A model generated the notes under the pieces. That model was not told the DNA's origin, did no database searches, and was given only the letters and a program-made list of their open reading frames with translations. 64,000 nucleotides of DNA from assembly GCA_010015805.1 (NCBI GenBank), contig ML978133.1, positions 248,001-312,000 of the forward strand. Direction: 5' to 3'. This stretch comes from Rhizodiscina lignyota. Lineage: Eukaryota. Below are positions 1 to 64,000 of the stretch, one piece after another (positions within the stretch are counted from its first letter, which is position 1; every line of letters starts with the position of its first letter). The position numbers were made by a program, and so were the translations under genes.

Positions 1-292
1 CTGACTTAGCTGTTCTGAATCTCAGCGGCCGCTCATACATTATGTATGTCTGTATCGAGAGTAAGTTGACCGCAAGGGCTGAAATTTACTTTAGCCACCC
101 CTGTTGGCCACGTGAATGAGCGGGGGTACAGCAGGAATCTCATTTACCCTACCCGACAGTTCTCTGTTGTTGCGCTCTCTGTCAGCAGCCATGATCGAAA
201 CCAAAATTCGGCTGCTGATTTCTGTGCTCAATCGCGCCAATTTGATTCTGCTGTCTACATCAAGATGCTAAATCAGTCTTGAGCCTGACAAC

Positions 293-1654
293 ATGACCAA
301 AGAATCTATCGTGATCGTTGGTACAGGGTGGGCAGGCTATACAGTCTCCCAACAACTCGACAGCAAGAAATTTGACATTACCATTGTTTCACCAGAAGAG
401 ACGAGTGCGTACACGCCGCTGTTGGTACGTTCAACCGCCTCACTCCGAGACAAGATCTGTATACTGACTCACCGCCACCAAGGCCAGTGCAGCATGCGGA
501 CTCTTTGACTTCTCTATTGCGGAGGAGCCGGTAAGGCACAAAAGCAAAAACATTGCGTTTTACAAAGCCCGTGTGGAGAATGTCGACTTTGCCGCAAAGA
601 CTTGCAAGTGTCGCGCAGCGTGCGAGATTGAGGGAGGCGACATGAGGGTGTTTGACGTCCCTTACGATCGCCTTATTCTTGCACCAGGGTGAGTACCATT
701 CCGGGAGCTGTTTCAGTACTCAGTTCATATGAATAGAATAGATGCGTATCGAATACGTTCGAAACGGCCGGAGCAGCTGAGAAGGCCTTTTTTGTGCGTA
801 ATGTCGCGGACGCCAAAAAGGTGCAGCATCGATTAAGACAGCTCCTGGAACTGGCGTCTTTGCCTGGCGTGTCGGATCAAGAACAGCGAGACCTGCTTCA
901 CATCGTCATCGTAGGTGGCGGGCCTACTGGTGTTGAGATCGCTGCTGAGATGTCCGATCTATTCAATGATGACTTTTCCAAACTTTATCCGAATCTAAAA
1001 GGGAAGATGCGAATTACCATTCACGACACGGCGCATTTCATTCTAGGTTCCTTCGAAGAGTCGCTGAGGGAGCACGCTATCGAGAGCTTCTCCAAACGGA
1101 ATGTCCAGGTTATCACAGATTCCAAGATCAAGCAGGTCTGCATGGACAGCATTATAACTGAATCAGAGGGAGAGGTAAAGTGCGGAATGGTATTGTGGAC
1201 CGCAGGAAATAAACAATGCGCTCTTGTCGACAGTCTCAATGTGGCGAAAACGGACAGACTTCCGAGGATTCTGACGGACGAGTACCTCCACGTCCTGGAG
1301 ATCGATAGATCCCCGATGCGTGATGTCTTTGCTTTGGGCGATGCAGCGGATGTCAAGAAGTTCTTTCTCCCGACAACAGCCGAGGTAGCAGTTCAAAAGG
1401 CCGAGTATTTGGCGAACACATTGAATACCGACAACTACAGCACCCCATTTGGGTACCGGCAGAGACCCCTTGTAGCGTATATTGGTGGTCATGACGGCGT
1501 CATAAGCGGAAAGCCCGAGTGGTCAGGAAACCGCGCATGGGCGGCATGGAGGAGCAAGAATTTGTTTTGGACAAGAAGTTGGCGGCGCAAACTTATGATC
1601 ATGGCCGCCTGGTTCTTGGACTGGTTCGGTGGGAAAGAAATCGCTCGGGCATGA
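293..1654 (+). CDS. Type II NADH:quinone oxidoreductase (NDH-2/NDE-like pyridine nucleotide-disulfide oxidoreductase), 3 exons (293-424, 483-688, 742-1654)
   Basis: Two Rossmann motifs (IVIVGTGWAG, IVIVGGGPTGVE), YTPLL|ASAACG spliced across intron 425-482, YDRLILAPG, VFALGDAA, TAEVAVQKAEY and an NDH-2-type amphipathic C-terminus (WRSKNLFWTRSWRRK); GT-AG introns keep the frame. Confidence 0.9.
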
Positions 1655-2282
1655 AGAAAAGTGATCCCACCTCTTAGATAGCTACAAGTCACGAAGAAAT
1701 CACTGGAACACATTTCTGCTATTTGGGAAGAGAGTACGTGAAAATAAGTCTAGAGATTTCATTGAATGTTACAAGGCCAACTCGGAGCCGATTGGCACAT
1801 CTTTCCTCCAACAATTTGTCCTCTTCTTCCAAATCATCCCTGCTCCCTGAAGTCAACAGCCCTCTCAATTGGGCTTTCATTCCTTCAACGACATCAAACT
1901 TGTCAATATGGTTTTGAAAATGTGTTAATAAGCGGGCCAGTGATACAAATGGTTGTGACTGTTCAATTTTTACGTAGCCCTCTCAACGTTGGTCCGCCGA
2001 TCCGTCCGGGCCAAGTTTCGAATTCATCGCTTAAGGAAGTTTGCTTTCGTCAAGGCAGCTACGCGTTCGCGTACCATTCACTATACTCGAAGAAGCAGTG
2101 GACCGAGAGAATCCTGTGGCTCGCACGCTCGTCTGCAGCTTCTAGATCAGGCACCGTGTCACGGACATGCTCTAATGGAAGCGTATATAAATTGTCCTAG
2201 CTCTCCCTCCTCCCACGAGCCATCAACTCATCTCTCCATCAATACATTCTCACAGCTTCGTCTGATTTAAAACAGTCTCTCA

Positions 2283-3430
2283 ATGTCGAGCACAACTCCC
2301 GATCCAGATTATTATGTGAAGCTTCTAGCATTCACCAAGTCCAACCACAGGGATGTGTATCCTGCTATCGATCCTACCTCACCGTCGCTTTCTCAGAAGG
2401 GGAAAGTCGTCGTTATCACTGGAGCAAGCCGTGGCATTGGACGAAGGGTATACTTACCTTTCCATTCCATTGCTCTTTCGCATGCACTCACTGTATCTTG
2501 CACATGAAACATCCACTGAGCGGAAGTATCGCTGATAGATGATAAAATCTAGGGTTTCGTAGTTTCCTTCGCGCGAGCTGGTGCGAAGGCATTGGTCCTC
2601 CTAGCTCGGTCGGCATCCGATCTCGCGGAGGCGGAAAAAGAAGCCAAGGCTATCAATCCGTCAATCGAGACGTTGGCTCTGTCTGTAGATGTTGCGGATG
2701 AGGCCTCTGTGTCCGATGCTTTCCGCGCGATCCAGGAAAAGTACGGGAAGCCTGATGTATTGGTCAATAATGCTGCTGTCCTGGAGCCTTTGAGTTCGAT
2801 ACTTGAAGTGGATGCGAAGAAGTGGTGGTATGCTTTTGTGAGTCGTCCGTTATAGCATTTCGTATCGCCGGACTGCCCTCGAAAGACCAGCGTTCTGCCC
2901 TACGCCATGACAACAAAGCTGACGACACTCAGGAACTCAACCTACGCGGGCCATTCCTCCTAACCAAAGCGTTCATGAACCTTCTTGGGCCCGAACCCAC
3001 TTCAGTGCCGCCGAAATCATCCCCGACCCGCGCCACGATTATCAACGTAACAACCTCAGGCGCCCACACGATCGTCCCCAACCACTCCAGCTACTGCATC
3101 AGCAAGCTGGCCCTGAACCAACTGACCGCCTACGTAGCCGCCGAAGACTCATCCATCACCTGTGTCTGCGTTCATCCCGGCGTGATTCCGACAGACATGA
3201 GTAGCCTGGTCCCCTTCCTAAATCCGTTCGCGAAGGACAGTCCGGAGCTCGTGGGCTCAGTGGCGGTTTGGCTGGCGAGCGGGGACCAAAGGTTCTTATC
3301 TGGCAGGTATATCACGGCGAACTGGGACGTAGAGGAGCTAGTGAGGAAGAAGGACGAGATTCTTGACGGTGATAAGTTGACAACAGCGCTTAAGGGCGAG
3401 TTTGGGATGCAACAGTTTGAGAAGAGGTGA
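2283..3430 (+). CDS. Short-chain dehydrogenase/reductase (classical SDR), multi-exon
   Basis: VVVITGASRGIG, DVLVNNAA, catalytic YCISK (YxxxK) and VHPGVIPT in three ORF pieces separated by intron-like sequence. Confidence 0.9.
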
Positions 3431-3729
3431 TACATTACTTTCTAAGAGAACATCTGAGTCAGGCTTGTCTCACGGACAGCCTATCTCCTTTGTATTTAAC
3501 GCCGACATCATTAGCAAGGAACCAGATTGATAGAGCACGTGTTCTTGTTTCCGTTCATACCAACACTACCATCATCTCCATTCCGTTTTTTTGAAGAACT
3601 TGAACGGTCCAAGTCCAGACGTACTTTTCCATCATATCGTAAAGCGAAAAGAAAGAAAATTATGTGTCCTACCGGAATTTTCTAGATCCCACGATTTTAA
3701 AGCCAAGAACATGCTCTTTAAATTATTAG

Positions 3730-6108
3730 TTAGCTGCGAAACTCATCACTAGAGAGATCCGTCCCGAACACAGCATTCGAAAACTGTTGTTGCTGCTCGG
3801 CAGCCACGCCATAGGCAAGCGGAAGGCTGACGCCCCTCATGAGGTTGTTGTAAAGACCCATATCAACGTTCTGGAATTCCCAATCCTGTGCAGTGGCGGA
3901 CAAGCTAGGGTATAGCGATGTATCTGAGCGCTGAGGGACTGCATACTGAGCAGAATCAAGGAAGGGGGCAACTTCAGCGGTCGCGCCAGAAGCAGCAACT
4001 TCCGTGGCGGACTGGGTTAGAACGTCATTATGCATGGCGCCGGACGCAAACTCGGGCCTTGTCCCGATCGATGTCGTGCTGCCGGAGAGCGTATCTTGGG
4101 GTGAAAATATTGTCGGAGCTTGGTTGACTTCGGCAGATGGTCCAGGCACAGAGTCAACTGCGTAAATCTTGCCCAACGCAGAGTGCACGAACAATCCTTC
4201 AGGGCCAATGGTTACAATACCAAAGTAAGGGATGGTGAGAGTTAGGGACTTGGTGCTGGTTGAGGTGTTGGGAGACGGTGTATGGCCCTCCGCGACAGCA
4301 GCTTCAATATCAAGCAAGCGGCGGAGCAGGTCATGGCTCTCGCGGCTGAGCCTTTCGTCGGTCATTCTGCAATCGGGCTTGATTTGGTCGAGGATAATCT
4401 CAACCATGGCGCGGTCGCCCAGCCGCTGCTGTGTGAGCAAGTTGCCGCTGCCGCGGCCACCGCCCCCAACCTCGTACTCTTGCGGCCTACGGTGGCAGTC
4501 AAGGTGAGCAAGGAGCAGAGTCATGCCTGCCACGTAGACGAAGAATTCGAGGGCGCGGAAGCAGAAGACGATGCGGACAACGGATGGAAGGGAGAGAAAG
4601 CGGCCGATGATATCACGGCTTGCGTGGACGCAAGAGTATCGACTGTACGTATAGCTGTAGCCACTGGGCGGAGGCGAGTGATCGAGCAGATAGGGCAAGT
4701 GTAGCTGATTGACTAGGTTGTAATGAAAGATCTGTCTGACAAGCTGTGTCTCAATCCTGATCGATTCGATCCCGGAGGCACCTTTGAGGCTGGGGGCAAG
4801 CCACCACTTAGGAGGCAATTTGTTCGCTGCATCCTGTAGCTGATGGTCAATATCGAGGGTTAGGGCAATGTCGTTTGGCGAACGGTGCTGGTTGCGCTGG
4901 ATAATGCGTGACGCTACGCTGCTTTGGACCTGCTCCAGCTCGGCTGCGGGACCGTCTTCAAACCTAGGGATCCCACTTGGGATGACCAGCTCATCCGAAA
5001 AACCCTGAGGCATGCCGAGCATAAGGCTGAAATGTCGATCAAGGAAGACAATGCGGCTCCATAGCCAGAACTCGTCTAGACGGGTGGCCGGATCTAGGAC
5101 CTGAACAGAGCTCGAGCCCGCCCGGTGGAGACCGAGGAGCTGTGCGATGGTCATGGAGCGCCGAACCGAGACCCAGGAGCGGCGCAAATTGCCTACGTTG
5201 CAGTGGTAGATGCCTTCCAGCATGACAGTCTCGAGGCCCTCGGCTGTGTCGGTCAGGTGGTCTTTGGACGTGACCAGAACGCTCGCCGCATCGACCAAGC
5301 GGCGCATGATGGACTCGGGCAGCTCTGATAGGTCACGACAGCTTGGTTGCACATAGTGCAACACGATTGCCAGCCTGAGCATCCATCTCGCGAGGAGAGT
5401 CGGATGCGTCGTTGGTGCCGGTATTCCACCCAGGTTGTACTGCTTGTCTCGGTTCCAGCCAGGTTGATTCGGCGCTAGACCAGTCAGGACTTGTGGGATC
5501 AACGTCTTCGCGGCCGTGAGAGCGTCGAGGATCACTCGTACGTCGTCGTCGGATGGCAGGGCAGAGCGGAGTGCCTGCGACGTCTCTTCTAGGTCGCACG
5601 AGCTAGGGGTAGCGGCAACGCGAGCGTTCTCTGCAGCTGGACTATCGAGATATGGCGCACCAAGGCCAACTCGTGGCTCTACACCCGTGGCCGTCGTTGG
5701 CGACGTTGTGGCCAAACCCGTCGAAATGGAGGGCGTCCGCGGCGGGTGATCATCCGAATCATCCGGCGCAGTAAGACTGCGCGAAGGGCCTGAGAAATAG
5801 ACACGTTCCCCGGGGAGGTGGCCATGGATGGTGTCAGAAACCTCAGCTTCTCTTGCTAAGACATCAATCAGAGCGGAGAGAGCCTCCACACGGACGACGC
5901 GGTCGTTGACGCGGACGCCGTCCTGCCGGGGCTCCGAGGAGTCCTCGACATACTCCTGGCCAACACACTTTGTGCCTCGCTGGAGGCAGTCGAGGCACAC
6001 GAGGCCGTCACTTGAGGCAAGGGTACAGCGCACTTTGCGCCGCTTGCAGTTCCAGCAGCTCCGCGTCCCCTTGCGCACCTTTCGGCGGCCGGTGCTATCG
6101 CCGCTCAT
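3730..6108 (-). CDS. Zn(II)2Cys6 fungal transcription factor, apparently intronless, 792 aa
   Basis: RRKVRKGTRSCWNCKRRKVRC...CLDCLQRGTKC binuclear cluster; middle homology region (AQLLGLHR, LWSRIVFLDRHFSLMLGMP). Confidence 0.93.
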   Translation of the reverse strand: MSGDSTGRRKVRKGTRSCWNCKRRKVRCTLASSDGLVCLDCLQRGTKCVGQEYVEDSSEPRQDGVRVNDRVVRVEALSALIDVLAREAEVSDTIHGHLPGERVYFSGPSRSLTAPDDSDDHPPRTPSISTGLATTSPTTATGVEPRVGLGAPYLDSPAAENARVAATPSSCDLEETSQALRSALPSDDDVRVILDALTAAKTLIPQVLTGLAPNQPGWNRDKQYNLGGIPAPTTHPTLLARWMLRLAIVLHYVQPSCRDLSELPESIMRRLVDAASVLVTSKDHLTDTAEGLETVMLEGIYHCNVGNLRRSWVSVRRSMTIAQLLGLHRAGSSSVQVLDPATRLDEFWLWSRIVFLDRHFSLMLGMPQGFSDELVIPSGIPRFEDGPAAELEQVQSSVASRIIQRNQHRSPNDIALTLDIDHQLQDAANKLPPKWWLAPSLKGASGIESIRIETQLVRQIFHYNLVNQLHLPYLLDHSPPPSGYSYTYSRYSCVHASRDIIGRFLSLPSVVRIVFCFRALEFFVYVAGMTLLLAHLDCHRRPQEYEVGGGGRGSGNLLTQQRLGDRAMVEIILDQIKPDCRMTDERLSRESHDLLRRLLDIEAAVAEGHTPSPNTSTSTKSLTLTIPYFGIVTIGPEGLFVHSALGKIYAVDSVPGPSAEVNQAPTIFSPQDTLSGSTTSIGTRPEFASGAMHNDVLTQSATEVAASGATAEVAPFLDSAQYAVPQRSDTSLYPSLSATAQDWEFQNVDMGLYNNLMRGVSLPLAYGVAAEQQQQFSNAVFGTDLSSDEFRS

Positions 6109-6907
6109 CTCTCACAAGTTATGAGGGTACGTACGTTGAAACAATTACCGTTCCGGCGACGTTGGATGGGGGAGAGACGTGACGTGCCTTCAATACCAGC
6201 TCTTTAGCCATTCCTCCGCCGAAGCTTTCGGTCGAACAAGCGCAGCACTGGGATAAGCCTGTCACCTTGATGGCATGCTAACAAAGAAGGGGGGAGCATG
6301 AAAATCTTCAACGTTACTAATAGCATTAAGATTTCCCAGAAAAAATTCTCCCTGGTATATCGTACATGTATGCTAGATGCAGCCGAACGTCTACTACGAA
6401 TGTGCTTCAGGGGGAACATGAAGCGAATCCAAGCTGACTAAAAAGCGTGTCAATTATGAGCCCGGCCGCCGTGGGAGCACCCCTAGCCTGGAATTGGTTA
6501 GTCTCCGGTGCCACGAACCTTTGACCAGCCACCGCGATTCCGCAGTCCGTTTCTCTCCTGTTCGACCCACAAGATATCATCCTTACAGTTAGGAGGAGCA
6601 AAGGTTAAATCTCCTTCAAGGGCCAGTGTGAGTTGATATTCTCTGCGGCTATCCTCCATAAAATCACGGAGATGGCGAAGTCGAACGCCCGCTCCGTGCT
6701 GCGATCGGCCACGGCCATCGGTGACTCTGCTCCGTTCCGTGACGGTGACTTTTGACGCCTGTGATGAGTTCGACTTTATGCTCTTAGGTATTTAATCTCG
6801 ATTGTCTTCTATTGAAGCTAGGTCTCTCGATCTATCAAGCTTTCAACTCTCAGCTTTCAACTGTTTCGCAGCGTCCATTGTACCGTTTGATCCCTTCTCT
6901 CCACAAA

Positions 6908-7615
6908 ATGGCTCCAATCCACTGGGGTGCTCTGGCGTTCGACTATCAGGTCCTGGATGTTTTGGGTCCGTTCGACCTACTCAATTCTTCAAGCCAGTTC
7001 CTGCTAAATGCCATCAACGACAATTTCCACCCGGTCGATGAGAAAGCCCTCGCCCGCGCCCCAGAATTCGTATTCCACCATATCGGATTGACACGAGACC
7101 CTGTTCATCTGTTGACCAGCGAGCTCACAATTGTGCCGAGCACCACTCTCGACGAATGCCCCGAGTTGGACTGCCTGCTAATCGGCGGAGCCAACCCGAT
7201 AGGGTTCGAGTTTCCACCGGAGTACATCGAGTTCATCCGCCGCCATGTGGCCGCCGGAAAGCTGCTCTTTACAAACTGCACTGGGGCATCGCATGTCGCA
7301 GCCACTGGGGTCCTTGACGGGAAGAACGCTACAGTCAATAATCAAGAGTTTGAATGGGTGAAGAAGCAATTCCCGAAAGTCAAATGGACGAAGGAGAAGA
7401 AGTGGATTATTGATGGAAATATCTGGACGGGCAGTGGGGCCGTTGCCGGAATGGACATGATTTCGCATTGGTTGAAGGAGAATTTCGGTTTGGACGTTCT
7501 CATTGCGGGTTCCTCGGGGCTTGACTTTGAACCGCGTAATAACGACGGTCTTTTTGAAGTGTTGCCTCAAAGATATGACTCGAATGGCAAGCATATCTCT
7601 ACACATGTCCTTTGA
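6908..7615 (+). CDS. DJ-1/PfpI (ThiJ) family protein, isonitrile-hydratase-like subfamily
   Basis: ATG in good context (caaaATGg) at 6908; motifs YQVLDVLGPFD, DCLLIGG, nucleophile elbow FTNCTGA, LDGKNATVN, WIIDGNIWTGSGAVAGMDM. Confidence 0.88.
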   Translation: MAPIHWGALAFDYQVLDVLGPFDLLNSSSQFLLNAINDNFHPVDEKALARAPEFVFHHIGLTRDPVHLLTSELTIVPSTTLDECPELDCLLIGGANPIGFEFPPEYIEFIRRHVAAGKLLFTNCTGASHVAATGVLDGKNATVNNQEFEWVKKQFPKVKWTKEKKWIIDGNIWTGSGAVAGMDMISHWLKENFGLDVLIAGSSGLDFEPRNNDGLFEVLPQRYDSNGKHISTHVL

Positions 7616-7810
7616 AGACATCGCTATTGGACATTCACAGTACCTATGGGTGGAGCCATCGAGTTATAAACCTCAACTCTCATGAATTTGACTGTCTAAA
7701 TTCTGTCGCCAGTCAGCATTAGCCGAGATTTAGAATTTAGCAAAAGTTATTAAACATGACGTTGGAGCTCATCGATTCTGAATTGGCTAAGCCTGCAGAT
7801 GAAAACCACA

Positions 7811-10092
7811 TCACTCATAGCCTGATCGATTGCCGAAGGGCGAGGCAAGTGCATCGCTCATTAAGAGATCGCCCCAGAATTTTTCAAGCTCGATAGTCTC
7901 TAGTTCCATCGTCACACTGTGGTTTATAGTACGTCTTTCCTCGGAGGTCTCATGCGTTGAATTCGCGTGTTTCGCCAGATGGTGGAATGCAGGGCAACCG
8001 CCTCTTCGACTTGTACGGTTGTATGATGATGGGGTGTCCATAGCGCCCAAGTCCTTGTGTGCACGTATGCCGTCTGGAAAGAGGGACGGGTGGTCCCTTG
8101 CCCATACATACGAAGTCTTCACGCTATCCACGAGTTCAGGAAACGTGGCGAAAAGCGTGTTAGCACGGCCAGTTTCTGTTAGCGGTGCGTCGACCTGAAT
8201 CGTCTTAAGGAGACTGATTAGCCGGTTCAGATATTGTTCCAGGTCCACAGTCTGTCTCGCACTCTCCGCGTTCCAGTCAGGAATTTCCGGGATTCCGAGG
8301 CTCAGTTTGTAAATTACGAAAACGGCCAAGATAACGCGATACCACTCCCACGATGGCAAGCTGTTGTAAGGCGTCGCAGACATTGCAAGGAAGCAGTCAA
8401 GATAATCATTGGCGGAATCGACGCATTTCATCAAATTTGCGATGAGCGTTGGATGTGCGGCAAGATTATTTGCGCTCACTCCAGTCTCCTGAGCGAGCAG
8501 GCGTCTTCTTCCCAGTCGATATACAAGACCCATCTCATAGATCCTGATCTTAGTTGCGTGATAGGCATTTTCCAACAGTGCTAAGGCGTTTTTCTTAGAT
8601 ACGGAGGACACTTCAAAATGGCAGAGTCGTACCTGAATCAAAGAGATCTGTTGATGCAGCAGATCTCCATTCGTCCAGGCGCATCATTAATCGCTCTGCG
8701 TGTGTATGTCGACGAGCCTGGGCACTGGCGGCCTTGTCCAAACGATAGATATCGCATGCTTCCTCTGTCAGGTGCTGCAATTTTATCAAGTGGTATATCG
8801 TCCGATCCGTCTTCAACTCTTGATCTCCTTGCAGTGTACTGGCGCATTGTAATGCATACTCTGATATTGGAAGATGGTTTGGCTTTCCTCCCGATAGTGA
8901 GATACTATATCGAACGATGTCAGTCAATATCATTTGAGATGCAGGTGATTTCATACGTGGAAGACAGATAACAACAACCTAAGTATGCGCGCTGGGCTTC
9001 TGGGTTGTATGTATCAACTGAGCTGGGTCGGTTAGATCGGAGAGATGGGTCTCTTAAATACACATCTGCCCGCTGTTCGAGGATGTCGGCAGGCCTCTGA
9101 TCTAAGCCAAGATCAATCACCAAACTGATCGCCATCTGCAAGAATCGGTGTGCTTGCTGATTTCGGGGTATCAAGTGGAAATGGAACCTAAAGTCAGTCA
9201 GCTCATTTCACCGAATTCGGATGAACTATCAATGACATGAATGAAAAGCTTACCATGCAAGATATACAAGTAAACCTTGCAGGAGATCAAGGTCTTTTTC
9301 ACCATCTGCAATGATCCGGTGGCTGATTGTATCTTTTACTTCCTCATCTAGCGCTCGTTGTAGTTGAGGATACTTCGATGAAGCACTTGTGATTGCTGCA
9401 AGTAAGAGAAACGGCCTCTGAGTGGCCATTGATGCAATTGATACATCACTCGGAAGCAAAACAAAAGGAAAGTATAAATTCATTTTCCGGAACTCGTCAA
9501 GGAGATGCTGCACGATGGTCGGGCTGAGGTCCAAGCCAGAGATTGCACTTTCCGTACTGTGCACGTCTGCCTCAATATCGTCGGTCCCGGTCTGCTGAAG
9601 ATGTGATAGGTATTCTTGAACCATGTCACCGGTGTTAGATCCATCTTGCATATGAGTGTTTTCATATTGTCCAGTTCCTGCAATCGACTCGGAGCTTTCC
9701 ACTGTGGAAGCCTTGACATTTGCAGTCGTGCTCGAGCGCGAAAGAAGTTCGAGGATGCCATTGAGCTTGGTCTCGAGGTCAACAATTCGTCTGTTATTAC
9801 TTGTATGGTCAGCGACATGAATCCAGCTGTGCTTGTGGTTTGGCGGCCCAGATAACTGACGGTTTTGGTCCTCCCACTGTTCGGGAGGATCGTTTTGGTT
9901 CTGGAATGACGCATTGGGTTTGCGATTTTGCGCATCTATTCATATCAGAAATAAATACGGACGAAGAAGCTTGTATACGCACTTGACGCAGGGTTGGCCT
10001 TCCTCAGTGCGAACACATTTCACTTTTAGGCCACGACATCTGTCGCAAGCCAGCGCCACACTCTTCCGCTGGTTTTTTTCAACTCTCTCCAT
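7811..10092 (-). CDS. Zn(II)2Cys6 fungal transcription factor, multi-exon
   Basis: Minus-strand reading from ATG 10092: MERVEKNQRKSVALACDRCRGLKVKCVRTEEGQPCVK; downstream exons give YFPFVLL..RPFLLLAAI, DLDLLQGLLVYLAW, AISLVIDLGL, RAYLGCCYLS; exact internal splice sites not all resolved. Confidence 0.85.
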
Positions 10093-10500
10093 TTATCGAC
10101 TCCACGCTCTTTCCATGGCCGCAGGTATCATAAAATTCACGATTCTTGAATAGAAGCAATAGCTTATGAGTCAATAGCTGACAAATACGGGGTACTCGGT
10201 GAAAAGCAATTGCCAAGCCGTTCGGGTGCCCCTGGTGCGGAGATTTTCTGAAGCTTGCTTCGTCTGACGACTCCACAACGACGGAAATGCGAGAGGGCCG
10301 ATCTGCTTTGCAACGTCTCCTGCGGAATATTTGCACTGAGAAGTGGACAATAGTTTTTATCACCAAGTGAGGACATGAGCATTTGATCACGTTCCTGATT
10401 GTTCCTGCTACTTTTCCTTCCGTGGCTATTCACAAACTAGCCACATGGGCACATTCGTATACTTTCTCCTTCCCCTTTACAAATGCATCCTTCGCCCTGC

Positions 10501-12156
10501 TCAGATCATGTATCTGAATTGTGCATCATGTCCAAACTCCGTTGGGTGCTCCAAATGTATCGTATCACGATTCTCACCATAGAGCTGATCCCTCTTCCTG
10601 TTCTCCCTCATCAAGAGCAATACCTGAGCTGTTCCACATATGGTAGTTATAAGACATCCACCGCAAGATATCCACATTCCCACCCGATAATAAGGCGCAT
10701 CTTTGAGCGGGAAGATGTTCGTCGCAATAAAAGTACCCATTTGCCCAATGGTTGCAAGGATTGTCAGCCCTCCAGCACGTTTAGAATCGGTAGCATGCAT
10801 GTTCGCAACCCAAGAAAGACTCAGCGCAATGGAGACAAAGCACAGAGGAGCCAGGAAGAGCCCAGCGTATCGAGCTGCCACAGAGGTTTGAGTAGCGAGG
10901 AGAATGTAACCAATAGCCGCGATTAATGCCCAACCGGCAATGAATGGTCCTCGAATTTGGATTTTGTCGCTGATGTAGCACGTTCCTACGATGCAAATGA
11001 ACGTCAAAACATATGGTGGTGCAGTGAGACCGTTGGACTGGATGGTGGTAAAGGCACCCATTTGCGATATAATTGTCGGTGCGAAGAGCGGTAGTGATGC
11101 AAATGGGATGGTAGATCCGAAATATCCAAAAGCAGGCAGATAACCTGAACCAAGCATTGTCAGTATTTCCATCACAAGCAAACGCTGTTCCCAGACTTAC
11201 TTCGCCAGTCAAGAAATGCTCCAGCAAGCTGCTTCAGTTGAAGACCCTTATTGCCAGTTCTGTCACCAGGCTGGCGCAACGAAATGTCGACTGCAATTTC
11301 CTTCTCGCGCTCGGTGAGGAATCTGGCGTTGTGCGGGCCATCGGGAACAAAGAAGAAGACGACTGCAGATAGGGCAACAGTCGGAAGTCCTTCAACTAAG
11401 AAGAGAATTCTCCATGGCGCAATTGCGCCTTTGGCTTGACTGATTCCATATGCCAACGCTCCACCGTAGGCGTTAGCAGCAGCGGAACCAGCGAGGAAAA
11501 TGCCCGTCCTGAAGGCAATCTTTTCGCGGGGATAAAAATAAGAGAGGTATAGAGGAACGCCGGGGCCGTAACCGCACTCGAAAAATGCGAGTAGGAATCG
11601 GCAAACCATGAGGCCGCCCCAACCTTGGGCTGCTGCTTGACAGGAGGAGACTGTTCCCCAGCCAAACACGCAGAAGGCAACCCAGATATGCGGAGGGAAT
11701 GCTTTCCAACCGATCTGTATCCATTGAAAGAGAACATCTGAATAGTCCAATTTTAGCAACAGGTAAGAATATAATGCGACGTGGAGGCTCACATCCGATA
11801 TAGAACATTGTCCCCAACCAATTGTAGCGGTTACCATTCAGGTCAATGTCTTTTTCCATACCAGCAATTCGGGCATTACCGAGATTCGTCCTGTCGAGCA
11901 CTGAAAGCGTGTAGAGAGTGAAGAGGAGAGGAATCATATTCCAATCCAACTTGCGGATAACCTTCGCCTCTTCTTCCGCAGTGTATTCAGGTGCGGTCTC
12001 CGGAACATAGCCATCAGTGGTAGACGACTTCGGCAGAGCCTCTTCATGGATGATTTCCGGCTTCTCCTGGCTCATCTTGTCAGATCCTGAGCCAGATGTC
12101 GCGTGCTCTGTGTAGACGGCCTCCGTCTTTTCATTGGTTATTCCTGATGTCTCCAT
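10501..12156 (-). CDS. MFS transporter, anion:cation symporter (Dal5/Tna1 allantoate/nicotinate permease-like), multi-exon
   Basis: KVIRKLDWNMIP, LDRTNLGNARIAG, RFLLAFFECG, YLSYFYPREKIAFR, WRILFLVEGLPT, many hydrophobic helices, C-terminal FRY motif. Confidence 0.92.
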
Positions 12157-13426
12157 CTTGAAGAGACGAGAATGAAAAATTTGACTTGTTTCTGAGGGCT
12201 CCCAAAAGTAAGGATCTGGAAACTAGATTTCCGGGAGGCTGGGTAAGAAATAGAGAGAAGTCATGTCAATAAGAACTAAGGCATACCTACCCCTCCCATC
12301 GGACTTTTCACCGCGTTGGAAGCATACAATCGCATATCAATCGTCTGGGGTAGATGAAGCTCAGACCAACCTAAGTTCCCTGGTTGATGGGTTGCGTCCA
12401 AACGCGCGCTCCAGTCCGCGTGCCTGCACCCCCGCAAATCCTGGTGAAGGAACCTAACTCCCCGCTACTCTACCCCATGGGGCAGCAGCGATGTGCAGCA
12501 AATCCTTTCCTCATTACGATCCAGACCCGGAGGACAACAAGCCGCGGGAATGGTCGGGCAGCGCTATATAAAATCCGCCGTTCTTTTGCGAGTAATGTGG
12601 CGTCCGCTGACTCCTCAAACGATCATAGCTTCATTCGGCAGTTCGTTGTCGTATTGTTTTAGCTTAAGCGTTTCCTGAGCATACCTATATGTACGGCGAC
12701 TTGGCACTTGGCGGTGGACTAAAACCAAGTTTTCTGGTTTGCCCGAGGCGAGGAGCAATCGTACTAAACGTTTATCAACTGAAGAGTGAGCCGAATTGAA
12801 CTCATTCGACGCATCAAATAGGCTTGCGGAGCATTGGCCGAGCATAGTTGCAATTATGACTGTTCGAGTACAATATAATGCAAGCGCATTCTACGTATTC
12901 GTAACGTCAGACTCATCAGAGAATCGCGAAGCCAGTTCACCTCGGTAGCCTGCAATCAATTCCTATCAATAACCGAAACAGCATTGATATCTTCGGAGAT
13001 ACCCCGAGGGCATGGCTCGTAAGATCCGTTGATCAGGTGAATCTCATATTTTGTGAAGTTTCTTTGTGCCGCTCACATGCAGCTTCGTCCGACCGTCGTG
13101 ATTTCATGGCGCCTAGTTGTTTCTAGATCTCGGCATTGAGCTTGTTTATTTGCTTGTTTCAACGCAGATTCTCGTACGAATTGTGGCATATCCGGGCAGG
13201 CGTTCCACAGGCGGCTATAGACCGAGATTGGGCTATCATGTGGCATACAATGCGGCTGCTTGTACAACGCCATCAACTGTGACAGTGATGGCGGCAAGAG
13301 ACCGTAGGTGAATACTGTTAACTCCAGGCAGATGCTAGATCGCAGACTACGGAATACTTAAGTATCGAAGTAGCAGCTGCAGGCCGATATCTCATGATGG
13401 CCAGTATTAGTGAGCGGTCACGTTCA

Positions 13427-14008
13427 ATGCCAAAGGCAGCGCGAAGTTCTAAAGACATGCAGAATCGAACCGACCAGCAAGCTGTCAGGAGCATCGACGA
13501 TGCCACTCCCCGCTCCCAAGGCCTTTTCCACGATCCAGTTCAACAGAAACAACCACCGAAAAGGCGTAAGAAGAAGTTCCACATTGCGCGCCTGCCTCAA
13601 AGGGTTCGACGGCGCATCTATGAACTGGCCCTGGTGGAGGTGCTCCCTATCAGGTCGATGTACGACTTCAAGAAAGGGCATAAATCGCACTGGGCTCTAG
13701 CCTTCTTGCATACGTAAGTTCCTGGTCCAACTGGCAACTCGAGCTTTACTGAATAGCTCCGCTGTTGTAGATGCCGAGAATTTCGCTCTGCGGGAACCGA
13801 CATACTTTTCAGCGGGGGGTTCTCAGTCTGGTTCTTTGTTGTGGCCACCCAGGGACAGAGGATGAACCTTCCGCTCGCGATAATGCCAAAGAACTGTCAA
13901 TATCTCTTTGGCCAGGATGACACAGGAACCTTGTATCCGAGGAGAGCACAACGTTCGCGGGACGGCCGGATATCTCTCCCTTTTCGAATTCCTAGCCAGG
14001 GTCGATAG
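13427..14008 (+). CDS. Hypothetical protein with F-box-like 'LP..VRRRIYELAL' and 'LHTCREF' motifs, 2 exons (13427-13713, 13771-14008); start could be 13394
   Basis: GTAAGT donor at 13714 and TAG acceptor at 13768-13770 join HT|CREFRSAGTDILF in frame; stop TAG 14006-14008. Confidence 0.55.
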
Positions 14009-14013
14009 GCTCT

Positions 14014-15441
14014 TCAACTTCCTCTTCCGCGTCCTCCTCGTCCTCGGCCTCGTCCTCGGCCACCCCGCCCACCTCTTCCGCCCTTTCCGCCTCGTCCTCT
14101 TGGCGCGCTATATATCTTTTCTAGACCGAATCCAGCATCGCTGAGTCGAATGTAACTGGTAATGCCTTCATCAATAACAGCAAGGATCACCCTCCGATAT
14201 CCCTGCTTCAACTTCGGATACAAATGACTCTCCTTCCTCGGCGGGTCATATGGGACTTTGGACATCAAGTCTTCGATTTGACAGAGCGTGGGCACAGAGG
14301 TCGATCGAGCCGGCATCACAACGACGTAGAAATCCGGAGGTGGAGGAGCACGTTTGGTGTACGGCGTGGAAGCTTTGAAAACGTGATATGTAATATCCAA
14401 AGGAGCACTGCCATCTTGCAATTCTTCATGATTATCTTTTGCGGTAGTCTCGGAGGTGTCATTGATCGTAGGAATTGATTTCGCAGGGTTATGGAAAGGT
14501 ATGAGGGAGAGGAGGCGGTAGATGTCACCTATGAACTGTCAAAATTGCTCTCCAGTGCTTAATGATTCAGGGATTATACTGTAACTTCTGTATAGTCCTG
14601 GAGTTACAAGGGGACCGGTGGCCATTCTATTCTGAGGATGAGACGGCTCCATGTTTGTAACCAGTTGCCAGAAAGCCGCAAAGGCACGTGCAATAAGATC
14701 ACTGCTTGTGGTTTCTTTGTCAACCTCTGCCACATGCACGTTGTCTATTGTAGCCGCAGATGACGGCCGTATAACAGTGTATCCCGCTCTCTTTAGTCCA
14801 GCGTAGACAGTATACTCTTCGAGGGTCAGTCCACCAGGCTCGCTCATGCCTACGAACGCGGCATATGCTCCTTGCAGGCTCATGGGTATTCCTGGTTCAT
14901 CAAAAGCTTCTGTTGGTGTCTCGTCAGACGCAGTCGACGTGCTGGCTGGCCATCTAATGTCAAGGTTGCCTCGCTCGAGCAGATACAGCGCTTCCTCTGG
15001 ACGAAGCCAGAGAGCACCATCCTGCCTAGGCTCTGCCTTTCCCCCGGGATTGTTTAGACCGATATCAGCCTCATAATTGCCAGTTCTCTTCTTCCATATG
15101 CCAACGGTGTTGAACATGACTCCCTTAGCCTTCTCCACCCATGCGCCATTCTCCTCCGGATCGAAGGTAGCTACGACATGTCCCTTCGCGTTGTGGAATC
15201 TCGTGTGGTTCAAGGCATCATGCATAGCCTGCCTCGAGGCTTCGAGAGTAGAAGCTTGTAGCTTCGTGGCATTGGCTTCGAAGTCCTTCTCACCGCGCTT
15301 TGGGAGCTTCTGGTGAGTATCGAGTATGACGGAAGACGAAAGCGCAGTGAGGAACCGGAAGTCTTGCGTTTCCTCGGAGAGGTCATTGTCTTGAGCATCT
15401 GATGAGGCAATTAGAGGATTATCTTCGTCCAGGTCGGCCAT
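14014..15441 (-). CDS. SEN54: tRNA-splicing endonuclease subunit Sen54, 2 exons
   Basis: MADLDED, DLSEETQDFRFL, LPKRGEKDFE, LWLRPEEALYLLERG, YTVYAGLKRAGY, LKQGYRRVILAVIDEGITSYIR; RGG tail. Confidence 0.92.
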
Positions 15442-17125
15442 TGTTAATGTGATAGCCCGCATGTTCAGGTCATCGATGAAGATTAAAATGTGGCCGAGTC
15501 GTGACGCTAGCCTACCCTGGTTCCTTGCGAGTCATGCAGCTCAGAGCGCGAACGAACAACTTCGCCACCTCAAGCAGAGCTCTCTGAATATTGATACGTC
15601 AAGCACGTCTTCTTTATCATGGAGGACTTTTGTATATACTGTAGTCCAGCTCAAGTCAGTATCGCAGAAATTGATAGCGATTTCACTTGACTTCTCTTCA
15701 ATCATCAATCATATATGCTATGCTATCTAGGTATGGCCATGAGCCGAGCTATGCCAACCAATATGAGAGCCATCTCATCTCACTTCACAAACGGTCAGAC
15801 GTTGTAATATCCATGAAGACTATCAATACTTTCTCAAGTTAGTTTGTTTCACAACAGCGCTGTCAATCAATGTTGCATGGCCAGCCAATGCTGTACAACC
15901 CTTCCCCACGCCCGGAGGGCATGTCAGAATATGTACCAGGTAGCATCTCGGCGTCAATCCTACCTCATTCTGCTTCCGGGACTTGCTGCCTAGTTGGCAG
16001 TATCTCGCAGAGTCGCATGGACTTGAATCAAGGCATCGTATACAGGGGAACAAGTTTCAGCGATGCAGTCTTCTTTCTCCCTCGTCACCTCTTGCATCCA
16101 TGTCCATGCTCGTCAGTTCATATCCAACTCTTTCGAGGGTCGTATGGGGAGGAGATAAGACTCCACTAATAAATGGCACCTGATGCGTCCCGAATGTAGC
16201 TTTGAAGGACAGATATGGTGGTTTGAGGCAACTGGTACTCTTTGAGGACCATTCGCCACAATTCAGGCAGGGGGCAACTACACCTACCTGGTAACCTAGC
16301 CCTAGCGAATTGTGCGCCCCTCCCTGAAAGGACACTGGAGGCGAATGTGAATTTCCCAACCTCTACATCGACCGCGTGGATGTCGTACGACGTGGGCGTA
16401 GGACTTGGACGTTTGGTTCGAGCCGCGGCTGGAGATGGCAGAGCCACAACATGCGAAGAAATCTGCTTTTGAGTTACAGTGAGTGCATTTATGCATCTTC
16501 CCGTTCAGCCTTGCTGTCCTTCAGCTGGACTCGCCTACTCTACCCAACTACGCAGCTCCACGGTAGACTGCTGCTGGCACGTTATGATGAGAATTCAATC
16601 GGAAAACGTAGGAGCGCCGAGTCTGGCTGCGAGAAAACAATATGTTACATATTGCCCAAAGCACGGGTACTAGGGATTCAGAGACGAAGAAAGAGGCGAT
16701 ATGAAGATGCTTTTTATTCAGACGACATCATTTTACAGTACTTCAGTTACTTATCGTATCTCGTGACATTCTCCAGTCATTAGCGGTGTCCCTTCAAATA
16801 TTCCGTGACCAATCCCAGTACAGTATATCGTACAAGTATCCCAGCATAAACAGCTCCGGCGAGCTGTGTGGCAAATGAACCGAGCTAGCGCCATGGGTTT
16901 TTCAGTCTATATTTTGTACACCGCGTACCATATACCAAATCGCGTCGTCCTGAAATGTCCTGCTCGCTAAACCCGCGTACAGCATGATGCCCAACCCTCG
17001 TGGCATCCAAACGGGTATCAAAGATAGTCGTGAAGATCGTAGCCGGTCGTAGAGTGAAACTTGGTATATCTTTATGCAATTTTGCGCCTATGAGGTAGTT
17101 GCCGTGAGCGTGATTGGTCGACCAA

Positions 17126-17368
17126 TCAGCCCTTCTTTCCGAGAGTGAATCGCCTCAGTCCTGTCTTGGGCGATGTTGGCGTCGTCGTCGACGAGGAGAG
17201 ATCGCGGTCTGAAGCATTGGTGGGGCTCGAGGTGCCGCTGCCGGAGCCGCTCGATTGCGAATCTGATCTCTCGCGAGTTTCTCTGAGGATATCTTCAAGA
17301 CTGACATTGCGCTCCGAGTAGGAAGGCGTGACGGTGGTGTCGAGCATTTCTGTGAATTTGCCAGGCAT
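17126..17368 (-). CDS. Small Ser/Thr-rich hypothetical protein (80 aa)
   Basis: Strong start context (caaaATG), coherent composition (MPGKFTEMLD...SLEDIL...RRFTLGKKG), flanked by long UTR-like regions. Confidence 0.55.
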   Translation of the reverse strand: MPGKFTEMLDTTVTPSYSERNVSLEDILRETRERSDSQSSGSGSGTSSPTNASDRDLSSSTTTPTSPKTGLRRFTLGKKG

Positions 17369-19057
17369 TTTGACGGTGCAATGATATGTGAGAGGACAGG
17401 TCCAAGAGGTGACGAGAGGATGTGGAGGAATTCGGCCGGTTTTGATAGTGCTGCGGCGCGGTCTCAGAGGTCACGCGAATCGCCGCGTCGTCAGCTGTAT
17501 TCGTGGATGGAAGGCAACGAGAGTACAGAGGACGACGACGACAACGACGGAGAAAACGACTGAATTTGAACACACAAAGGATTCACAGCCTCTGACTCGA
17601 GATAGATCTAGACCGCAGGCATGAAATTGCACTGCTTTCAGAGTTTTCCCAACGTCAACGGGGGTCATGCTCCCTTTTGAGTGCATGAGCGGCACGCAGA
17701 CAGGTGACAGTCTTCTCGATCGTGTCGCCCCTCTGCCAATCCTTCTGGCTGCAAGCCACACCCGTCAAGGTTCGGCGTGGGCTGCCATGCGAGCCGTCGC
17801 ACGGCAGAAACGGCTGCGAAGAGCGCTGGGGTGGCACTGGCACTGGAAGAAGTTGGGGACGGGGTGGGTGGGCGCAGCAGTTTCACCGTGCCCCCCGCTC
17901 GCATCCGCGGCGAGATCTTCCTCCAGACGGGAGCCAGCAGCGGAGCTGGAGTCGAGCAACGGCCATACATGTCGTCGTACGCCTACAGATCTTGCCGCGC
18001 AAGAACGAGTGGTGTCTCAGAGTGCGCAGCGAACAGGCACGCGAACTTGCTGCAATGTGTCTGTCAGGTGCCGTTCCTGGCATCTCTGGCGTCGTCTCAA
18101 TGACGCACCCGGCACCGATCCGCACGCGCTACGGCCGAACAGGGCAAGAATTCGAGCGCGCCGAGGGCAGGAATAGACGCGGCCTTCCACGCCGATCTCA
18201 GGGTCCGAGTCTCGATCTTCGCGAGCCACGAGAGCAGTGGAGCACCGACGTGAAAGGCAGGATCGGCGGCGGCGTCTCTCGCTTGACAAAGTTAGCAACA
18301 GCCATGCGACCCCCTGTCACCTTTTTATGCCCGAATTCATTTCCGGCCTCTGTTCTGGCGCCATTGCGGCGTATCGATATCAGCCCGTTTGGTGAAATGC
18401 TGAACACTTTTCTCAACGCCTTGACGCGGGACGATCACTCCTTGAAAGGCAGTGCGTGATACATGGTGGAATTTATATCCAGCACGCCATTGGAGTCGTT
18501 ATATCGGCTTCATGGCACTTCTCCCTATTTGCGGGCTTCAAGTCAGGCGCCTCTATATATTTGCTAGAGTGCCTGTACCTGGCACGTCATTTCGCAGTAA
18601 GAAGTTCTTTAGCCTCTACTTGCCTCAGGAGGTACCTCAGTAACTTTGCACCGCGACCCAGTCTGTGGAAGCGTGCGGATCAGACAATTTGTCACCTCTC
18701 AGCGCGGGTCCAAGGTGCATTTGCAATCGCATCCTCTTCTAAAAATGCGATTGCATCTCCATCCTTTCAGTCTGCTGGCCCCTTCACGACTGCGTGTGCG
18801 CGAGTGCGTCTGTCCAGAGTGGTCAGAACCATAGCAACCCTTATATAGATCATATTTGATTTCGTTTGATCATCTGCCGCTCATATCTGTGCCTTTTCGC
18901 CGTGGGCATCTTGTCAGCACCTTATTTTAAACTCCATTGATCCAATTCCATCATGATGCATCTGTCAGATTTCGGTTAAGGGACCGAAACGCGTCGACTG
19001 TCTCCGACTCTCCGTTGACACGGCATGTGCATTGGAGCTCGAATATTAGATCCGACT

Positions 19058-20867
19058 CTACCATCGCCCACCTCTTCCCCTGCCTCTACCTCTTCCGCCG
19101 GGGAAGCCGCCCCTGAAGCCACGTCCACCACCTCGTCCTCTTCCGCCGCCTCTCCAACCTCCACGTCCACCGCGGCTAAAGGTGGATGTACTGGGCGCAG
19201 GACCGTTTGCCATCCTCTGCAGAGCTTCTTCTTCGCTGATGTTGAACGGATTTGGGATTTCAAGTATGTCGCAATATTGCTTCGTCTGTGGGTTCGCATA
19301 CTCTCTTGGCTGATCTCGCACATTTCTCCAGTCGCCCTGTGACGAATCCCATGCGGGCGCCGTCTGCTCGAAATTCAGAGGAATTACCATTTTGTCTTGC
19401 TTGACAAGGTGCTCGTCCACCCACTCCTCTTCAGTCTCGATCAGCGGACCGTAGAAAGCTTCCCCCTTGTTAGGTGGTGTAGCTGCAGCCGCATTGCCGA
19501 AAGTCCGATATGCAGGAGAGCTGTGAGCCTTTTCAAGAGCTCGTGTGATTGCTAACCATTCAGGGTCGTACTCGAGGCGCAGAGGCAAGACCTCGCTTAT
19601 TACCGTAGATGACGGGATTTCAAGGAGCTGGAGAAAATCGCGATGCTGGAGGCATTTGTCGAGAGCGAGGAAATTAGTGGTCTTGTTTTTGATGTCAGAT
19701 GGAAAAGGTAGAGAAGCAGGTTGTACTGGTCGTGAGAATGCAGCTGGAAGCTCAGCTCGGAGATCGGAGGAAATCTTGGAGTCGCCATTCTGGCTGGCTT
19801 GCGTTTCATCGGGCTTATTTTCAACAACGTCTTCGTCGTCAAGATCCAAATTGATCTCATCTCTATTGGGCTGAGGCTCGCGCTTCTCCTCCTTGGCATT
19901 GACAGTAGCATCGTCGTCCATATCAAGATCAATTTCCTCGGCATTTTGGGGGACTCCAGAAGTCAATGTTTCTGTTTGCTTTGTTGAATCGCGAGTCGGC
20001 TGCAGATCATCTGTGTTGCTGTTCGAGTGGTGAATGGTTGCCGCATACTTGACGTGGTGGTGCGCGCTGAACCAATGCATAGGTCTGAGCCTATTCATCA
20101 CCTGTCTCGCTGCTTCGTTATTTAATCGTCCGGATTGTGCATCCTGCAAGAGGCCATCCTTCCTCTTGAACAACCACTTGTGGTCGCCCTTCCACTCTAC
20201 GCCTTTCGGCCAATCGTGGCTGAGGCCGATGTCAACCTGCGTACGTATCTGTAGCAGTTTCCGCGTGTCCAGCTCTCGCACGTGATAGATACTCTTCACA
20301 TCGTCGTCGTTGTAGGGAAGTCGCTCGTGGTGGGGCTTATTGTAGTCGAAGCCCTTCCATATTCCACTCAAACCTGCTATCCTCAGACCACCCAGCCGCA
20401 ACACATTTGCCGCGCCGAGGTAGTATATGTTCGGTGCCACCCAGCCGCCATGGTATAGCTCGAAGAGGTAGTTCGAGGCTTCGTGGTTACCGCCAATGAA
20501 GATTGTCAGGTAAGGAGCAGTCCTTGCGCCAGAGTAATACTCGTAGAAGTCGGCGAGTTCGCGGTACTTTACGGGGACGGACATGCAATTGAGGTCATGT
20601 GGGTTTCGAACTGCCTGATTGTGTTAGTCAATCTATTCCTAATTGTCCGTCTCAGACTTACCTGAAAGTCTCCTCCAATGATCAAGAGGTCGATGCCAGG
20701 CCAGCCTTTGAGCTTGCAAGACTCGGCGATTGAGGAGTAGATTGAGTGTAACGTGCCATGTCCCTGTTTCTCATGAGCTTCGGTGTAGCAACTTGTAAAT
20801 ATATGAAACTTACACAGCCTTCAACAGCTATACGGACTGGCCTCGAACTGCTGGCCTCGGATGCCAT
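19058..20867 (-). CDS. DBR1: RNA lariat debranching enzyme, multi-exon
   Basis: VRIAVEGC|GHG, DLLIIGGDFQ, IFIGGNHEASNYL, IAGLSGIWK, LSHDWP, WFSAHHHVKY, FLALDKCL, YDPEWLAI, NPQT; RGG tail. Confidence 0.95.
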
Positions 20868-21047
20868 TGTGGAATATCGCAAGGTCACACAATCATATCT
20901 TTGAAAAGGACGACTGTGAGCAAGCTTTGTGGGGAAACTTGAGCCGTTGAAGCTGCATGCTGTGAGACATGTATGGAAAGAGCAAGTGTTGGAACCTAAA
21001 AGTAGCAGAATGTGCAGCGCTGGAAGGTGCGCGTGAAGTCGCGTCAA

Positions 21048-21060
21048 AACCCTAACCCTA
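21048..21060. promoter_or_regulatory. AACCCTAACCCTA (two telomere-type repeats; candidate Tbf1-like site) in the DBR1/RPP21 divergent promoter
   Basis: Sequence gcgtcaaAACCCTAACCCTAtaaaa, running into a TATA-like element. Confidence 0.4.
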
Positions 21061-21172
21061 TAAAATTATCTACACCTGCACTCAGGGAAGTGCTATGTGG
21101 CGTCGCAACCTATAACTCTCCGTCCCATCGATGCTCTCGACTTCGACGCCTGCCTCAAGCCATGGCACAAAG

Positions 21173-21856
21173 ATGCCATCAAAGGTCGAGGCTAAGCTCA
21201 ATGAAACCCGCTTGAGCTTTCTGCGCGCTTCAGCCGATCACCTCGCCTTCACCGCACCGACGACGTCTGCATTCTTCAACTCGCAAGCTTCTCGCATTGT
21301 TTCTCGGACCGGAGAAACGACGAAGGCCAAAAGGGAGCGCGTAGTTGACCTCAGGCCAGTTTGCGATTCTTGTGGGAACTTCCTCATTTCAGGACTTTCG
21401 TCAACTTCATCCATTGAGAGGAGCCGTGCTCACGAACGGAAGCAACGAAACTCAACGAACACAAACACAGCTTCTCGTCCAACCAAGTCTAGAGTAAAGC
21501 ATCAAGTTATTCAATGCCAACGATGCAACTCGACGACGCGGTTACTCATTCAATCCCCGATATCGAAGAACCTCGGTGCCACTAGTAAGACCGACTCGAG
21601 TACGGCTAAGTTGCCCCCTTCGACAGTCACAGGTCAGGAGACGAAAGGCGTGACTACAAACTCTGGAAACATTAGCAATAATGCTCAAGCCACCGATGTC
21701 GAATCCCAGCCAATGAAGCAGAAAAACTCTGCCAAGGCGAGAGCCAAAGCGAGGAAGCAAGGCGGACTCCAAGCTCAGCTTGAGAAAAGCAAGAAAACTA
21801 CCTCTGGCTCAAGCGGACGAGAGCTTGATCTAATGGATTTCATGAGTGGTGGCTGA
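21173..21856 (+). CDS. RNase P/MRP subunit of the Rpr2/Rpp21/Snm1 family (start could be 21131)
   Basis: RLSFLRASADHL..TAPTTSAF, CDSCGNFLI and CQRC zinc ligands, basic tail KARAKARKQGGLQA..LDLMDFM. Confidence 0.8.
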   Translation: MPSKVEAKLNETRLSFLRASADHLAFTAPTTSAFFNSQASRIVSRTGETTKAKRERVVDLRPVCDSCGNFLISGLSSTSSIERSRAHERKQRNSTNTNTASRPTKSRVKHQVIQCQRCNSTTRLLIQSPISKNLGATSKTDSSTAKLPPSTVTGQETKGVTTNSGNISNNAQATDVESQPMKQKNSAKARAKARKQGGLQAQLEKSKKTTSGSSGRELDLMDFMSGG

Positions 21857-22718
21857 GGAGCCGTTTTCTTGCTGACAGTGCTGCGGCTTCATGGTTCGTC
21901 GACAGTGGAGGCGCTCGCTACCACATCTAGACATTCGTCTCTCTATGCCAAGCAGTCAAAGCATCCTCACGACAAAAGAGTGCATCTACTCACATGTTTA
22001 TGCCCAGGCCGGAGTTTGGTCACATTTCCCGCCGTTGGCATTAGGGGCCGTCCTCACGTCCAGACAGCGTCAGCTTCGTCAAGCGAAGCCATGGACCGTC
22101 GGACTAACCATATGACTTTGCTATGCTGAAACGAGGTTACCAATCGTAGCTCGGTTGAGATTCAGTAACTACATGTATGCAAGACAACTGACTAGCATCA
22201 TTTGGGGCAAGTTTGGGCGAGTGGTTTTGGACTCATCGATGTCTGAGACATCAAATTCAAATATCGCATGCAACAGGGCTCATCATCCACTCTCAGTGAC
22301 TGGATTTACTCTTAGACACGTTGTAGCAATGCGTTCTGCATGAATTGACGAAGAAGATGCGGCCACGGAGCCTCTATTTGTCAGTTCATCTGTCTTAGGA
22401 GTATCAGGATGGTGGTGACTCGAGTACAGGCTTGTGGCTTGCTGTGGCTTGCTGTGGCTTGAGCTTGTTATCGATAACAAAATTTTGGAGGATTTTTGCG
22501 TGGGGCGGGATTGACATCACCCAACTAGAATGTGGAAGCCGCGAGAAGGCCCTGGTGTCGACTCACAACCTCCTTCGCATGGCACCGGCATATTTCGCTC
22601 TGAGTCTAATTGCTCGTGCGTATATACTCTTCAATCAAATTCTTAAGAGCGCATAAATCACAATCACGTCGAACCGCTATTAGTCGAAGAATATCGCGCA
22701 TTCCACTCCATCTACACC

Positions 22719-24292
22719 ATGGCCGCACCACAGCGAAGCCTCGCTCAAGACCTCTTTGAGGATATGGGCCGTAAGGTTGCTGAGGCAAGCAAATCTAGTT
22801 TTGAAGAAGATGACGAGAACTCTAAGCTCGTGGAAGAGATCGAGTCTCTGTGCATGAACTGCCATGAACAAGTAAGCTATAATTATTTTCTAAGATGAAT
22901 TCGACGGGCGACTGCTAATATATACACTTGTCCTAGGGCACTACGCGCCTCCTCCTGACTCGTATTCCTTTCTTCAGAGAAATCGTCATCATGTCCTTCT
23001 CCTGTCCTCATTGTGGCTTTCAAAACTCCGAAGTCCAGCCCGCAGGGACCATACAAGAGCGCGGGACAAAGTTCACTCTGAAGGTGGAGAGTGCAGATGA
23101 TTTGAACCGGCAGATTATAAAGAGCGATACTTGCACATTCCGGATCGAAGATATCGATCTTGAGATACCACCTGGGAGAGGGCAACTCACGAACGTCGAG
23201 GGTATCCTTACGATGATCGCCACGGATTTACAGAGCAAGCAGGACGAGCGGAAGGAGAAGATACCGGAAGTATGGGCACAGCTTGAAACGGTCATCAAGA
23301 CCGTCCAAGACATGGCTTCCGGCGCGAAGCTGCCATTCACAACCACGCTCGATGACCCGGCCGGTAACTCTTGGATCCAATTCTCCGCAAACGATTCTAC
23401 TACGAAATACTTCAGACACGAATACCCTCGCAGCCCGGCACAAAATGAAGCTTTAGGCCTCGGAGATGGCTCTGCTACAGAAACTGCAGAGACCGGCCCT
23501 AGTGGCGAGGCGCCCGGGACGCAGACGCGCCCAGAGTATCATGCATCACACATGTACCCTGCGATGCCTGCAGAACAAAATGTCAACAATGTGGACGATG
23601 ATGAAGACATTGTTGAAAATCAAGTGTACAGCTTCCCGGCTCAATGTCCAGGATGCACCAAGCCGTGCGCCACCAACATGAAGATGGTGCGGATACCACA
23701 TTTCAAGGAGGTTATCATAATGAGCACTGTTTGCGACCATTGTGGCTATCGGAACAATGAAGTCAAAACAGGGGGTGAAGTCCCCGAACTCGGCCGTCGC
23801 ATCACCCTACGTGTCGAAAGACCAGAGGATCTATCCCGCGATATCTTAAAATCCGAAACATGTGGTCTCTATTGCCCCGAGATCAAGTTGTCCGTCGAAC
23901 CGGGTACGCTTGGAGGCCGGTTCACAACCGTCGAGGGCCTACTCAGGCAGATCCGTGACGACCTGCACAACAACATCTTCTCCGATGACGATGCTGGCGG
24001 AGGAGATAGCATGAACGCTGATGAAAGAGAACGGTGGAACTCGTTCTTTTCCGATGTCGACAGTGCGATCGAGGGGAAGGAGAAGTTCACGCTGGTGCTG
24101 GAGGACCCTTTCGCAGCGAGCTACGTGCAAAGCTACGCGGATGAAGGAGCAGACGAGCAGCTCACAGTTGAAGATTACGAGAGAACCGAACAAGAAGAGG
24201 AGGAGTTGGGCTTGAAGGATATTAAAACCGACCATTACGAGGAAAACAAGAAGGATGCAGGAGAAACAAAGGAAGAGTCCGGCGAGAGGTGA
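22719..24292 (+). CDS. ZPR1: Zinc finger protein ZPR1 (eEF1A chaperone), 2 exons
   Basis: EIESLCMNCHEQ|GTTRLLLTRIPFFREI, SFSCPHCGFQN, second finger CPGC...CDHCGYRNNEVKTGG, GTLGGRFTTVEGLL. Confidence 0.96.
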
Positions 24293-24831
24293 CACCAATT
24301 ATTAGACATGGATAGAGCAGAGTCGTGAGACAGCCACCAGGACATTTGGAGGCGATAATGTCTCAGAATGTATTTGACACTGTCAGTCTGGACAGCATTT
24401 TATGTCCTGACGAATGCAAATTTTGAGAACAGCATAACTTTGATATTCTCTAATCTCTTGTGTAGGATATTTAACGCTGTTTATGTGTCAATGAGACCGA
24501 TTTCCGTAAGGACCGGCCGTTAGTTGCAGTTGGTTGATATCGCTGCCCAGTGGCAAGGGAGTGCAACACCATGCATGAATCCTCCCACCCCATCCCGCGC
24601 CTGGACCGGCCTCTCCGTATCATATTTATGTCCCCGCCCTTTGCCAAGCGGAACTGAAATAACATTCGTTCTTCAATAGTTTCAAGTAACAGTCATTCAA
24701 CTTCTCTCAATTGAAAGTCAAGATGCGAAGAAATAGTCGGGATATGATTTCAAGCGTGAACGCGAAGATCGCAGGCGGTTTGGGCCTGCGCCGGCGCGTG
24801 ACAGCCGACCTACAGGATCAAATGTATCAAC

Positions 24832-26128
24832 ATGCAAATGCCCCCCCTCAAAGCTCACACAGAACAGCTAACCGCGTTCTCAAGTGGTGTGCGAAATGCA
24901 CTTGAATCGCCGCTCCTCCGACTCCCTGCAGAAGTCCGCATGCAGATATGGAAGTACGTGTACAGCGGGCACGTCGTCGACGTCGAGGAGAACCGCAAGC
25001 CGAACACCAGGCGGCTGGTGTTCGCGCACAACATCTGCAACAGCGACCCGCTGTGCACCATCACGAAGCTGTTCCGCGACATTGCCGCTGGCCGGCGCGT
25101 GCGCGTGACGAGCAACGAGAACATCTCGTGCGCGCTGCAGGGCAAGCGAGGCCGGCTGCGCTTCGCGCTCTTCTTCGTGTGCAGGCAGATCTACCGCGAG
25201 GCGAGGCTTCTGCCGTACTCGGAGAATGCGTTCTTCTTCTGGAATGCGCAGGTGATGTACGATTTCATGACGGAAGTGAGACAGAAAGAGCAGGTGGCTG
25301 CGATTGTAAGTTATCTTATATCTTGTACAGCGTATGTCGCCCCGCCTTCAATGCCCAAGGAACTGGACGGATCGAGACTGTTCGCACCGACCGTGAGCTA
25401 TGAGAGAAATATAGAGGCCCGTAGCGACTGTGTAATGTCTCCAACACGAGCGGAGAGGACCTGGGCAAAGCGAACGTACGCAAATTCAAGAGCTCGAGAC
25501 ATCCATCTTAAAAAATTTGAGTGCACATTCCAGCTCCTGTTTATGCACAACAGGATCAGGGATCTCCATAATTTTCAGCAGTCCGTGTAGTGAACCATGA
25601 TGGCCTCAGAGCACAGCGGTTAGCAAAACATGCTCCATCCATCGCACCATCAGGACTCAAGCTGGGTTGGAGATAGGTTGTAGCGCGCTGGCTGCCTGGC
25701 GAACTCTGCTGATTTGTTCTGTGTTCCAGAAAGAGATTGCCGTCGTCGTAGAGGTTGGAAAGATGCTCAGCCTGAGAGACAGCCCGCCGCATTATTGGGA
25801 CCAGAGCAAGGTTGGCGACCTGGTGAAGCTACTGACCAATCTGAGGTGCTTAGATCTGCTGGTGAGGATACCGGTCGAGCACGTCATTCGCGTCAACGAC
25901 CAGCAAGGGAACTGGAAGAGCCATCAGTGGGTATCTGGCGTGCTCAAGCTGAGGGAGGCCGGTCTGAAAGAGGTCCACGTTGTAGGGCATCTGAGTAAAG
26001 ATGCAATGAGGATGAGGGCTGGAGATTTTGCCGAGGGTGAAGAGGCGCTTCGTCGACACTACCAGTTGACCGATGAAGATGTGAAGAGTTACGCAGAAGG
26101 GTTGGAAGAGGCTCTATTGAGTGGGTGA
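24832..26128 (+). CDS. Hypothetical fungal protein with N-terminal F-box-like motif; 2 exons (24832-25305, 25730-26128)
   Basis: SPLLRLPAEVRMQIWKYV and VCRQIYREARLLPYSENAFFF motifs; GTAAGT donor at 25306 and CTGAT...CAG acceptor ending 25729 join QVAAI|KEIAVVV in frame. Confidence 0.65.
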
Positions 26129-26770
26129 TTTCATTTGATTGTGAGTAAGTTCCATGATTTAGAGGTACCCATCACTTCCTCCAGCCCTTCGTGTCTCTTC
26201 CACCACCACTCCTATGATAGCAGAATCGAGCACATCAAACGCAAGATTTCAATGGTCCACTTTTCTGTAGTACACTCCAAAGAATGTACACCTAAGCCTT
26301 CAGAGATAGTCCTGCTCACCTTAAAATTCAAGAGCTGTTCGCCTTTAAGCGTCCCGGCGACCAGATATTTGAATTTTGTCCCCTTGGAGGAGAGCAAACA
26401 AAGCCAGTCACTCCGAGCATTGGTCTCACGCCAGATACACCAAAAAGTAGGATCGTATGAATAATAAGGTAGGATTCTTCGGTGCTGGTGGCCAGCTTGG
26501 CCAGTCCAGCTCTCGCAGCGGGAGAAATGGCTTGTACCGCGCGCTATGTTGAACCTTTGAGCACTGGATTTCTGGGATGCCACCCGTAAGAGAGTCAGTT
26601 GTGGTGAAATGGTGGTGTTGTAAAACCATGACTTGGAGTCTCAACGCACGTCCTTTCGCCTAAGCTCCTTTCCACGAAGTTGTCCAGCCGCGATGATGTG
26701 ACGGCCGCACATCGGCCGCATCAGCTCTGGGACAGCTGTCGATGCTGGAAGAGGCAACGTGAAGTGGGAT

Positions 26771-27443
26771 CTATCCCGCCATCGGATTCGCGTGAATCGT
26801 CACGGATTCAATCTTCACGTTCTCCTTCGTACGCCCCTTGGAATCTACCTCAACGCCTTCAATCTTCTCCAGAGTCTCCATGCCATCGTCCCCAATGACA
26901 CGACCGAAAACGGTGTTCTTGTTGCATGTGAGCAGTTGCGCTTCTTACTTTAAAATCAGAAGTCAATATTTACCTTTCCGTCTAAATGGGGTGCGGCGGC
27001 GAGTGTGATGAAGAATTGACTCCCATTAGTATTAGGGCCTTTGTTGGCCATACTCACGATGCCACGGGAACTGTGACGGAGCGCAGGTCGTATTTCATCT
27101 TCGAACGTGTCATTCCAGATGCTGATGGATTTTTTCGACTTAGGGTCGGTTGCTGGGGAGCCGGTTTGGATAATGAAATTTGGAATGATGCGGTGGAACG
27201 GGCTTCCATCGTAGACACCAGAGGCGCACAGAGCTAGAAAGTTCTACAGGTACATTAGCAAGATGCGATGGCGATGCCTCAGCATGACGACTACCTCTGC
27301 GGTTTTGGGTATGCTCTCACAAAATACCTCAATCTTGATGTCGCCGTGAGTGGTTTTTAGCTGGAGTGAGGCAGTCAGCGACTCAGCGGAGGGCGAGATT
27401 AGGAAGACGGCGGCACAGGCGGAGGACTGACAGTGACGGACAT
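26771..27443 (-). CDS. Cyclophilin-type peptidyl-prolyl isomerase, PPIL3/Cyp10-like, 4 exons
   Basis: MSVT|LKTTHGDIKIEVFCESIPKTAE|NFLALCASG..FHRIIPNFIIQTG..SMANKGPNTNGSQFFIT..HLDGK|NTVFGRVI..VTIHANPMAG*. Confidence 0.92.
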
Positions 27444-28355
27444 GGCTGTTGTCTTGGCTGGGTGGGTTGGCGTTGGCAGCGACTTTGCCCCATTGTCCGC
27501 GTAGGAATGTTTGCTTGCGTGTTCGTGATCCCGCCCCAGCTGCAGCCTTATGAAAGGCAGTGCAGCGTTGTTTCTGACGTGCGGTCCGGAGTACAGGTAC
27601 GTACATATACACCTCCAGGCCAGAGGCGGGCCGGGGTGTGGATGCTCGCCAAGCCTGAGATTCCGCGCTGCTTGCTCGCTGGCTGGCTGCGCGGACGAAA
27701 GTGAACCTACCTAACAACACGCAGCTTACGAACGCTCTCCCGAACAAATCGCGCGCCCACGCTCCCTACTAATTCTCCGCAGCATACCTATTCAGCTTCC
27801 CCAGCGGCGCGCATAGCTTCACCTCACTTCGCCCAAAGCCTGCCTGCTTCGGCGCTGAGGAGCTCTCGATCGTCCAAGCGTCAGACCCCGTCAGCCTTTG
27901 GGGGCACTTTCGAACCCTTCGCCCACGATACCTACTCGCCGTCCTCGCCTAGAAGCGCAGGCGTGTATCCGTCAGCCCTACGGCCGCCTCTGGCGCTCTG
28001 CACATCCCGTCTGGACAGCCCGACGTCTCGACAGAGTATAAAGTCTAGCGCGAGCGCTGCCCGCCGCTGCAGGAGCCTCGACCAAGTTACGCGGAGAATT
28101 GGTCGAAACGGGTAAACCACGCAGGGCGCTCGGACGGGGAGAGCTGGTCTACGCATACGAAAGTCACGGACCGCATCACCAATCTACATCGCCCATTCCC
28201 CAAGTGCGGCGCAAGCAGCGATACGACGCGGTTGTAGCTTTGGGGGGTATGAGCTTGACGCTGGTATCGTGGATACGACACGCTCGACGGTAGAAGATCG
28301 CGCGCGCGCGCTCTGTGGAAGAAAGAGAGGTGTGGAGGACTGTTGATAGCCTACC

Positions 28356-29681
28356 ATGGCGGCTTTCGTGCGGGTCTCAGGCCCGCCGAATAGCAACTTC
28401 CTCGTTGGCTATCCCGGCATATCTGCGACTCTGGTATATCTACTTACCTTATTGAAGCATGGCGTTGGTCTTAGCTAACAGGCATCTGCAGCCTCGAATA
28501 GAAGGCAAGGTTGAAATACGCTCAGCAGTCGGCTACTCTGCACCCGTCAACATCTCCCTCGTCACTATCGCATTACACCGCCGAGAAACAATACATCCCT
28601 CTGCAGACTCCATGACCAAGAAGCACCTCGCCGCGCCGAGAAAGGAGATAACGGACATTGTGGGCAAGGAGATGCTGTTATACCGCTGCGCAGGCGGAAA
28701 GGAGTTCGAACCAGTATTATCCATGGACTTGCCATTTGTTATATTCATACCATACGGAAGAGGCGGTGAAGAGGTGGCACGGAGAGTACCTCCAGCAAGT
28801 CTACAACTCCCCTCACGGACAGCGGAGACTTTCTACGAACTGGTCGTCACAGTCCAGCAGGGCGCGCAGAAGCAGGACAAATTCTCATTTCCCGTACCGA
28901 TATCAAGATACGATACCCTCTCGACATTCGGCATGTACAACCGCCCGGAAAGCGCTGAGCGCGTCACAGATCATCTCGTTACACTCGGCATATCATTACC
29001 ACGCTGGAGTTACGGCCCTCTCGATCCTGTCTCCGTCTACATTCGGTTAAGTCCGAATCCAGACTGGTTGAACAAGGCGAAACGCGTCACTATCCAGAAG
29101 ATCACTGTTGGCATAGACGAGGAGGTCATCTATAATCATGAGGGGGACGAGCCGACAAGAAAAGTCAAGACTCTGGCGAAGACGACGCAGGCAGTCGGAG
29201 TAAAGATGCCTGAAGCAGGCTATTTCACGAATCTTGGGCTGGTATTCCCGGCGCAGGATCGAAGAGATAGCGATGGCATCATCCCGCGAGGAAAAGCTGC
29301 GTTTCCCATGTATGCGGTGAGCGGCTTCACGACAACAGGGACGTTGTACAAAATTGAATATTATCTTACTGTCAAGGTATGTGCCATTTCTACATTTCTG
29401 GGTAGGAATTTGTAGTAGCCCTCGTTGACTTTACGAAGGCACAAATGTCATCAGCAAGAGACATCCTCTTGAGACAGCGCATTGTCGTGTGTCCGTTCGA
29501 CCATGCGGGTTGCAAAGAAGAAATGGAGGCAATCGAGCAAGCAGCAAAGGATGCAGCTACCGTCAGCCCTGAGGACCCAATGTTACCAGCTAGCACGATC
29601 GTTCGCGCCAACGAGAAAGATGGATTGAAGGTCTTGGGCATGACGATGGTAGGGGGGATGCGGAAGCCCTTGATCGATTGA
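28356..29681 (+). CDS. Arrestin-domain protein, 3 exons
   Basis: MAAFVRVSGPPNSNFLVGYPGISATL|PRIEGKVEIR, MDLPFVIFIP, TTGTLYKIEYYLTVK|AQMSSARDILLRQRIVVCPF. Confidence 0.82.
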
Positions 29682-31413
29682 GCATGAAGAGCGCTTGGAT
29701 GTCACCCCGAAAATATGGCATTTTAAGGTCAGCTCAGCAGCAGTGAGGCTGCACGCAGTATCAGGCATCGATCGAACGTCGCAGATACAAAGGCAGTGTT
29801 TTGAAGAGGCATGGGACGTCCACGTGACAGAGTTTCAGACGGACCACTTCAACGCCTTTGTTCCAACTACTGCATGGACTGCTCGGCAGATAGCTAATTA
29901 CGCTCTACGGAATCTGTAGAGCGAGGCTACAGAGCTCGGCGGATCGGACATGTTTGTATTTCTCTTCCCACGCATGGCGGCGGCGTCTGTAACTGCTCCT
30001 GCTACTTCCCTTTCTGGATTGTCTTCGAGTTCTTCGAACCTTTTGGCTTCTTTGGCGGATCTCGACTTTACTATTACTCTTTTTTTTTTTGATCCGATCG
30101 CTTCTGGAGTTGGCGCGGCTTTGTGGGGCCCGCAACTCTCTTGGACCAGCGCGGCGCCCGCTCCCCGGAAAAGATACTCGAACTTGGCTTGGAATGGCCC
30201 GGAGCGGAGTGCAAGGAAACAGTGATACCACTTTCGTGTGCTGAGCAATTGAATTGAAATATATCAAATTTCAATGTGCCCTGCCGAATTGGGTGTATGT
30301 CGTGACCCAAACTACCCCTGTGAGCCTGGCTTAGGTCGAAAAGCTAGTTGGAAGCCTTGCTGTGTGGTAGTCTGGTTCGCTAAGCGCTTCGTGCTATCTG
30401 AATGTGATGTTGATAGCTGGTGGGTTTGTTCTGGTGTTTGCGGGCTGCGGATGTTGGCCGGCAATTTGGACAGGTGCTCGTCTACCATAGCTTTGACCGA
30501 TTGGTATTGAGAGCTTTGCGGACCGAATGTAGCGAGAGCATTGCGGAGATTTACTCGAAGCTACTGTGCTGTCAGTCATAATGATGCGAAATATTGACAT
30601 GGTCACTGGCATGGATGGCTCGATTAAGGATGCACGTGGAAGCACATACTGATATAAGCAGCTCTTCATCAGGTGTCATGCTGGTAACTTCAACCGAGGA
30701 TATACACTGTTCCCAACTTCCGGAATGTTGCACATAAAACGTTCGCTTTCACGAGATGAGGTGTGTCGAGGCGGAAATCTTGACCAGGGGTGGAGATCCA
30801 CAACTTTGGAAGAGAAACGGAATACGGTACGGAGGGCGATCCACCAAGCTACTCCAAATTCGGCTCAGAAAATACAATATTTGGCATTGTTTCGCTCCTT
30901 CCCGGCTTGGAAATTATAATCTCAAACATTATGACTCATTTCAACGCCTACGCTGTGGCACGGTGCGGATGTCGACCGATGGCGAAGAGTTTTCATTCGC
31001 TTGATACTGGCGGTTGAGTAGCAGTCGATTTCCACGGCATATCACATCTTGCGTACATCTCGTCATCATTCTGCGCGACCCAGAGTGCGGTCCCATTATT
31101 TGATATCAAATCTAACTACGGAGTACATCAGCGCCCATTTCCACCCAAGCCACCTCCTGCATGGCCAGTTTCACAGTCCCCATTCTACCCGGGGTCAAGC
31201 CTCCTCTCGCCGAACCATCTCGGCTTCTCTAACAAAAGACACAGTGACGTTCACTAAATACGACAGCACATACATACTTACGCCGAGTGTCAGTGCACTG
31301 TTCTCCCTGGATTCAATAACCTGCGGCACTTCCATGGCCAATTCGTCGAGTCATTCACCGCAACATTGGGCACGTTGACGGCGACGCTCAATGACAAGAA
31401 AAGTTTAATTCAA

Positions 31414-32575
31414 CTAAGCGAATATCCGAAGAGGGTAGTTCGGCAGATAGAAGCCGGGATCGTTAAACCGCAAGTTCTTATCCAGAGCCGATATGGATTC
31501 CAGCTCGCCAGCGGTCAGGTCGAACGAGATAACGTCAAGATTTTGCTTGAGCCTCTCGCTGCTGTTTGACTTTGGAATTACAGCAACATTCCTAGGGGAG
31601 GCCTTTCAGTCAGCGTGCCTGTCACTTGAGACGTCCGCTGACTTTACATACCTTTGCGTGGCCCATCTCAGCAGGACTTGAGCAGGAGTGACCCCGTGCT
31701 TCGCCGCGGCAGTCTTCACCGGAAGAGCATTGAACAGCAATGGGACATCGGCTGCTCGCTCACGAAATTTGTCGGGAAGTTCAAGAAACGATTGCGGCCC
31801 AAAGGACGAATATGCCGTTACAGCGATCCCATTTTCTTGTGCCATTTGAATGAGGTCCGGCTGTACTAGATACGGATGATGTTCGATCTGCAGCGACGAA
31901 ATTGGATGTCTCGCATAGCACAGGATATCGTAGAGCATCTGGGCCTGGAAGTTGCTTACTCCAATGCTCTTCGCGATGCCATCATCGACGAGCTGCTCAA
32001 GGCTTTCCCACGTTTCGCGGACTGGGACACAATCTGGGCTCACGGTGCCTTCATCGTCCATCCACCATGCCTGTTTGTTCGTTAGTATGCCGTGCTCTAC
32101 GAAGCTGCGCAGCAGTGCAGTAACTTACTGGATATCTTCGAACTTCTGGGTCAATGTACTTTAAGGCAGACGGGAAGTGGATCAAGAACAGGTCAATATA
32201 ACCCAAGCCCCAGGCATCATTTTGGGCCTTGGCCATCTTCAGCGCATGCTCTTTCCGGTGATAATTGTTCCACAGTTTGGTTGTTATGAATATATCTTCA
32301 CGTCGGACGAGACCATCGCTGATGGCACGTCGAATGCCTTCTCCTGCCTCTGCTTCATTTTGATAGTCGTACGCTCCGTCGAACAGTCTGTAGCCAACTT
32401 TAATAGCCTGGTTCAAAGAGCATTAATGGAATGTTTTCATCAAGTAGAACTCAGTTATAGAATTTCCTACATTGTATACGGTGTCGGCGCAAGTCTCTCG
32501 AGGTACTTTCCACAGTCCGAAACCAGCCAGTGGCATCTCGTGGCCCGAGGCGAGTTTGACTGTGTTTCTCGACAT
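31414..32575 (-). CDS. Aldo-keto reductase, NAD(P)H-dependent D-xylose reductase-like (AKR2B-like), 4 exons
   Basis: [98 protein letters not shown]. Confidence 0.92.
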
Positions 32576-33003
32576 TCTGATAGATTAAAGCAAGACGATT
32601 GGAACCTGTACACCCTAATTCTTTATTTCTTCGTTCCGTTTGTATATAAGAGGCTCCATCGCTTAGAATTCCGAATCGGGTCTCGGTGGCTATTATTGCC
32701 AAAACGGGCGTCGAAGTCTTCCCCGTGCCCGCCACAGTCAATTGCTTTGATAGTGCGAACCATTGTTGAGGCTTCCTCAGATCGCCGAAGATTTGGTCTG
32801 GCATTACATGGAATTTCGTCTCGTTTAAAGGAGTTATTTCCGTCCTTCAGATTTCTCCGCGTTTCGCGTTTGTGTGGGGAAGCCCCCCGGCAGAAATTTC
32901 CCGCGGCAATGGGAGCCACCACCTTCCAAGCGGAAGACTTGCCAACTCCTTCAATTCTTGCCCAGTTCTCAACTTCCAATCATCTCAGCATGCTCTCAGC
33001 TTG

Positions 33004-35104
33004 ATGCCTCAGAACGAAGCTCGTGTTGTCCGGAAACGAGCGCGGACTGGTTGCGCGAGATGTCGGCTCAGACGCCGCAAATGTGTGTAATGTCTTCGTC
33101 CCTGGAAAGCTCGCGCTGTCCTCTGTACTTACGTGTAAAATAGGCGGCGAGGAGAAGCCAAAGTGTCGCAATTGTATTGAGAAAGGGTTTGAGTGTAAAT
33201 ACAGCATACAATTGGCCTTCCACAAGCACAAGGCATTCACTACTGGGCCAGATGAAGCTCCTCCAGCTGGAGCTGTGGGAAGTTATGGCCCCATTAAAGT
33301 ATGAGGTCTCTATAGCCCATACTGGATGATATTGACCATTTACTGTTAGTTCGTAAATGACACTCCCGACAAGAGATCAAGGAATACGAGGTCAACGTCA
33401 GATGGTTCCTCCCGGACAACAACAACTGAGATTGATGTCGAAGAAGTCGGGATTGCGCCTGAACATTTATTACCTACATCCAGTGAAACTCAAGCATCTC
33501 CTACCAGTCAACAAGGCTTCAGAGGCGCTCAATTCGAGGATGTTTTGGATCTTCCTGAATCTATTACCACGGGCTTGGAACATCAAGAGTCTCCGCAACT
33601 AATACGGAGTCCATTGTCCCCGAATGACAATTTCACTCGACATGAATCGGCGGTACACGGTCTACTAGCACTGAGCAATCCGACAACCGATCAAGTTGAT
33701 ATTGGCCATGATCGTCCTGTCACGTCTGCCGGTAGCATTGATGCAATTCCAGAATACCAGCATTCACCGGTGACGGGCAGGAGCGGTTCCTTGGAGACGC
33801 TGCAGTCGTTGCAGACATTTCTATCAGCTCGTCCGCCTAATAAAGTTCATGCGGCAATTAGGCAAGAGTCGTCTGACAATTCCCAGGTGTCTCCCTCCTC
33901 AGAACGAACGGTGCAACTGTTCAGCCACTACAGGTATCATGTGGCACCATGGTTGGATAATTGTGATTTGACTCAGCAGTACGGTGTTCGAGTGCCACTC
34001 ATCGCGAAGGCGTCTGATCCCGTCCGCTTTGCAGTCATGGCGGTAGCTGCGAGGTCTCTTGGCCTGAGCGACCGAGCCCAAGGGACCATCGACTTTGAGT
34101 GCAGCAGGTATTGGAGTTTAGCTCGGGATTCACTCGAACGAAACCCTCTGCATTCAGATGTTGAGCGGCTACTGGTCCGTAGTTTCGAGGCCGTATTCGA
34201 TTTTACGACGCGAAGTTGCCATAGCTGGAAAGAGCTGATTGACGGTCTGAGACAAGATCTGGCTGCATTTCCATCTGTTGCGCCGGGTAGTGAACCCATT
34301 AATGCCATCTCATGGCTCCACTTGCGCTTAGGTAGAGTCGCCTCTTCGTTGATTTGGTTACCTTGTAAATTTGGGCTTCTCAAGCTGACAGTTACTTGTA
34401 TAGCCCTGGCAGCAGCACTTCTCGGAGGGGCCACTGTTAAAACTTCGGTAGCCTCTTCGTCTTCATTCACAAGACCTCCCGCAGTGCACAGTGCCGTGAG
34501 CGAAAAGCTGTCGGAGAGTGCCAACAATGTGCTTCTACTGTGCGCGCAAGTAACGAGGTTGCGGTACGGAGAAGACCATCCAAGCGGTTTTCAAGGAAAC
34601 CTTCGCGGTTGTACCCTCCTTGACACCTGGAGAGCATTTTGGGATGATCTGCAGCAATGGCACGACACTCAACCGCATGAGTTCCTTCCTGTTATCGAAA
34701 TAAGTGCGGAAACCTTTCAATACGACAGCAGCCTTCCTTTTTCAACTGTAGTGTTCTCAACTGGCGCAGCCATCTTTGCAAATCAGCTCTACCACACGGC
34801 GCTGCTTCTCTTGCTGCAATGCAAACCTCGAACACTGCGGCTCAAGGAACAGCGAGGGGCACCAATATCGCAGCTGTGGCATGCACAACGTATCTGCAGT
34901 ATTGCGATAAACAACGACAGCGGCGATAATTGGCACCCAACGCTGGTGGTATCACTTTTGCTTGCAGCAAAACTCATGACGCATGCTTCACAGCAGCAAG
35001 CGATCCTGCAGCATTTGAAGCATGTCAGGGCCATAACAGGATGGGAAATCCAAGATATCGCTCAGATCCTGGAGGAGGAGTGGCATCCAGCTGACGTGAC
35101 CTAG
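33004..35104 (+). CDS. Zn(II)2Cys6 transcription factor, multi-exon
   Basis: RKRARTGCARCRLRRRKC|GEEKPKCRNCIEKGFEC; C-terminal fungal TF domain (YRYHVAPWLD, ANQLYHTALLLLL, LWHAQRICSI). Confidence 0.9.
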
Positions 35105-35116
35105 GCGACTGTACTT

Positions 35117-36870
35117 TCAAGTAGCACCGCTGAGATTATAACCCCAGGCATCCTCGAGATCTGGAATGCGCCAGCAAACACCCCAGCCAGTGGCAGCTTC
35201 GATCGATCTAAAGAGCTTTACAAGCTGCGCATGCTCAGCCTTGTGACTGAGACGCTGACCTGCAATCCATAGTGGCTGGATGGCATTGTTGAGACAACCA
35301 TGGTGCTGATTTGTCCAAGATATTCCGCAGATACGCCTCGCATGCCAGAGCTCTGAGCTTACATTCCCCTTTCCGAGCTCGACAGCTTTCGGGGCAGTAC
35401 TGAGCAGGAGAATGCAGGCAGTGTGATACAGCTGATTGGACGAAATTGCAGCCCAGTGCCCGAACAGAATTTGAGGGAAGGGCTTGCTATCCACGTTGTG
35501 GATGGGAACCATGTCGGCAGGCCGGTCAGCGGTCCATGCTTGAAGCTCGTTCCAAAGCCATAACCAGGTGCTCGCAAAATCGTGGGCATCGCAGCCATTC
35601 TCTTCTCCAAGTTCGACGTACTTTGTGCGCCGAGCTAACAAGTGGCATACCCTAGAGCAGAGATATACGGCGTAGTTGGCATGCATGTCGGAACTTCCAG
35701 AAGCATGGAAATGGTGGCGGAGATCATCGTCTCGCATGCCAGGTGGAACCCAGTTCTCTATCCTCAGTAGAGTGCTCTCAGTGCCATCCGAAATTAGTGC
35801 ACCACAGAGGTCTGCAGCACCATTAGCAAATAGAACAATACGATAGAGACATTTTCCTAATATTAGCGCTCACCCATCCTTGCATAACACCAAAAGACGG
35901 CTTGATCGATTCCACCGCTCAGGCCATTAATGTCGAAAGCTTCAAACAAGGCAGCACATCCTTCAAGATGGCGGCGCCAGTCTTGCGCGCTAGCAGACAT
36001 CATTTCCAGGCAGCAAAGAATAACACAAGCTGGAACGACACTGGGGTCACGAGCCTGGAGGAGAGGGGGAAGTCGGCGTATCGCTTCTTGATATAACTCG
36101 AGGCTGTCAAACGACGAGCCCGGTCGTGATATGCGCTCCATTTGTCGTGCCGATATGGCCAATATTGCATATAGCAGCGCTGGAGAATGTCGAGCTAACG
36201 TTGGAAGTTGGATACCGAATGTTCGTTCGGCATCAAACATATCGAGCTGTGAGGAGAGACATTAGCTTAGAAGTATATTGATTAAACATTGACCGGACCA
36301 TACCCAAGGGGCAACAATTCCGATATACTTTCTAAGATACTCGATTCTTTTAGGAGTTGATATCACATCTTGCATGATATTGTGGGAAAACAGTCCGACT
36401 TCGGACTTTGTGCCCTCGAGCACGGGGCTTGCAGCGCGCGTAGGTGCGTTGGACTGGGCATGATAGAAAAGCAACGAGCGCAATTCCTGTTGCGACGCGA
36501 GAAAACTGGGATCAAATGCAAACTCATCGAAGGTTGCAATAGTGAAGGGCGAGTGAAATGACTCGGCCATCTCGAGGCTGAGCGACGTTGACGGATCTAT
36601 CGTCTGATCTGTTTGGTGTCGGTCCAGCGCGCTGATGGTCGAGGCAGCATAGTTCGAGTCATTGGAGCGAGCTGTAAATGCAGAGGTTATAGACTCCTGT
36701 AAATTGCCGGGCCTTTCGTGAGGCGAGGGTATTGGATTGTGATAGATTGTTGAATGTGGAGAGGTCGCGTCGGCCTCTGCAGCCCGTCCACTCGGGTCAG
36801 GGGCGGCGGGTGGTTGCGTATGCCATATTGGTAAATCTTCGCCGCTGCTTGGAGTAGGAGTAGGCATCAT
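35117..36870 (-). CDS. Fungal transcription-factor-domain protein with no visible Zn cluster, at least 3 exons; 5' end uncertain
   Basis: YIGIVAPW|LDMFDAERTFG, LLYAILAISARQME, DWRRHLEGC, FWCYARM, ISSNQLYHTACILLL, LWHARRICGIS; paralogous in its C-terminal motifs to the convergent TF. Confidence 0.82.
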
Positions 36871-37638
36871 GTCTGGATGCCAGTTGGCCTCCGACTCTCA
36901 GAACTAGATGCCTCAGATTTCTAGTAGAAGAGCAGTGTGAGAAAAGTTTGTTTGTGGCAATTGCTATTGGGGGCTATTAAATGGGACAAAGTGGCCGCGC
37001 CCATGTTCTAACTTGGTTCATCGATATCGTACAGCCTCGTTGACTCAGCAAAAATACTCTATTCCCGGCTCAACTTCGGCCGAACTGGCTCATACCCTGC
37101 ATATGCTACTGGAAAATGTCAAATCTACGCGACGTGTTGAGGGAGACTGAGTTCCGTGCTGCGCGGTGAACAGACTCCAGGTACTGTAGCATCAATCAAA
37201 CTCGCGCCGTAATGTAGAAACTCCAGGTCTGTTCTTTGTGTATGAGGCAGAGGCAATAAGGCGAAGAAAGCATGACTGCCGTCTAAATGGTGGCTGAATC
37301 TACAGGCTGATGGATTGGCTGATACACGAAGTAGCTGCATGAAGCTGGATTGACCAACAAATACTTTCTCCGGAGTTATCTTTTTTTAGTGGCAACTTCG
37401 GTGAATCCCAACCCCGCACATTTTCACTTTCAGCTTCAGCCTTACGATTTTTGTTCACTTCTCGACCGTCCTCCAACCTTGCTTATTCCTTGCTATCGCT
37501 CTAAGGTCTCTGGTCTTAAGTACGGCGGAGTCTTTGGTTCATTACAAATAACAAGTATATAAATTAGGCTACAAAGGCAACGATTGCTGCTCAGGAACTC
37601 GGATTCAAAGTTAATTTGCATCGTATATTCTATGAGAG

Positions 37639-40153
37639 ATGGTGAGGAACCATGAGGGTGTAGGGACGAGGGAGATGGTGGTGCCGCAATCTATTCCACA
37701 GATCAGGATGAGCATCCGCAATATCATTCATGGGCACCTTGACAAATATAAAGATGTAAAACGGGGAGGGCCGGCGAGGCCTGCCACTTTGATTGTCGTT
37801 GAGTTTCATATCCAACACAACAGCGCGTATCAGCGCGTGAGAAGAGCCGAGATCACCGTATCGTTCGCAACATTGCCGGGGGACGATCCTTCGATCAATC
37901 AGGAAGTATATCGCATTGCTCCTAACGGCGGGTACCTTCTGGTATGTTACCGAAGCAATTCTTTTCTCCCTCATCTACTGGAATCAACATAGTGGCATCA
38001 CCTTAGTGTCTGAAGTCTACAATATTTCCAGTTATGATTAGCTGACAAGTTGTACCAAGCTTCCAGATGAAGACCATCCTGGACAATTCAAGCTGGCGAG
38101 AAAAGATAGTTATGCAGATCATCAAGACGAGATAGCAATGTCGGGCTTTGTGAACTTCTCAGCTCACGCCCAGGTCACTAACAATGACTTGGAGAACGCT
38201 GCCACTTGGCAGATCAACGAAAATAAGAAGACGAAAGTGGGAATCCCTAACCTTATCCAGACTGCGCTTTTGCTTCGACCACCTAGTGATGAAGGAAGAC
38301 TCGAAATGGAGCTGCACACCAAACTCATAACATCTGGATTCTCTTTTGAGCCCGCTGCGAGATTTAACCTCCTTAGTAACGAAACCATAAGCTTCGATCC
38401 GAACCTTCAATTCCCGACCTTAGATGGAGTTAATTCCCAGAACCTTGACAATGTCGATCTAGCGATGTTCTTCAAGGCTGTATTCACTCGTCAAGACTCG
38501 ATCACAGCTACAGGTGACACCGAGCAACAAAGGCAAGGTGCCATCCAAACGGCCCTGGGAGCCATAGCACATAAGGAGGCCAAAAAGCAAAGCCGCTCAC
38601 CCCGACCTCCGAGCGCGAAACTCGATGAAAAGATTCAGCCTGGAGAATACTTTTATGCGGAACTGTGGAGCCGTGACTCCACACGTGCGCCAATTACCAA
38701 CAGAACTGTAGCTGTTTCCGGATCGAAATTTGATCCAGAAATTAAAGCGCTAGACAAGACCGTGCTTGAGAAATACTTCTCTTGGGTGCATGAAGACCCG
38801 CCTCTGCCCTCAACGGTAAGACAGATTCAATTTCATGCTTAAATGCACTGGCAAACGGGAATCCAGCGATTGGCATTTGTTGCTCCCCGAAGGTTCGCAC
38901 ATCTCTTTTAAGTTTTGAAAGTAGCTATTTACAACTTGAGGACACTCCAAACACGAAAACAGCATCCCTTACCCTGATGTCCACTTCTTTTGTTCTAACT
39001 TTGGCTGGCTAGGACCGAGATTCGGCCATGCAACCGGAGCCTAAAATGAAAAATATATGTTCCCTGATGTCAGTTCTCAAATATCTGCCTTTAATGGCCG
39101 GTACTAAACGATAATAGTGGACGTCAAGGTGAAACTGCTGGCTGTCAGAATTTGAACGATTTGAATGCCCTCTTCAGTAAGCAAACATGGCTCTCGCTGA
39201 CGGAATTCTTCCAACTACCAACCGAATTTTCCAGTTTCCGTGGGCATGATAGCGGCATCTGGCTGCGAGCGATCTCTAGTCAAGGCCAAGATTTGGCGTA
39301 TTTCTACCAGACCCCATTTTACCCAGAAAAGTTTTGGTCTCTGGTCCTGTTTATCCGTGGAAACTCAACAAACGGAGCTGCTGTACTGCAATCGGACAGC
39401 AAAATAGACTGCCAGGGTGTTCTGCAAAGAGCGAAGGAATATGGCTCCAGGGGCTCACATCCGCTGATAGTACTCGTATTACTTTTCCAAGATCACGTCT
39501 TGGGAACTGCGGATAAATTCAAAGACGTGTCAACGAAAATCCAGGCTATAGATGCCGATCTTCTGGCCGAACTGAAAGCCGCACAGGGCCACAAGACCAA
39601 ACTCAGGGTGTCCGAGTATGGCACGTTAAGCCATCGAATCTACGAGGCTCGGATGGAACTGGTTGAACTTCAGCGACGACGCGAATTTGAAGCCCAAGTT
39701 GGCAAGACTTTAAAGAATGATGTGAAAGAGGAGACATCTCTCATTACCCGTGTGGACATGTTCACGGGACTCTCCGCCAGCCACGAACTCGGCATCCAGA
39801 ACTTTCCCGATAGAATCGAAAGCCAGCGTACGGTTCTGTATAGCTTAATCGCTCAGCAAGATGCCAGAGTTCAGTTCAAGCTAGCCCGAGAAACTACGAA
39901 AGACTCGAAAGCCATGAAGACGCTTGCAGTAATCACCATTCTACTGCTCCCCGGCACGTTCATGGCTACGTTATTTGCCGTTCCGGATCTGATTACGCTC
40001 AAACCCAGAGCGAAAGTCCAGATATACTGTGGGGTTACTGTACCTGCCACTTTTGTGTTGATCGTGTGCTGGTGGCTGTGGGTGCGAAGAAGTGCGTCGC
40101 ACGTACCGGGCGAAGATGAAGAAGCTACGAGGGAGAAGGCGAAATGGCTGTAA
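37639..40153 (+). CDS. Uncharacterised multi-exon protein with a C-terminal CorA-like two-helix membrane domain (probable exons 37639-37941, 38060-38815, 39013-39068, 39118-40153)
   Basis: In-frame GT-AG junctions found by eye; N-terminal RPATLIVVEF..ITVSF..IAP..W.INEN..GIP.LIQTALLL motif string; C-terminal LYSLIAQQDA..DSKAMKTLAVITILLLPGTFMATLF plus a second TM helix. Confidence 0.6.
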
Positions 40154-40837
40154 TTGGAGCTCTGTATCGAGAGGGCTTTTATCTGGGCCAGGTCTATAGA
40201 GGGTTGCTTCCACTGTTCCACAAGAGCTGATTCTGAATTATAGCTAGGCATATCGTGACTCCAATTGTTTCTCTATAAATTATTAAATTGGTTATGCCAT
40301 TGTTGAACTTGCCCAGAAAAGAAATCGGTCAGCAGATTTGTGTGAGAAATTATATAGATATTCTCGCTTACGTCGATAATTAGCAATTGTTCCGAGAACT
40401 CTTACCACTTCCGCTCTATCTTATATATTCTCGATCTGTGCAAAGTCTTCTGGTGAAAAATTAATCTCTCGATTTTAAGGAATAGCATATATAAAATGGT
40501 GTGGCCGGAAGAGTGTATCTATGACCGAGTAAGTTCGCTTGCTTCTTTTGTGCAGCATTAGCTGTAATCCGTATCAAGGCTACGATGCGTCACACTTAAT
40601 TTTCCTGTTCTGGCACTCAGTACCAAACTGCAGTCCCTTATTCTATACCATAGGTTTAATAGAAGTGGGAAGTCTCCTTGCGTCATGGAATCACGTTATA
40701 CTAGCTCTAGTTCGTGGTAAACCTTAGTGGACAAAACCGCCATCATGGTATCTCCACATAGCATAAATACGATGCAAACTTTACTTCATACTCTGCCAGT
40801 CCTAAAACCTTTCCGATCTATTTTCTGTTCCTCCAAA

Positions 40838-41134
40838 ATGGCGCACGACAAAGTCTGGTACTCCCTCAAAAGCAACGTCAACTACGGAAAGGGCCAGCGC
40901 AAATGGTTGCAATCTATAGTACACCATTTTGCAAACTGTGAGCGCTGATTCTTGATCAATAGTCGCGTGGCGGGCGAAAAGGGTAATGGCCTTATTCGCA
41001 AGTATGGCCTGAATATGTCGCGACAGGCTTTCAGGGAGAAAGCTGAAGACATGGGCTGGAAGAAGGTTCGTGTAGAAGCGTACTTTTTGCTGGAAGAGAT
41101 TAGCCATTAACGACGGATTATACAGTATCGATAA
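40838..41134 (+). CDS. RPS29: 40S ribosomal protein S29 (uS14) homolog lacking 3 of 4 zinc-binding cysteines; exons 40838-40905, 40963-41065, 41126-41134; 59 aa
   Basis: Spliced translation [59 protein letters not shown]; exon lengths 68+103+9=180 nt; GT-AG introns with branch-like GCTGAT and [23 protein letters not shown] and RQ.FREKA are uS14 hallmarks. Confidence 0.92.
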
Positions 41135-41629
41135 ACCATGAGGATGGGATGAAGACCCTTGGATAAGAGTGATCATTGAGGATCTTTGGATAGATTGGGA
41201 TAAAACTGGTGAAGCGCGCGACTCGACTAAGCACGTTACCAGCATATTGACCTGTGACGCCTGCTTCAATCAACTGCAGCTTAATCATCTGAATCCCGCA
41301 CACATTGCGACACTTTGTCTAGTTACGTGCAGATTGCCTTTATCCTCTCACGAGCTTTGTGTTTGAATTTTGTGGCCTAGCATAATGATGATCAAGAGCA
41401 TTGTTAATTTGTTAGCATGACATTCCGAGCCTCCAGCCTTGACCATTAGGGTGAGTATCCACAGCATACCATGATGGCTTATTATGTTTGTGTTTGCAAA
41501 AGAGACAGATATGATTGGCCCCTGCCTTACACCATGTTAAGTAAGAAAATATATAAAGCTCTTTCGCGCTGAAGCTTTAATCCACTGTCGCCAGGTGCTG
41601 ACTTCTTGAGCAGCAAGGACGGAGCGAAA

Positions 41630-43472
41630 ATGGTTGCCACGCGATCCATCACGAAGCAGAACAACGTCCTCAAGGTCAAGTCCCTTGCTGTCACGGAAAA
41701 GTCAAAGAGAGAGCAAGTACAGGTATTGCCCGTTACTTTGCTGTCTGGGTTTCTGGTCAGAAGTCCTAGCATCAATCAATGGAGAATACGCTGACAACGA
41801 AAATTCAGGGAAGCGGAAAGACTACACTTTTGCAGCATATCCTACGCAGCAATCATGGCCTACGTATCGCTATGATTGTCAACGATATCGGCTCGTGGGT
41901 CTAGAGCCGCCCACACATAACAGACTTCCACTAACGCAGATTCCCAAGCATCAACGTCGACGCATCTCTCATTCGCAGTACCCATCACCTCACCAAAACA
42001 GAAGAGAAAGTCGTAGCCCTCCAGAACGGCTGCATCTGCTGCACGCTCCGTGGCGATCTACTTGAGGAATTAATCCGTCTCTCTGAGCTCGCCGAGTTCG
42101 ACTATGTCATAATTGAGAGTAGTGGGATCAGCGAGCCAGAGCAAGTTGCTGAGACCTTTGATGCGAGGTTGGCGGAGCAACTAACTATTGTTGGAGGAGC
42201 TGGGGCCGAGGGGAACGGACTGGATGAGGCGACACTTGCTGCGCTCCAGAGGTTAAAGGATGCTGGTGGGCTGGAGAAGTTTGCGAGACTGGATACGACG
42301 GTTACGGTGGTCGATGCTTTTACCATATTTAACGATTTCGACACCGATGAATTGCTGTCCTCACGGCGGGATGACGTTGTCCCCGAAGATGAGCGGACAA
42401 TTTCTGATCTCATGGTCGACCAGATCGAATTCGCCGATGTTATCGTTCTCAACAAAGTGGACATGGTCAGCAAAGACACCAAATGCCGGATCAAAGACCT
42501 CATCAAAAAGTTGAATCACCGCGCCAAGGTGCTGGAGAGTGAGTTCGGTAGGATTGAGGTTGAGCAGATCGTCAACACGGGATTGTTCAATATGGAGCTT
42601 GCGCAGACAGGTTATGGGTGGTTGCAGGATTTGCATGAGATGATGTTGCGAGAGGTTAACGGGAAGAAGACGGTCACACCGAAGCCTGAGACAGAGGAGT
42701 GAGTTTCATTGATGAGATGTTCGAAGCTGTGGGAAAGCTGACAGTGCGGTGCAGATACAATGTGCGCAACTTTGTGTACACTCGTCATCGACCGTTTCAT
42801 CCTCGTCGATTGTTCGAGTTGGTGTATGATAAATTCATCCTGCGACAGCAGTTCGACGATGATGGAGAACTCGAAGACGAGGATGTTCCCGAGGAATGCG
42901 ATGACGATGAAGACGATGAAGACGATGACGACCCCCTTTTCTCTCCCCCAAGCAACGAAACCATTCTCGCCAACAAAGCCGCCCACCCTCTATTTGCAAA
43001 GCTGTTTCGCTCAAAGGGCGAGATATGGTTAGCGACCCGCCCTGACCGCGCCGGCGAATGGTCGCAAGCTGGTGCCATGCTGACCTTACAAGGTGGGCGG
43101 CCTTGGTTCTGCGTCACTGATCCTGTTGAGTGGCAGACGGGAAACAAGGAAATTGATGAATTGGTGGAACACGATATAAAATCTGGTGGTGTCTGGGGTG
43201 ATCGGAGACAGGAATTGGTCTTTATCGGGGAGAATTTGGACATCAAAGGAGTAGAAAAGGAGCTTGATAAATGTCTCTTGAACGACGAGGAGTGGAGAAT
43301 ATGGCAGGGAATCATGATGGATGGTGAAAGGCCGGATGGTGGGGACCAAAGTGAGAAAGAGGTGAAGTTTGAAAGACTGGCTGAGGCATTTGAAGATGTA
43401 TTTCCGGACTGGATTGATGATAGGCATGATCACGATCATACGGACGGTGATCATCCTGGGCATGTCCACTGA
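41630..43472 (+). CDS. COG0523/CobW-family G3E P-loop GTPase (zinc metallochaperone); exons 41630-41755, 41809-41894, 41949-42698, 42755-43472; 559 aa
   Basis: LPVTLLSGFL|GSGKTTLL Walker A, IVND, metal motif GCICC, IIESSG Walker B, DQIEFAD, NKVD, RPFHPRR, RSKG, GDRRQELVFIG, His/Asp tail HDHDHTDGDHPGHVH. Confidence 0.95.
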
Positions 43473-43552
43473 ACATTAGCGACACTGACAAGTCCGCTAA
43501 GATCTGATAACCTACACAAATACACGCACCATCCAACAAGTCTGTTAACCAC

Positions 43553-44673
43553 CTATCTAGGCAGCAATTTGTGATTCTGCTTCCCCCACTTCATCTGATT
43601 ATCCACCTGATCAAACTTCTGTGAATTTGCCGCCTTTGCATAGACCCATTCCCTCGCCCGGCGAGCCACCGCCTCGCTCCTCTGTGCCTTCTTCTCAGCC
43701 AAGACGAGCGCCTGCCGCTGTTGCACCGAAACGCCTAGTATGCTCATCTCTTCACGGCGCGCCAGTTGTCGGCCCGACGGCAGCTGCGGTCCGACGTCCA
43801 GTGGCAACGATTCTGCATCCTCGGAACCCGAGGGCAAAGCTTTCATCGTCGATTCCGCGAGACTCCGTCTCCTGGACGCTTTCTTAGGCGCGGGAGCAGC
43901 ATGTCTCGAGCCGATCACCCTACCAGAGGCGAAGCGGATCTCCGTCGCCGACAGGTTAGTCAGGCGTTCCTGCTCCAGCGCGGCGGCGCCGTCCCCGTCG
44001 ACAGATGGCGGGGTCTCCCAGAAGTCGAGCAGTTCCGGTTCCCTGTCCAAGTTCAAGAGACAGTGTCCCTTGTCTCTCATGTGGCTCTGTATGCTCAGGG
44101 TCGAGGGCTTCGTGGCGCCGCAGTAAAGGCATTCGTGCCACGCCCGGACCTCCGTGGCCAGGTAACCCACGAAGCTCTGCATGTCTATCACCATCTCCGG
44201 GTCTGGGATGAACATCCCATGAGCTGTACGCATGTGCTCGAGGTTCGTTGCAAAGCCAGCGTCGTCGCTTGCGAAGCCCCGGCTGCAGAACAGACATTGG
44301 AAGGGCGATGCGCTTTCCTCGCACTCGTTGTCCGAGGCCTCCTCGTCGCTGCTGCTACTGCTGCTTCTGCTGCTGGTAGATGCCTTGCTGATGTCAACCT
44401 TTTTCTTGATCTGTGTGTCGAACGCATCGAGGGGGATCGGCGGTAATGATGCAATGCGCCGCTTGATGTTGTATACGCTGTTCTGATGTCAATTCTCATG
44501 ATCTAGACCATAGTTGTGTCGGTTTCGACGTACTGCCATGGCTCTTTCATGTGTATGCGCTGCTCCTGCCCATTTTGGAAAGAAATGTGGCACGTAGTGC
44601 ACAAGTAGGTTGTTGATGGGAGTGGGAACGGCGATTGCTCAGCATCCAGGTTGGAGGACGTAGCGCTTAGCAT
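43553..44673 (-). CDS. Rei1/Reh1 (ZNF622)-family C2H2 zinc-finger protein, shortened divergent form; 2 exons (intron 44478-44533); 354 aa
   Basis: CTTCHISF..QRIHMKEPWH|VYNIKRRIASLPPI, CLFC..NLEHMRTAHGMFIP, CLYCG..IQSHMRDKGHC, FASGRVIGSR. Confidence 0.85.
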
Positions 44674-44832
44674 TGCTTCAGTGATAACTAAGGAAAAGAA
44701 GGATCAATTAAGATGTTCGCGACCACAGCGGTGAATTGATTGCTCGTTCCTATTGTCAATCACGATTGAAAAGAGTTGATTGAAGGAAGAAAGCTCACTG
44801 CGGGCGGTGTGATATATACACACGGCAAAGGC

Positions 44833-44847
44833 CGCTAAGGCTTAGCG
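44833..44847. promoter_or_regulatory. Perfect inverted repeat CGCTAAG-G-CTTAGCG upstream of the Rei1-like gene
   Basis: 7-bp arms with a 1-bp spacer, about 160 bp upstream of the ATG and just upstream of a TATATA element (44813-44818). Confidence 0.35.
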
Positions 44848-45177
44848 AACACCCTCCGGTACTTACATACTCTAAAGACATTGTGTTACGCGCGGATGGG
44901 CAATTCCGAGTACATCGTAGACACAGCCGACTGAATTGAGTCATAATTAGTGGTTGGAGGACTTGCGAGGCTAACTGCAGGCAGAGTTGGATATCAAACT
45001 TATGTCTCAGAATGATTCATTCGCACTACTGCACAGCCATGGGATGGGACCCACAAACTTCCACATTAGGAATGGCGTTGCTCCACGCCGCGATAAATAT
45101 GGGGTTCTAAACTGGGTTCCGCTTCCGACAGACGCTCTTTGCGGAGAATATATTAATTAATTACTTCGAAAGAATAG

Positions 45178-47492
45178 TTACAGCTCTACAAATTCCCTCC
45201 GCAAGATTTCGTCGGCTTTGATCATGTCCAGATACTTGCCCACCTTCTCAGTCATGACTTCCCTTTCGTACCCGAAGAGCTTGTATACCAATTTTCCAGG
45301 GAGGCTGTGTCCGAAGCTCTTCATGCTAATACTCGCATCTGCGTAGCGCTCCCAGCCATTCGACACATAAGGCTCAATGACTACTGCAGGTACACCCTTG
45401 TGCCGTTGCAAGACTTGCCGCTTGTAGTCAACAGGCTGCGCTTCAAACAATCGTTGGCAGGGGAAGCTAACGACTCGTGCTCGAACTCCTCTTGTCTTAT
45501 TCAGATCCTCTGCAACTTCAAGTGCAAACGACAATTCTGCACCTACGCCGATGATAGTAATATCTGCGGGTTCAGAGCCCGGGGCTTCTTCTAAGACGTA
45601 TGCGCCACGCCTAACACTCTCGCGCTTGGTTTGCGTAAGTTGAGGAAGCGCGTGTCTCGATGTCGAAATGATAGTCGGAGTATTCTTCGATTCAATAGCC
45701 ATGACCCAAGCGCCAGCAGTCTCCTCGCTGTCGCCCGGTCGGATGTAGAAGAGATTAGGCATGGCTCGATATAGCGCAGCCAGCTCGATGGGCTGGTGCG
45801 TGGGTCCATCCTCTCCCATACCAATCGAGTCATGCGTTGCGGCATGTATTACTTGTAGCCTCTGGAGAGCTCCCATTCTGACAGCAGGTGCAGCGTAGAG
45901 GTAGAACATGAAGAATGAGCTGGTGACCGGAATGATTGTGTTAGGGGAGAAAGCCGCAAGTCCGTTCGATATGGCTGCCATGGCGTGCTCGCGTACGCCA
46001 TAGTGAACATATCGGCCTTGATATGTCCCGTCCAGACCACACGTGGTCCTAAGGTCCGGATGCTGGAATGCAATTTTGTCTGGATATGCCATATGCACGG
46101 ATGGCGACAAGTCTGCCGTACCAACCATAAAACTCTTCACCTTTGCTGCCACCGGTTTGAAAACAAGCCCCGAGGCTGCTCGGGACGCTGTGGGTTTGCT
46201 TGGAAAACTTTCTGGAATGAGCTTCTGCCAATCCTTGGGCAGCTCTCCTCTCATTCGGCTTTTAAACTCTTCGGCTAGCTCCGGATGCGTTTGTGTGTAT
46301 TCCTCAAGAAGCTTGTTCCAGCTCTTGACGTGTTCTTCTCCACGCGATGGGCATTCTGCGAAGAAGTTGCGCACAGCATCGCTGATGATGAAGTGCTTAT
46401 CAGGATCCAAGCCATACAATCGCTTCATATTTGCGACATCTTCCACACCAAATGGCGCACCGTGTGCAACACCTTGGCCAGCGACCTTGCTTCCGAGACC
46501 AATGATGGTCCTGATGTTGATGAAAGTTGGCTTGTCCTTTGAGCGGCGTGCGCGTTCTAAAGCGTCTACTATGCCACGGATATCGAAGCAACCATCTTCA
46601 ACATCGATAACATCCCAACCACAAGCTCGCATCTTCATGTTGACGTCTTCAGAAAATGTGATGTCCGTTGTGCCATCACAGGTCACCCCGTTGTTGTCGA
46701 ACATAACTGTAAGATTGTTGAGTTTCCAATGTCCCGCCAGTGAAATTGCTTCTAATGCTACTCCTTCTTGCAGACAAGCATCCCCTATCATACACCATGT
46801 ATGGTTCGAAACGACATCGAATCCGGGGCGATTGAAGGTGGCACCGAGGTGCTTCGTAGCGGCAGCCAGGCCAACGGCGTTTGCAATACCTTGACCAAGT
46901 GGGCCCGTAGTAACTTCAATTCCCTCGTGCTCTATCTCTGGATGGCCAGGACAAGGGCTGTCAACCCGATCGGAATGGTATGACTGCAGGTCCTCCAGCG
47001 ACATTGCTTTGTAGCCTGTCAGATGGAGAAATGTATACTGGAAGAGACATGCATGGCCTACACGACGATATCAGCCGCCCAATCTCACATTACAGGCGTG
47101 GTGATAACAGACCATTCGAAAGGACAAATCGATCCCGATTAAAGTAGTCTGGAGTGTGCGGAGCATATTTCATTGCATACTTCCACAGTGCAACACCAAT
47201 CGCTGCCATTCCAATGGCACCTCTTTGGAAACAAGTCAGCCTTCACAACTTTCAACGATTGTAGAGGAAATTTGCAAACTAACCCTGGATGGCCCATATT
47301 AAACTGCTGGCAGAGGTCCGCAATTAAAATCCTGAACGTCTCCAAAACGTGTTCCTCCTCTTTCGTCAACGAGTTTGGGGCTTTAGCCTCCAGATTGCGC
47401 TCCTGCTTGAGGCCATTGACGACAGCATCGCCATACGCCTTGTGGCCATTTGTGTCCGCAGGTGCGGTGGTTTGACTTGTCTGAATTGCCAT
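45178..47492 (-). CDS. Transketolase, dihydroxyacetone synthase (formaldehyde transketolase)-like subgroup, 3 exons
   Basis: CQQFNMGHPG, NRDRFVLSNG|HACL, GHPE, TTGPLGQG, TPP motif GDACLQEG...DNN, YGVREHAM, THDSIGMGEDGPTHQPIE. Confidence 0.93.
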
Positions 47493-48050
47493 TGTATGTC
47501 AAAGTTATGTCTCTGCGTGAAGCCGACAAGGAAAGGAGTTTGCGAGACATCGAGCTCGTTTTGAAGGTCTCTTCGATGTCTGCCATTGACTTTCCGCATC
47601 TTCTGCATACCCTCTCGGACCGTGTCTGTGGAGGAGGTTTCTTACCGAAGTCGGTCGGCCGCGGCACTGGCATCACCACTCTCTGGGAAAGGCAGTTCGA
47701 GGCACAGTGGTCAAAGGTGGAGTTGGTGGCTAAGTTGCTGTTTTGGGATGGGTGGAAATAAACCGGCAACAACCCCTGTAACGCCTCCGCCGAGGGGTCC
47801 CCGACGACCCTTAGACATCAGTGTGTAGCAATCCGATGGACGAAAGAAGGTGTTCGGTATGGAGGTAAGCGAGCGTTCGAACTCTTCTGCTTGAAGTGAG
47901 GTGCCGGCTCTGGTTTCCTTGTGCGGAACGATGTGCTCATTATCCCAAAGTTCACTCGCCAAGTTCCATTTTCTGTACTTTTGATTTCCATTTCACAGAC
48001 CTTTCCTCTTCATTGCCTTCTCTCATTGTGTTTATATATTCTTTGAAATA

Positions 48051-49503
48051 ATGTCCCCTTCATTACTGATAGACCAGCCGTCACAGAATGGTACGGCTCA
48101 GCCCTTGACAGCAGCGCCATATGGTGCTGGACCTCCGCTAAAGAATGGGTTCGAAATTCCGACGACCATTGAGGACGTTGCTCAAACAAATCCAGAGCTG
48201 CGAAACAATCCGTCTCTACAAGTAACAGCCGATCACCGGATCAAGATGGTTGAAGCTCCAATACACGCACCTGGGCCCGGGGAGGTACTTCTTCATATCA
48301 AAACCACAGGAATTTGCGGGTGAGCATTCTTCTGACTTATTCCGCCATCTGTGCAGCTCTGATACTAAGCATATAGGTCTGACATACATTTCTGGAAATC
48401 TGGGGCCATTGGCTCGCTCAAGGTCGAAGGCGACTGCATTCTTGGCCATGAGGCTGCAGGCGTTGTTCTGCAGTGCGGAGAGGGAGTATCAAGCCTCAAA
48501 AGAGGTGCGCTGTCAACTGAATGGCTCTAAATCTGACATGCTGATAAGTTCGCAGGCGACCGGGTCGCCGTAGAGCCTGGTGTTCCTTGCGGCCAGTGCT
48601 TCTTATGTTCGGATGGCAGATATAACCTATGCGAAGATGTCCAGTTTACAGGCGTTTATCCATACCACGGTACGCTACAAAGATATAAAGTGCATCCGGC
48701 AAAGTGGTTACACAAGTGCGTAGGATTTGCACGCTATCCCCTAGACTTGCTAATATATCGAAGGATACCGGATAATGTCAGCTTCGCAGAAGGTGCTTTG
48801 CTGGAACCGCTCTCTGTTGTATTGCACGGCATTAACCAGGCAGGCCTGAGTCTCGGTCGTGGGGCTGTCATCTGCGGAGCAGGTCCAATCGGATTGATAG
48901 CTTTGGCCGCCGCCAGAGCTTCCGGAGCACATCCTCTGGTTATCACCGACCTCGAACCTCGACGGCTCGACTTCGCGAAGAAATTTGTCCCAACCTGCAG
49001 AACATACCTTGTGAATCGCAACTTGGGCAATGAGGAAAACGCCGCCGCGATACGTCAGCTCTTTGGTAGCGATGAATACAGTGCTCCGCCAACAGTCCTC
49101 GAGTGCACTGGTGTCGAGAGCAGCATCTGCACAGCGGCATTCAGCGTCAGAAGAGGTGGGACTGTTATGGTCATAGGGGTGGGGAAGCCGGTGATACACA
49201 ATATACCATTCATGCACATATCACTTGCAGAGGTGAGTGATACTGAACTGGGTTGGAACGCCGCAAGAAAGAGCTAATGTCAATTAGATCAATCTGAAAT
49301 TCATCAATCGATATCGAGATACCTGGCCAGCAGGGATTTCTGCACTCGAGGGAGGCATTCTGGACCTAGGGCCCTTGGTTTCTCACGTATTTCCACTAGA
49401 CGGTGCCCTGGATGCTATGCAAATGTGCTCCGATCTCAGCAAAGGTAGTATAAAGGTGCAAATCGTCGACAATGTAGATGTACTTTCAGCAATCGATAGA
49501 TAG
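48051..49503 (+). CDS. Zn-dependent polyol dehydrogenase, L-arabinitol 4-dehydrogenase paralog (LadC-like), 5 exons
   Basis: NPSLQVTADH, GICG|SDIHFW, LGHEAAG, structural Zn CGQCFLC..YNLC, GVYPYHGTLQRY, GALLEPLSV, ICGAGPIG, FINRYRDTWP; stop TAG 49501-49503. Confidence 0.9.
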
Positions 49504-50052
49504 TATTGATACACCCTTCTCCGAATTTTTTGAAGTTCAGGTACTATACTTCGTAGTTCGCAACAATCGAAGTCGGACGGAATGCCGCCGCACGTCGGCG
49601 GAAAAACAACCGAACCAACCTCATGCCCACTTTTCCACCACAAAAACTTTGATATGCGTTTCCATTAATTTGGTTTCGTCACAAATAATAATTCTTTCCC
49701 CAAGAAGGCAATTAAACCCACCTAAGGGTTTCAAAAGGGCAAGTCAAGCGCCGCCACTTGTCGGATAACCTATCGGAGATGCCACCGTAAATTTGCGTGA
49801 GATCTACATTGGGCAGCTCATCCGACACGAAATAGTCAATCTGGGGTACGGAGACGTGAACAATCTGGGGAAAGGGTTCGGCAAGATGAAGCCGCCAGCC
49901 TGTGGGTCCGTAGTTGGTGTCGTGATCTGAAGCATGGGATACTCTGCCAGGGCCTTGGCCACAGATATATCTCCCGGTTCTCGTCTCCAAAATCACGGTT
50001 CCAAAATCTCTCATCACTGTTTCTTTCTTCAGCTGCATTCTCAATTCGCATC

Positions 50053-51854
50053 ATGAAGTTCGACATCTTCGGACGTGGGTTTAGCCTACGCTTGGCCATC
50101 ACGGTGGCCTGCGAGATGGCCTTCATCCTCTTTGGTGTGTCTATAATGCGTCGCATGGTATCACAGAAGTATCTAACTGCTGTCGAAAGGCTACGACCAG
50201 GGTGTGTTCTCTGGGATTGTTGGCAATACCGACTTTCTCAACGTTATGAATCACCCCAGTCCTGGATTACTAGGTATCATCGTCAGCATCTACAATCTCG
50301 GGTGCTTCAGCGGATGTATACTTAACTTCTTCTTTGGCATTTACTTTGGTCGGCGTCTTTGCATGTGGATTGCCATGGCATGGATCATTGTATGTTCCAG
50401 TCTCGCTGTGCAAATGCTTCGCTAATAGTACCAGGTGGGTGCTGCTTTACAAGCTTCGGCGTTCTCGGTGCCACACCTGATGGTCGCTCGATTCGTGACC
50501 GGCATCGGAACAGGCATCGAGACGTCCACTGTGCCAATGTACCAGGCCGAGCTTTGCAAAGCCCATCAACGAGGCCGCCTTGTTTGTTCAGAAGCCCTCT
50601 TTGTGGGTGTCGGAATCGTCATCGCATATTGGTTTGATTACGGGTTTGTCGCTATGCGCCTGGAGAGAGCTTCTGTAATATTAATCTGTACCAGGCTGCA
50701 TTTCAACGATAATTCAATCGCATGGCGAGTGCCTATAGCTTGCCAAGTTGTGTTCTGCTTCGTAAGTACCAATGGTACGGCTTGCCGACGACAGTTGCTG
50801 ATTTTCCAGGTTGTCATCGTTCTCGTATTCGGTCTCCCAGAATCACCTCGATATTTGTACGTGAAGGGCAAAAATGAAGAGGCCCTCAAAGTCCTTTGTG
50901 ACGTGTACGACCATGATCCAAATCACCCGGATACCGTCAAGGAGCAGAATGACATCCTTGAAGCCATTGCTCTGGAGTCGCAACATACCGCTACCTGGTG
51001 GGATATCTTCAAACAGGACGAAGTTCAGACCGGAAAGCGCGTTGCCCTTGCATACGGCATGCAGTTTATGAATCAAATGGGAGGCATCAACCTGGTCGTC
51101 TACTTCGTTCCAACCGTCTTGCAAGAGAACGTGGGTCTAACGCGGAACTTATCCCTACTTCTCGGCGGTGTTATCCAGTGCATGTTCGTCATCGGTTCCT
51201 TTGTGCCGTCTCTACTCGTCGACAAGGTTGGCCGCCGGTGGCCCATGATGATTGGTTCTGCTGGTTTGGGCATCTCCATGATGCTCATATCTATCCTGCT
51301 AAGCTTCAAAGGAAGTTCCAACGAGAAATCCACGTCCGCCGCCAGCGTAGCATTCTTTTTCACATATATGCTGATATTCGGTGCGTCGGTTAACTGTATA
51401 CCCTGGGTTTACGTCCCGGAGATTCTCCCGCTCAAGGCTAGAGCCAAAGGCACTGCTGTCGGCATTTCATCGAACTGGCTTTGGGTTAGTACTCAGTCCC
51501 ATCATGTCTCCACTTACGTACCTGACAATTCCGCAGAACTTCTTCGTCGTCATGATTACTCCTGTGATCATCACAAACTTGCAGTATAAAGCTTACATAA
51601 TATTCGTCTGTACTAACTTCGCTTTCATTCCACTGATTTACTTCTGCTACCCGGAGACAATGAACCTCACCCTCGAAGAGATCGATTACTTGTACACGAA
51701 GCCTGGAGTATCCGCGCGTAAAGTTGCGGACGAGTTACGGAAAAGCCATAAACAGCATGGAGCGAGCCCCGAGGAGGCAATGATAGAGCAGGAAGAAAGT
51801 GGGAAGAGTACTCCGCCATTTGACGTTCATGAAATAAACCACGAGAAACTGTAA
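50053..51854 (+). CDS. Sugar porter family MFS transporter, multi-exon
   Basis: LFG|YDQGVFSG, FGRR, RFVTGIGTG, VPMYQAE, LPESPRYL, QFMNQMGGIN, VDKVGRR, PWVYVPEILPLKARAKG, YPETMNLTLEEID. Confidence 0.94.
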
Positions 51855-52237
51855 AGGCGATATGCCGGTTTGGGCATAGTCGCCCTAAATTGGGACTAGT
51901 GTGGATTAGTCATCATACACGCAATCCTCTATGTCTACACAACAACTCTTGTACTTAGAACCTCCTCCTAGCAGATTGAGTTAATTTAATACCACTGCTC
52001 CTCTCTCTCCTTATTGACAGCCTATTATGAGTTGTCCCCTTCCCGGCCTGTTACGGGCCAGAAGAGGGGTGAATGCTGATATGCTGTGTCTTGCTCGTCG
52101 TACGATATTGTATGTCGGACCGACGGCGATGAAATAAGAAAGAGAATCAGAGCATTCATCACTAGTCAAAGAACATTTCTGATTTTCATTCATTCATATA
52201 TTCTGAATATCTACACTTTGCTGCTGCCGTCCATACG

Positions 52238-53053
52238 CTATGAAACCAAAGAGGCGATGAAATCGGACGCTGCCTGTGCATGATTTGGAACTTCATTGGA
52301 GTGCACGGTGTCGTCGTCGCCATCGGCGCAGAAAGGATCGCCGCTATCACAGTAACTCTGGATGACGCTGGCGTACGTGTTCAAAAGAGCAAGACTAGCA
52401 CCATCCGAGGAGCGAGCAAAGATTCCAGAGCTCGTTGAAGAACCAGCATCGAAAGACTGGCCAACGGTAAAGGTTGGATCACCGAAGACAGCGACACCGA
52501 CGACTAGTTCAGACCGTTAGGACCTATTTTCTACCAAATTTGACCTGAAGAAACATAACCTTACTTACTATTTGACTTATAAGTGCTGCTCAATGGAGCC
52601 GGCTTGTCGACACCTCCAGCAAGTACATCGGTCATAACATTGCCTCCCTGGCTGTAACCCAGGAGAACAATCCGACTCGAAGAACCGCAAGCGCCAACAT
52701 ATGCGGTTATCTTGTCGATAGTGTCGTTGATTCCGTCTGTGACCGACTCCGGATAGATGGAATCTGAGACCTCTTGTCAGTTTTCGGAACATCTAGAAGT
52801 ACATTGGTGGTCTCTTACCATCGCTGATGATGGCAGCTGGATAGTCAACCGCAACGGAGGTTGAGCCCGGCACGGCGTTCTTGATCAATGTCGACACTTG
52901 TGCCATCTTGCCTTCTCCTGGGTCTTCGTTGGAGCCGCGTGCACTGATGATATAGACACCAGACACGCAAGTGACTTGGCGAGGCTCCAGAGGAAGCGCA
53001 GCGACACCCGCGGCCACGGCCAAAGCGGCAAATGAGGACGAGATTCGGACCAT
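52238..53053 (-). CDS. Secreted cutinase/acetylxylan esterase (CE5, Axe2-like), 3 exons
   Basis: Signal peptide MVRISSSFAALAVAAGVAA, ISARGSNE, VDYPA, nucleophile GYSQG, VFGDP, SYCDSGDPFC..H. Confidence 0.9.
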
Positions 53054-53208
53054 GGTGTCGATTGCCTGTGCCTTTTGCGCTTTGAAGAGCAGGATGCAGA
53101 TTTAATCTCACGATGCTCCGACTCTATTATATACTTCGTAATCTCGTTCCCATACTAACCTTCTGGCAACAGCAAAAGCCGTCAAATGGGCGAATCAAAC
53201 TCACAAAG

Positions 53209-53253
53209 TTAGCCATGAAGCCCGAAGATGAGCTATGAAAGGCAGTCGGCTAG
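53209..53253. promoter_or_regulatory. Two candidate XlnR-type sites (GGCTAA on minus at 53209-53214; GGCTAG at 53248-53253) upstream of the CE5 esterase
   Basis: Match to the GGCTAR consensus about 160-200 bp upstream of the ATG; short motif, so it could be chance. Confidence 0.35.
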
Positions 53254-54581
53254 GTTTCTTCGAGTCCGTTTCTCGCTACCACTACGCAAGACGAAGATCT
53301 GCTGCACAGTTGTAGATCTTTCCGCCGAGGTATATTGCTATATGAACGAAGCTCCTACTCTATTGCGTTGTCTTTCCGGGCCACGCTTGTCGCGACATGC
53401 GAGAGAGTTCTCCACCGTATGGATTTAACACTATTTCAATGATTTGAATTAGGCAGAGGTGTCCGGAATCTCACATAAGGGCAAAGTTCTACTTGCTATT
53501 GGGAGGATAGCATAGCGAAGTGTGTTTTTGCTTGCCACGATCTGCATTTTAAGGTTATGCAAATGCTAGCTTTAAACAGGTAGGTGATCGTTCCAAATCG
53601 GCAGGTACCAAATTCGGTGCCGTTAGCTGCCGTTGTTCCAGTCGAGTGAGATCCAATAGTTCAACCTCTTCATAGCATGTGCAATAGTAGTATGTTCACA
53701 CTGCTGTAAGAGTGCATTGCTGGCTCGTGGGGTGCGCAAACTGCTCATCCTCGGGGATTTGTTGTTCTGTCTGGCGAGCGCCCGCCGCAAGCACGGGGTA
53801 GGGGCCTTCCAAATGCGGTATCCATCCATTGAATTGATCACTGATTCGTCCATTTTGCATTTGCCCTTCTGCTCGCTGCTTTCTAACAATGTGCGCAAGG
53901 CTGGGTATGTGTGTTCATTAATGTTACTGTTCGTAATACGAAAGTCTGCAGGCGATGAATCCAGAAGCACTTCCCTGGGCTTCTCTAGACGATAAACGAC
54001 TCTCTCTATCCAATGTAAGCGGTTGAATAAGTTCAAATTTATCATTATGTAGCTCGAGAGCAAATGGGATGGTGTGCGCTGATATGTATCACCACATCGA
54101 AAATATCACTACAAGATAGAGTAGTAGCCCACTTATTAAACCGTACGGTGATAATGAGAAACGATGGTTCTCCATCGAATTTAACTGCGGGCGTGATGTC
54201 TATAGAGGTGTGCCATTTCTGACTCTGTGTTGTGAGTTTCAAAGTTGGCCCAAGAAGTACTTTTCTCCTCTTCCACAAGAACGAGGGCGTTATTTTGTTT
54301 GTCACAAGGCCAGCTACACGAGCAGGTTGAGCTTTGAAAGGTATGAGAGATCTATTCTATTAACATTTGATTCATCAAATAAGTTTACTCATCTCCATGA
54401 GCATTGATCATCCATAGAATCAAAAAGGTATCGTTAAAGACGAATTTCGACATTGGTTCATCTCCAAACCAAGAGGTCGATTTGGTATCATGACCATACG
54501 CCAGTTCTATACATGTCCCTGCTCCTGCGTCTATCTCTACGTAGCCTCCCATGTGTCCCCAAGAATACAGTATCATTTCGA

Positions 54582-55716
54582 TCAAGCTTCCTTTCCAGGA
54601 GAAGGAGGCTTCGAGTTCGCCGCAGAGTCGGATTGCGAGGAGTACGCCCTCAGCATGGTCTGGTGAGCCAGTCAGCGAAATCATGTCCTATGAATCAGGA
54701 GGTTCAACGTGTGGAAGTACTTACAGCAGCGCCCTTTGGCTCAACGAAAAGAGCCTCTGCTTCCACGAGCCTCACGGGGTCCTTGCCCTTCTTCTCCCCA
54801 TTCAACCCCTCGACTTCCCACTCTTCAGGAGCCGGCAGCGTCTCTATCCAGCCCTTGACCCAGGCCTTGCGGCCCTCGACCTTCTGCGTCTCTGCTCGCA
54901 GGACCACATACTGCTCAGCCCTACAAGGTACCCGGTAGTCTATCTTGAGACTCGCCGTGACTCCGACCTTGTTCGGCAGCGCGGGGAAGCAGCAGCGTGC
55001 CAGGCCCTCGTCCAGCAGTGTAGCTAGCAAACCACCGTGTATGATGCCTGGATGCCCGCAAAGCGCTGATCCCAGATACTGTATGGTGACATACTCGCTT
55101 CCATCGCGAGTGGTGAATGCCAGCGGTGGAACCTCGACCTTCCTCTCGCCAAGTAGCGTGCCGCCAGTGAGGTTGAGGGGTCGTAAAGCTGGCGGGATCT
55201 TCAAATGTGGTCTCGAAGGAAGGAATTTCGGGTTATCGTAGAGGGATTGTGTGAGAGGATGAGATTGTATGTACGCTTCCGCCTCTGCGGCAAAGGACTC
55301 TGGCTCTGGATCGAAGAGCAACAGTGTCTCCTCGTCACTGGGCACCTTGACAATGCCATTGGCGTTGATGGAGACTTGGCCGGAGGCTGCTACGGCCATG
55401 ACGAGACCGAGCGTGGAGTAGAAGATTGCGGCACCAACCCAACGAAGAAGTCGAAATCGCGGAGGCGGAGGAGGAAGAGGAAGTGCGAAATGCTGAGGAC
55501 CTTATATGCCTAGTAATTAGTAAGAGGAGATGTCCGAGGCTCGGGCGAGGTACCTGAAGCTGTGCTCTGCCGCCGAACCTGGGGCGCGTTTATGTGCACA
55601 TTTCTACGATACTGGAAGCTCTTCGGACTCAAGATAAGCGGTGAGGTCGTGGACAAGCGGGGGCCTGCTCGGAAGTGCGAATAAATTGATCGAGTGGCGT
55701 AGGAAGGAGTAGTCAT
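54582..55716 (-). CDS. Mitochondrial PaaI-type hotdog thioesterase (Fmp10/UPF0644-like), 3 exons
   Basis: Arg/Ser-rich presequence, TM helix, YLGSALCGHPGIIHGGLLATLLDEGLARCCFPALPNKVGVTASLKIDYR, EGRKAWV, EAEALFVEPK. Confidence 0.85.
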
Positions 55717-56080
55717 TGGCAGAAATTTTAGAGTGGGTATGTCGAATTTGTCGTGCGTGGACCTTAGTCCGTGGTGGTTTGGCGTGTCGGGGGCTTCGCG
55801 GAAGCTTCCTGACCAGATTTGTAGCCGAGGCTCAGATACATTGAGACTTCCAGTCGGCCGTAGCGGTTGCTATTGTACACTCACCACGACGAATTCACGG
55901 GCATGCTTCAGGCAGCAGCTTTTGCACTCAGTTCTCAATTTCACGGATACTGACATGTGAAGTGGTGATGCTTGTCTACTGTGGAAGGCCAATTGGTGGT
56001 ATGATTCTAGTGTAGTTACTGTCCTTCTACAATGCCCGCAAGAATGCGAGTCCCTAGGGGTTGTTTGACACGCAACCATC

Positions 56081-58877
56081 CTACTCGTCATCTTCATCCT
56101 CAAGAAGCTTTGCATAGTCCTCCGCTGATGCAAATGTTGGGAGCTGCTTCAGCTTCTTCCGCCTGCTCCGTTTCTGCTGGGACTTGCTTGGCTCCTTCGC
56201 AGATGGTTCCTCATCAGAGTCTCCTTGAGCGTCTGGTATATCCACGGGCACCTCCTCATCGCTACCCATCATTGCATCGTCTTCGCTGTCCAGATCGGGT
56301 GCATCAAAGTCATCAGAACCTTCTGCCCCTTCAGCTTCGCCTTCTTCTTCACCAACGCCTTCCTCATCGCCCGCCTCATCAATGCCATCGACACCATCGA
56401 CCTCATCAGACCCATCTGACATAAGCCCTTCCATGTCGGAGAATCCTTGTTCGTCTTCATCGTCCTCATTTTCAATCTCAGGTCTTGAATTAACCAGAGC
56501 CTCCCAGATTTCCTCCTCATCACCTTCGCCATCACTACCAGCCTCATCCTTCCGCTTCTTCTCCTTCTTCTCTTTGGGGGATTTCTTCTTGCTCGGCTGG
56601 TTGAAGTACTGGTGGAAAAAGACTTCGTCCGGCGCCACTTCCTCGGCCTTCCTTAGCCAGAACGACTCTGTGTTCAACGGCAGCTCCGTTTTACTGCCGT
56701 CTCTCTTCTTAATCAAGAGGTCGGCTGCTGCACTTCCGACCATTGGCTGCATGATTGAGCTTCCACGTGTGACGTCAGTCTTAGTGCGGGCATTTCGGTA
56801 CACAAAGCGGTCCAAGAAATGCATAACTGTATGCAATGATGGATCTGGTTTCGATGGCATTTCCCCAGAAAGAAGAAGCCGGGATGCGAAGAGTGAGACT
56901 GAAGGATGGAAGTGAGACTGAAATGGTAACTGCGCAAGTTAGCTTTGAACCCATACGAACCAAGGAAACTTGAACGAACCAATTCCCATAAACAGCTTCT
57001 TTCTGCATTGCTGTATTCTGGATCTCGCTTTCGGCCGTCGTATTGAATGTGAGAACCCGTAGTTGTCCCATTATGGCCGGTCTTGCCATCCTGTACTGGG
57101 CTGACACCCTTATCGGCATCTACGAAGGTCTCCTCGTCACCTCCTGCAGCCTCTTCAGGTTGATCCAACATGCCCTTGATGCTCGGGAACGTCGTTTGTA
57201 GCTCGCCGATTAGATATAATACCCCACACGCGAAAGGCGGTTCGTGAAGGGTGATAATTTGCAAGAGCCGCTTGACAAAGGCCTTGACTCGCTTTATGCT
57301 AACGTCCGACTTCAGGGACCGATAGAGCAGATTCAGATACAAAATTTGCTTTGAAGAAGTTAACAAACGAGGATCCAAGAGTGACTCGTAAAGGACTCGA
57401 TAGAAACGGTCCGCAGAATGGTGCTTTGATGACGATATCTGTTGGATGAGCAACAGGGCTTGGACGCTGGTATTGAAATTTGCTGAGTGCGTGATGCGAA
57501 AGAGCGTATCTAGCTGCTCTACGAAGTGAGCATCGTCAGTCCTGGCGAAAGGATACGCTCTGTTGACGCCGGTCAGGACCTGGGCAATAATCTTCTCGTT
57601 GAGCTCCGCGTTTGCCACGTGCACTTCCTCTTGCATTTTCTCCTGCATTTTCTCTTTTTGTCTGGATTTTTTGCCAGGCGTGCCACCACCTCCCTGGACC
57701 AAGTCGCTAGCAGTTGAACCAGGTGCGGAGCTCTGGGGTTTGCCAGGATCTGTCATCTTCAGGAGGCCCACAAAAAGTGCAAAATAGATGTTCAGCAATT
57801 TGTTGGCCACTTCTTGCTCTCTTGCGCTCAAGACCGTCTGGTTAAGAGTGATGACCGCATAGTACTTCGCATGCGAGTTCAGGCCAGGCCGTAATAAGCA
57901 TTCCGATTCAATCGCAGAAATTATGACACCTTTCATGACCGGGTGCGTAACTTGGAGCTGCAACAGCAGGTAGGACGCTCGTGAGGCAATTTTCCTGTCC
58001 TTGTCACCTAGCTTGTTGATGAGAAGTCTGAGCAAATTCTCCTCTTGCTCTGGCTTCTCTTTCAACAGTTCCCAAACATACGTGACGGCCCGACTCCGTG
58101 CGTACTCAATCTCGTCGCTGCACCATTGTTCGAGGACTTTCAAGAGGTCAAAGTACGTCCTCTTGAGCCAGTCTTCGTAAGCCCAGGAGATCAGGTGCAC
58201 ATCCTGGAGATTCCCAGGTAATGGCCACCCTTTGCGCCATTGCACATGCTTCCCCTGGAGTGCGTTGATCAGATCTGGCTGTTTGGCGAAGGCCTTCAAC
58301 TTTCGATCCGGAGGCAATACAACGCCTTGACCGAGAAGGTCCTTGAGAGCGCTCAAGGCCATAAGTGCTTGGTTCCTGCTCTTCTTCTTCGCCAATCCAA
58401 CCAAGTTCTCAAATGCCTTCGTAGTATGTAGAGGAGATTCTTGAACCAGCAAGGTCAGAGCGGACACCTTGTCCTCGAGAGTACCAGATGACATGATTGT
58501 AGAGAGAAATTTATGCGAGGATGAGGACTTCAGGTGAGTGCCAGAGTATTTCGTATTCTCCTCCTCAAGTAATGCCTCCGCGTACTCCTGCAGTGCATTG
58601 ACTATGCCAGAAGGTGGGACGACAAGTTTTTTGACCGAGGGGAGGGCAGGTAACTCAGTGGCATGCCAGTCTGGCCGCGGTGCAAACTAAGAATTTCAGA
58701 GTCAATGACGCATTTCCACGCATTTGCTCGAGGACGTACAAGAAATGTATTGCCGCGCTTCTCCAACTTCTTGTCAACTGGCAGCGAGTTGGTCTCCCCA
58801 CCCGCCTGCTGTTCTTCTCGTTTAGGTCTCTTTCGGCCTCCATCGTGATGTCCGGGTCCAGGGCGTTTCTTCCCCAT
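56081..58877 (-). CDS. MAK21: CBF/Mak21 family 60S ribosome biogenesis protein (Noc1), 3 exons
   Basis: SGTLEDKVSALTLLVQESPLH, KPEQEENLLRLLINKLGD, LTGVNRAYPF, YDGRKRDPEYSNA, FLDRFVYRN, acidic tail ending LPTFASAEDYAKLL. Confidence 0.95.
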
Positions 58878-59078
58878 TGTTGCGTGAGGTTGTTGGCTGC
58901 TTTGTGGCTTGCGTACAGGTTCTGACGATTTGAAGAAGTGGAAAGTTTTTGTGTGGAGATATCCCTGCCCGGAGCTCGAGCCAATCAGAGCGCGATCACG
59001 CCGCAGCTTCTTGAATCACCTTGTTGGCTATCCACCTACAAACCATTTCCCTTTCAGCGATATTTCTCTCTTGTACAT

Positions 59079-60596
59079 ATGTCAACCATTTTCACGCCGT
59101 CTAGAACTTTCTCGTACAGGTGGTCTGCTAACCCACTTGGGCACATTCGACACTGGACACCATCAGGACCGTCAAATGCAAAAAGGAGGCGGCTTCATGA
59201 TGGCAGAACAAGATGTTCGAACTTTTGGGCACCAACCGGGGGAATCGCTGTTGCCGAGGAAGGAGAAGACAACTCGACGGCAATGCTGAAGCGGGCAGGC
59301 TTCGTACGGCAATCCCACTCCGGCGTGTTCCATCTCATGCCACTCGGTCTCAAAGTTCAGGAGAAGTTGGAGCGCCTCATCGACAATGCAATGCAAAGCA
59401 TTGGAGCGTCAAAGCTCTCCCTTTCATCCATATCATCTGAAGGGCTCTGGGAGAAAAGTGGAAGGCTTGCTAAGTATCCTGAACTTCTTCGAATCAAAGA
59501 TAGAAAAGATTCCCGCTTCATTCTTTCACCTACGCACGAAGAGGAAATCACGGAGCTCGTTTCTCCGCTAGTAAAATCATACAAGGACTTGCCACTTCGA
59601 CTCTACCAGATATCCCGGAAATACCGTGATGAACTCAGACCAAGGCAAGGCCTCTTGCGGGCCAAGGAGTTTCTAATGAAGGATCTGTACACTTTCGACA
59701 CCACTCCGGAAAACGCCTTGCAGACCTATCTGGAAACCAAAGCGGCATATGAGAGATTCTTTGACAGCCTTGGCCTTGGATATGTTGTAGCTGAAGCTGA
59801 CTCCGGAGCCATGGGCGGAACCCTCAGCCACGAATATCAGTTCATCTCACCGATTGGGGAAGACACAGTCGTCCGGTGTACTAAGTGCGACTTCATCGCA
59901 AACGAAGAGGTTCTCCCTTCGGACTTATCAGACGGCATAAGATCAGCGACAGCGACAGAGGAACCTAGATGTCCAAAGTGTTCCAAGGGGTCACTCCGAA
60001 GCGAAAGGGCGATCGAGGTCGGCCATACCTTTCACCTCGGGACACGCTACAGCGAACCGCTTAACGTAACTGTTGCAGATCTATATGATCAGCAAGTACC
60101 ACTTCAGATGGGATGTCATGGGATCGGCATCTCGAGAATCATCGCCGCAGCAACATCACTATTGTCCACCGACAAGGGGCTCCGATGGCCGTTTTCTCTC
60201 GCTCCGTTCAAGGTGGTAGTCATGGATACCCATGGTACGGAAGACGATGCGATGGCCGTGTACGACGCCTTGTCTAAGCCTCACCCTGACCTTGACGACC
60301 CTGGTGTATTGAAGGACGGCGAGATCATACTGGACGATCGCGATAAGTCACTAGGATGGAAATTGAAAGATGCAGATCTGATCGGATACCCAATCGCAAT
60401 TATCCTAGGCAAGAAGTGGAAGGAAACGGGCTGCGTTGACATATCCTACCAGCTACCTCGGCAAGAGCATTGGCCAAAGAACTATGGTGCAGCCCTTCGC
60501 TCTATCATACAATCTATGGCTCAAAGCATGGGAAAGACGGGCTTCCGGGCCTCACAGGTCTTTCTTGGTAGTGAGAGTCACAAGATTGAGTTTTGA
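59079..60596 (+). CDS. Mitochondrial (bacterial-type) prolyl-tRNA synthetase, intronless
   Basis: LWEKSGR, LSPTHEEEIT, YKDLPLRLYQISRKYRDELRPRQGLLRAKEFLMKDLYTFD, IEVGHTFHLG, QMGCHGIGISR, DADLIGYP; presequence-like N-terminus. Confidence 0.93.
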   Translation: MSTIFTPSRTFSYRWSANPLGHIRHWTPSGPSNAKRRRLHDGRTRCSNFWAPTGGIAVAEEGEDNSTAMLKRAGFVRQSHSGVFHLMPLGLKVQEKLERLIDNAMQSIGASKLSLSSISSEGLWEKSGRLAKYPELLRIKDRKDSRFILSPTHEEEITELVSPLVKSYKDLPLRLYQISRKYRDELRPRQGLLRAKEFLMKDLYTFDTTPENALQTYLETKAAYERFFDSLGLGYVVAEADSGAMGGTLSHEYQFISPIGEDTVVRCTKCDFIANEEVLPSDLSDGIRSATATEEPRCPKCSKGSLRSERAIEVGHTFHLGTRYSEPLNVTVADLYDQQVPLQMGCHGIGISRIIAAATSLLSTDKGLRWPFSLAPFKVVVMDTHGTEDDAMAVYDALSKPHPDLDDPGVLKDGEIILDDRDKSLGWKLKDADLIGYPIAIILGKKWKETGCVDISYQLPRQEHWPKNYGAALRSIIQSMAQSMGKTGFRASQVFLGSESHKIEF

Positions 60597-60732
60597 TGAT
60601 CGCTTATATCCAAATGTACTATTACAATCATCTTGCTTGCAAATGTCAGCGGGAGTATTGCTTAAGTCAGCTGAAGAGCACTTCTTTAGCAGTTCGCACT
60701 CCGCAAATTTCTGATGTTGCAGAATCGTAACC

Positions 60733-62432
60733 TCATCGCTCTGCTCGCCTCTGGCGAGTCTTCTTGCCAACGGTATTCGCCTCCTCTTCCTGCTCTTCTT
60801 CGCCTTTCTTAAGTGGAACCTCCAATCCCCACTCTTCTATGTCATACCAGTCCTCGCCATCACTCATCTCTCCAACATGACCCTCTGCCTTTGCCCACTT
60901 CAGAACGTTCTTACGCTTCCGATTCGCAAGTAGAAGGCCGTTGTGCAGCTCCTCGACGCCACGAACAATCTCTTCCTGTTTTGCAACATACATTGACAGC
61001 AACGTTCGCGCGTCTTCAGCTTCCTTTCGCGGAAGACCAAAATCGGCATCCGGTGTGGCAGCTGGCGGGAAGAGAAAGAGAGGGTGTACGGGCGGAATCT
61101 CCTCTTCGTTTAACTGGGCCGAGGTGATTGTTGGTGAGGATTGTGAGGATTGCTTGTTCGCTTGAGCTCGTGTCCTCATACGGTGAGAAGTTGGTTGTGA
61201 GGTGGAGTCCTCGTCTTCTTCGCCGTGACCCGATCCCACGTCCTCGATATTTGTCGTAGTTTGTCCATTTGATGGAGTTCCCTGTTGGCCATCCTGCATG
61301 CTTTTGTCGAGCCCCGTTTCTTCATTCGATTCTGTAGCTTTGCCGGGACCACCAAGCTCTTCATCCGCTTTCTTTTGGTCGTTTGGGCTTATGCCTGGGG
61401 CACCATATCCTTCGGTTTGCGCATGAATTGCTATCCCTACCCCATTTTGGCCGGCTTGGATATCGATTGCTTGTTCCGTCCCATTAGTCAGGGTAATGCC
61501 AGCTCCGTCGGCCATTTCAGTGTCAGTATGCCTTCCAGCCGCCGGATGCATGGCATCCCCTGCTTCTTGTGCACCAACCAAGTTTTCGCTTGATCCATTT
61601 CCACTTTTTGGGTTGCTAGTGTGCGAGTCGAGGCCAACAAATGGTTGGCTATGTCCTAGGTTCCCAAACCAGCGGCCGCCCAGCAACAGATCATCAAACT
61701 CTGTATGCATCACTCCGCAAGGCGCAAAAGCAGGGTCGCCTCGCAGAGTTGTCAATAGCCTCTTCAATTTTAACAAGTTCTTCTGTTCTCGGCGGAGGGT
61801 GTCGGAGACGTCTATGATCATTTGGTCGATGGCTTTAGACTTGTAGGCAGGCGCCATACCAATGTGGTTTGGAAGGTCGGATGCAGTTGTCAGAGGAGCG
61901 AGGATTTCTGCAATATGAAGCATAAGCACTGTGCGCAGGCTGGGGAATCAGGTAAACTGACCTTCGATTTTGATGTCTCCATATATGTTGTCTTCAGCAG
62001 GTGATATCTCGGCTTCCACATCATCATTATCATCCTCCAAGATCAGATCTCCGTCTTCATCGTATCGAGGTGGGTTGCGGTAGATTATGTTTCGTTCGTA
62101 ACCCGCGTGGTTTATCTTCTGAGAGGATTTTAGCGCTAACAACTCAGTAACCATCCTGTCCACATACCCTGGAGTAGACGGATGGACCTGTCCCAATGTT
62201 CAAGCGACCCTCCTGAACATAGCGCGCATCATGCCTCAGTTTGTTGCCGCGATTCGTTGGTCGATCGATCGGGTCTTCGCCGTCCGAGTCTGCCAATTTC
62301 AGAGTTAGCATTTGCTTCAATTGAAGGGCATGGAACTTGAGGGTAGAGAAATGTCTCACCATCATTCAACCGAGCCAAAGTCCTCTTCATCTCGACAATG
62401 GTGTCGACAATTCGCGCTTGTGCTGCTGCCAT
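60733..62432 (-). CDS. RXT2: Rpd3L histone deacetylase complex subunit Rxt2-like, multi-exon
   Basis: MAAAQARIVDTIVEMKR, TNRGNKL, INHAGYERNII, ILAPLTTASDLPNH, WAKAEGHVGEMSDGEDWYD.EEWGL..PLKKG. Confidence 0.85.
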
Positions 62433-62907
62433 GTTGGGTGGTGGGATCGGAGAATCTGCGAATGCGAGCTATTGGTTTTGGGTGAGGGACATGAAAAGCA
62501 GCGCAATAAGCGCAGTCTCGCGATGATTCAAATGGCTAAGTTCGAAAGTTGCATAAAGAGAAAGTGGGCGCGGTGATGGAGGAGAGATCTAGTCGGTCGC
62601 GGAGCTCCACGTTCTTGAATCTGGAATCGCGTTAAGTGCAGGGATATTCGCGGTCCGTGCTCCACTGACGCACCGAAGTCTTGGCAGCCTTTCGGGACTT
62701 GCCATATTCACCTTCCCGTGACATCGCGTCTGAAAGTCCAGCGATATAGCATAAAGACCGAGTGAGAGAAACACGAAACTACTGGAGAGGCATCTCTGTG
62801 GCTAGCTGCACCCTGCCCGAAGTCCGCGTTTTCGCCGAATGTACCTACTTCAAATTCATCATGCATCGATGACCGGTCTCACCATCTGATACGTCGAAAC
62901 CACGGCG

Positions 62908-64000
62908 ATGGACGCATATCCTGAGGAATATGTCGAGCACAACCTCCCATTCATAGTGTTGTTTGGTCTTGAACAAGAAGATGGGTTCGAGGATGATGCC
63001 TATGAAAGAGCTCTGTTGCGAACTGGTGGCTTTATCGTCAAGTCAGAACTACCTCCTGTTTCGGGAGACCAAGCGCAATCCCTCATTCGAGAGCTTCTGA
63101 AGACCGATGCAACTGGCCAGGCATGGAATGGGAGAAATGGATCGGGCCAGAGCACTAATATAGGATTCAAATTTCATCAAACGGGGAGGGTACGTTGACC
63201 TATGCTGGAAAGACTCCTTTCATTACTCATGCTCTGGACAGAAGTATGTTCTCCCTCCTCGCAAAGCCAACCCGCCTGAAAGTTCCTTTGGAGCCTCATC
63301 ACCTAGAAGTCCCAACTCGTCGCCGCCAGCATTGGTCTTACATTCTCCATTGTCTCCACTTTCTCCAGACTCCCCTATTTTCCCAGATGGGCTGATGTCC
63401 CATCTATGGCTCAAGAAGCACCAGAACTACGTGCCATCAACTTTGGTATCGTTCTTCAACTTCACATCAAACGCAAATCTCAATTCGCTGAACGACAATC
63501 AATTGAAATCGGATATCAACCAGATTAGCAGTGCGCTGCGAAGCTCAGGCTGCAAGACACGGCACGTTGTTGTTTTGGTCAGCGACAAAAGCATCGCAGC
63601 AGCTCCTGATGTTGAGGAACGGCTTGCAGGTGTCAGACGATCGACTGGGTTGGATCCCAAGAATTCATTATTCTTCTTCCCTCCAGCCACGTCCAATGTA
63701 GAAGTTGCAGCCTTTGCAAGTTCGTTGTTGTCCGCGCTCCAACCGTATTGCGTCGAGTATTATCGCGATCTCACCAAGCACTCGCGGCGAAAGAAAGCTC
63801 GCGGAACCATTCCGCCGCCAACCGCTCCACCAACGAAGGGAACGTCTCAATCACTGTCTGCACCGGGTTGGAACGTGCGCTACGAATTCAAGCTCGGTGT
63901 ATTTGCCGAATTTCGCCAGGAGATGGACGCTGCAGGCAGACACTACAACTTCGCGCTTGACGCGCTGCTGAGTGCTGATGGGATGTTTGAGACTACTGCC
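62908..64000 (+). CDS. TRAPPC11/Gryzun (foie gras) family trafficking protein, 5' part (runs off the window)
   Basis: MDAYPEEYVEHNLPFIVLFGL; after an intron LHSPLSPLSPDSPIFPDGLMSHLWLKKHQ, EYYRDLTKHSRRKK, GWNVRYEFKLGVFAEFRQEMDAA. Confidence 0.88.

Follow-up and report, generated by a model that had tools for sequence, protein, structure and literature searches.

Filamentous fungi catabolize pentoses and D-galactose through oxidoreductive pathways (XyrA/LarA, LadA/LadB, XdhA/SdhA and XkiA) that share a common logic, in which an NADPH-dependent aldo-keto reductase (AKR) converts an aldose to a polyol and an NAD+-dependent zinc MDR of the Lad family converts the polyol to a ketose. A bacterial D-apiose pathway, reportedly described by Carter and colleagues in 2018, uses an apulose 4-phosphate transketolase; the bacterial enzyme is split into two subunits, and it acts on a phosphorylated ketose that a kinase produces. 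The dihydroxyacetone synthase (DAS) of methylotrophs is peroxisomal. For the fungal dehydrogenase LadC, passages in two papers give no function (PMC2731777, PMC8601170), and in our literature search neither LadC nor its pairing with a transketolase had a function assigned. Rutten et al. showed that two sites of LAD-versus-SDH specificity are located at the substrate, and they concluded that LadB and LadC likely differ from LadA in biological function.

We analyzed 64,000 nt of the Rhizodiscina lignyota genome (GCA_010015805.1, ML978133.1, positions 248,001–312,000), hereafter the window, in which positions 31,414–53,053 had been proposed to hold a sugar cluster. Each of the genes listed in that original prediction was found in its place by Pfam scanning, exon reading and matches to annotated proteins, and the AKR gene is indeed divergent from a gene for a Zn2Cys6 transcription factor (Table 1). 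The prediction had omitted four genes at 38.0–44.5 kb that divide the supposed cluster, so the 21.6-kb stretch is not one contiguous sugar cluster. Its interpretation is partly supported: the transketolase (TK) gene, the divergent dehydrogenase gene (Lad) and both regulators hold together, but the porter and the CE5 esterase do not, and the AKR is linked to a related TK in a single lineage. The conserved core is smaller than the cluster first proposed, but it is real.

Table 1. Features of the analyzed region, in window coordinates.
Feature	Position	Strand	Remarks
Xylose-reductase-like aldo-keto reductase (AKR)	31414..32575	-	Possible accessory; four exons; Pfam Aldo_ket_red
TF1, Zn2Cys6 transcription factor	33004..35104	+	TF2 paralog; divergent from AKR, convergent with TF2
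TF2, Fungal_trans_2 regulator-like gene	35117..36870	-	Pfam
Four intervening genes, between TF2 and TK	38042..44488	.	Pfam; without sugar-related domain
Unknown gene	38042-40153		Intervening block; Pfam scan
RPS29-like gene			Intervening block; Pfam scan
CobW GTPase	41610-43472		Intervening block; Pfam scan
zf-C2H2_2 gene	43553-44488		Intervening block; Pfam scan
DAS-like transketolase (TK)	45178..47492	-	Module core; 732 aa; three exons 47492-47283, 47221-47111, 47058-45178
Shared divergent TK/Lad promoter	47493..48050	.	558 bp
LadC-type NAD+-dependent polyol dehydrogenase (Lad; zinc MDR)	48051..49503	+	Module core; 413 aa; = annotated protein P0122; five exons 48051-48319, 48377-48504, 48556-48715, 48764-49232, 49288-49503
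MFS sugar/polyol-type porter	50053..51854	+	516 aa; directly downstream of Lad; = P0242; Pfam Sugar_tr
Secreted cutinase/CE5 esterase	52238..53053	-	Pfam Cutinase; signal-peptide-like N-terminus; GYSQGG motif

Comparison of homologous loci supports the divergent TK–Lad pair as a unit that is conserved in Eurotiomycetes, Sordariomycetes and Dothideomycetes. Among the nine species with locus tags in both homolog lists, the TK and Lad tags are consecutive in seven (P. chrysogenum, P. sp. IBT 18751x, P. atrosanguineum, P. frequentans, P. hordei, Apiospora saccharicola and Rasamsonia byssochlamydoides) and not consecutive in P. manginii and P. angulare, where the pair is apparently broken. Our metagenome set contained 80 related TK loci, 20 of them in the TK clade of the window; 16 of these 20 extend at least 1.4 kb upstream of TK, and 15 of the 16 carry a divergent Lad ortholog there. 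Counted by non-redundant lineage, the pair is present in about six of seven, with one locus (L023) in which it is broken. The same arrangement can be recognized, judging by gene number, in A. nidulans, where AN8551 (75% identical to the window TK) neighbors AN8552, which is ladC (PMC4021826), and in A. niger, where NRRL3_00895 (TktC) neighbors the LadA paralog NRRL3_00896 (PMC6231085). In 21 of 22 genomes, NRRL3_00896 and any DAS-like TK either occur together or are both missing (PMC6231085 supplement). These counts overstate the independence of the pairing, since many taxa among the metagenome loci are nearly identical and related aspergilli dominate the 22 genomes. MDRs with the FINRY signature, found in 108 of 113 Lad homologs, also lie within 7 kb of the TKs of three further DAS-like clades (L054/56/57, L067 and L074). 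In 12 related loci, 566–892 bases (566–607 in 10 of them) separate the innermost TK and Lad matches, and all 12 have the CreA-type SYGGRG word GCGGGG at a similar promoter offset, which we regard as weak evidence; the window has GCGGAG.

The TK gene product is 100% identical to an annotated R. lignyota protein (P0002), contains Transketolase_N, Transket_pyr and Transketolase_C_1 domains, and shares 40-odd per cent identity with yeast TKL1. Its catalytic and phosphate sites are intact, with the TKL1 residues H69, H103, H263, R359, S386, E418, H469, D477, H481 and R528 all present and invariant in 19 of 19 TK relatives. Because every phosphate-binding residue of the yeast enzyme is kept, one TK substrate is probably phosphorylated, and the direct cleavage without any phosphorylated substrate that had originally been proposed is unlikely. 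The motif GDACLQEG, previously taken to mark a DAS subgroup, is present and is carried by 120 of 120 close homologs as opposed to 5 of 150 distant representatives, but it is one residue from the GDGCLQEG of yeast TKL1, the enzyme with which it was compared. The Lad protein has as its best solved relative the L-arabinitol 4-dehydrogenase of N. crassa (3M6I, E 1.4e-98), and it retains the zinc ligands and the NAD-type Asp of VITD. At the two LAD-versus-SDH specificity sites it has Leu104 and Asn349, where LadA has M70 and Y318 and SDH has F and F (PMC2731777), establishing that the LadC type is distinct in its specificity residues.

Both regulators likely belong with the TK–Lad pair. The zinc cluster of TF1, read directly, consists of CARCRLRRRKC and, after an interrupting intron, GGEEKPKCRNCIEKGFEC, and the protein has a weak Fungal_trans_2 match; no Zn2Cys6 cluster was found in the TF2 gene or the DNA upstream of it. 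In one related locus (L037) the order Lad(-) TK(+) TF2(+) TF1(-) is collinear with the window but free of inserted genes, with a TF1-like gene that is convergent with TF2 and has its zinc cluster split by an intron at the site seen in the window. TF2 orthologs (45–73% identical) directly follow TK in this locus and in two others (L048 and L075), and TF2 relatives occur near other DAS-like TKs (L009, L010, L012, L017, L032, L036 and L053), so that at least 10 loci have a TF2-like gene near a DAS-like TK. In L037 and L075, TK and TF2 are not separated by the genes that intervene in the window; in R. lignyota, four unrelated genes shifted the regulators and the AKR gene 8 kb from the TK–Lad pair.

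Judging from these comparisons, we lean towards the view that the module functions as a polyol/ketose unit, which probably breaks down some sugar alcohol, and we consider it an even question whether the genuine unit is a small module for inducible catabolism, made up of the TK–LadC core pair and two regulators, that provides a kinase-free polyol route. The most likely route would run from polyol to ketose to C2 transfer. The polyol would enter directly, here perhaps through the adjacent polyol/inositol-type porter, or would arise from an aldose reduced by the xylose-reductase-like AKR with NADPH. LadC would oxidize the polyol to a 2-ketose, and a cytosolic DAS-like TK would use this ketose as its ketol donor, passing C1–C2 to an acceptor that is phosphorylated (in the simplest case glyceraldehyde 3-phosphate, yielding xylulose 5-phosphate) while the remainder of the ketose leaves as a free carbonyl compound. 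In this scheme we infer which way the flux runs, which compounds serve as donor and acceptor, and that no kinase step is involved. We only tentatively entertain that the ketose is used in unphosphorylated form, and a tetritol (erythritol or threitol) is a doubtful candidate for the substrate.

The original prediction had also noted that no sugar kinase is present, and a Pfam scan of the window (88 of 129 stop-to-stop ORFs of at least 110 aa, plus 25 ORFs in the region) agreed with this, finding no FGGY, PfkB, hexokinase or Dak domain; each of the 21 ORFs outside the scan overlaps a scanned gene in another frame or on the opposite strand. Likewise, none of the 245 neighboring ORFs scanned (139 + 106) around the 80 related TK loci has a pentulose- or hexose-kinase domain. 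This absence could be an accident of gene location if the locus serves a conventional side route of pentitol and pentose metabolism, in which LadC, with or without the AKR, forms a ketose (D-xylulose or a different one) that is phosphorylated by a kinase encoded elsewhere, for instance xylulokinase, and TK is an extra isoenzyme of the pentose phosphate pathway acting on xylulose 5-phosphate. The conserved phosphate pocket fits equally well a conventional donor, xylulose 5-phosphate, supplied by such a kinase. Moreover, the AKR is closest to xylose reductases, an A. niger network paper assigns NRRL3_00896 to L-arabinose/pentose catabolism and TktC to the pentose phosphate pathway, and the same paper describes the fungal xylulokinase gene as single and unlinked to other pentose genes (PMC6231085). 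We nevertheless think that the side route has a minor share of the probability: aspergilli have a separate housekeeping TktA, the DAS-like family is set apart by a conserved Gly-to-Ala change and by regulators of its own, the LadC type is unlike both LadA and XdhA at both substrate-contact positions, and the different function that Rutten et al. concluded to be likely for LadB and LadC points the same way. In addition, a xylose transcript table lists A. nidulans ladC with ratios of 0.32, 0.15 and 0.17, lowered rather than raised, so the gene is not xylose-induced in that experiment.

It is also conceivable, though we judge it unlikely, that only TK and Lad are functional together and that the AKR–TF1–TF2 block, the porter and the esterase lie nearby by chance. 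The blocks are after all separated by four unrelated genes, and the flanking genes are poorly conserved as neighbors. The porter, whose relatives' source names include 'myo-inositol transporter 1' and 'STL1', had been counted as a cluster member; its orthologs and the TK–Lad pair are on different contigs in seven species, and in L001/L002 and L014/L015 its position is occupied by non-orthologous Sugar_tr genes (23–24% identical), making it a lineage-specific neighbor. The esterase fares no better, as no CE5 gene lies near the related TK at any of the 80 loci. The AKR, with yeast xylose reductases as its best solved relatives (5ZCI, 5Z6T and 1JEZ) and with exons in which we read the Asp/Tyr/Lys/His tetrad context and an IPKSN..R motif, could simply be the ordinary xylose reductase of R. 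lignyota; among the 80 loci an ortholog (65–75% identical) lies beside a paralogous DAS-like TK only in L074. That lineage, however, unites the AKR ortholog, a LadC-type MDR, a DAS-like TK and TF2-like genes inside 10 kb, and a chance arrangement of the regulators is opposed both by L037, in which TF2 and TF1 come right after TK in the order and orientation of the window, and by the recurrence of TF2-like genes.

If TK were instead a true DAS, it would join to xylulose 5-phosphate either glycolaldehyde or formaldehyde derived from methanol, methoxyl groups or methyl esters, serving assimilation or detoxification of C1 and C2 aldehydes, with the LadC-type enzyme and the AKR processing free dihydroxyacetone or erythrulose or regenerating xylulose. 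Many TK relatives are named 'dihydroxyacetone synthase' or 'formaldehyde transketolase' by their sources, but these names are automatic annotations. In L011 a Dak1 dihydroxyacetone-kinase gene lies 1.2 kb from the related TK, an arrangement in keeping with classical DAS chemistry and not with ketose cleavage; the name of the host fungus derives from wood, and Paecilomyces variotii, which tolerates formaldehyde, is among the close TK matches. Against this, TK ends in VEL rather than a PTS1, no PTS1-type C-terminal tripeptide occurs among 120 close homologs, no alcohol oxidase, formaldehyde dehydrogenase or Dak gene was found among the Pfam-scanned ORFs of the window, and C1 fixation needs neither a sugar/polyol porter nor a polyol dehydrogenase, leaving a true DAS quite improbable.

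The originally proposed conversion of apiose to apiitol (by the AKR), apulose (by LadC) and dihydroxyacetone plus a C2 unit (by TK) is compatible with the enzyme types on paper, apiose is to our knowledge present in all primary plant walls, and the small polar Asn349 in place of an aromatic residue at the substrate site could perhaps accommodate a branched polyol, but we consider this conversion very improbable, as TK is a single canonical chain that retains D477, the reader of the donor's C3/C4 hydroxyls, and is not related to the split bacterial enzyme, whose substrate is kinase-made apulose 4-phosphate, as only a single lineage has the AKR linked to such a TK, and as our literature search found no paper linking fungi with apiitol or apulose; the present evidence does not support an edge for apiose over tetritols, pentitols or hexitols.

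Returning to the polyol module, its closest counterparts include the fungal oxidoreductive pathways, with which it has a Zn2Cys6 regulator in common and to which its AKR (closest to xylose reductases) and its MDR (closest to N. crassa LAD) are related. Its dehydrogenase, however, adjoins a transketolase and not a kinase or second reductase, and at the substrate-contact positions the LadC type has Leu/Asn, as opposed to Met/Tyr in LadA and Phe/Phe in XDH and SDH. The module TK resembles the DAS of methylotrophic yeasts (EC 2.2.1.3) in being a ThDP transketolase paralog of full length, separate from the housekeeping enzyme; many sources annotate it as DAS through automatic names, and one of its relatives adjoins a Dak1 gene. 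Unlike this DAS, the module TK has no PTS1 and no methanol-pathway genes nearby, and it is paired with a polyol dehydrogenase. The module resembles the bacterial D-apiose pathway in that a transketolase replaces an aldolase as the step that cleaves a C–C bond in a rare-sugar route, but its TK is a single 732-aa chain without a linked kinase. The erythritol cluster of Yarrowia lipolytica (EYD1, EYK1, EYI1/2 and EUF1) is also a small fungal polyol cluster with a ketose-forming (erythrulose) dehydrogenase and a dedicated transcription factor; that route proceeds through an erythrulose kinase and isomerases, whereas the module, with neither kinase nor isomerase linked to it, has a transketolase beside its dehydrogenase instead.

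Gene order in the window was worked out from Pfam scans of ORFs, direct reading of introns (which are short in the genes here) and mapping of annotated proteins. Every gene named in the original prediction was found where predicted, as judged from Pfam domains, introns and annotated proteins, and housekeeping genes flank the set (encoding, by Pfam, an arrestin-domain protein, a 4HBT thioesterase, CBF/Mak21 and a class II tRNA synthetase). The prediction had treated these genes as a single cluster; the genes are there, but they are not contiguous, as four unrelated genes cut the stretch in two. Among the four, the gene without assigned function has a second ORF that terminates in two hydrophobic stretches resembling a membrane anchor, and the RPS29/uS14-like ORF adjoins the gene for a CobW-family GTPase. 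The latter two look like a zinc-sparing pair, with no relation to the sugar genes that they interrupt. Elsewhere in the window, positions 737-12222 hold genes for a pyridine-nucleotide disulphide oxidoreductase, an SDR, a Zn2Cys6 factor (3733-6111, minus strand), a DJ-1/PfpI protein and an MFS transporter (Pfam), which may form a separate small metabolic cluster.

Genes of the predicted sugar cluster and the genes lying between them (TF, transcription factor; AKR, aldo-keto reductase; XR, xylose reductase)
Feature	Position	Strand	Basis
XR-like AKR	31414-32575	-	Pfam, introns read directly
TF1 (Zn2Cys6)	33004-35104	+	Pfam, introns read directly
TF2 (Fungal_trans_2)	35117-36870	-	Pfam
Gene without assigned function	38042-40153	+	two long ORFs, no Pfam match
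RPS29/uS14-like ORF	40805-41269	-	Pfam scan of ORFs
CobW GTPase	41610-43472	+	Pfam cobW and CobW_C
zf-C2H2_2 protein	43553-44488	-	Pfam
Transketolase	45178-47492	-	Pfam, annotated protein mapped
Lad paralog	48051-49503	+	introns read, annotated protein mapped
Sugar porter	50053-51854	+	Pfam, annotated protein mapped
Cutinase/CE5	52238-53053	-	Pfam

The divergent pair formed by the transketolase (TK), which resembles dihydroxyacetone synthase (DAS), and the Lad paralog proved to be widely conserved. Among the nine species with locus tags in both match lists, seven carried TK and Lad homologs with consecutive tags, and in 17 further species the two matches agree in the length of the longest contig, which is weaker evidence than locus tags. 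We also scanned JGI metagenome contigs by pattern, which yielded 80 fungal loci around DAS-like TKs (L001-L080), and placed these in a neighbour-joining tree built from Kimura distances, without support values, assigning six partial genes by nearest neighbour. The TK clade that includes the window comprised 20 loci, 16 of which extended at least 1.4 kb upstream, and in 15 of these 16 (L023 being the exception) a Lad ortholog (60-78% identical) lay divergently upstream, about 570-600 bp from the TK. Many of these loci come from near-identical taxa, and the pair is present in about six of seven distinct lineages. Chance adjacency of TK and Lad was rejected because of these synteny counts; the two genes are co-located across lineages, as befits a gene cluster. 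The same arrangement is evident from gene numbers in aspergilli: in A. nidulans the TK homolog is numbered AN8551 and ladC AN8552 (PMC4021826), and in A. niger TktC is NRRL3_00895 and a LadA paralog NRRL3_00896 (PMC6231085). By these numbers, and so indirectly, Lad is a putative ortholog of ladC. In the consulted passages of PMC6231085 the two A. niger genes are assigned to different pathways and their adjacency goes unremarked, and in its supplement (mmc1) NRRL3_00896 and any DAS-like TK are jointly present or jointly absent in 21 of 22 genomes, the exception being T. stipitatus.

Conservation extends to the two regulators. In one metagenome locus (L037) the order is Lad (minus), TK (plus), TF2 (plus) and TF1 (minus), which is the order and orientation of the window minus the four inserted genes; its TF2 is 45-73% identical, an intron interrupts the Zn cluster of its TF1-like gene at the site seen in window TF1, and its contig runs out before the possible position of the AKR. 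L048 and L075 likewise have a TF2 ortholog after the TK, and TF2-like genes occur near other DAS-like TKs (L009, L010, L012, L017, L032, L036 and L053). We looked for a Zn cluster in window TF2 and found none, and it might be that the DNA-binding TF1 and a TF2 lacking a binding domain act as an activator/modulator pair. Among long TF2-like ORFs at other loci, Pfam gave Fungal_trans_2 alone for L010 and L036 and included Zn_clus for L012 and L032.

The remaining genes fared less well. An AKR ortholog (65-75% identical) stood beside a DAS-like TK in just one of the 80 loci, L074, where genes for a LadC-type MDR, an AKR, a TK and TF2-like proteins all fall within 10 kb. Porter orthologs were off the contig of the pair in Polytolypa, Saccharata, Zopfia, Lindgomyces, Lojkania, Thermomyces and A. 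aculeatinus, and the Sugar_tr genes directly after Lad in L001/L002 and L014/L015 are unrelated to the window porter (23-24% identical). No CE5 gene was found near the related TKs in the 80 loci, and CE5 was rejected as a module member on that count. The predicted membership is thus partly supported: the TK/Lad pair and its regulators are probably a real unit, the AKR, linked in one lineage only, is a possible member, and the porter and CE5 genes, which are not conserved neighbours, are local ones.

Upstream sequences gave a weaker signal. All 12 related TK-Lad intergenic regions contain the word GCGGGG, of the CreA-type SYGGRG form, at a distance of 250-360 bases from the Lad side; the intergenic region of the window (47493-48050) has no exact copy and has GCGGAG near the corresponding offset. 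The word hints weakly at carbon catabolite repression, the evidence being weak because the 12 loci are related to one another. No word common to the TK-Lad, AKR-TF1 and porter promoters was found.

The TK ORF matches an annotated protein of the dothideomycete Rhizodiscina lignyota with 100% identity, which marks the window as fungal nuclear DNA. It encodes a single chain of 732 amino acids, with three TK domains (Pfam), that aligns with yeast TKL1 over its full length (E 1e-175). Alignment to 1GPU/1TRK indicated that cofactor, catalytic and phosphate residues of TKL1 are retained (H69, H103, H263, R359, S386, E418, H469, D477, H481 and R528), and these positions were invariant in 19 of 19 DAS-like sequences, features that place the protein among the ThDP-dependent transketolases (EC 2.2.1.x). 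Four of them (R359, S386, H469 and R528) hold the substrate phosphate in the yeast enzyme. The original prediction had relied on GDACLQEG as a diagnostic motif; it is a single residue away from the GDGCLQEG of yeast TKL1, but its Ala does track the DAS-like family, being present in 120 of 120 close homologs versus 5 of 150 distant representatives. VEL forms the C terminus of the window protein, and VDL or VEL terminates 105 of the 120 close homologs; a PTS1-type tripeptide (S/A/C-K/R/H-L/M) was absent from the window TK and from all 120.

Lad is closest to the N. crassa L-arabinitol 4-dehydrogenase 3M6I (alignment E 1.4e-98). Its Cys/His/Glu zinc ligands and the NAD+-type Asp past the Rossmann strand identify it as a zinc MDR; of 113 homologs, 108-113 share the corresponding motifs (GICGSD, GHE, LLEPLSV and VITD). 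At the substrate, LadA has M70 and Y318 (A. niger numbering) where XDH/SDH have F and F, the difference that separates LAD from XDH/SDH according to Rutten et al. (PMC2731777). Lad has neither LadA-type residue, carrying Leu104 (110/113 homologs) and Asn349 (108/113). For the AKR, the top matches were the yeast xylose reductases 5ZCI, 5Z6T and 1JEZ (E 1e-38 to 2e-36, from one exon), and its exons contain the catalytic Asp/Tyr/Lys/His and the IPKS cofactor motif, a profile that fits a fungal xylose reductase of the AKR2B type.

The predicted lack of a sugar kinase was borne out: of the 129 window ORFs of at least 110 amino acids, 88 were scanned with Pfam, as were 25 regional ORFs, and none showed an FGGY, PfkB, hexokinase or Dak domain; the 21 ORFs outside these scans overlap scanned genes. 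FGGY, PfkB and hexokinase domains were likewise missing from 245 neighbour ORFs of related TKs (139 + 106), among which 6PF2K, BCDHK and fructosamine-kinase domains do occur. The only sugar-metabolism kinase found beside any of the 80 TKs was that of L011, where a Dak1-domain (dihydroxyacetone/triose kinase) gene (L011:3308-4810, minus strand) lies upstream of a DAS-like TK from another clade, at a distance of 1.2 kb. A 6-phosphofructo-2-kinase/fructose-2,6-bisphosphatase gene sits directly upstream of the TK at three loci of different clades (L036:7310-9028, L063:2-1308 and L028:3-602). The DAS-like TKs split into many clades in the tree, which has no support values, and MDRs with a FINRY signature lie no more than 7 kb from the TKs of three further clades (L054/56/57, L067 and L074), so that at least four TK clades show TK-LadC-type pairing. 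In other clades the gene beside the TK encodes an SDR (L009, L013, L032, L038, L040 and L069), another MDR (L005) or a GFO/IDH/MocA oxidoreductase (L080); a dehydrogenase beside the TK is accordingly a feature of the family at large.

Together, these comparisons of gene order show a conserved and, as far as synteny can indicate function, functionally coupled LadC-type polyol dehydrogenase and DAS-like TK with dedicated regulators. In the simplest chemistry, a polyol would be converted to a 2-ketose, and ketol transfer would come next. The TK has an intact phosphate pocket, so one reaction partner should be phosphorylated. It could be the acceptor, in which case glyceraldehyde 3-phosphate would yield xylulose 5-phosphate alongside a free aldehyde, or it could be the donor, with xylulose 5-phosphate serving as in classical TK or DAS reactions. 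We hypothesize a kinase-free step. The apiose assignment in the original prediction, the possible use of its kinase-less route from aldose through alditol and ketose to TK cleavage, is likewise a hypothesis, compatible on paper and without specific support. More broadly, we offer a tentative and rather doubtful proposal: Pezizomycotina may possess a family of LadC-type/DAS-like TK pairs, several of them paralogous and each with its own Zn2Cys6 regulator, providing kinase-independent entry to central metabolism. A rare polyol would be converted to a ketose whose C1-C2 unit is moved directly onto glyceraldehyde 3-phosphate to yield xylulose 5-phosphate, without an ATP-dependent sugar kinase, and the substrates (tetritols, apiose, rare pentitols or hexitols) would differ by pair.

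The prediction had also suggested that the cluster might be partly described in aspergilli. The genes there have indeed been numbered and named, but we found no published function for them. LadC, named since before 2009, still has no reported function; PMC2731777 and PMC8601170 call it unknown, and we found none in the literature searched. Nor did we find one for mould DAS-like TKs among the titles and abstracts of 'formaldehyde transketolase' papers. Searches returned nothing on AN8551, only PMC6231085 on NRRL3_00895/00896 and tktC, nothing on a catabolic TK in the erythritol/erythrulose literature on Aspergillus, and nothing on fungal catabolism of apiose, apiitol or apulose; a T. atroviride BarSeq paper leaves transketolase unmentioned. 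No report of joint expression of the TK and Lad genes was found, and supplements of transcriptome papers may contain values. Metabolic models meanwhile give the DAS-like TKs of non-methylotrophic moulds an assumed formaldehyde reaction. With the divergent pair, its recurrence in at least four TK clades and its own regulators, two orphan annotations become one testable unit, open to testing in tractable fungi through AN8551/AN8552 in A. nidulans and NRRL3_00895/00896 in A. niger. If the TK takes a ketose directly, fungal sugar catabolism would gain an entry step of a new kind, and the unit would supply the missing route for a polyol derived from plants or lichens; if not, it still amounts to an unassigned branch of pentose or polyol metabolism misplaced by current models.

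Two known systems invite comparison. Features expected of the DAS of methylotrophic yeasts are a PTS1 at the C terminus, formaldehyde as acceptor, induction by methanol and linkage to dihydroxyacetone kinase. The window TK lacks a PTS1, no Dak gene is present in the window, and Dak1 accompanies a related TK in L011 only. The 'DAS' label of the TK relatives consists of automatic names only, and no authentic methylotroph DAS was among the 10 representatives looked up (including Cylindrodendrum, Symbiodinium, Rhodotorula, Fusarium, Zopfia and Lactarius). In the bacterial apulose 4-phosphate transketolase pathway the TK is split into two subunits and an apulose kinase is linked to it, whereas the window has a single-chain TK, to which the split-chain TK 6YAK is only a weak partial match, and no kinase domain was found there. 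On both the split TK and the kinase, the window departs from the bacterial apiose pathway.

Follow-up and report, generated by a model that had tools for sequence, protein, structure and literature searches.

A conserved, probable RPS29 paralog lacking three zinc ligands and preceded by a candidate zinc-response element lies next to a ZigA-like COG0523 gene in Rhizodiscina lignyota

The window analysed here is a 64,000-nt stretch of Rhizodiscina lignyota contig ML978133.1, in which positions 40838-41134 encode a 59 aa cytosolic uS14/RPS29 protein without three of the four zinc ligands. The gene, the promoter elements associated with it and the adjacent COG0523 GTPase gene are listed in Table 1. 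Joined at their coordinates, the three exons form a frame of 180 nt (59 codons and TAA) that is free of stops and frameshifts, as originally predicted, and reproduces the residues announced for the zinc site: Cys23 is kept, and Ala26, Ser42 and Ala45 replace the other ligands of the canonical CxxC...CxxC. The four-Cys zinc knuckle is absent from the protein, and the single ligand left is Cys23. Both introns start with GT and end with AG, and exon 1 read through unspliced runs into a stop at 40946-40948. Alignment with canonical fungal RPS29 also recovered the small insertions mentioned in the original prediction, as two extra residues before YGKG and one after the second ligand position. An antisense ORF overlapping the gene (40802-41269, minus strand) has no Pfam match.

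Table 1. Coordinates of the features around the Cys-less RPS29 gene (positions in the window; L001 and L002 are metagenome loci described in the text)
Feature	Position	Strand	Remarks
Degenerate inverted partner of the element	40718..40733	-	ACCTTA at 40721-40726, against ACCTTG then ATGG in relatives; read from aligned promoters
ZafA ZR-like element	40738..40753	+	ATCATGGT at 40742-40749, 96 bp upstream of the Cys-less RPS29 ATG
TATA-like box CATAAATA	40762..40769	+	Within a block conserved with L001 and L002
Exon 1	40838..40905	+	Starts with the ATG; its last two bases, TG, open the split codon of the retained Cys23
Intron 1	40906..40962	+	57 nt, phase 2; donor GTTGCA, branch-like CTGAT, acceptor TAG
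Exon 2	40963..41065	+	uS14 core; Ala, Ser, Ala at zinc-ligand positions 2, 3, 4
Intron 2	41066..41125	+	60 nt, phase 0, GTTCGT...CAG
Exon 3	41126..41134	+	Tyr-Arg-stop
Second element copy	41464..41479	-	Core 41468-41475, about 160 bp upstream of the COG0523 ATG
COG0523 GTPase gene, ZigA-like, with introns	41630..43472	+	Directly downstream of Cys-less RPS29, same strand

Exon 2 alone scores 26.6 bits against the Pfam family PF00253 (Ribosomal_S14), just below the cut-off of 27. The nearest ortholog of full length is P0005, a 59 aa protein that bears the name of Verruconis gallopava, and it reaches 35.1 bits; most of the matches found by a protein search with exon 2 carry a precomputed PF00253 assignment. 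When P0005 was compared with the PDB, the best matches were cytosolic 40S uS14 chains (E = 1.7e-16). The window protein also fits the eukaryotic short form of uS14, with 59 residues against about 56 and YR at the C terminus, in agreement with the cytosolic eukaryotic type claimed for it at the outset. An AlphaFold2 model of P0005 gave best Foldseek matches to uS14 chains (TM 0.58-0.67); with a mean pLDDT of 60.4 the model is too weak to tell what substitutes for the zinc site. Besides, the best match to the window product in the protein collection is only 82% identical, and the product of the neighbouring COG0523 gene has a 100% identical annotated protein, so that the small gene seems to have been missed in the public gene predictions of the organism.

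The translated ORFs of the neighbouring gene contain the Walker A motif GSGKT and the metal motif GCICC, together with cobW (4e-31) and CobW_C (1e-17) domains. The piece that was searched is 100% identical to P0426 (559 aa, NCBI, Rhizodiscina lignyota) and 93% identical to a Patellaria atrata protein. Compared with NCBIfam, P0426 scores 396 bits with ZigA, which is below the equivalog cut-off of 600, 135 bits with MRF and 129 bits with CobW. Elsewhere in the window, a ZPR1-type zinc-finger gene is found at 22937-24289 on the plus strand (ZPR1 jelly-roll 7e-82, ZPR1 zinc ribbon 8e-49). A zf-C2H2_2 gene (2e-22) at 43553-44485 on the minus strand is convergent with the COG0523 gene; its domain is typical of cytoplasmic pre-60S maturation factors.

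Metagenome contigs were scanned and 80 loci were retrieved, of which 77 fit the motif pattern; the three that do not (L038, L040 and L046) are excluded from the counts. The 77 loci comprise 42 fungal loci with the same Cys-less signature, 27 animal-like canonical ones and 8 of a protist type. Exon 1 is intact and ends in TG|GT in all 42 fungal loci as well as in the window (43/43), which means that the retained Cys codon is split by intron 1 in every case. Close relatives of the window locus are found in L001-L003, and in the alignment of these loci with the window the exon changes are mostly synonymous and the introns vary by indels. At intron 1, aligned with L001 and L002, the donor position is conserved and the branch/acceptor block is identical, with an interior that has diverged and carries indels. 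The three-exon model applied to L001 and L002 yields intact 59 aa products, with intron lengths in the window, L001 and L002 of 57, 58 and 62 nt for intron 1 and 60, 58 and 56 nt for intron 2. The last exon reads TAC CGA TAA in L001 and TAT CGA TGA in L002, and keeps Tyr-Arg-stop. The pairing of an RPS29-like gene with a COG0523 gene was seen only in L001 (where it is partial), L002 and L003; tblastn gave no COG0523 match in the other fungal loci, many of which have short flanks.

Over the full CDS, dN/dS is 0.046, 0.15 and 0.093 for the three pairs among the window, L001 and L002. Within a gapless core of 26 codons, the window and L001 differ by a dN of 0 and a dS of 0.89, and across 23 loci the median dN/dS of this core is 0.10 (180 pairs with finite dS), with synonymous sites near saturation. 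The original prediction had argued for selection rather than decay and had named a dN/dS near 1 as an outcome that would refute it; the full-CDS values of 0.046-0.15 against two close relatives and the core median of 0.10 agree with the former. The Cys-less RPS29 gene is evidently under purifying selection and not decaying, because dN/dS is 0.05-0.15, the frames are intact and the exon changes are mostly synonymous. A decaying or non-ribosomal relic, either a pseudogene or a gene that acts outside the ribosome, might be suspected from the loss of three zinc ligands, from the weak donor of intron 1 and from the apparent lack of an identical predicted protein (82% for the best match); it is made highly improbable by these low dN/dS values, reached where synonymous change is near saturation, by intact frames in 43 of 43 loci, and by the conservation of the splice signals, the final exon and the promoter.

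A protein search with the exon-2 frame returned 121 matches, and the best 120 of these were examined. The third and fourth Cys are absent in 120/120, with MSRQA in 118, VSRQA in one and MSRQT in one. Apart from one Exophiala and a single record assigned to the plant Corymbia, the named organisms among these best 120 of 121 matches are Dothideomycetes, and they include no Aspergillus. Canonical RPS29 was followed with the Dothideomycete protein P0130 as the query, for which the best 120 of 788 matches were used and further species names were taken from three cluster look-ups. A residue-by-residue check established that at least 17 named Dothideomycete species carry both a CRVC...CRQC RPS29 and the Cys-less form. 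These include Parastagonospora nodorum, Paraphaeosphaeria sporulosa, P. minitans, Pyrenophora tritici-repentis, Bipolaris maydis, B. sorokiniana, Pleomassaria siparia, Plenodomus lingam, Zopfia rhizophila, Hortaea werneckii, Salinomyces thailandicus, Zymoseptoria brevis, Epicoccum nigrum, Alternaria alternata, A. gaisen and A. tenuissima, as well as Venturia inaequalis, whose variant retains the third Cys. As judged from these sequences, the Cys-less form is an old and conserved Dothideomycete paralog clade that stands alongside canonical four-Cys RPS29 in relatives of the window species, and we are highly confident that it is a functional one. The idea of a paralog, as first put forward, is upheld in these relatives by the at least 17 named species that have both copies.

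The coexistence of the two forms bears on another explanation, in which the Cys-less gene would be the only RPS29 in the lineage of the window and would represent a lineage-wide replacement, as in fission yeast. No canonical RPS29 of Verruconis, Rhizodiscina or Patellaria, the nearest genera named, is among the matches listed (best 120 of 788, plus the cluster names), an absence that says little, since these are the best 120 of 788 matches only; the subclade of the window is divergent as well, with its extra residues and its degenerate promoter core. With both forms present in all of the at least 17 species named in both lists, we regard such a replacement as quite unlikely.

Cys-poor uS14 proteins are also found elsewhere in eukaryotes. 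The two best PDB matches to P0005 are Cys-poor uS14 chains of 56 residues in which the first Cys alone is kept. One of these chain sequences is found in 3j80, 3j81, 6fyx and other entries, and the 40S subunits of 6fyx are those of Kluyveromyces lactis, as stated in the part of the source paper available to us (PMC6298780). The other is present in 9axt, an entry titled "Non-translating S. pombe ribosome". The original prediction had taken the four Cys to be near-invariant in eukaryotic uS14, which does not hold: the S. pombe (9axt) and K. lactis (6fyx) chains keep the first Cys only, and more Cys-poor forms occur in a diatom and in Starmerella, Smittium and Jaminaea. Since the S. pombe and K. 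lactis ribosomes contain chains with the first Cys alone, a Cys-less uS14 is compatible with the 40S subunit and can sit in a working one. The missing ligands and the presence of Cys-less uS14 in solved yeast ribosomes suggest to us that the window protein would fold and work in the absence of zinc. In S. pombe and K. lactis, the Cys-less uS14 is the ordinary protein, and we know of no canonical uS14 partner in either species, which would make these cases a plain replacement. Such ordinary use means that loss of the zinc finger alone does not imply conditional use.

An exhaustive profile-free search with P0037 returned 740 relatives, 135 of which were newly listed and were examined. The canonical third and fourth Cys are present in 100 of the 135, and the remainder include further Cys-poor types, in clusters named for Thalassiosira oceanica, Starmerella bacillaris ("S29B"), Smittium simulii, Jaminaea rosea and Venturia. 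From one to three of the four Cys are lost, in varied combinations, in P0257 (Starmerella bacillaris 'S29B'), P0219 (Smittium), P0262 (Jaminaea) and P0122 (Venturia), and these proteins look like stages in a gradual loss of the zinc site in several lineages of fungi. A separate Cys-poor type reads CRVTG...MKRQ followed by V, A, T, C or E, and is represented by the loci L017, L030-L032, L035, L041, L076 and L079 and by the proteins P0139, P0149, P0170, P0173 and P0184, one protein of this type being named for the diatom Thalassiosira oceanica. In the metagenome loci this type is intronless across the region that is split in fungi, and it has in common with the window protein the MGW motif and the additional residues behind the second ligand position. 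In trees built from 58 columns, all Cys-poor forms cluster (support 96/88); with 46 columns, from which the ligand and insertion columns had been removed, nothing was resolved, and monophyly of the fungal Cys-less group, with a p-AU of 0.24, is neither rejected nor shown. Altogether, the zinc knuckle of uS14 appears to have been lost in eukaryotes more often than was assumed in the original prediction.

The promoters were compared with the zinc-response (ZR) motif of Aspergillus fumigatus ZafA, given in the consulted part of its description as the 15-bp DYYVYCARGGTVYYY with the core CARGGT (PMC6070888). The 43 promoters fall into 23 groups by shared 12-mers, and with the groups of L010 and L068 dropped, as these have less than 300 bp upstream, 21 independent promoters are left. 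CARGGT is present within 600 bp upstream in 16 of the 21. It has 23 matches in 11.9 kb, where shuffled sequence gave 10.7 +/- 3.1 on average and reached 23 in 1 of 500 shuffles, and its background density in the rest of the same loci is 0.9 per kb. No CARGGT was found within 600 bp upstream in L001, L002, L004 or L033. As read from the promoters themselves, a longer element is shared, approximately GCCATCA(A/C/T)GGTACT, which often occurs as an inverted pair.

The pattern ATCANGGT was picked post hoc, after inspection of the promoters, and is present in 20/21 independent promoters, where its distance upstream of the ATG is 96-246 bp in every case. The promoters have 2.18 sites per kb, compared to 0.16 per kb for the remaining sequence of the loci and 0.06 per kb for non-fungal loci, and 26 sites were observed against a maximum of 7 in 1000 shuffles. 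Around the proximal sites, 7.6 of 9 flanking positions agree with the ZafA consensus, compared to 5.4 of 9 around background sites. The variable core base in the 31 proximal sites is A or G in 19, C in 9 (giving CACGGT) and T in 3. Given CACGGT in 9 of 31 proximal sites, the factor that binds there need not be ZafA.

In the window, the element upstream of the Cys-less gene agrees with 14 of the 15 positions of the ZR consensus, and the sole mismatch lies in the core, which is CATGGT and not CARGGT. The second copy, in front of the COG0523 gene, reads CATGGT as well, and the two elements have a 13-mer in common. Neither the CARGGT core (40154-40837 and 41135-41629) nor the yeast ZRE was found in the two promoters of the window. 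The position of the element in the COG0523 promoter is conserved in L001, L002 and L003, and L002 and L003 have a perfect CAAGGT, on the opposite strand, at this same site, so that CATGGT and CAAGGT may well be two versions of the same element. There are only 10 sites of ATCANGGT in the 64-kb window, and two of them precede the RPS29-like and COG0523 genes.

Other copies of the extended element are found in the window at 6264, near a Zn2Cys6 regulator and a DJ-1 gene, at 25594, near a DUF7730 gene, and at 50098, within a sugar transporter gene or close to it. The 15-bp ZafA consensus is matched perfectly at 37732 (minus strand), 39408 (plus strand) and 55340 (minus strand), in or near genes without an evident link to zinc. 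The site at 37732 lies about 300 bp upstream of an unassigned gene at 38042-40153 and the one at 55340 inside a thioesterase-like ORF; the 15-mers at these two positions are nearly identical. A CACGTG box is found beside the zinc-response-like element, about 100-260 bp upstream of the ATG, in L001, L002, L005 and L007-L009, and the window has degenerate versions of it only.

We propose that the Cys-less RPS29 is a zinc-sparing paralog induced at low zinc by a ZafA-type activator, a reading to which we assign a probability of roughly 0.55. At low zinc, the element conserved about 100-250 bp ahead of the ATG would be bound by a ZafA/Zap1-type activator, and both the Cys-less uS14 gene and the adjacent gene for a ZigA-like COG0523 zinc chaperone would thereby be switched on. 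New 40S subunits would then take up the Cys-less uS14 instead of the zinc-binding one, and each would hold one zinc ion fewer. Its competitor is a constitutive or otherwise specialised paralog, for instance one that resists thiol oxidation or that belongs to a particular growth stage, which would be free of zinc regulation and whose element would serve another transcription factor. The many sites that read CACGGT or CATGGT, which is not the ZafA core, the CACGTG box in several promoters of the clade and the modelling of Cys-less uS14 in ordinary S. pombe and K. lactis ribosomes would all suit such a paralog, as would the link between oxidation of CxxC ribosomal proteins and zinc release described in the accessible part of PMC13090322. 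It accounts poorly for an element whose core and flanks alike fit the ZafA consensus much more closely than background sites, and for the same element upstream of the ZigA-like zinc chaperone gene; we hold it to be unlikely, though the least so of the alternatives considered. Regulation of the Cys-less gene by zinc is, from its promoter sequence, somewhat favoured.

Bacteria under zinc starvation exchange zinc-binding ribosomal proteins for zinc-free paralogs. The bacterial C-minus paralogs (S14, L31, L33 and L36, with Zur) resemble the present case in that a Cys-losing copy coexists with a Cys-bearing copy, here in the relatives of the window species; they differ from it in that the protein described here is of the eukaryotic cytosolic type, its gene has spliceosomal introns and regulation is proposed to run through a ZafA/Zap1-type activator and not through the repressor Zur. 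In mycobacteria, S14 belongs to the alternative ribosomal protein operon. There, a zinc-independent S14 is found with the COG0523 GTPase MRF, which is also the second-best NCBIfam match of the window neighbour; however, this neighbour is much closer to ZigA (396 bits) than to MRF (135), and the window has no operon but two separate genes, each with its own copy of the element. Zur regulons have been linked to COG0523 genes (PMC2770081), and S14 of B. subtilis is discussed in PMC13090322, as far as the available parts of these papers go.

Among eukaryotes, the uS14 of S. pombe and K. lactis is likewise cytosolic and keeps the first Cys alone, whereas the Dothideomycete form is a second gene beside the canonical one, with a promoter element of its own and extra residues. 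The microsporidian Encephalitozoon cuniculi has zinc-coordinating and zinc-free genes for the same cytosolic ribosomal proteins, which are not named in the consulted part of the paper; zinc-binding isoforms were seen in its structure, and regulation is not described in that part (PMC8807834). The ZafA regulon of A. fumigatus offers a likeness on the side of regulation, as its ZR motif resembles the window element and the COG0523 gene mchC is a direct target (PMC6070888, PMC12584730). According to the available portion of the latter paper, mchC is one of three COG0523 genes of this fungus, stands nearest among them to bacterial ZigA and ZagA, and is up about 2600-fold on zinc lack, directly via ZafA (PMC12584730). 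Unlike what we propose here, no ribosomal protein gene is named among the ZafA targets in the accessible text of these papers, supplementary tables aside. A 2026 paper lists RPS29 as a zinc-binding protein in six model organisms, and the part of it available to us mentions only the bacterial S14 pair (PMC13090322). Our literature search, supplementary tables aside, found no description of the Cys-less RPS29 clade or of its promoter element, and for zinc-free ribosomal paralogs of eukaryotes it returned only the passing note on microsporidia, in a source available in part (PMC8807834). We therefore consider that bacteria already show the logic of the exchange, and that what is new would be the type of protein, the regulator that we propose and the setting in fungi.

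Ribosomes contain a large share of the cellular zinc. It is conceivable, and we put this forward tentatively as a little short of an even chance, that Dothideomycetes remodel their cytosolic ribosomes at low zinc through a ZafA/Zap1-type switch of Cys-less uS14, accompanied at the locus described here by the ZigA-like neighbour; this would be a eukaryotic counterpart of the Zur-controlled exchange, with a different regulator. The assumption, commonly made, that the zinc knuckle of uS14 is fixed in eukaryotes is corrected by the proteins described above. With a pair of zinc-binding and zinc-free uS14 proteins, a candidate zinc-response element and a linked chaperone gene, the question becomes testable in culturable fungi. 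If the proposal is true, the Cys-poor uS14 proteins of the diatom and other marine protists, and those of Starmerella, Smittium and Jaminaea, would point to zinc-sparing uS14 as a recurrent or ancient strategy of eukaryotes.
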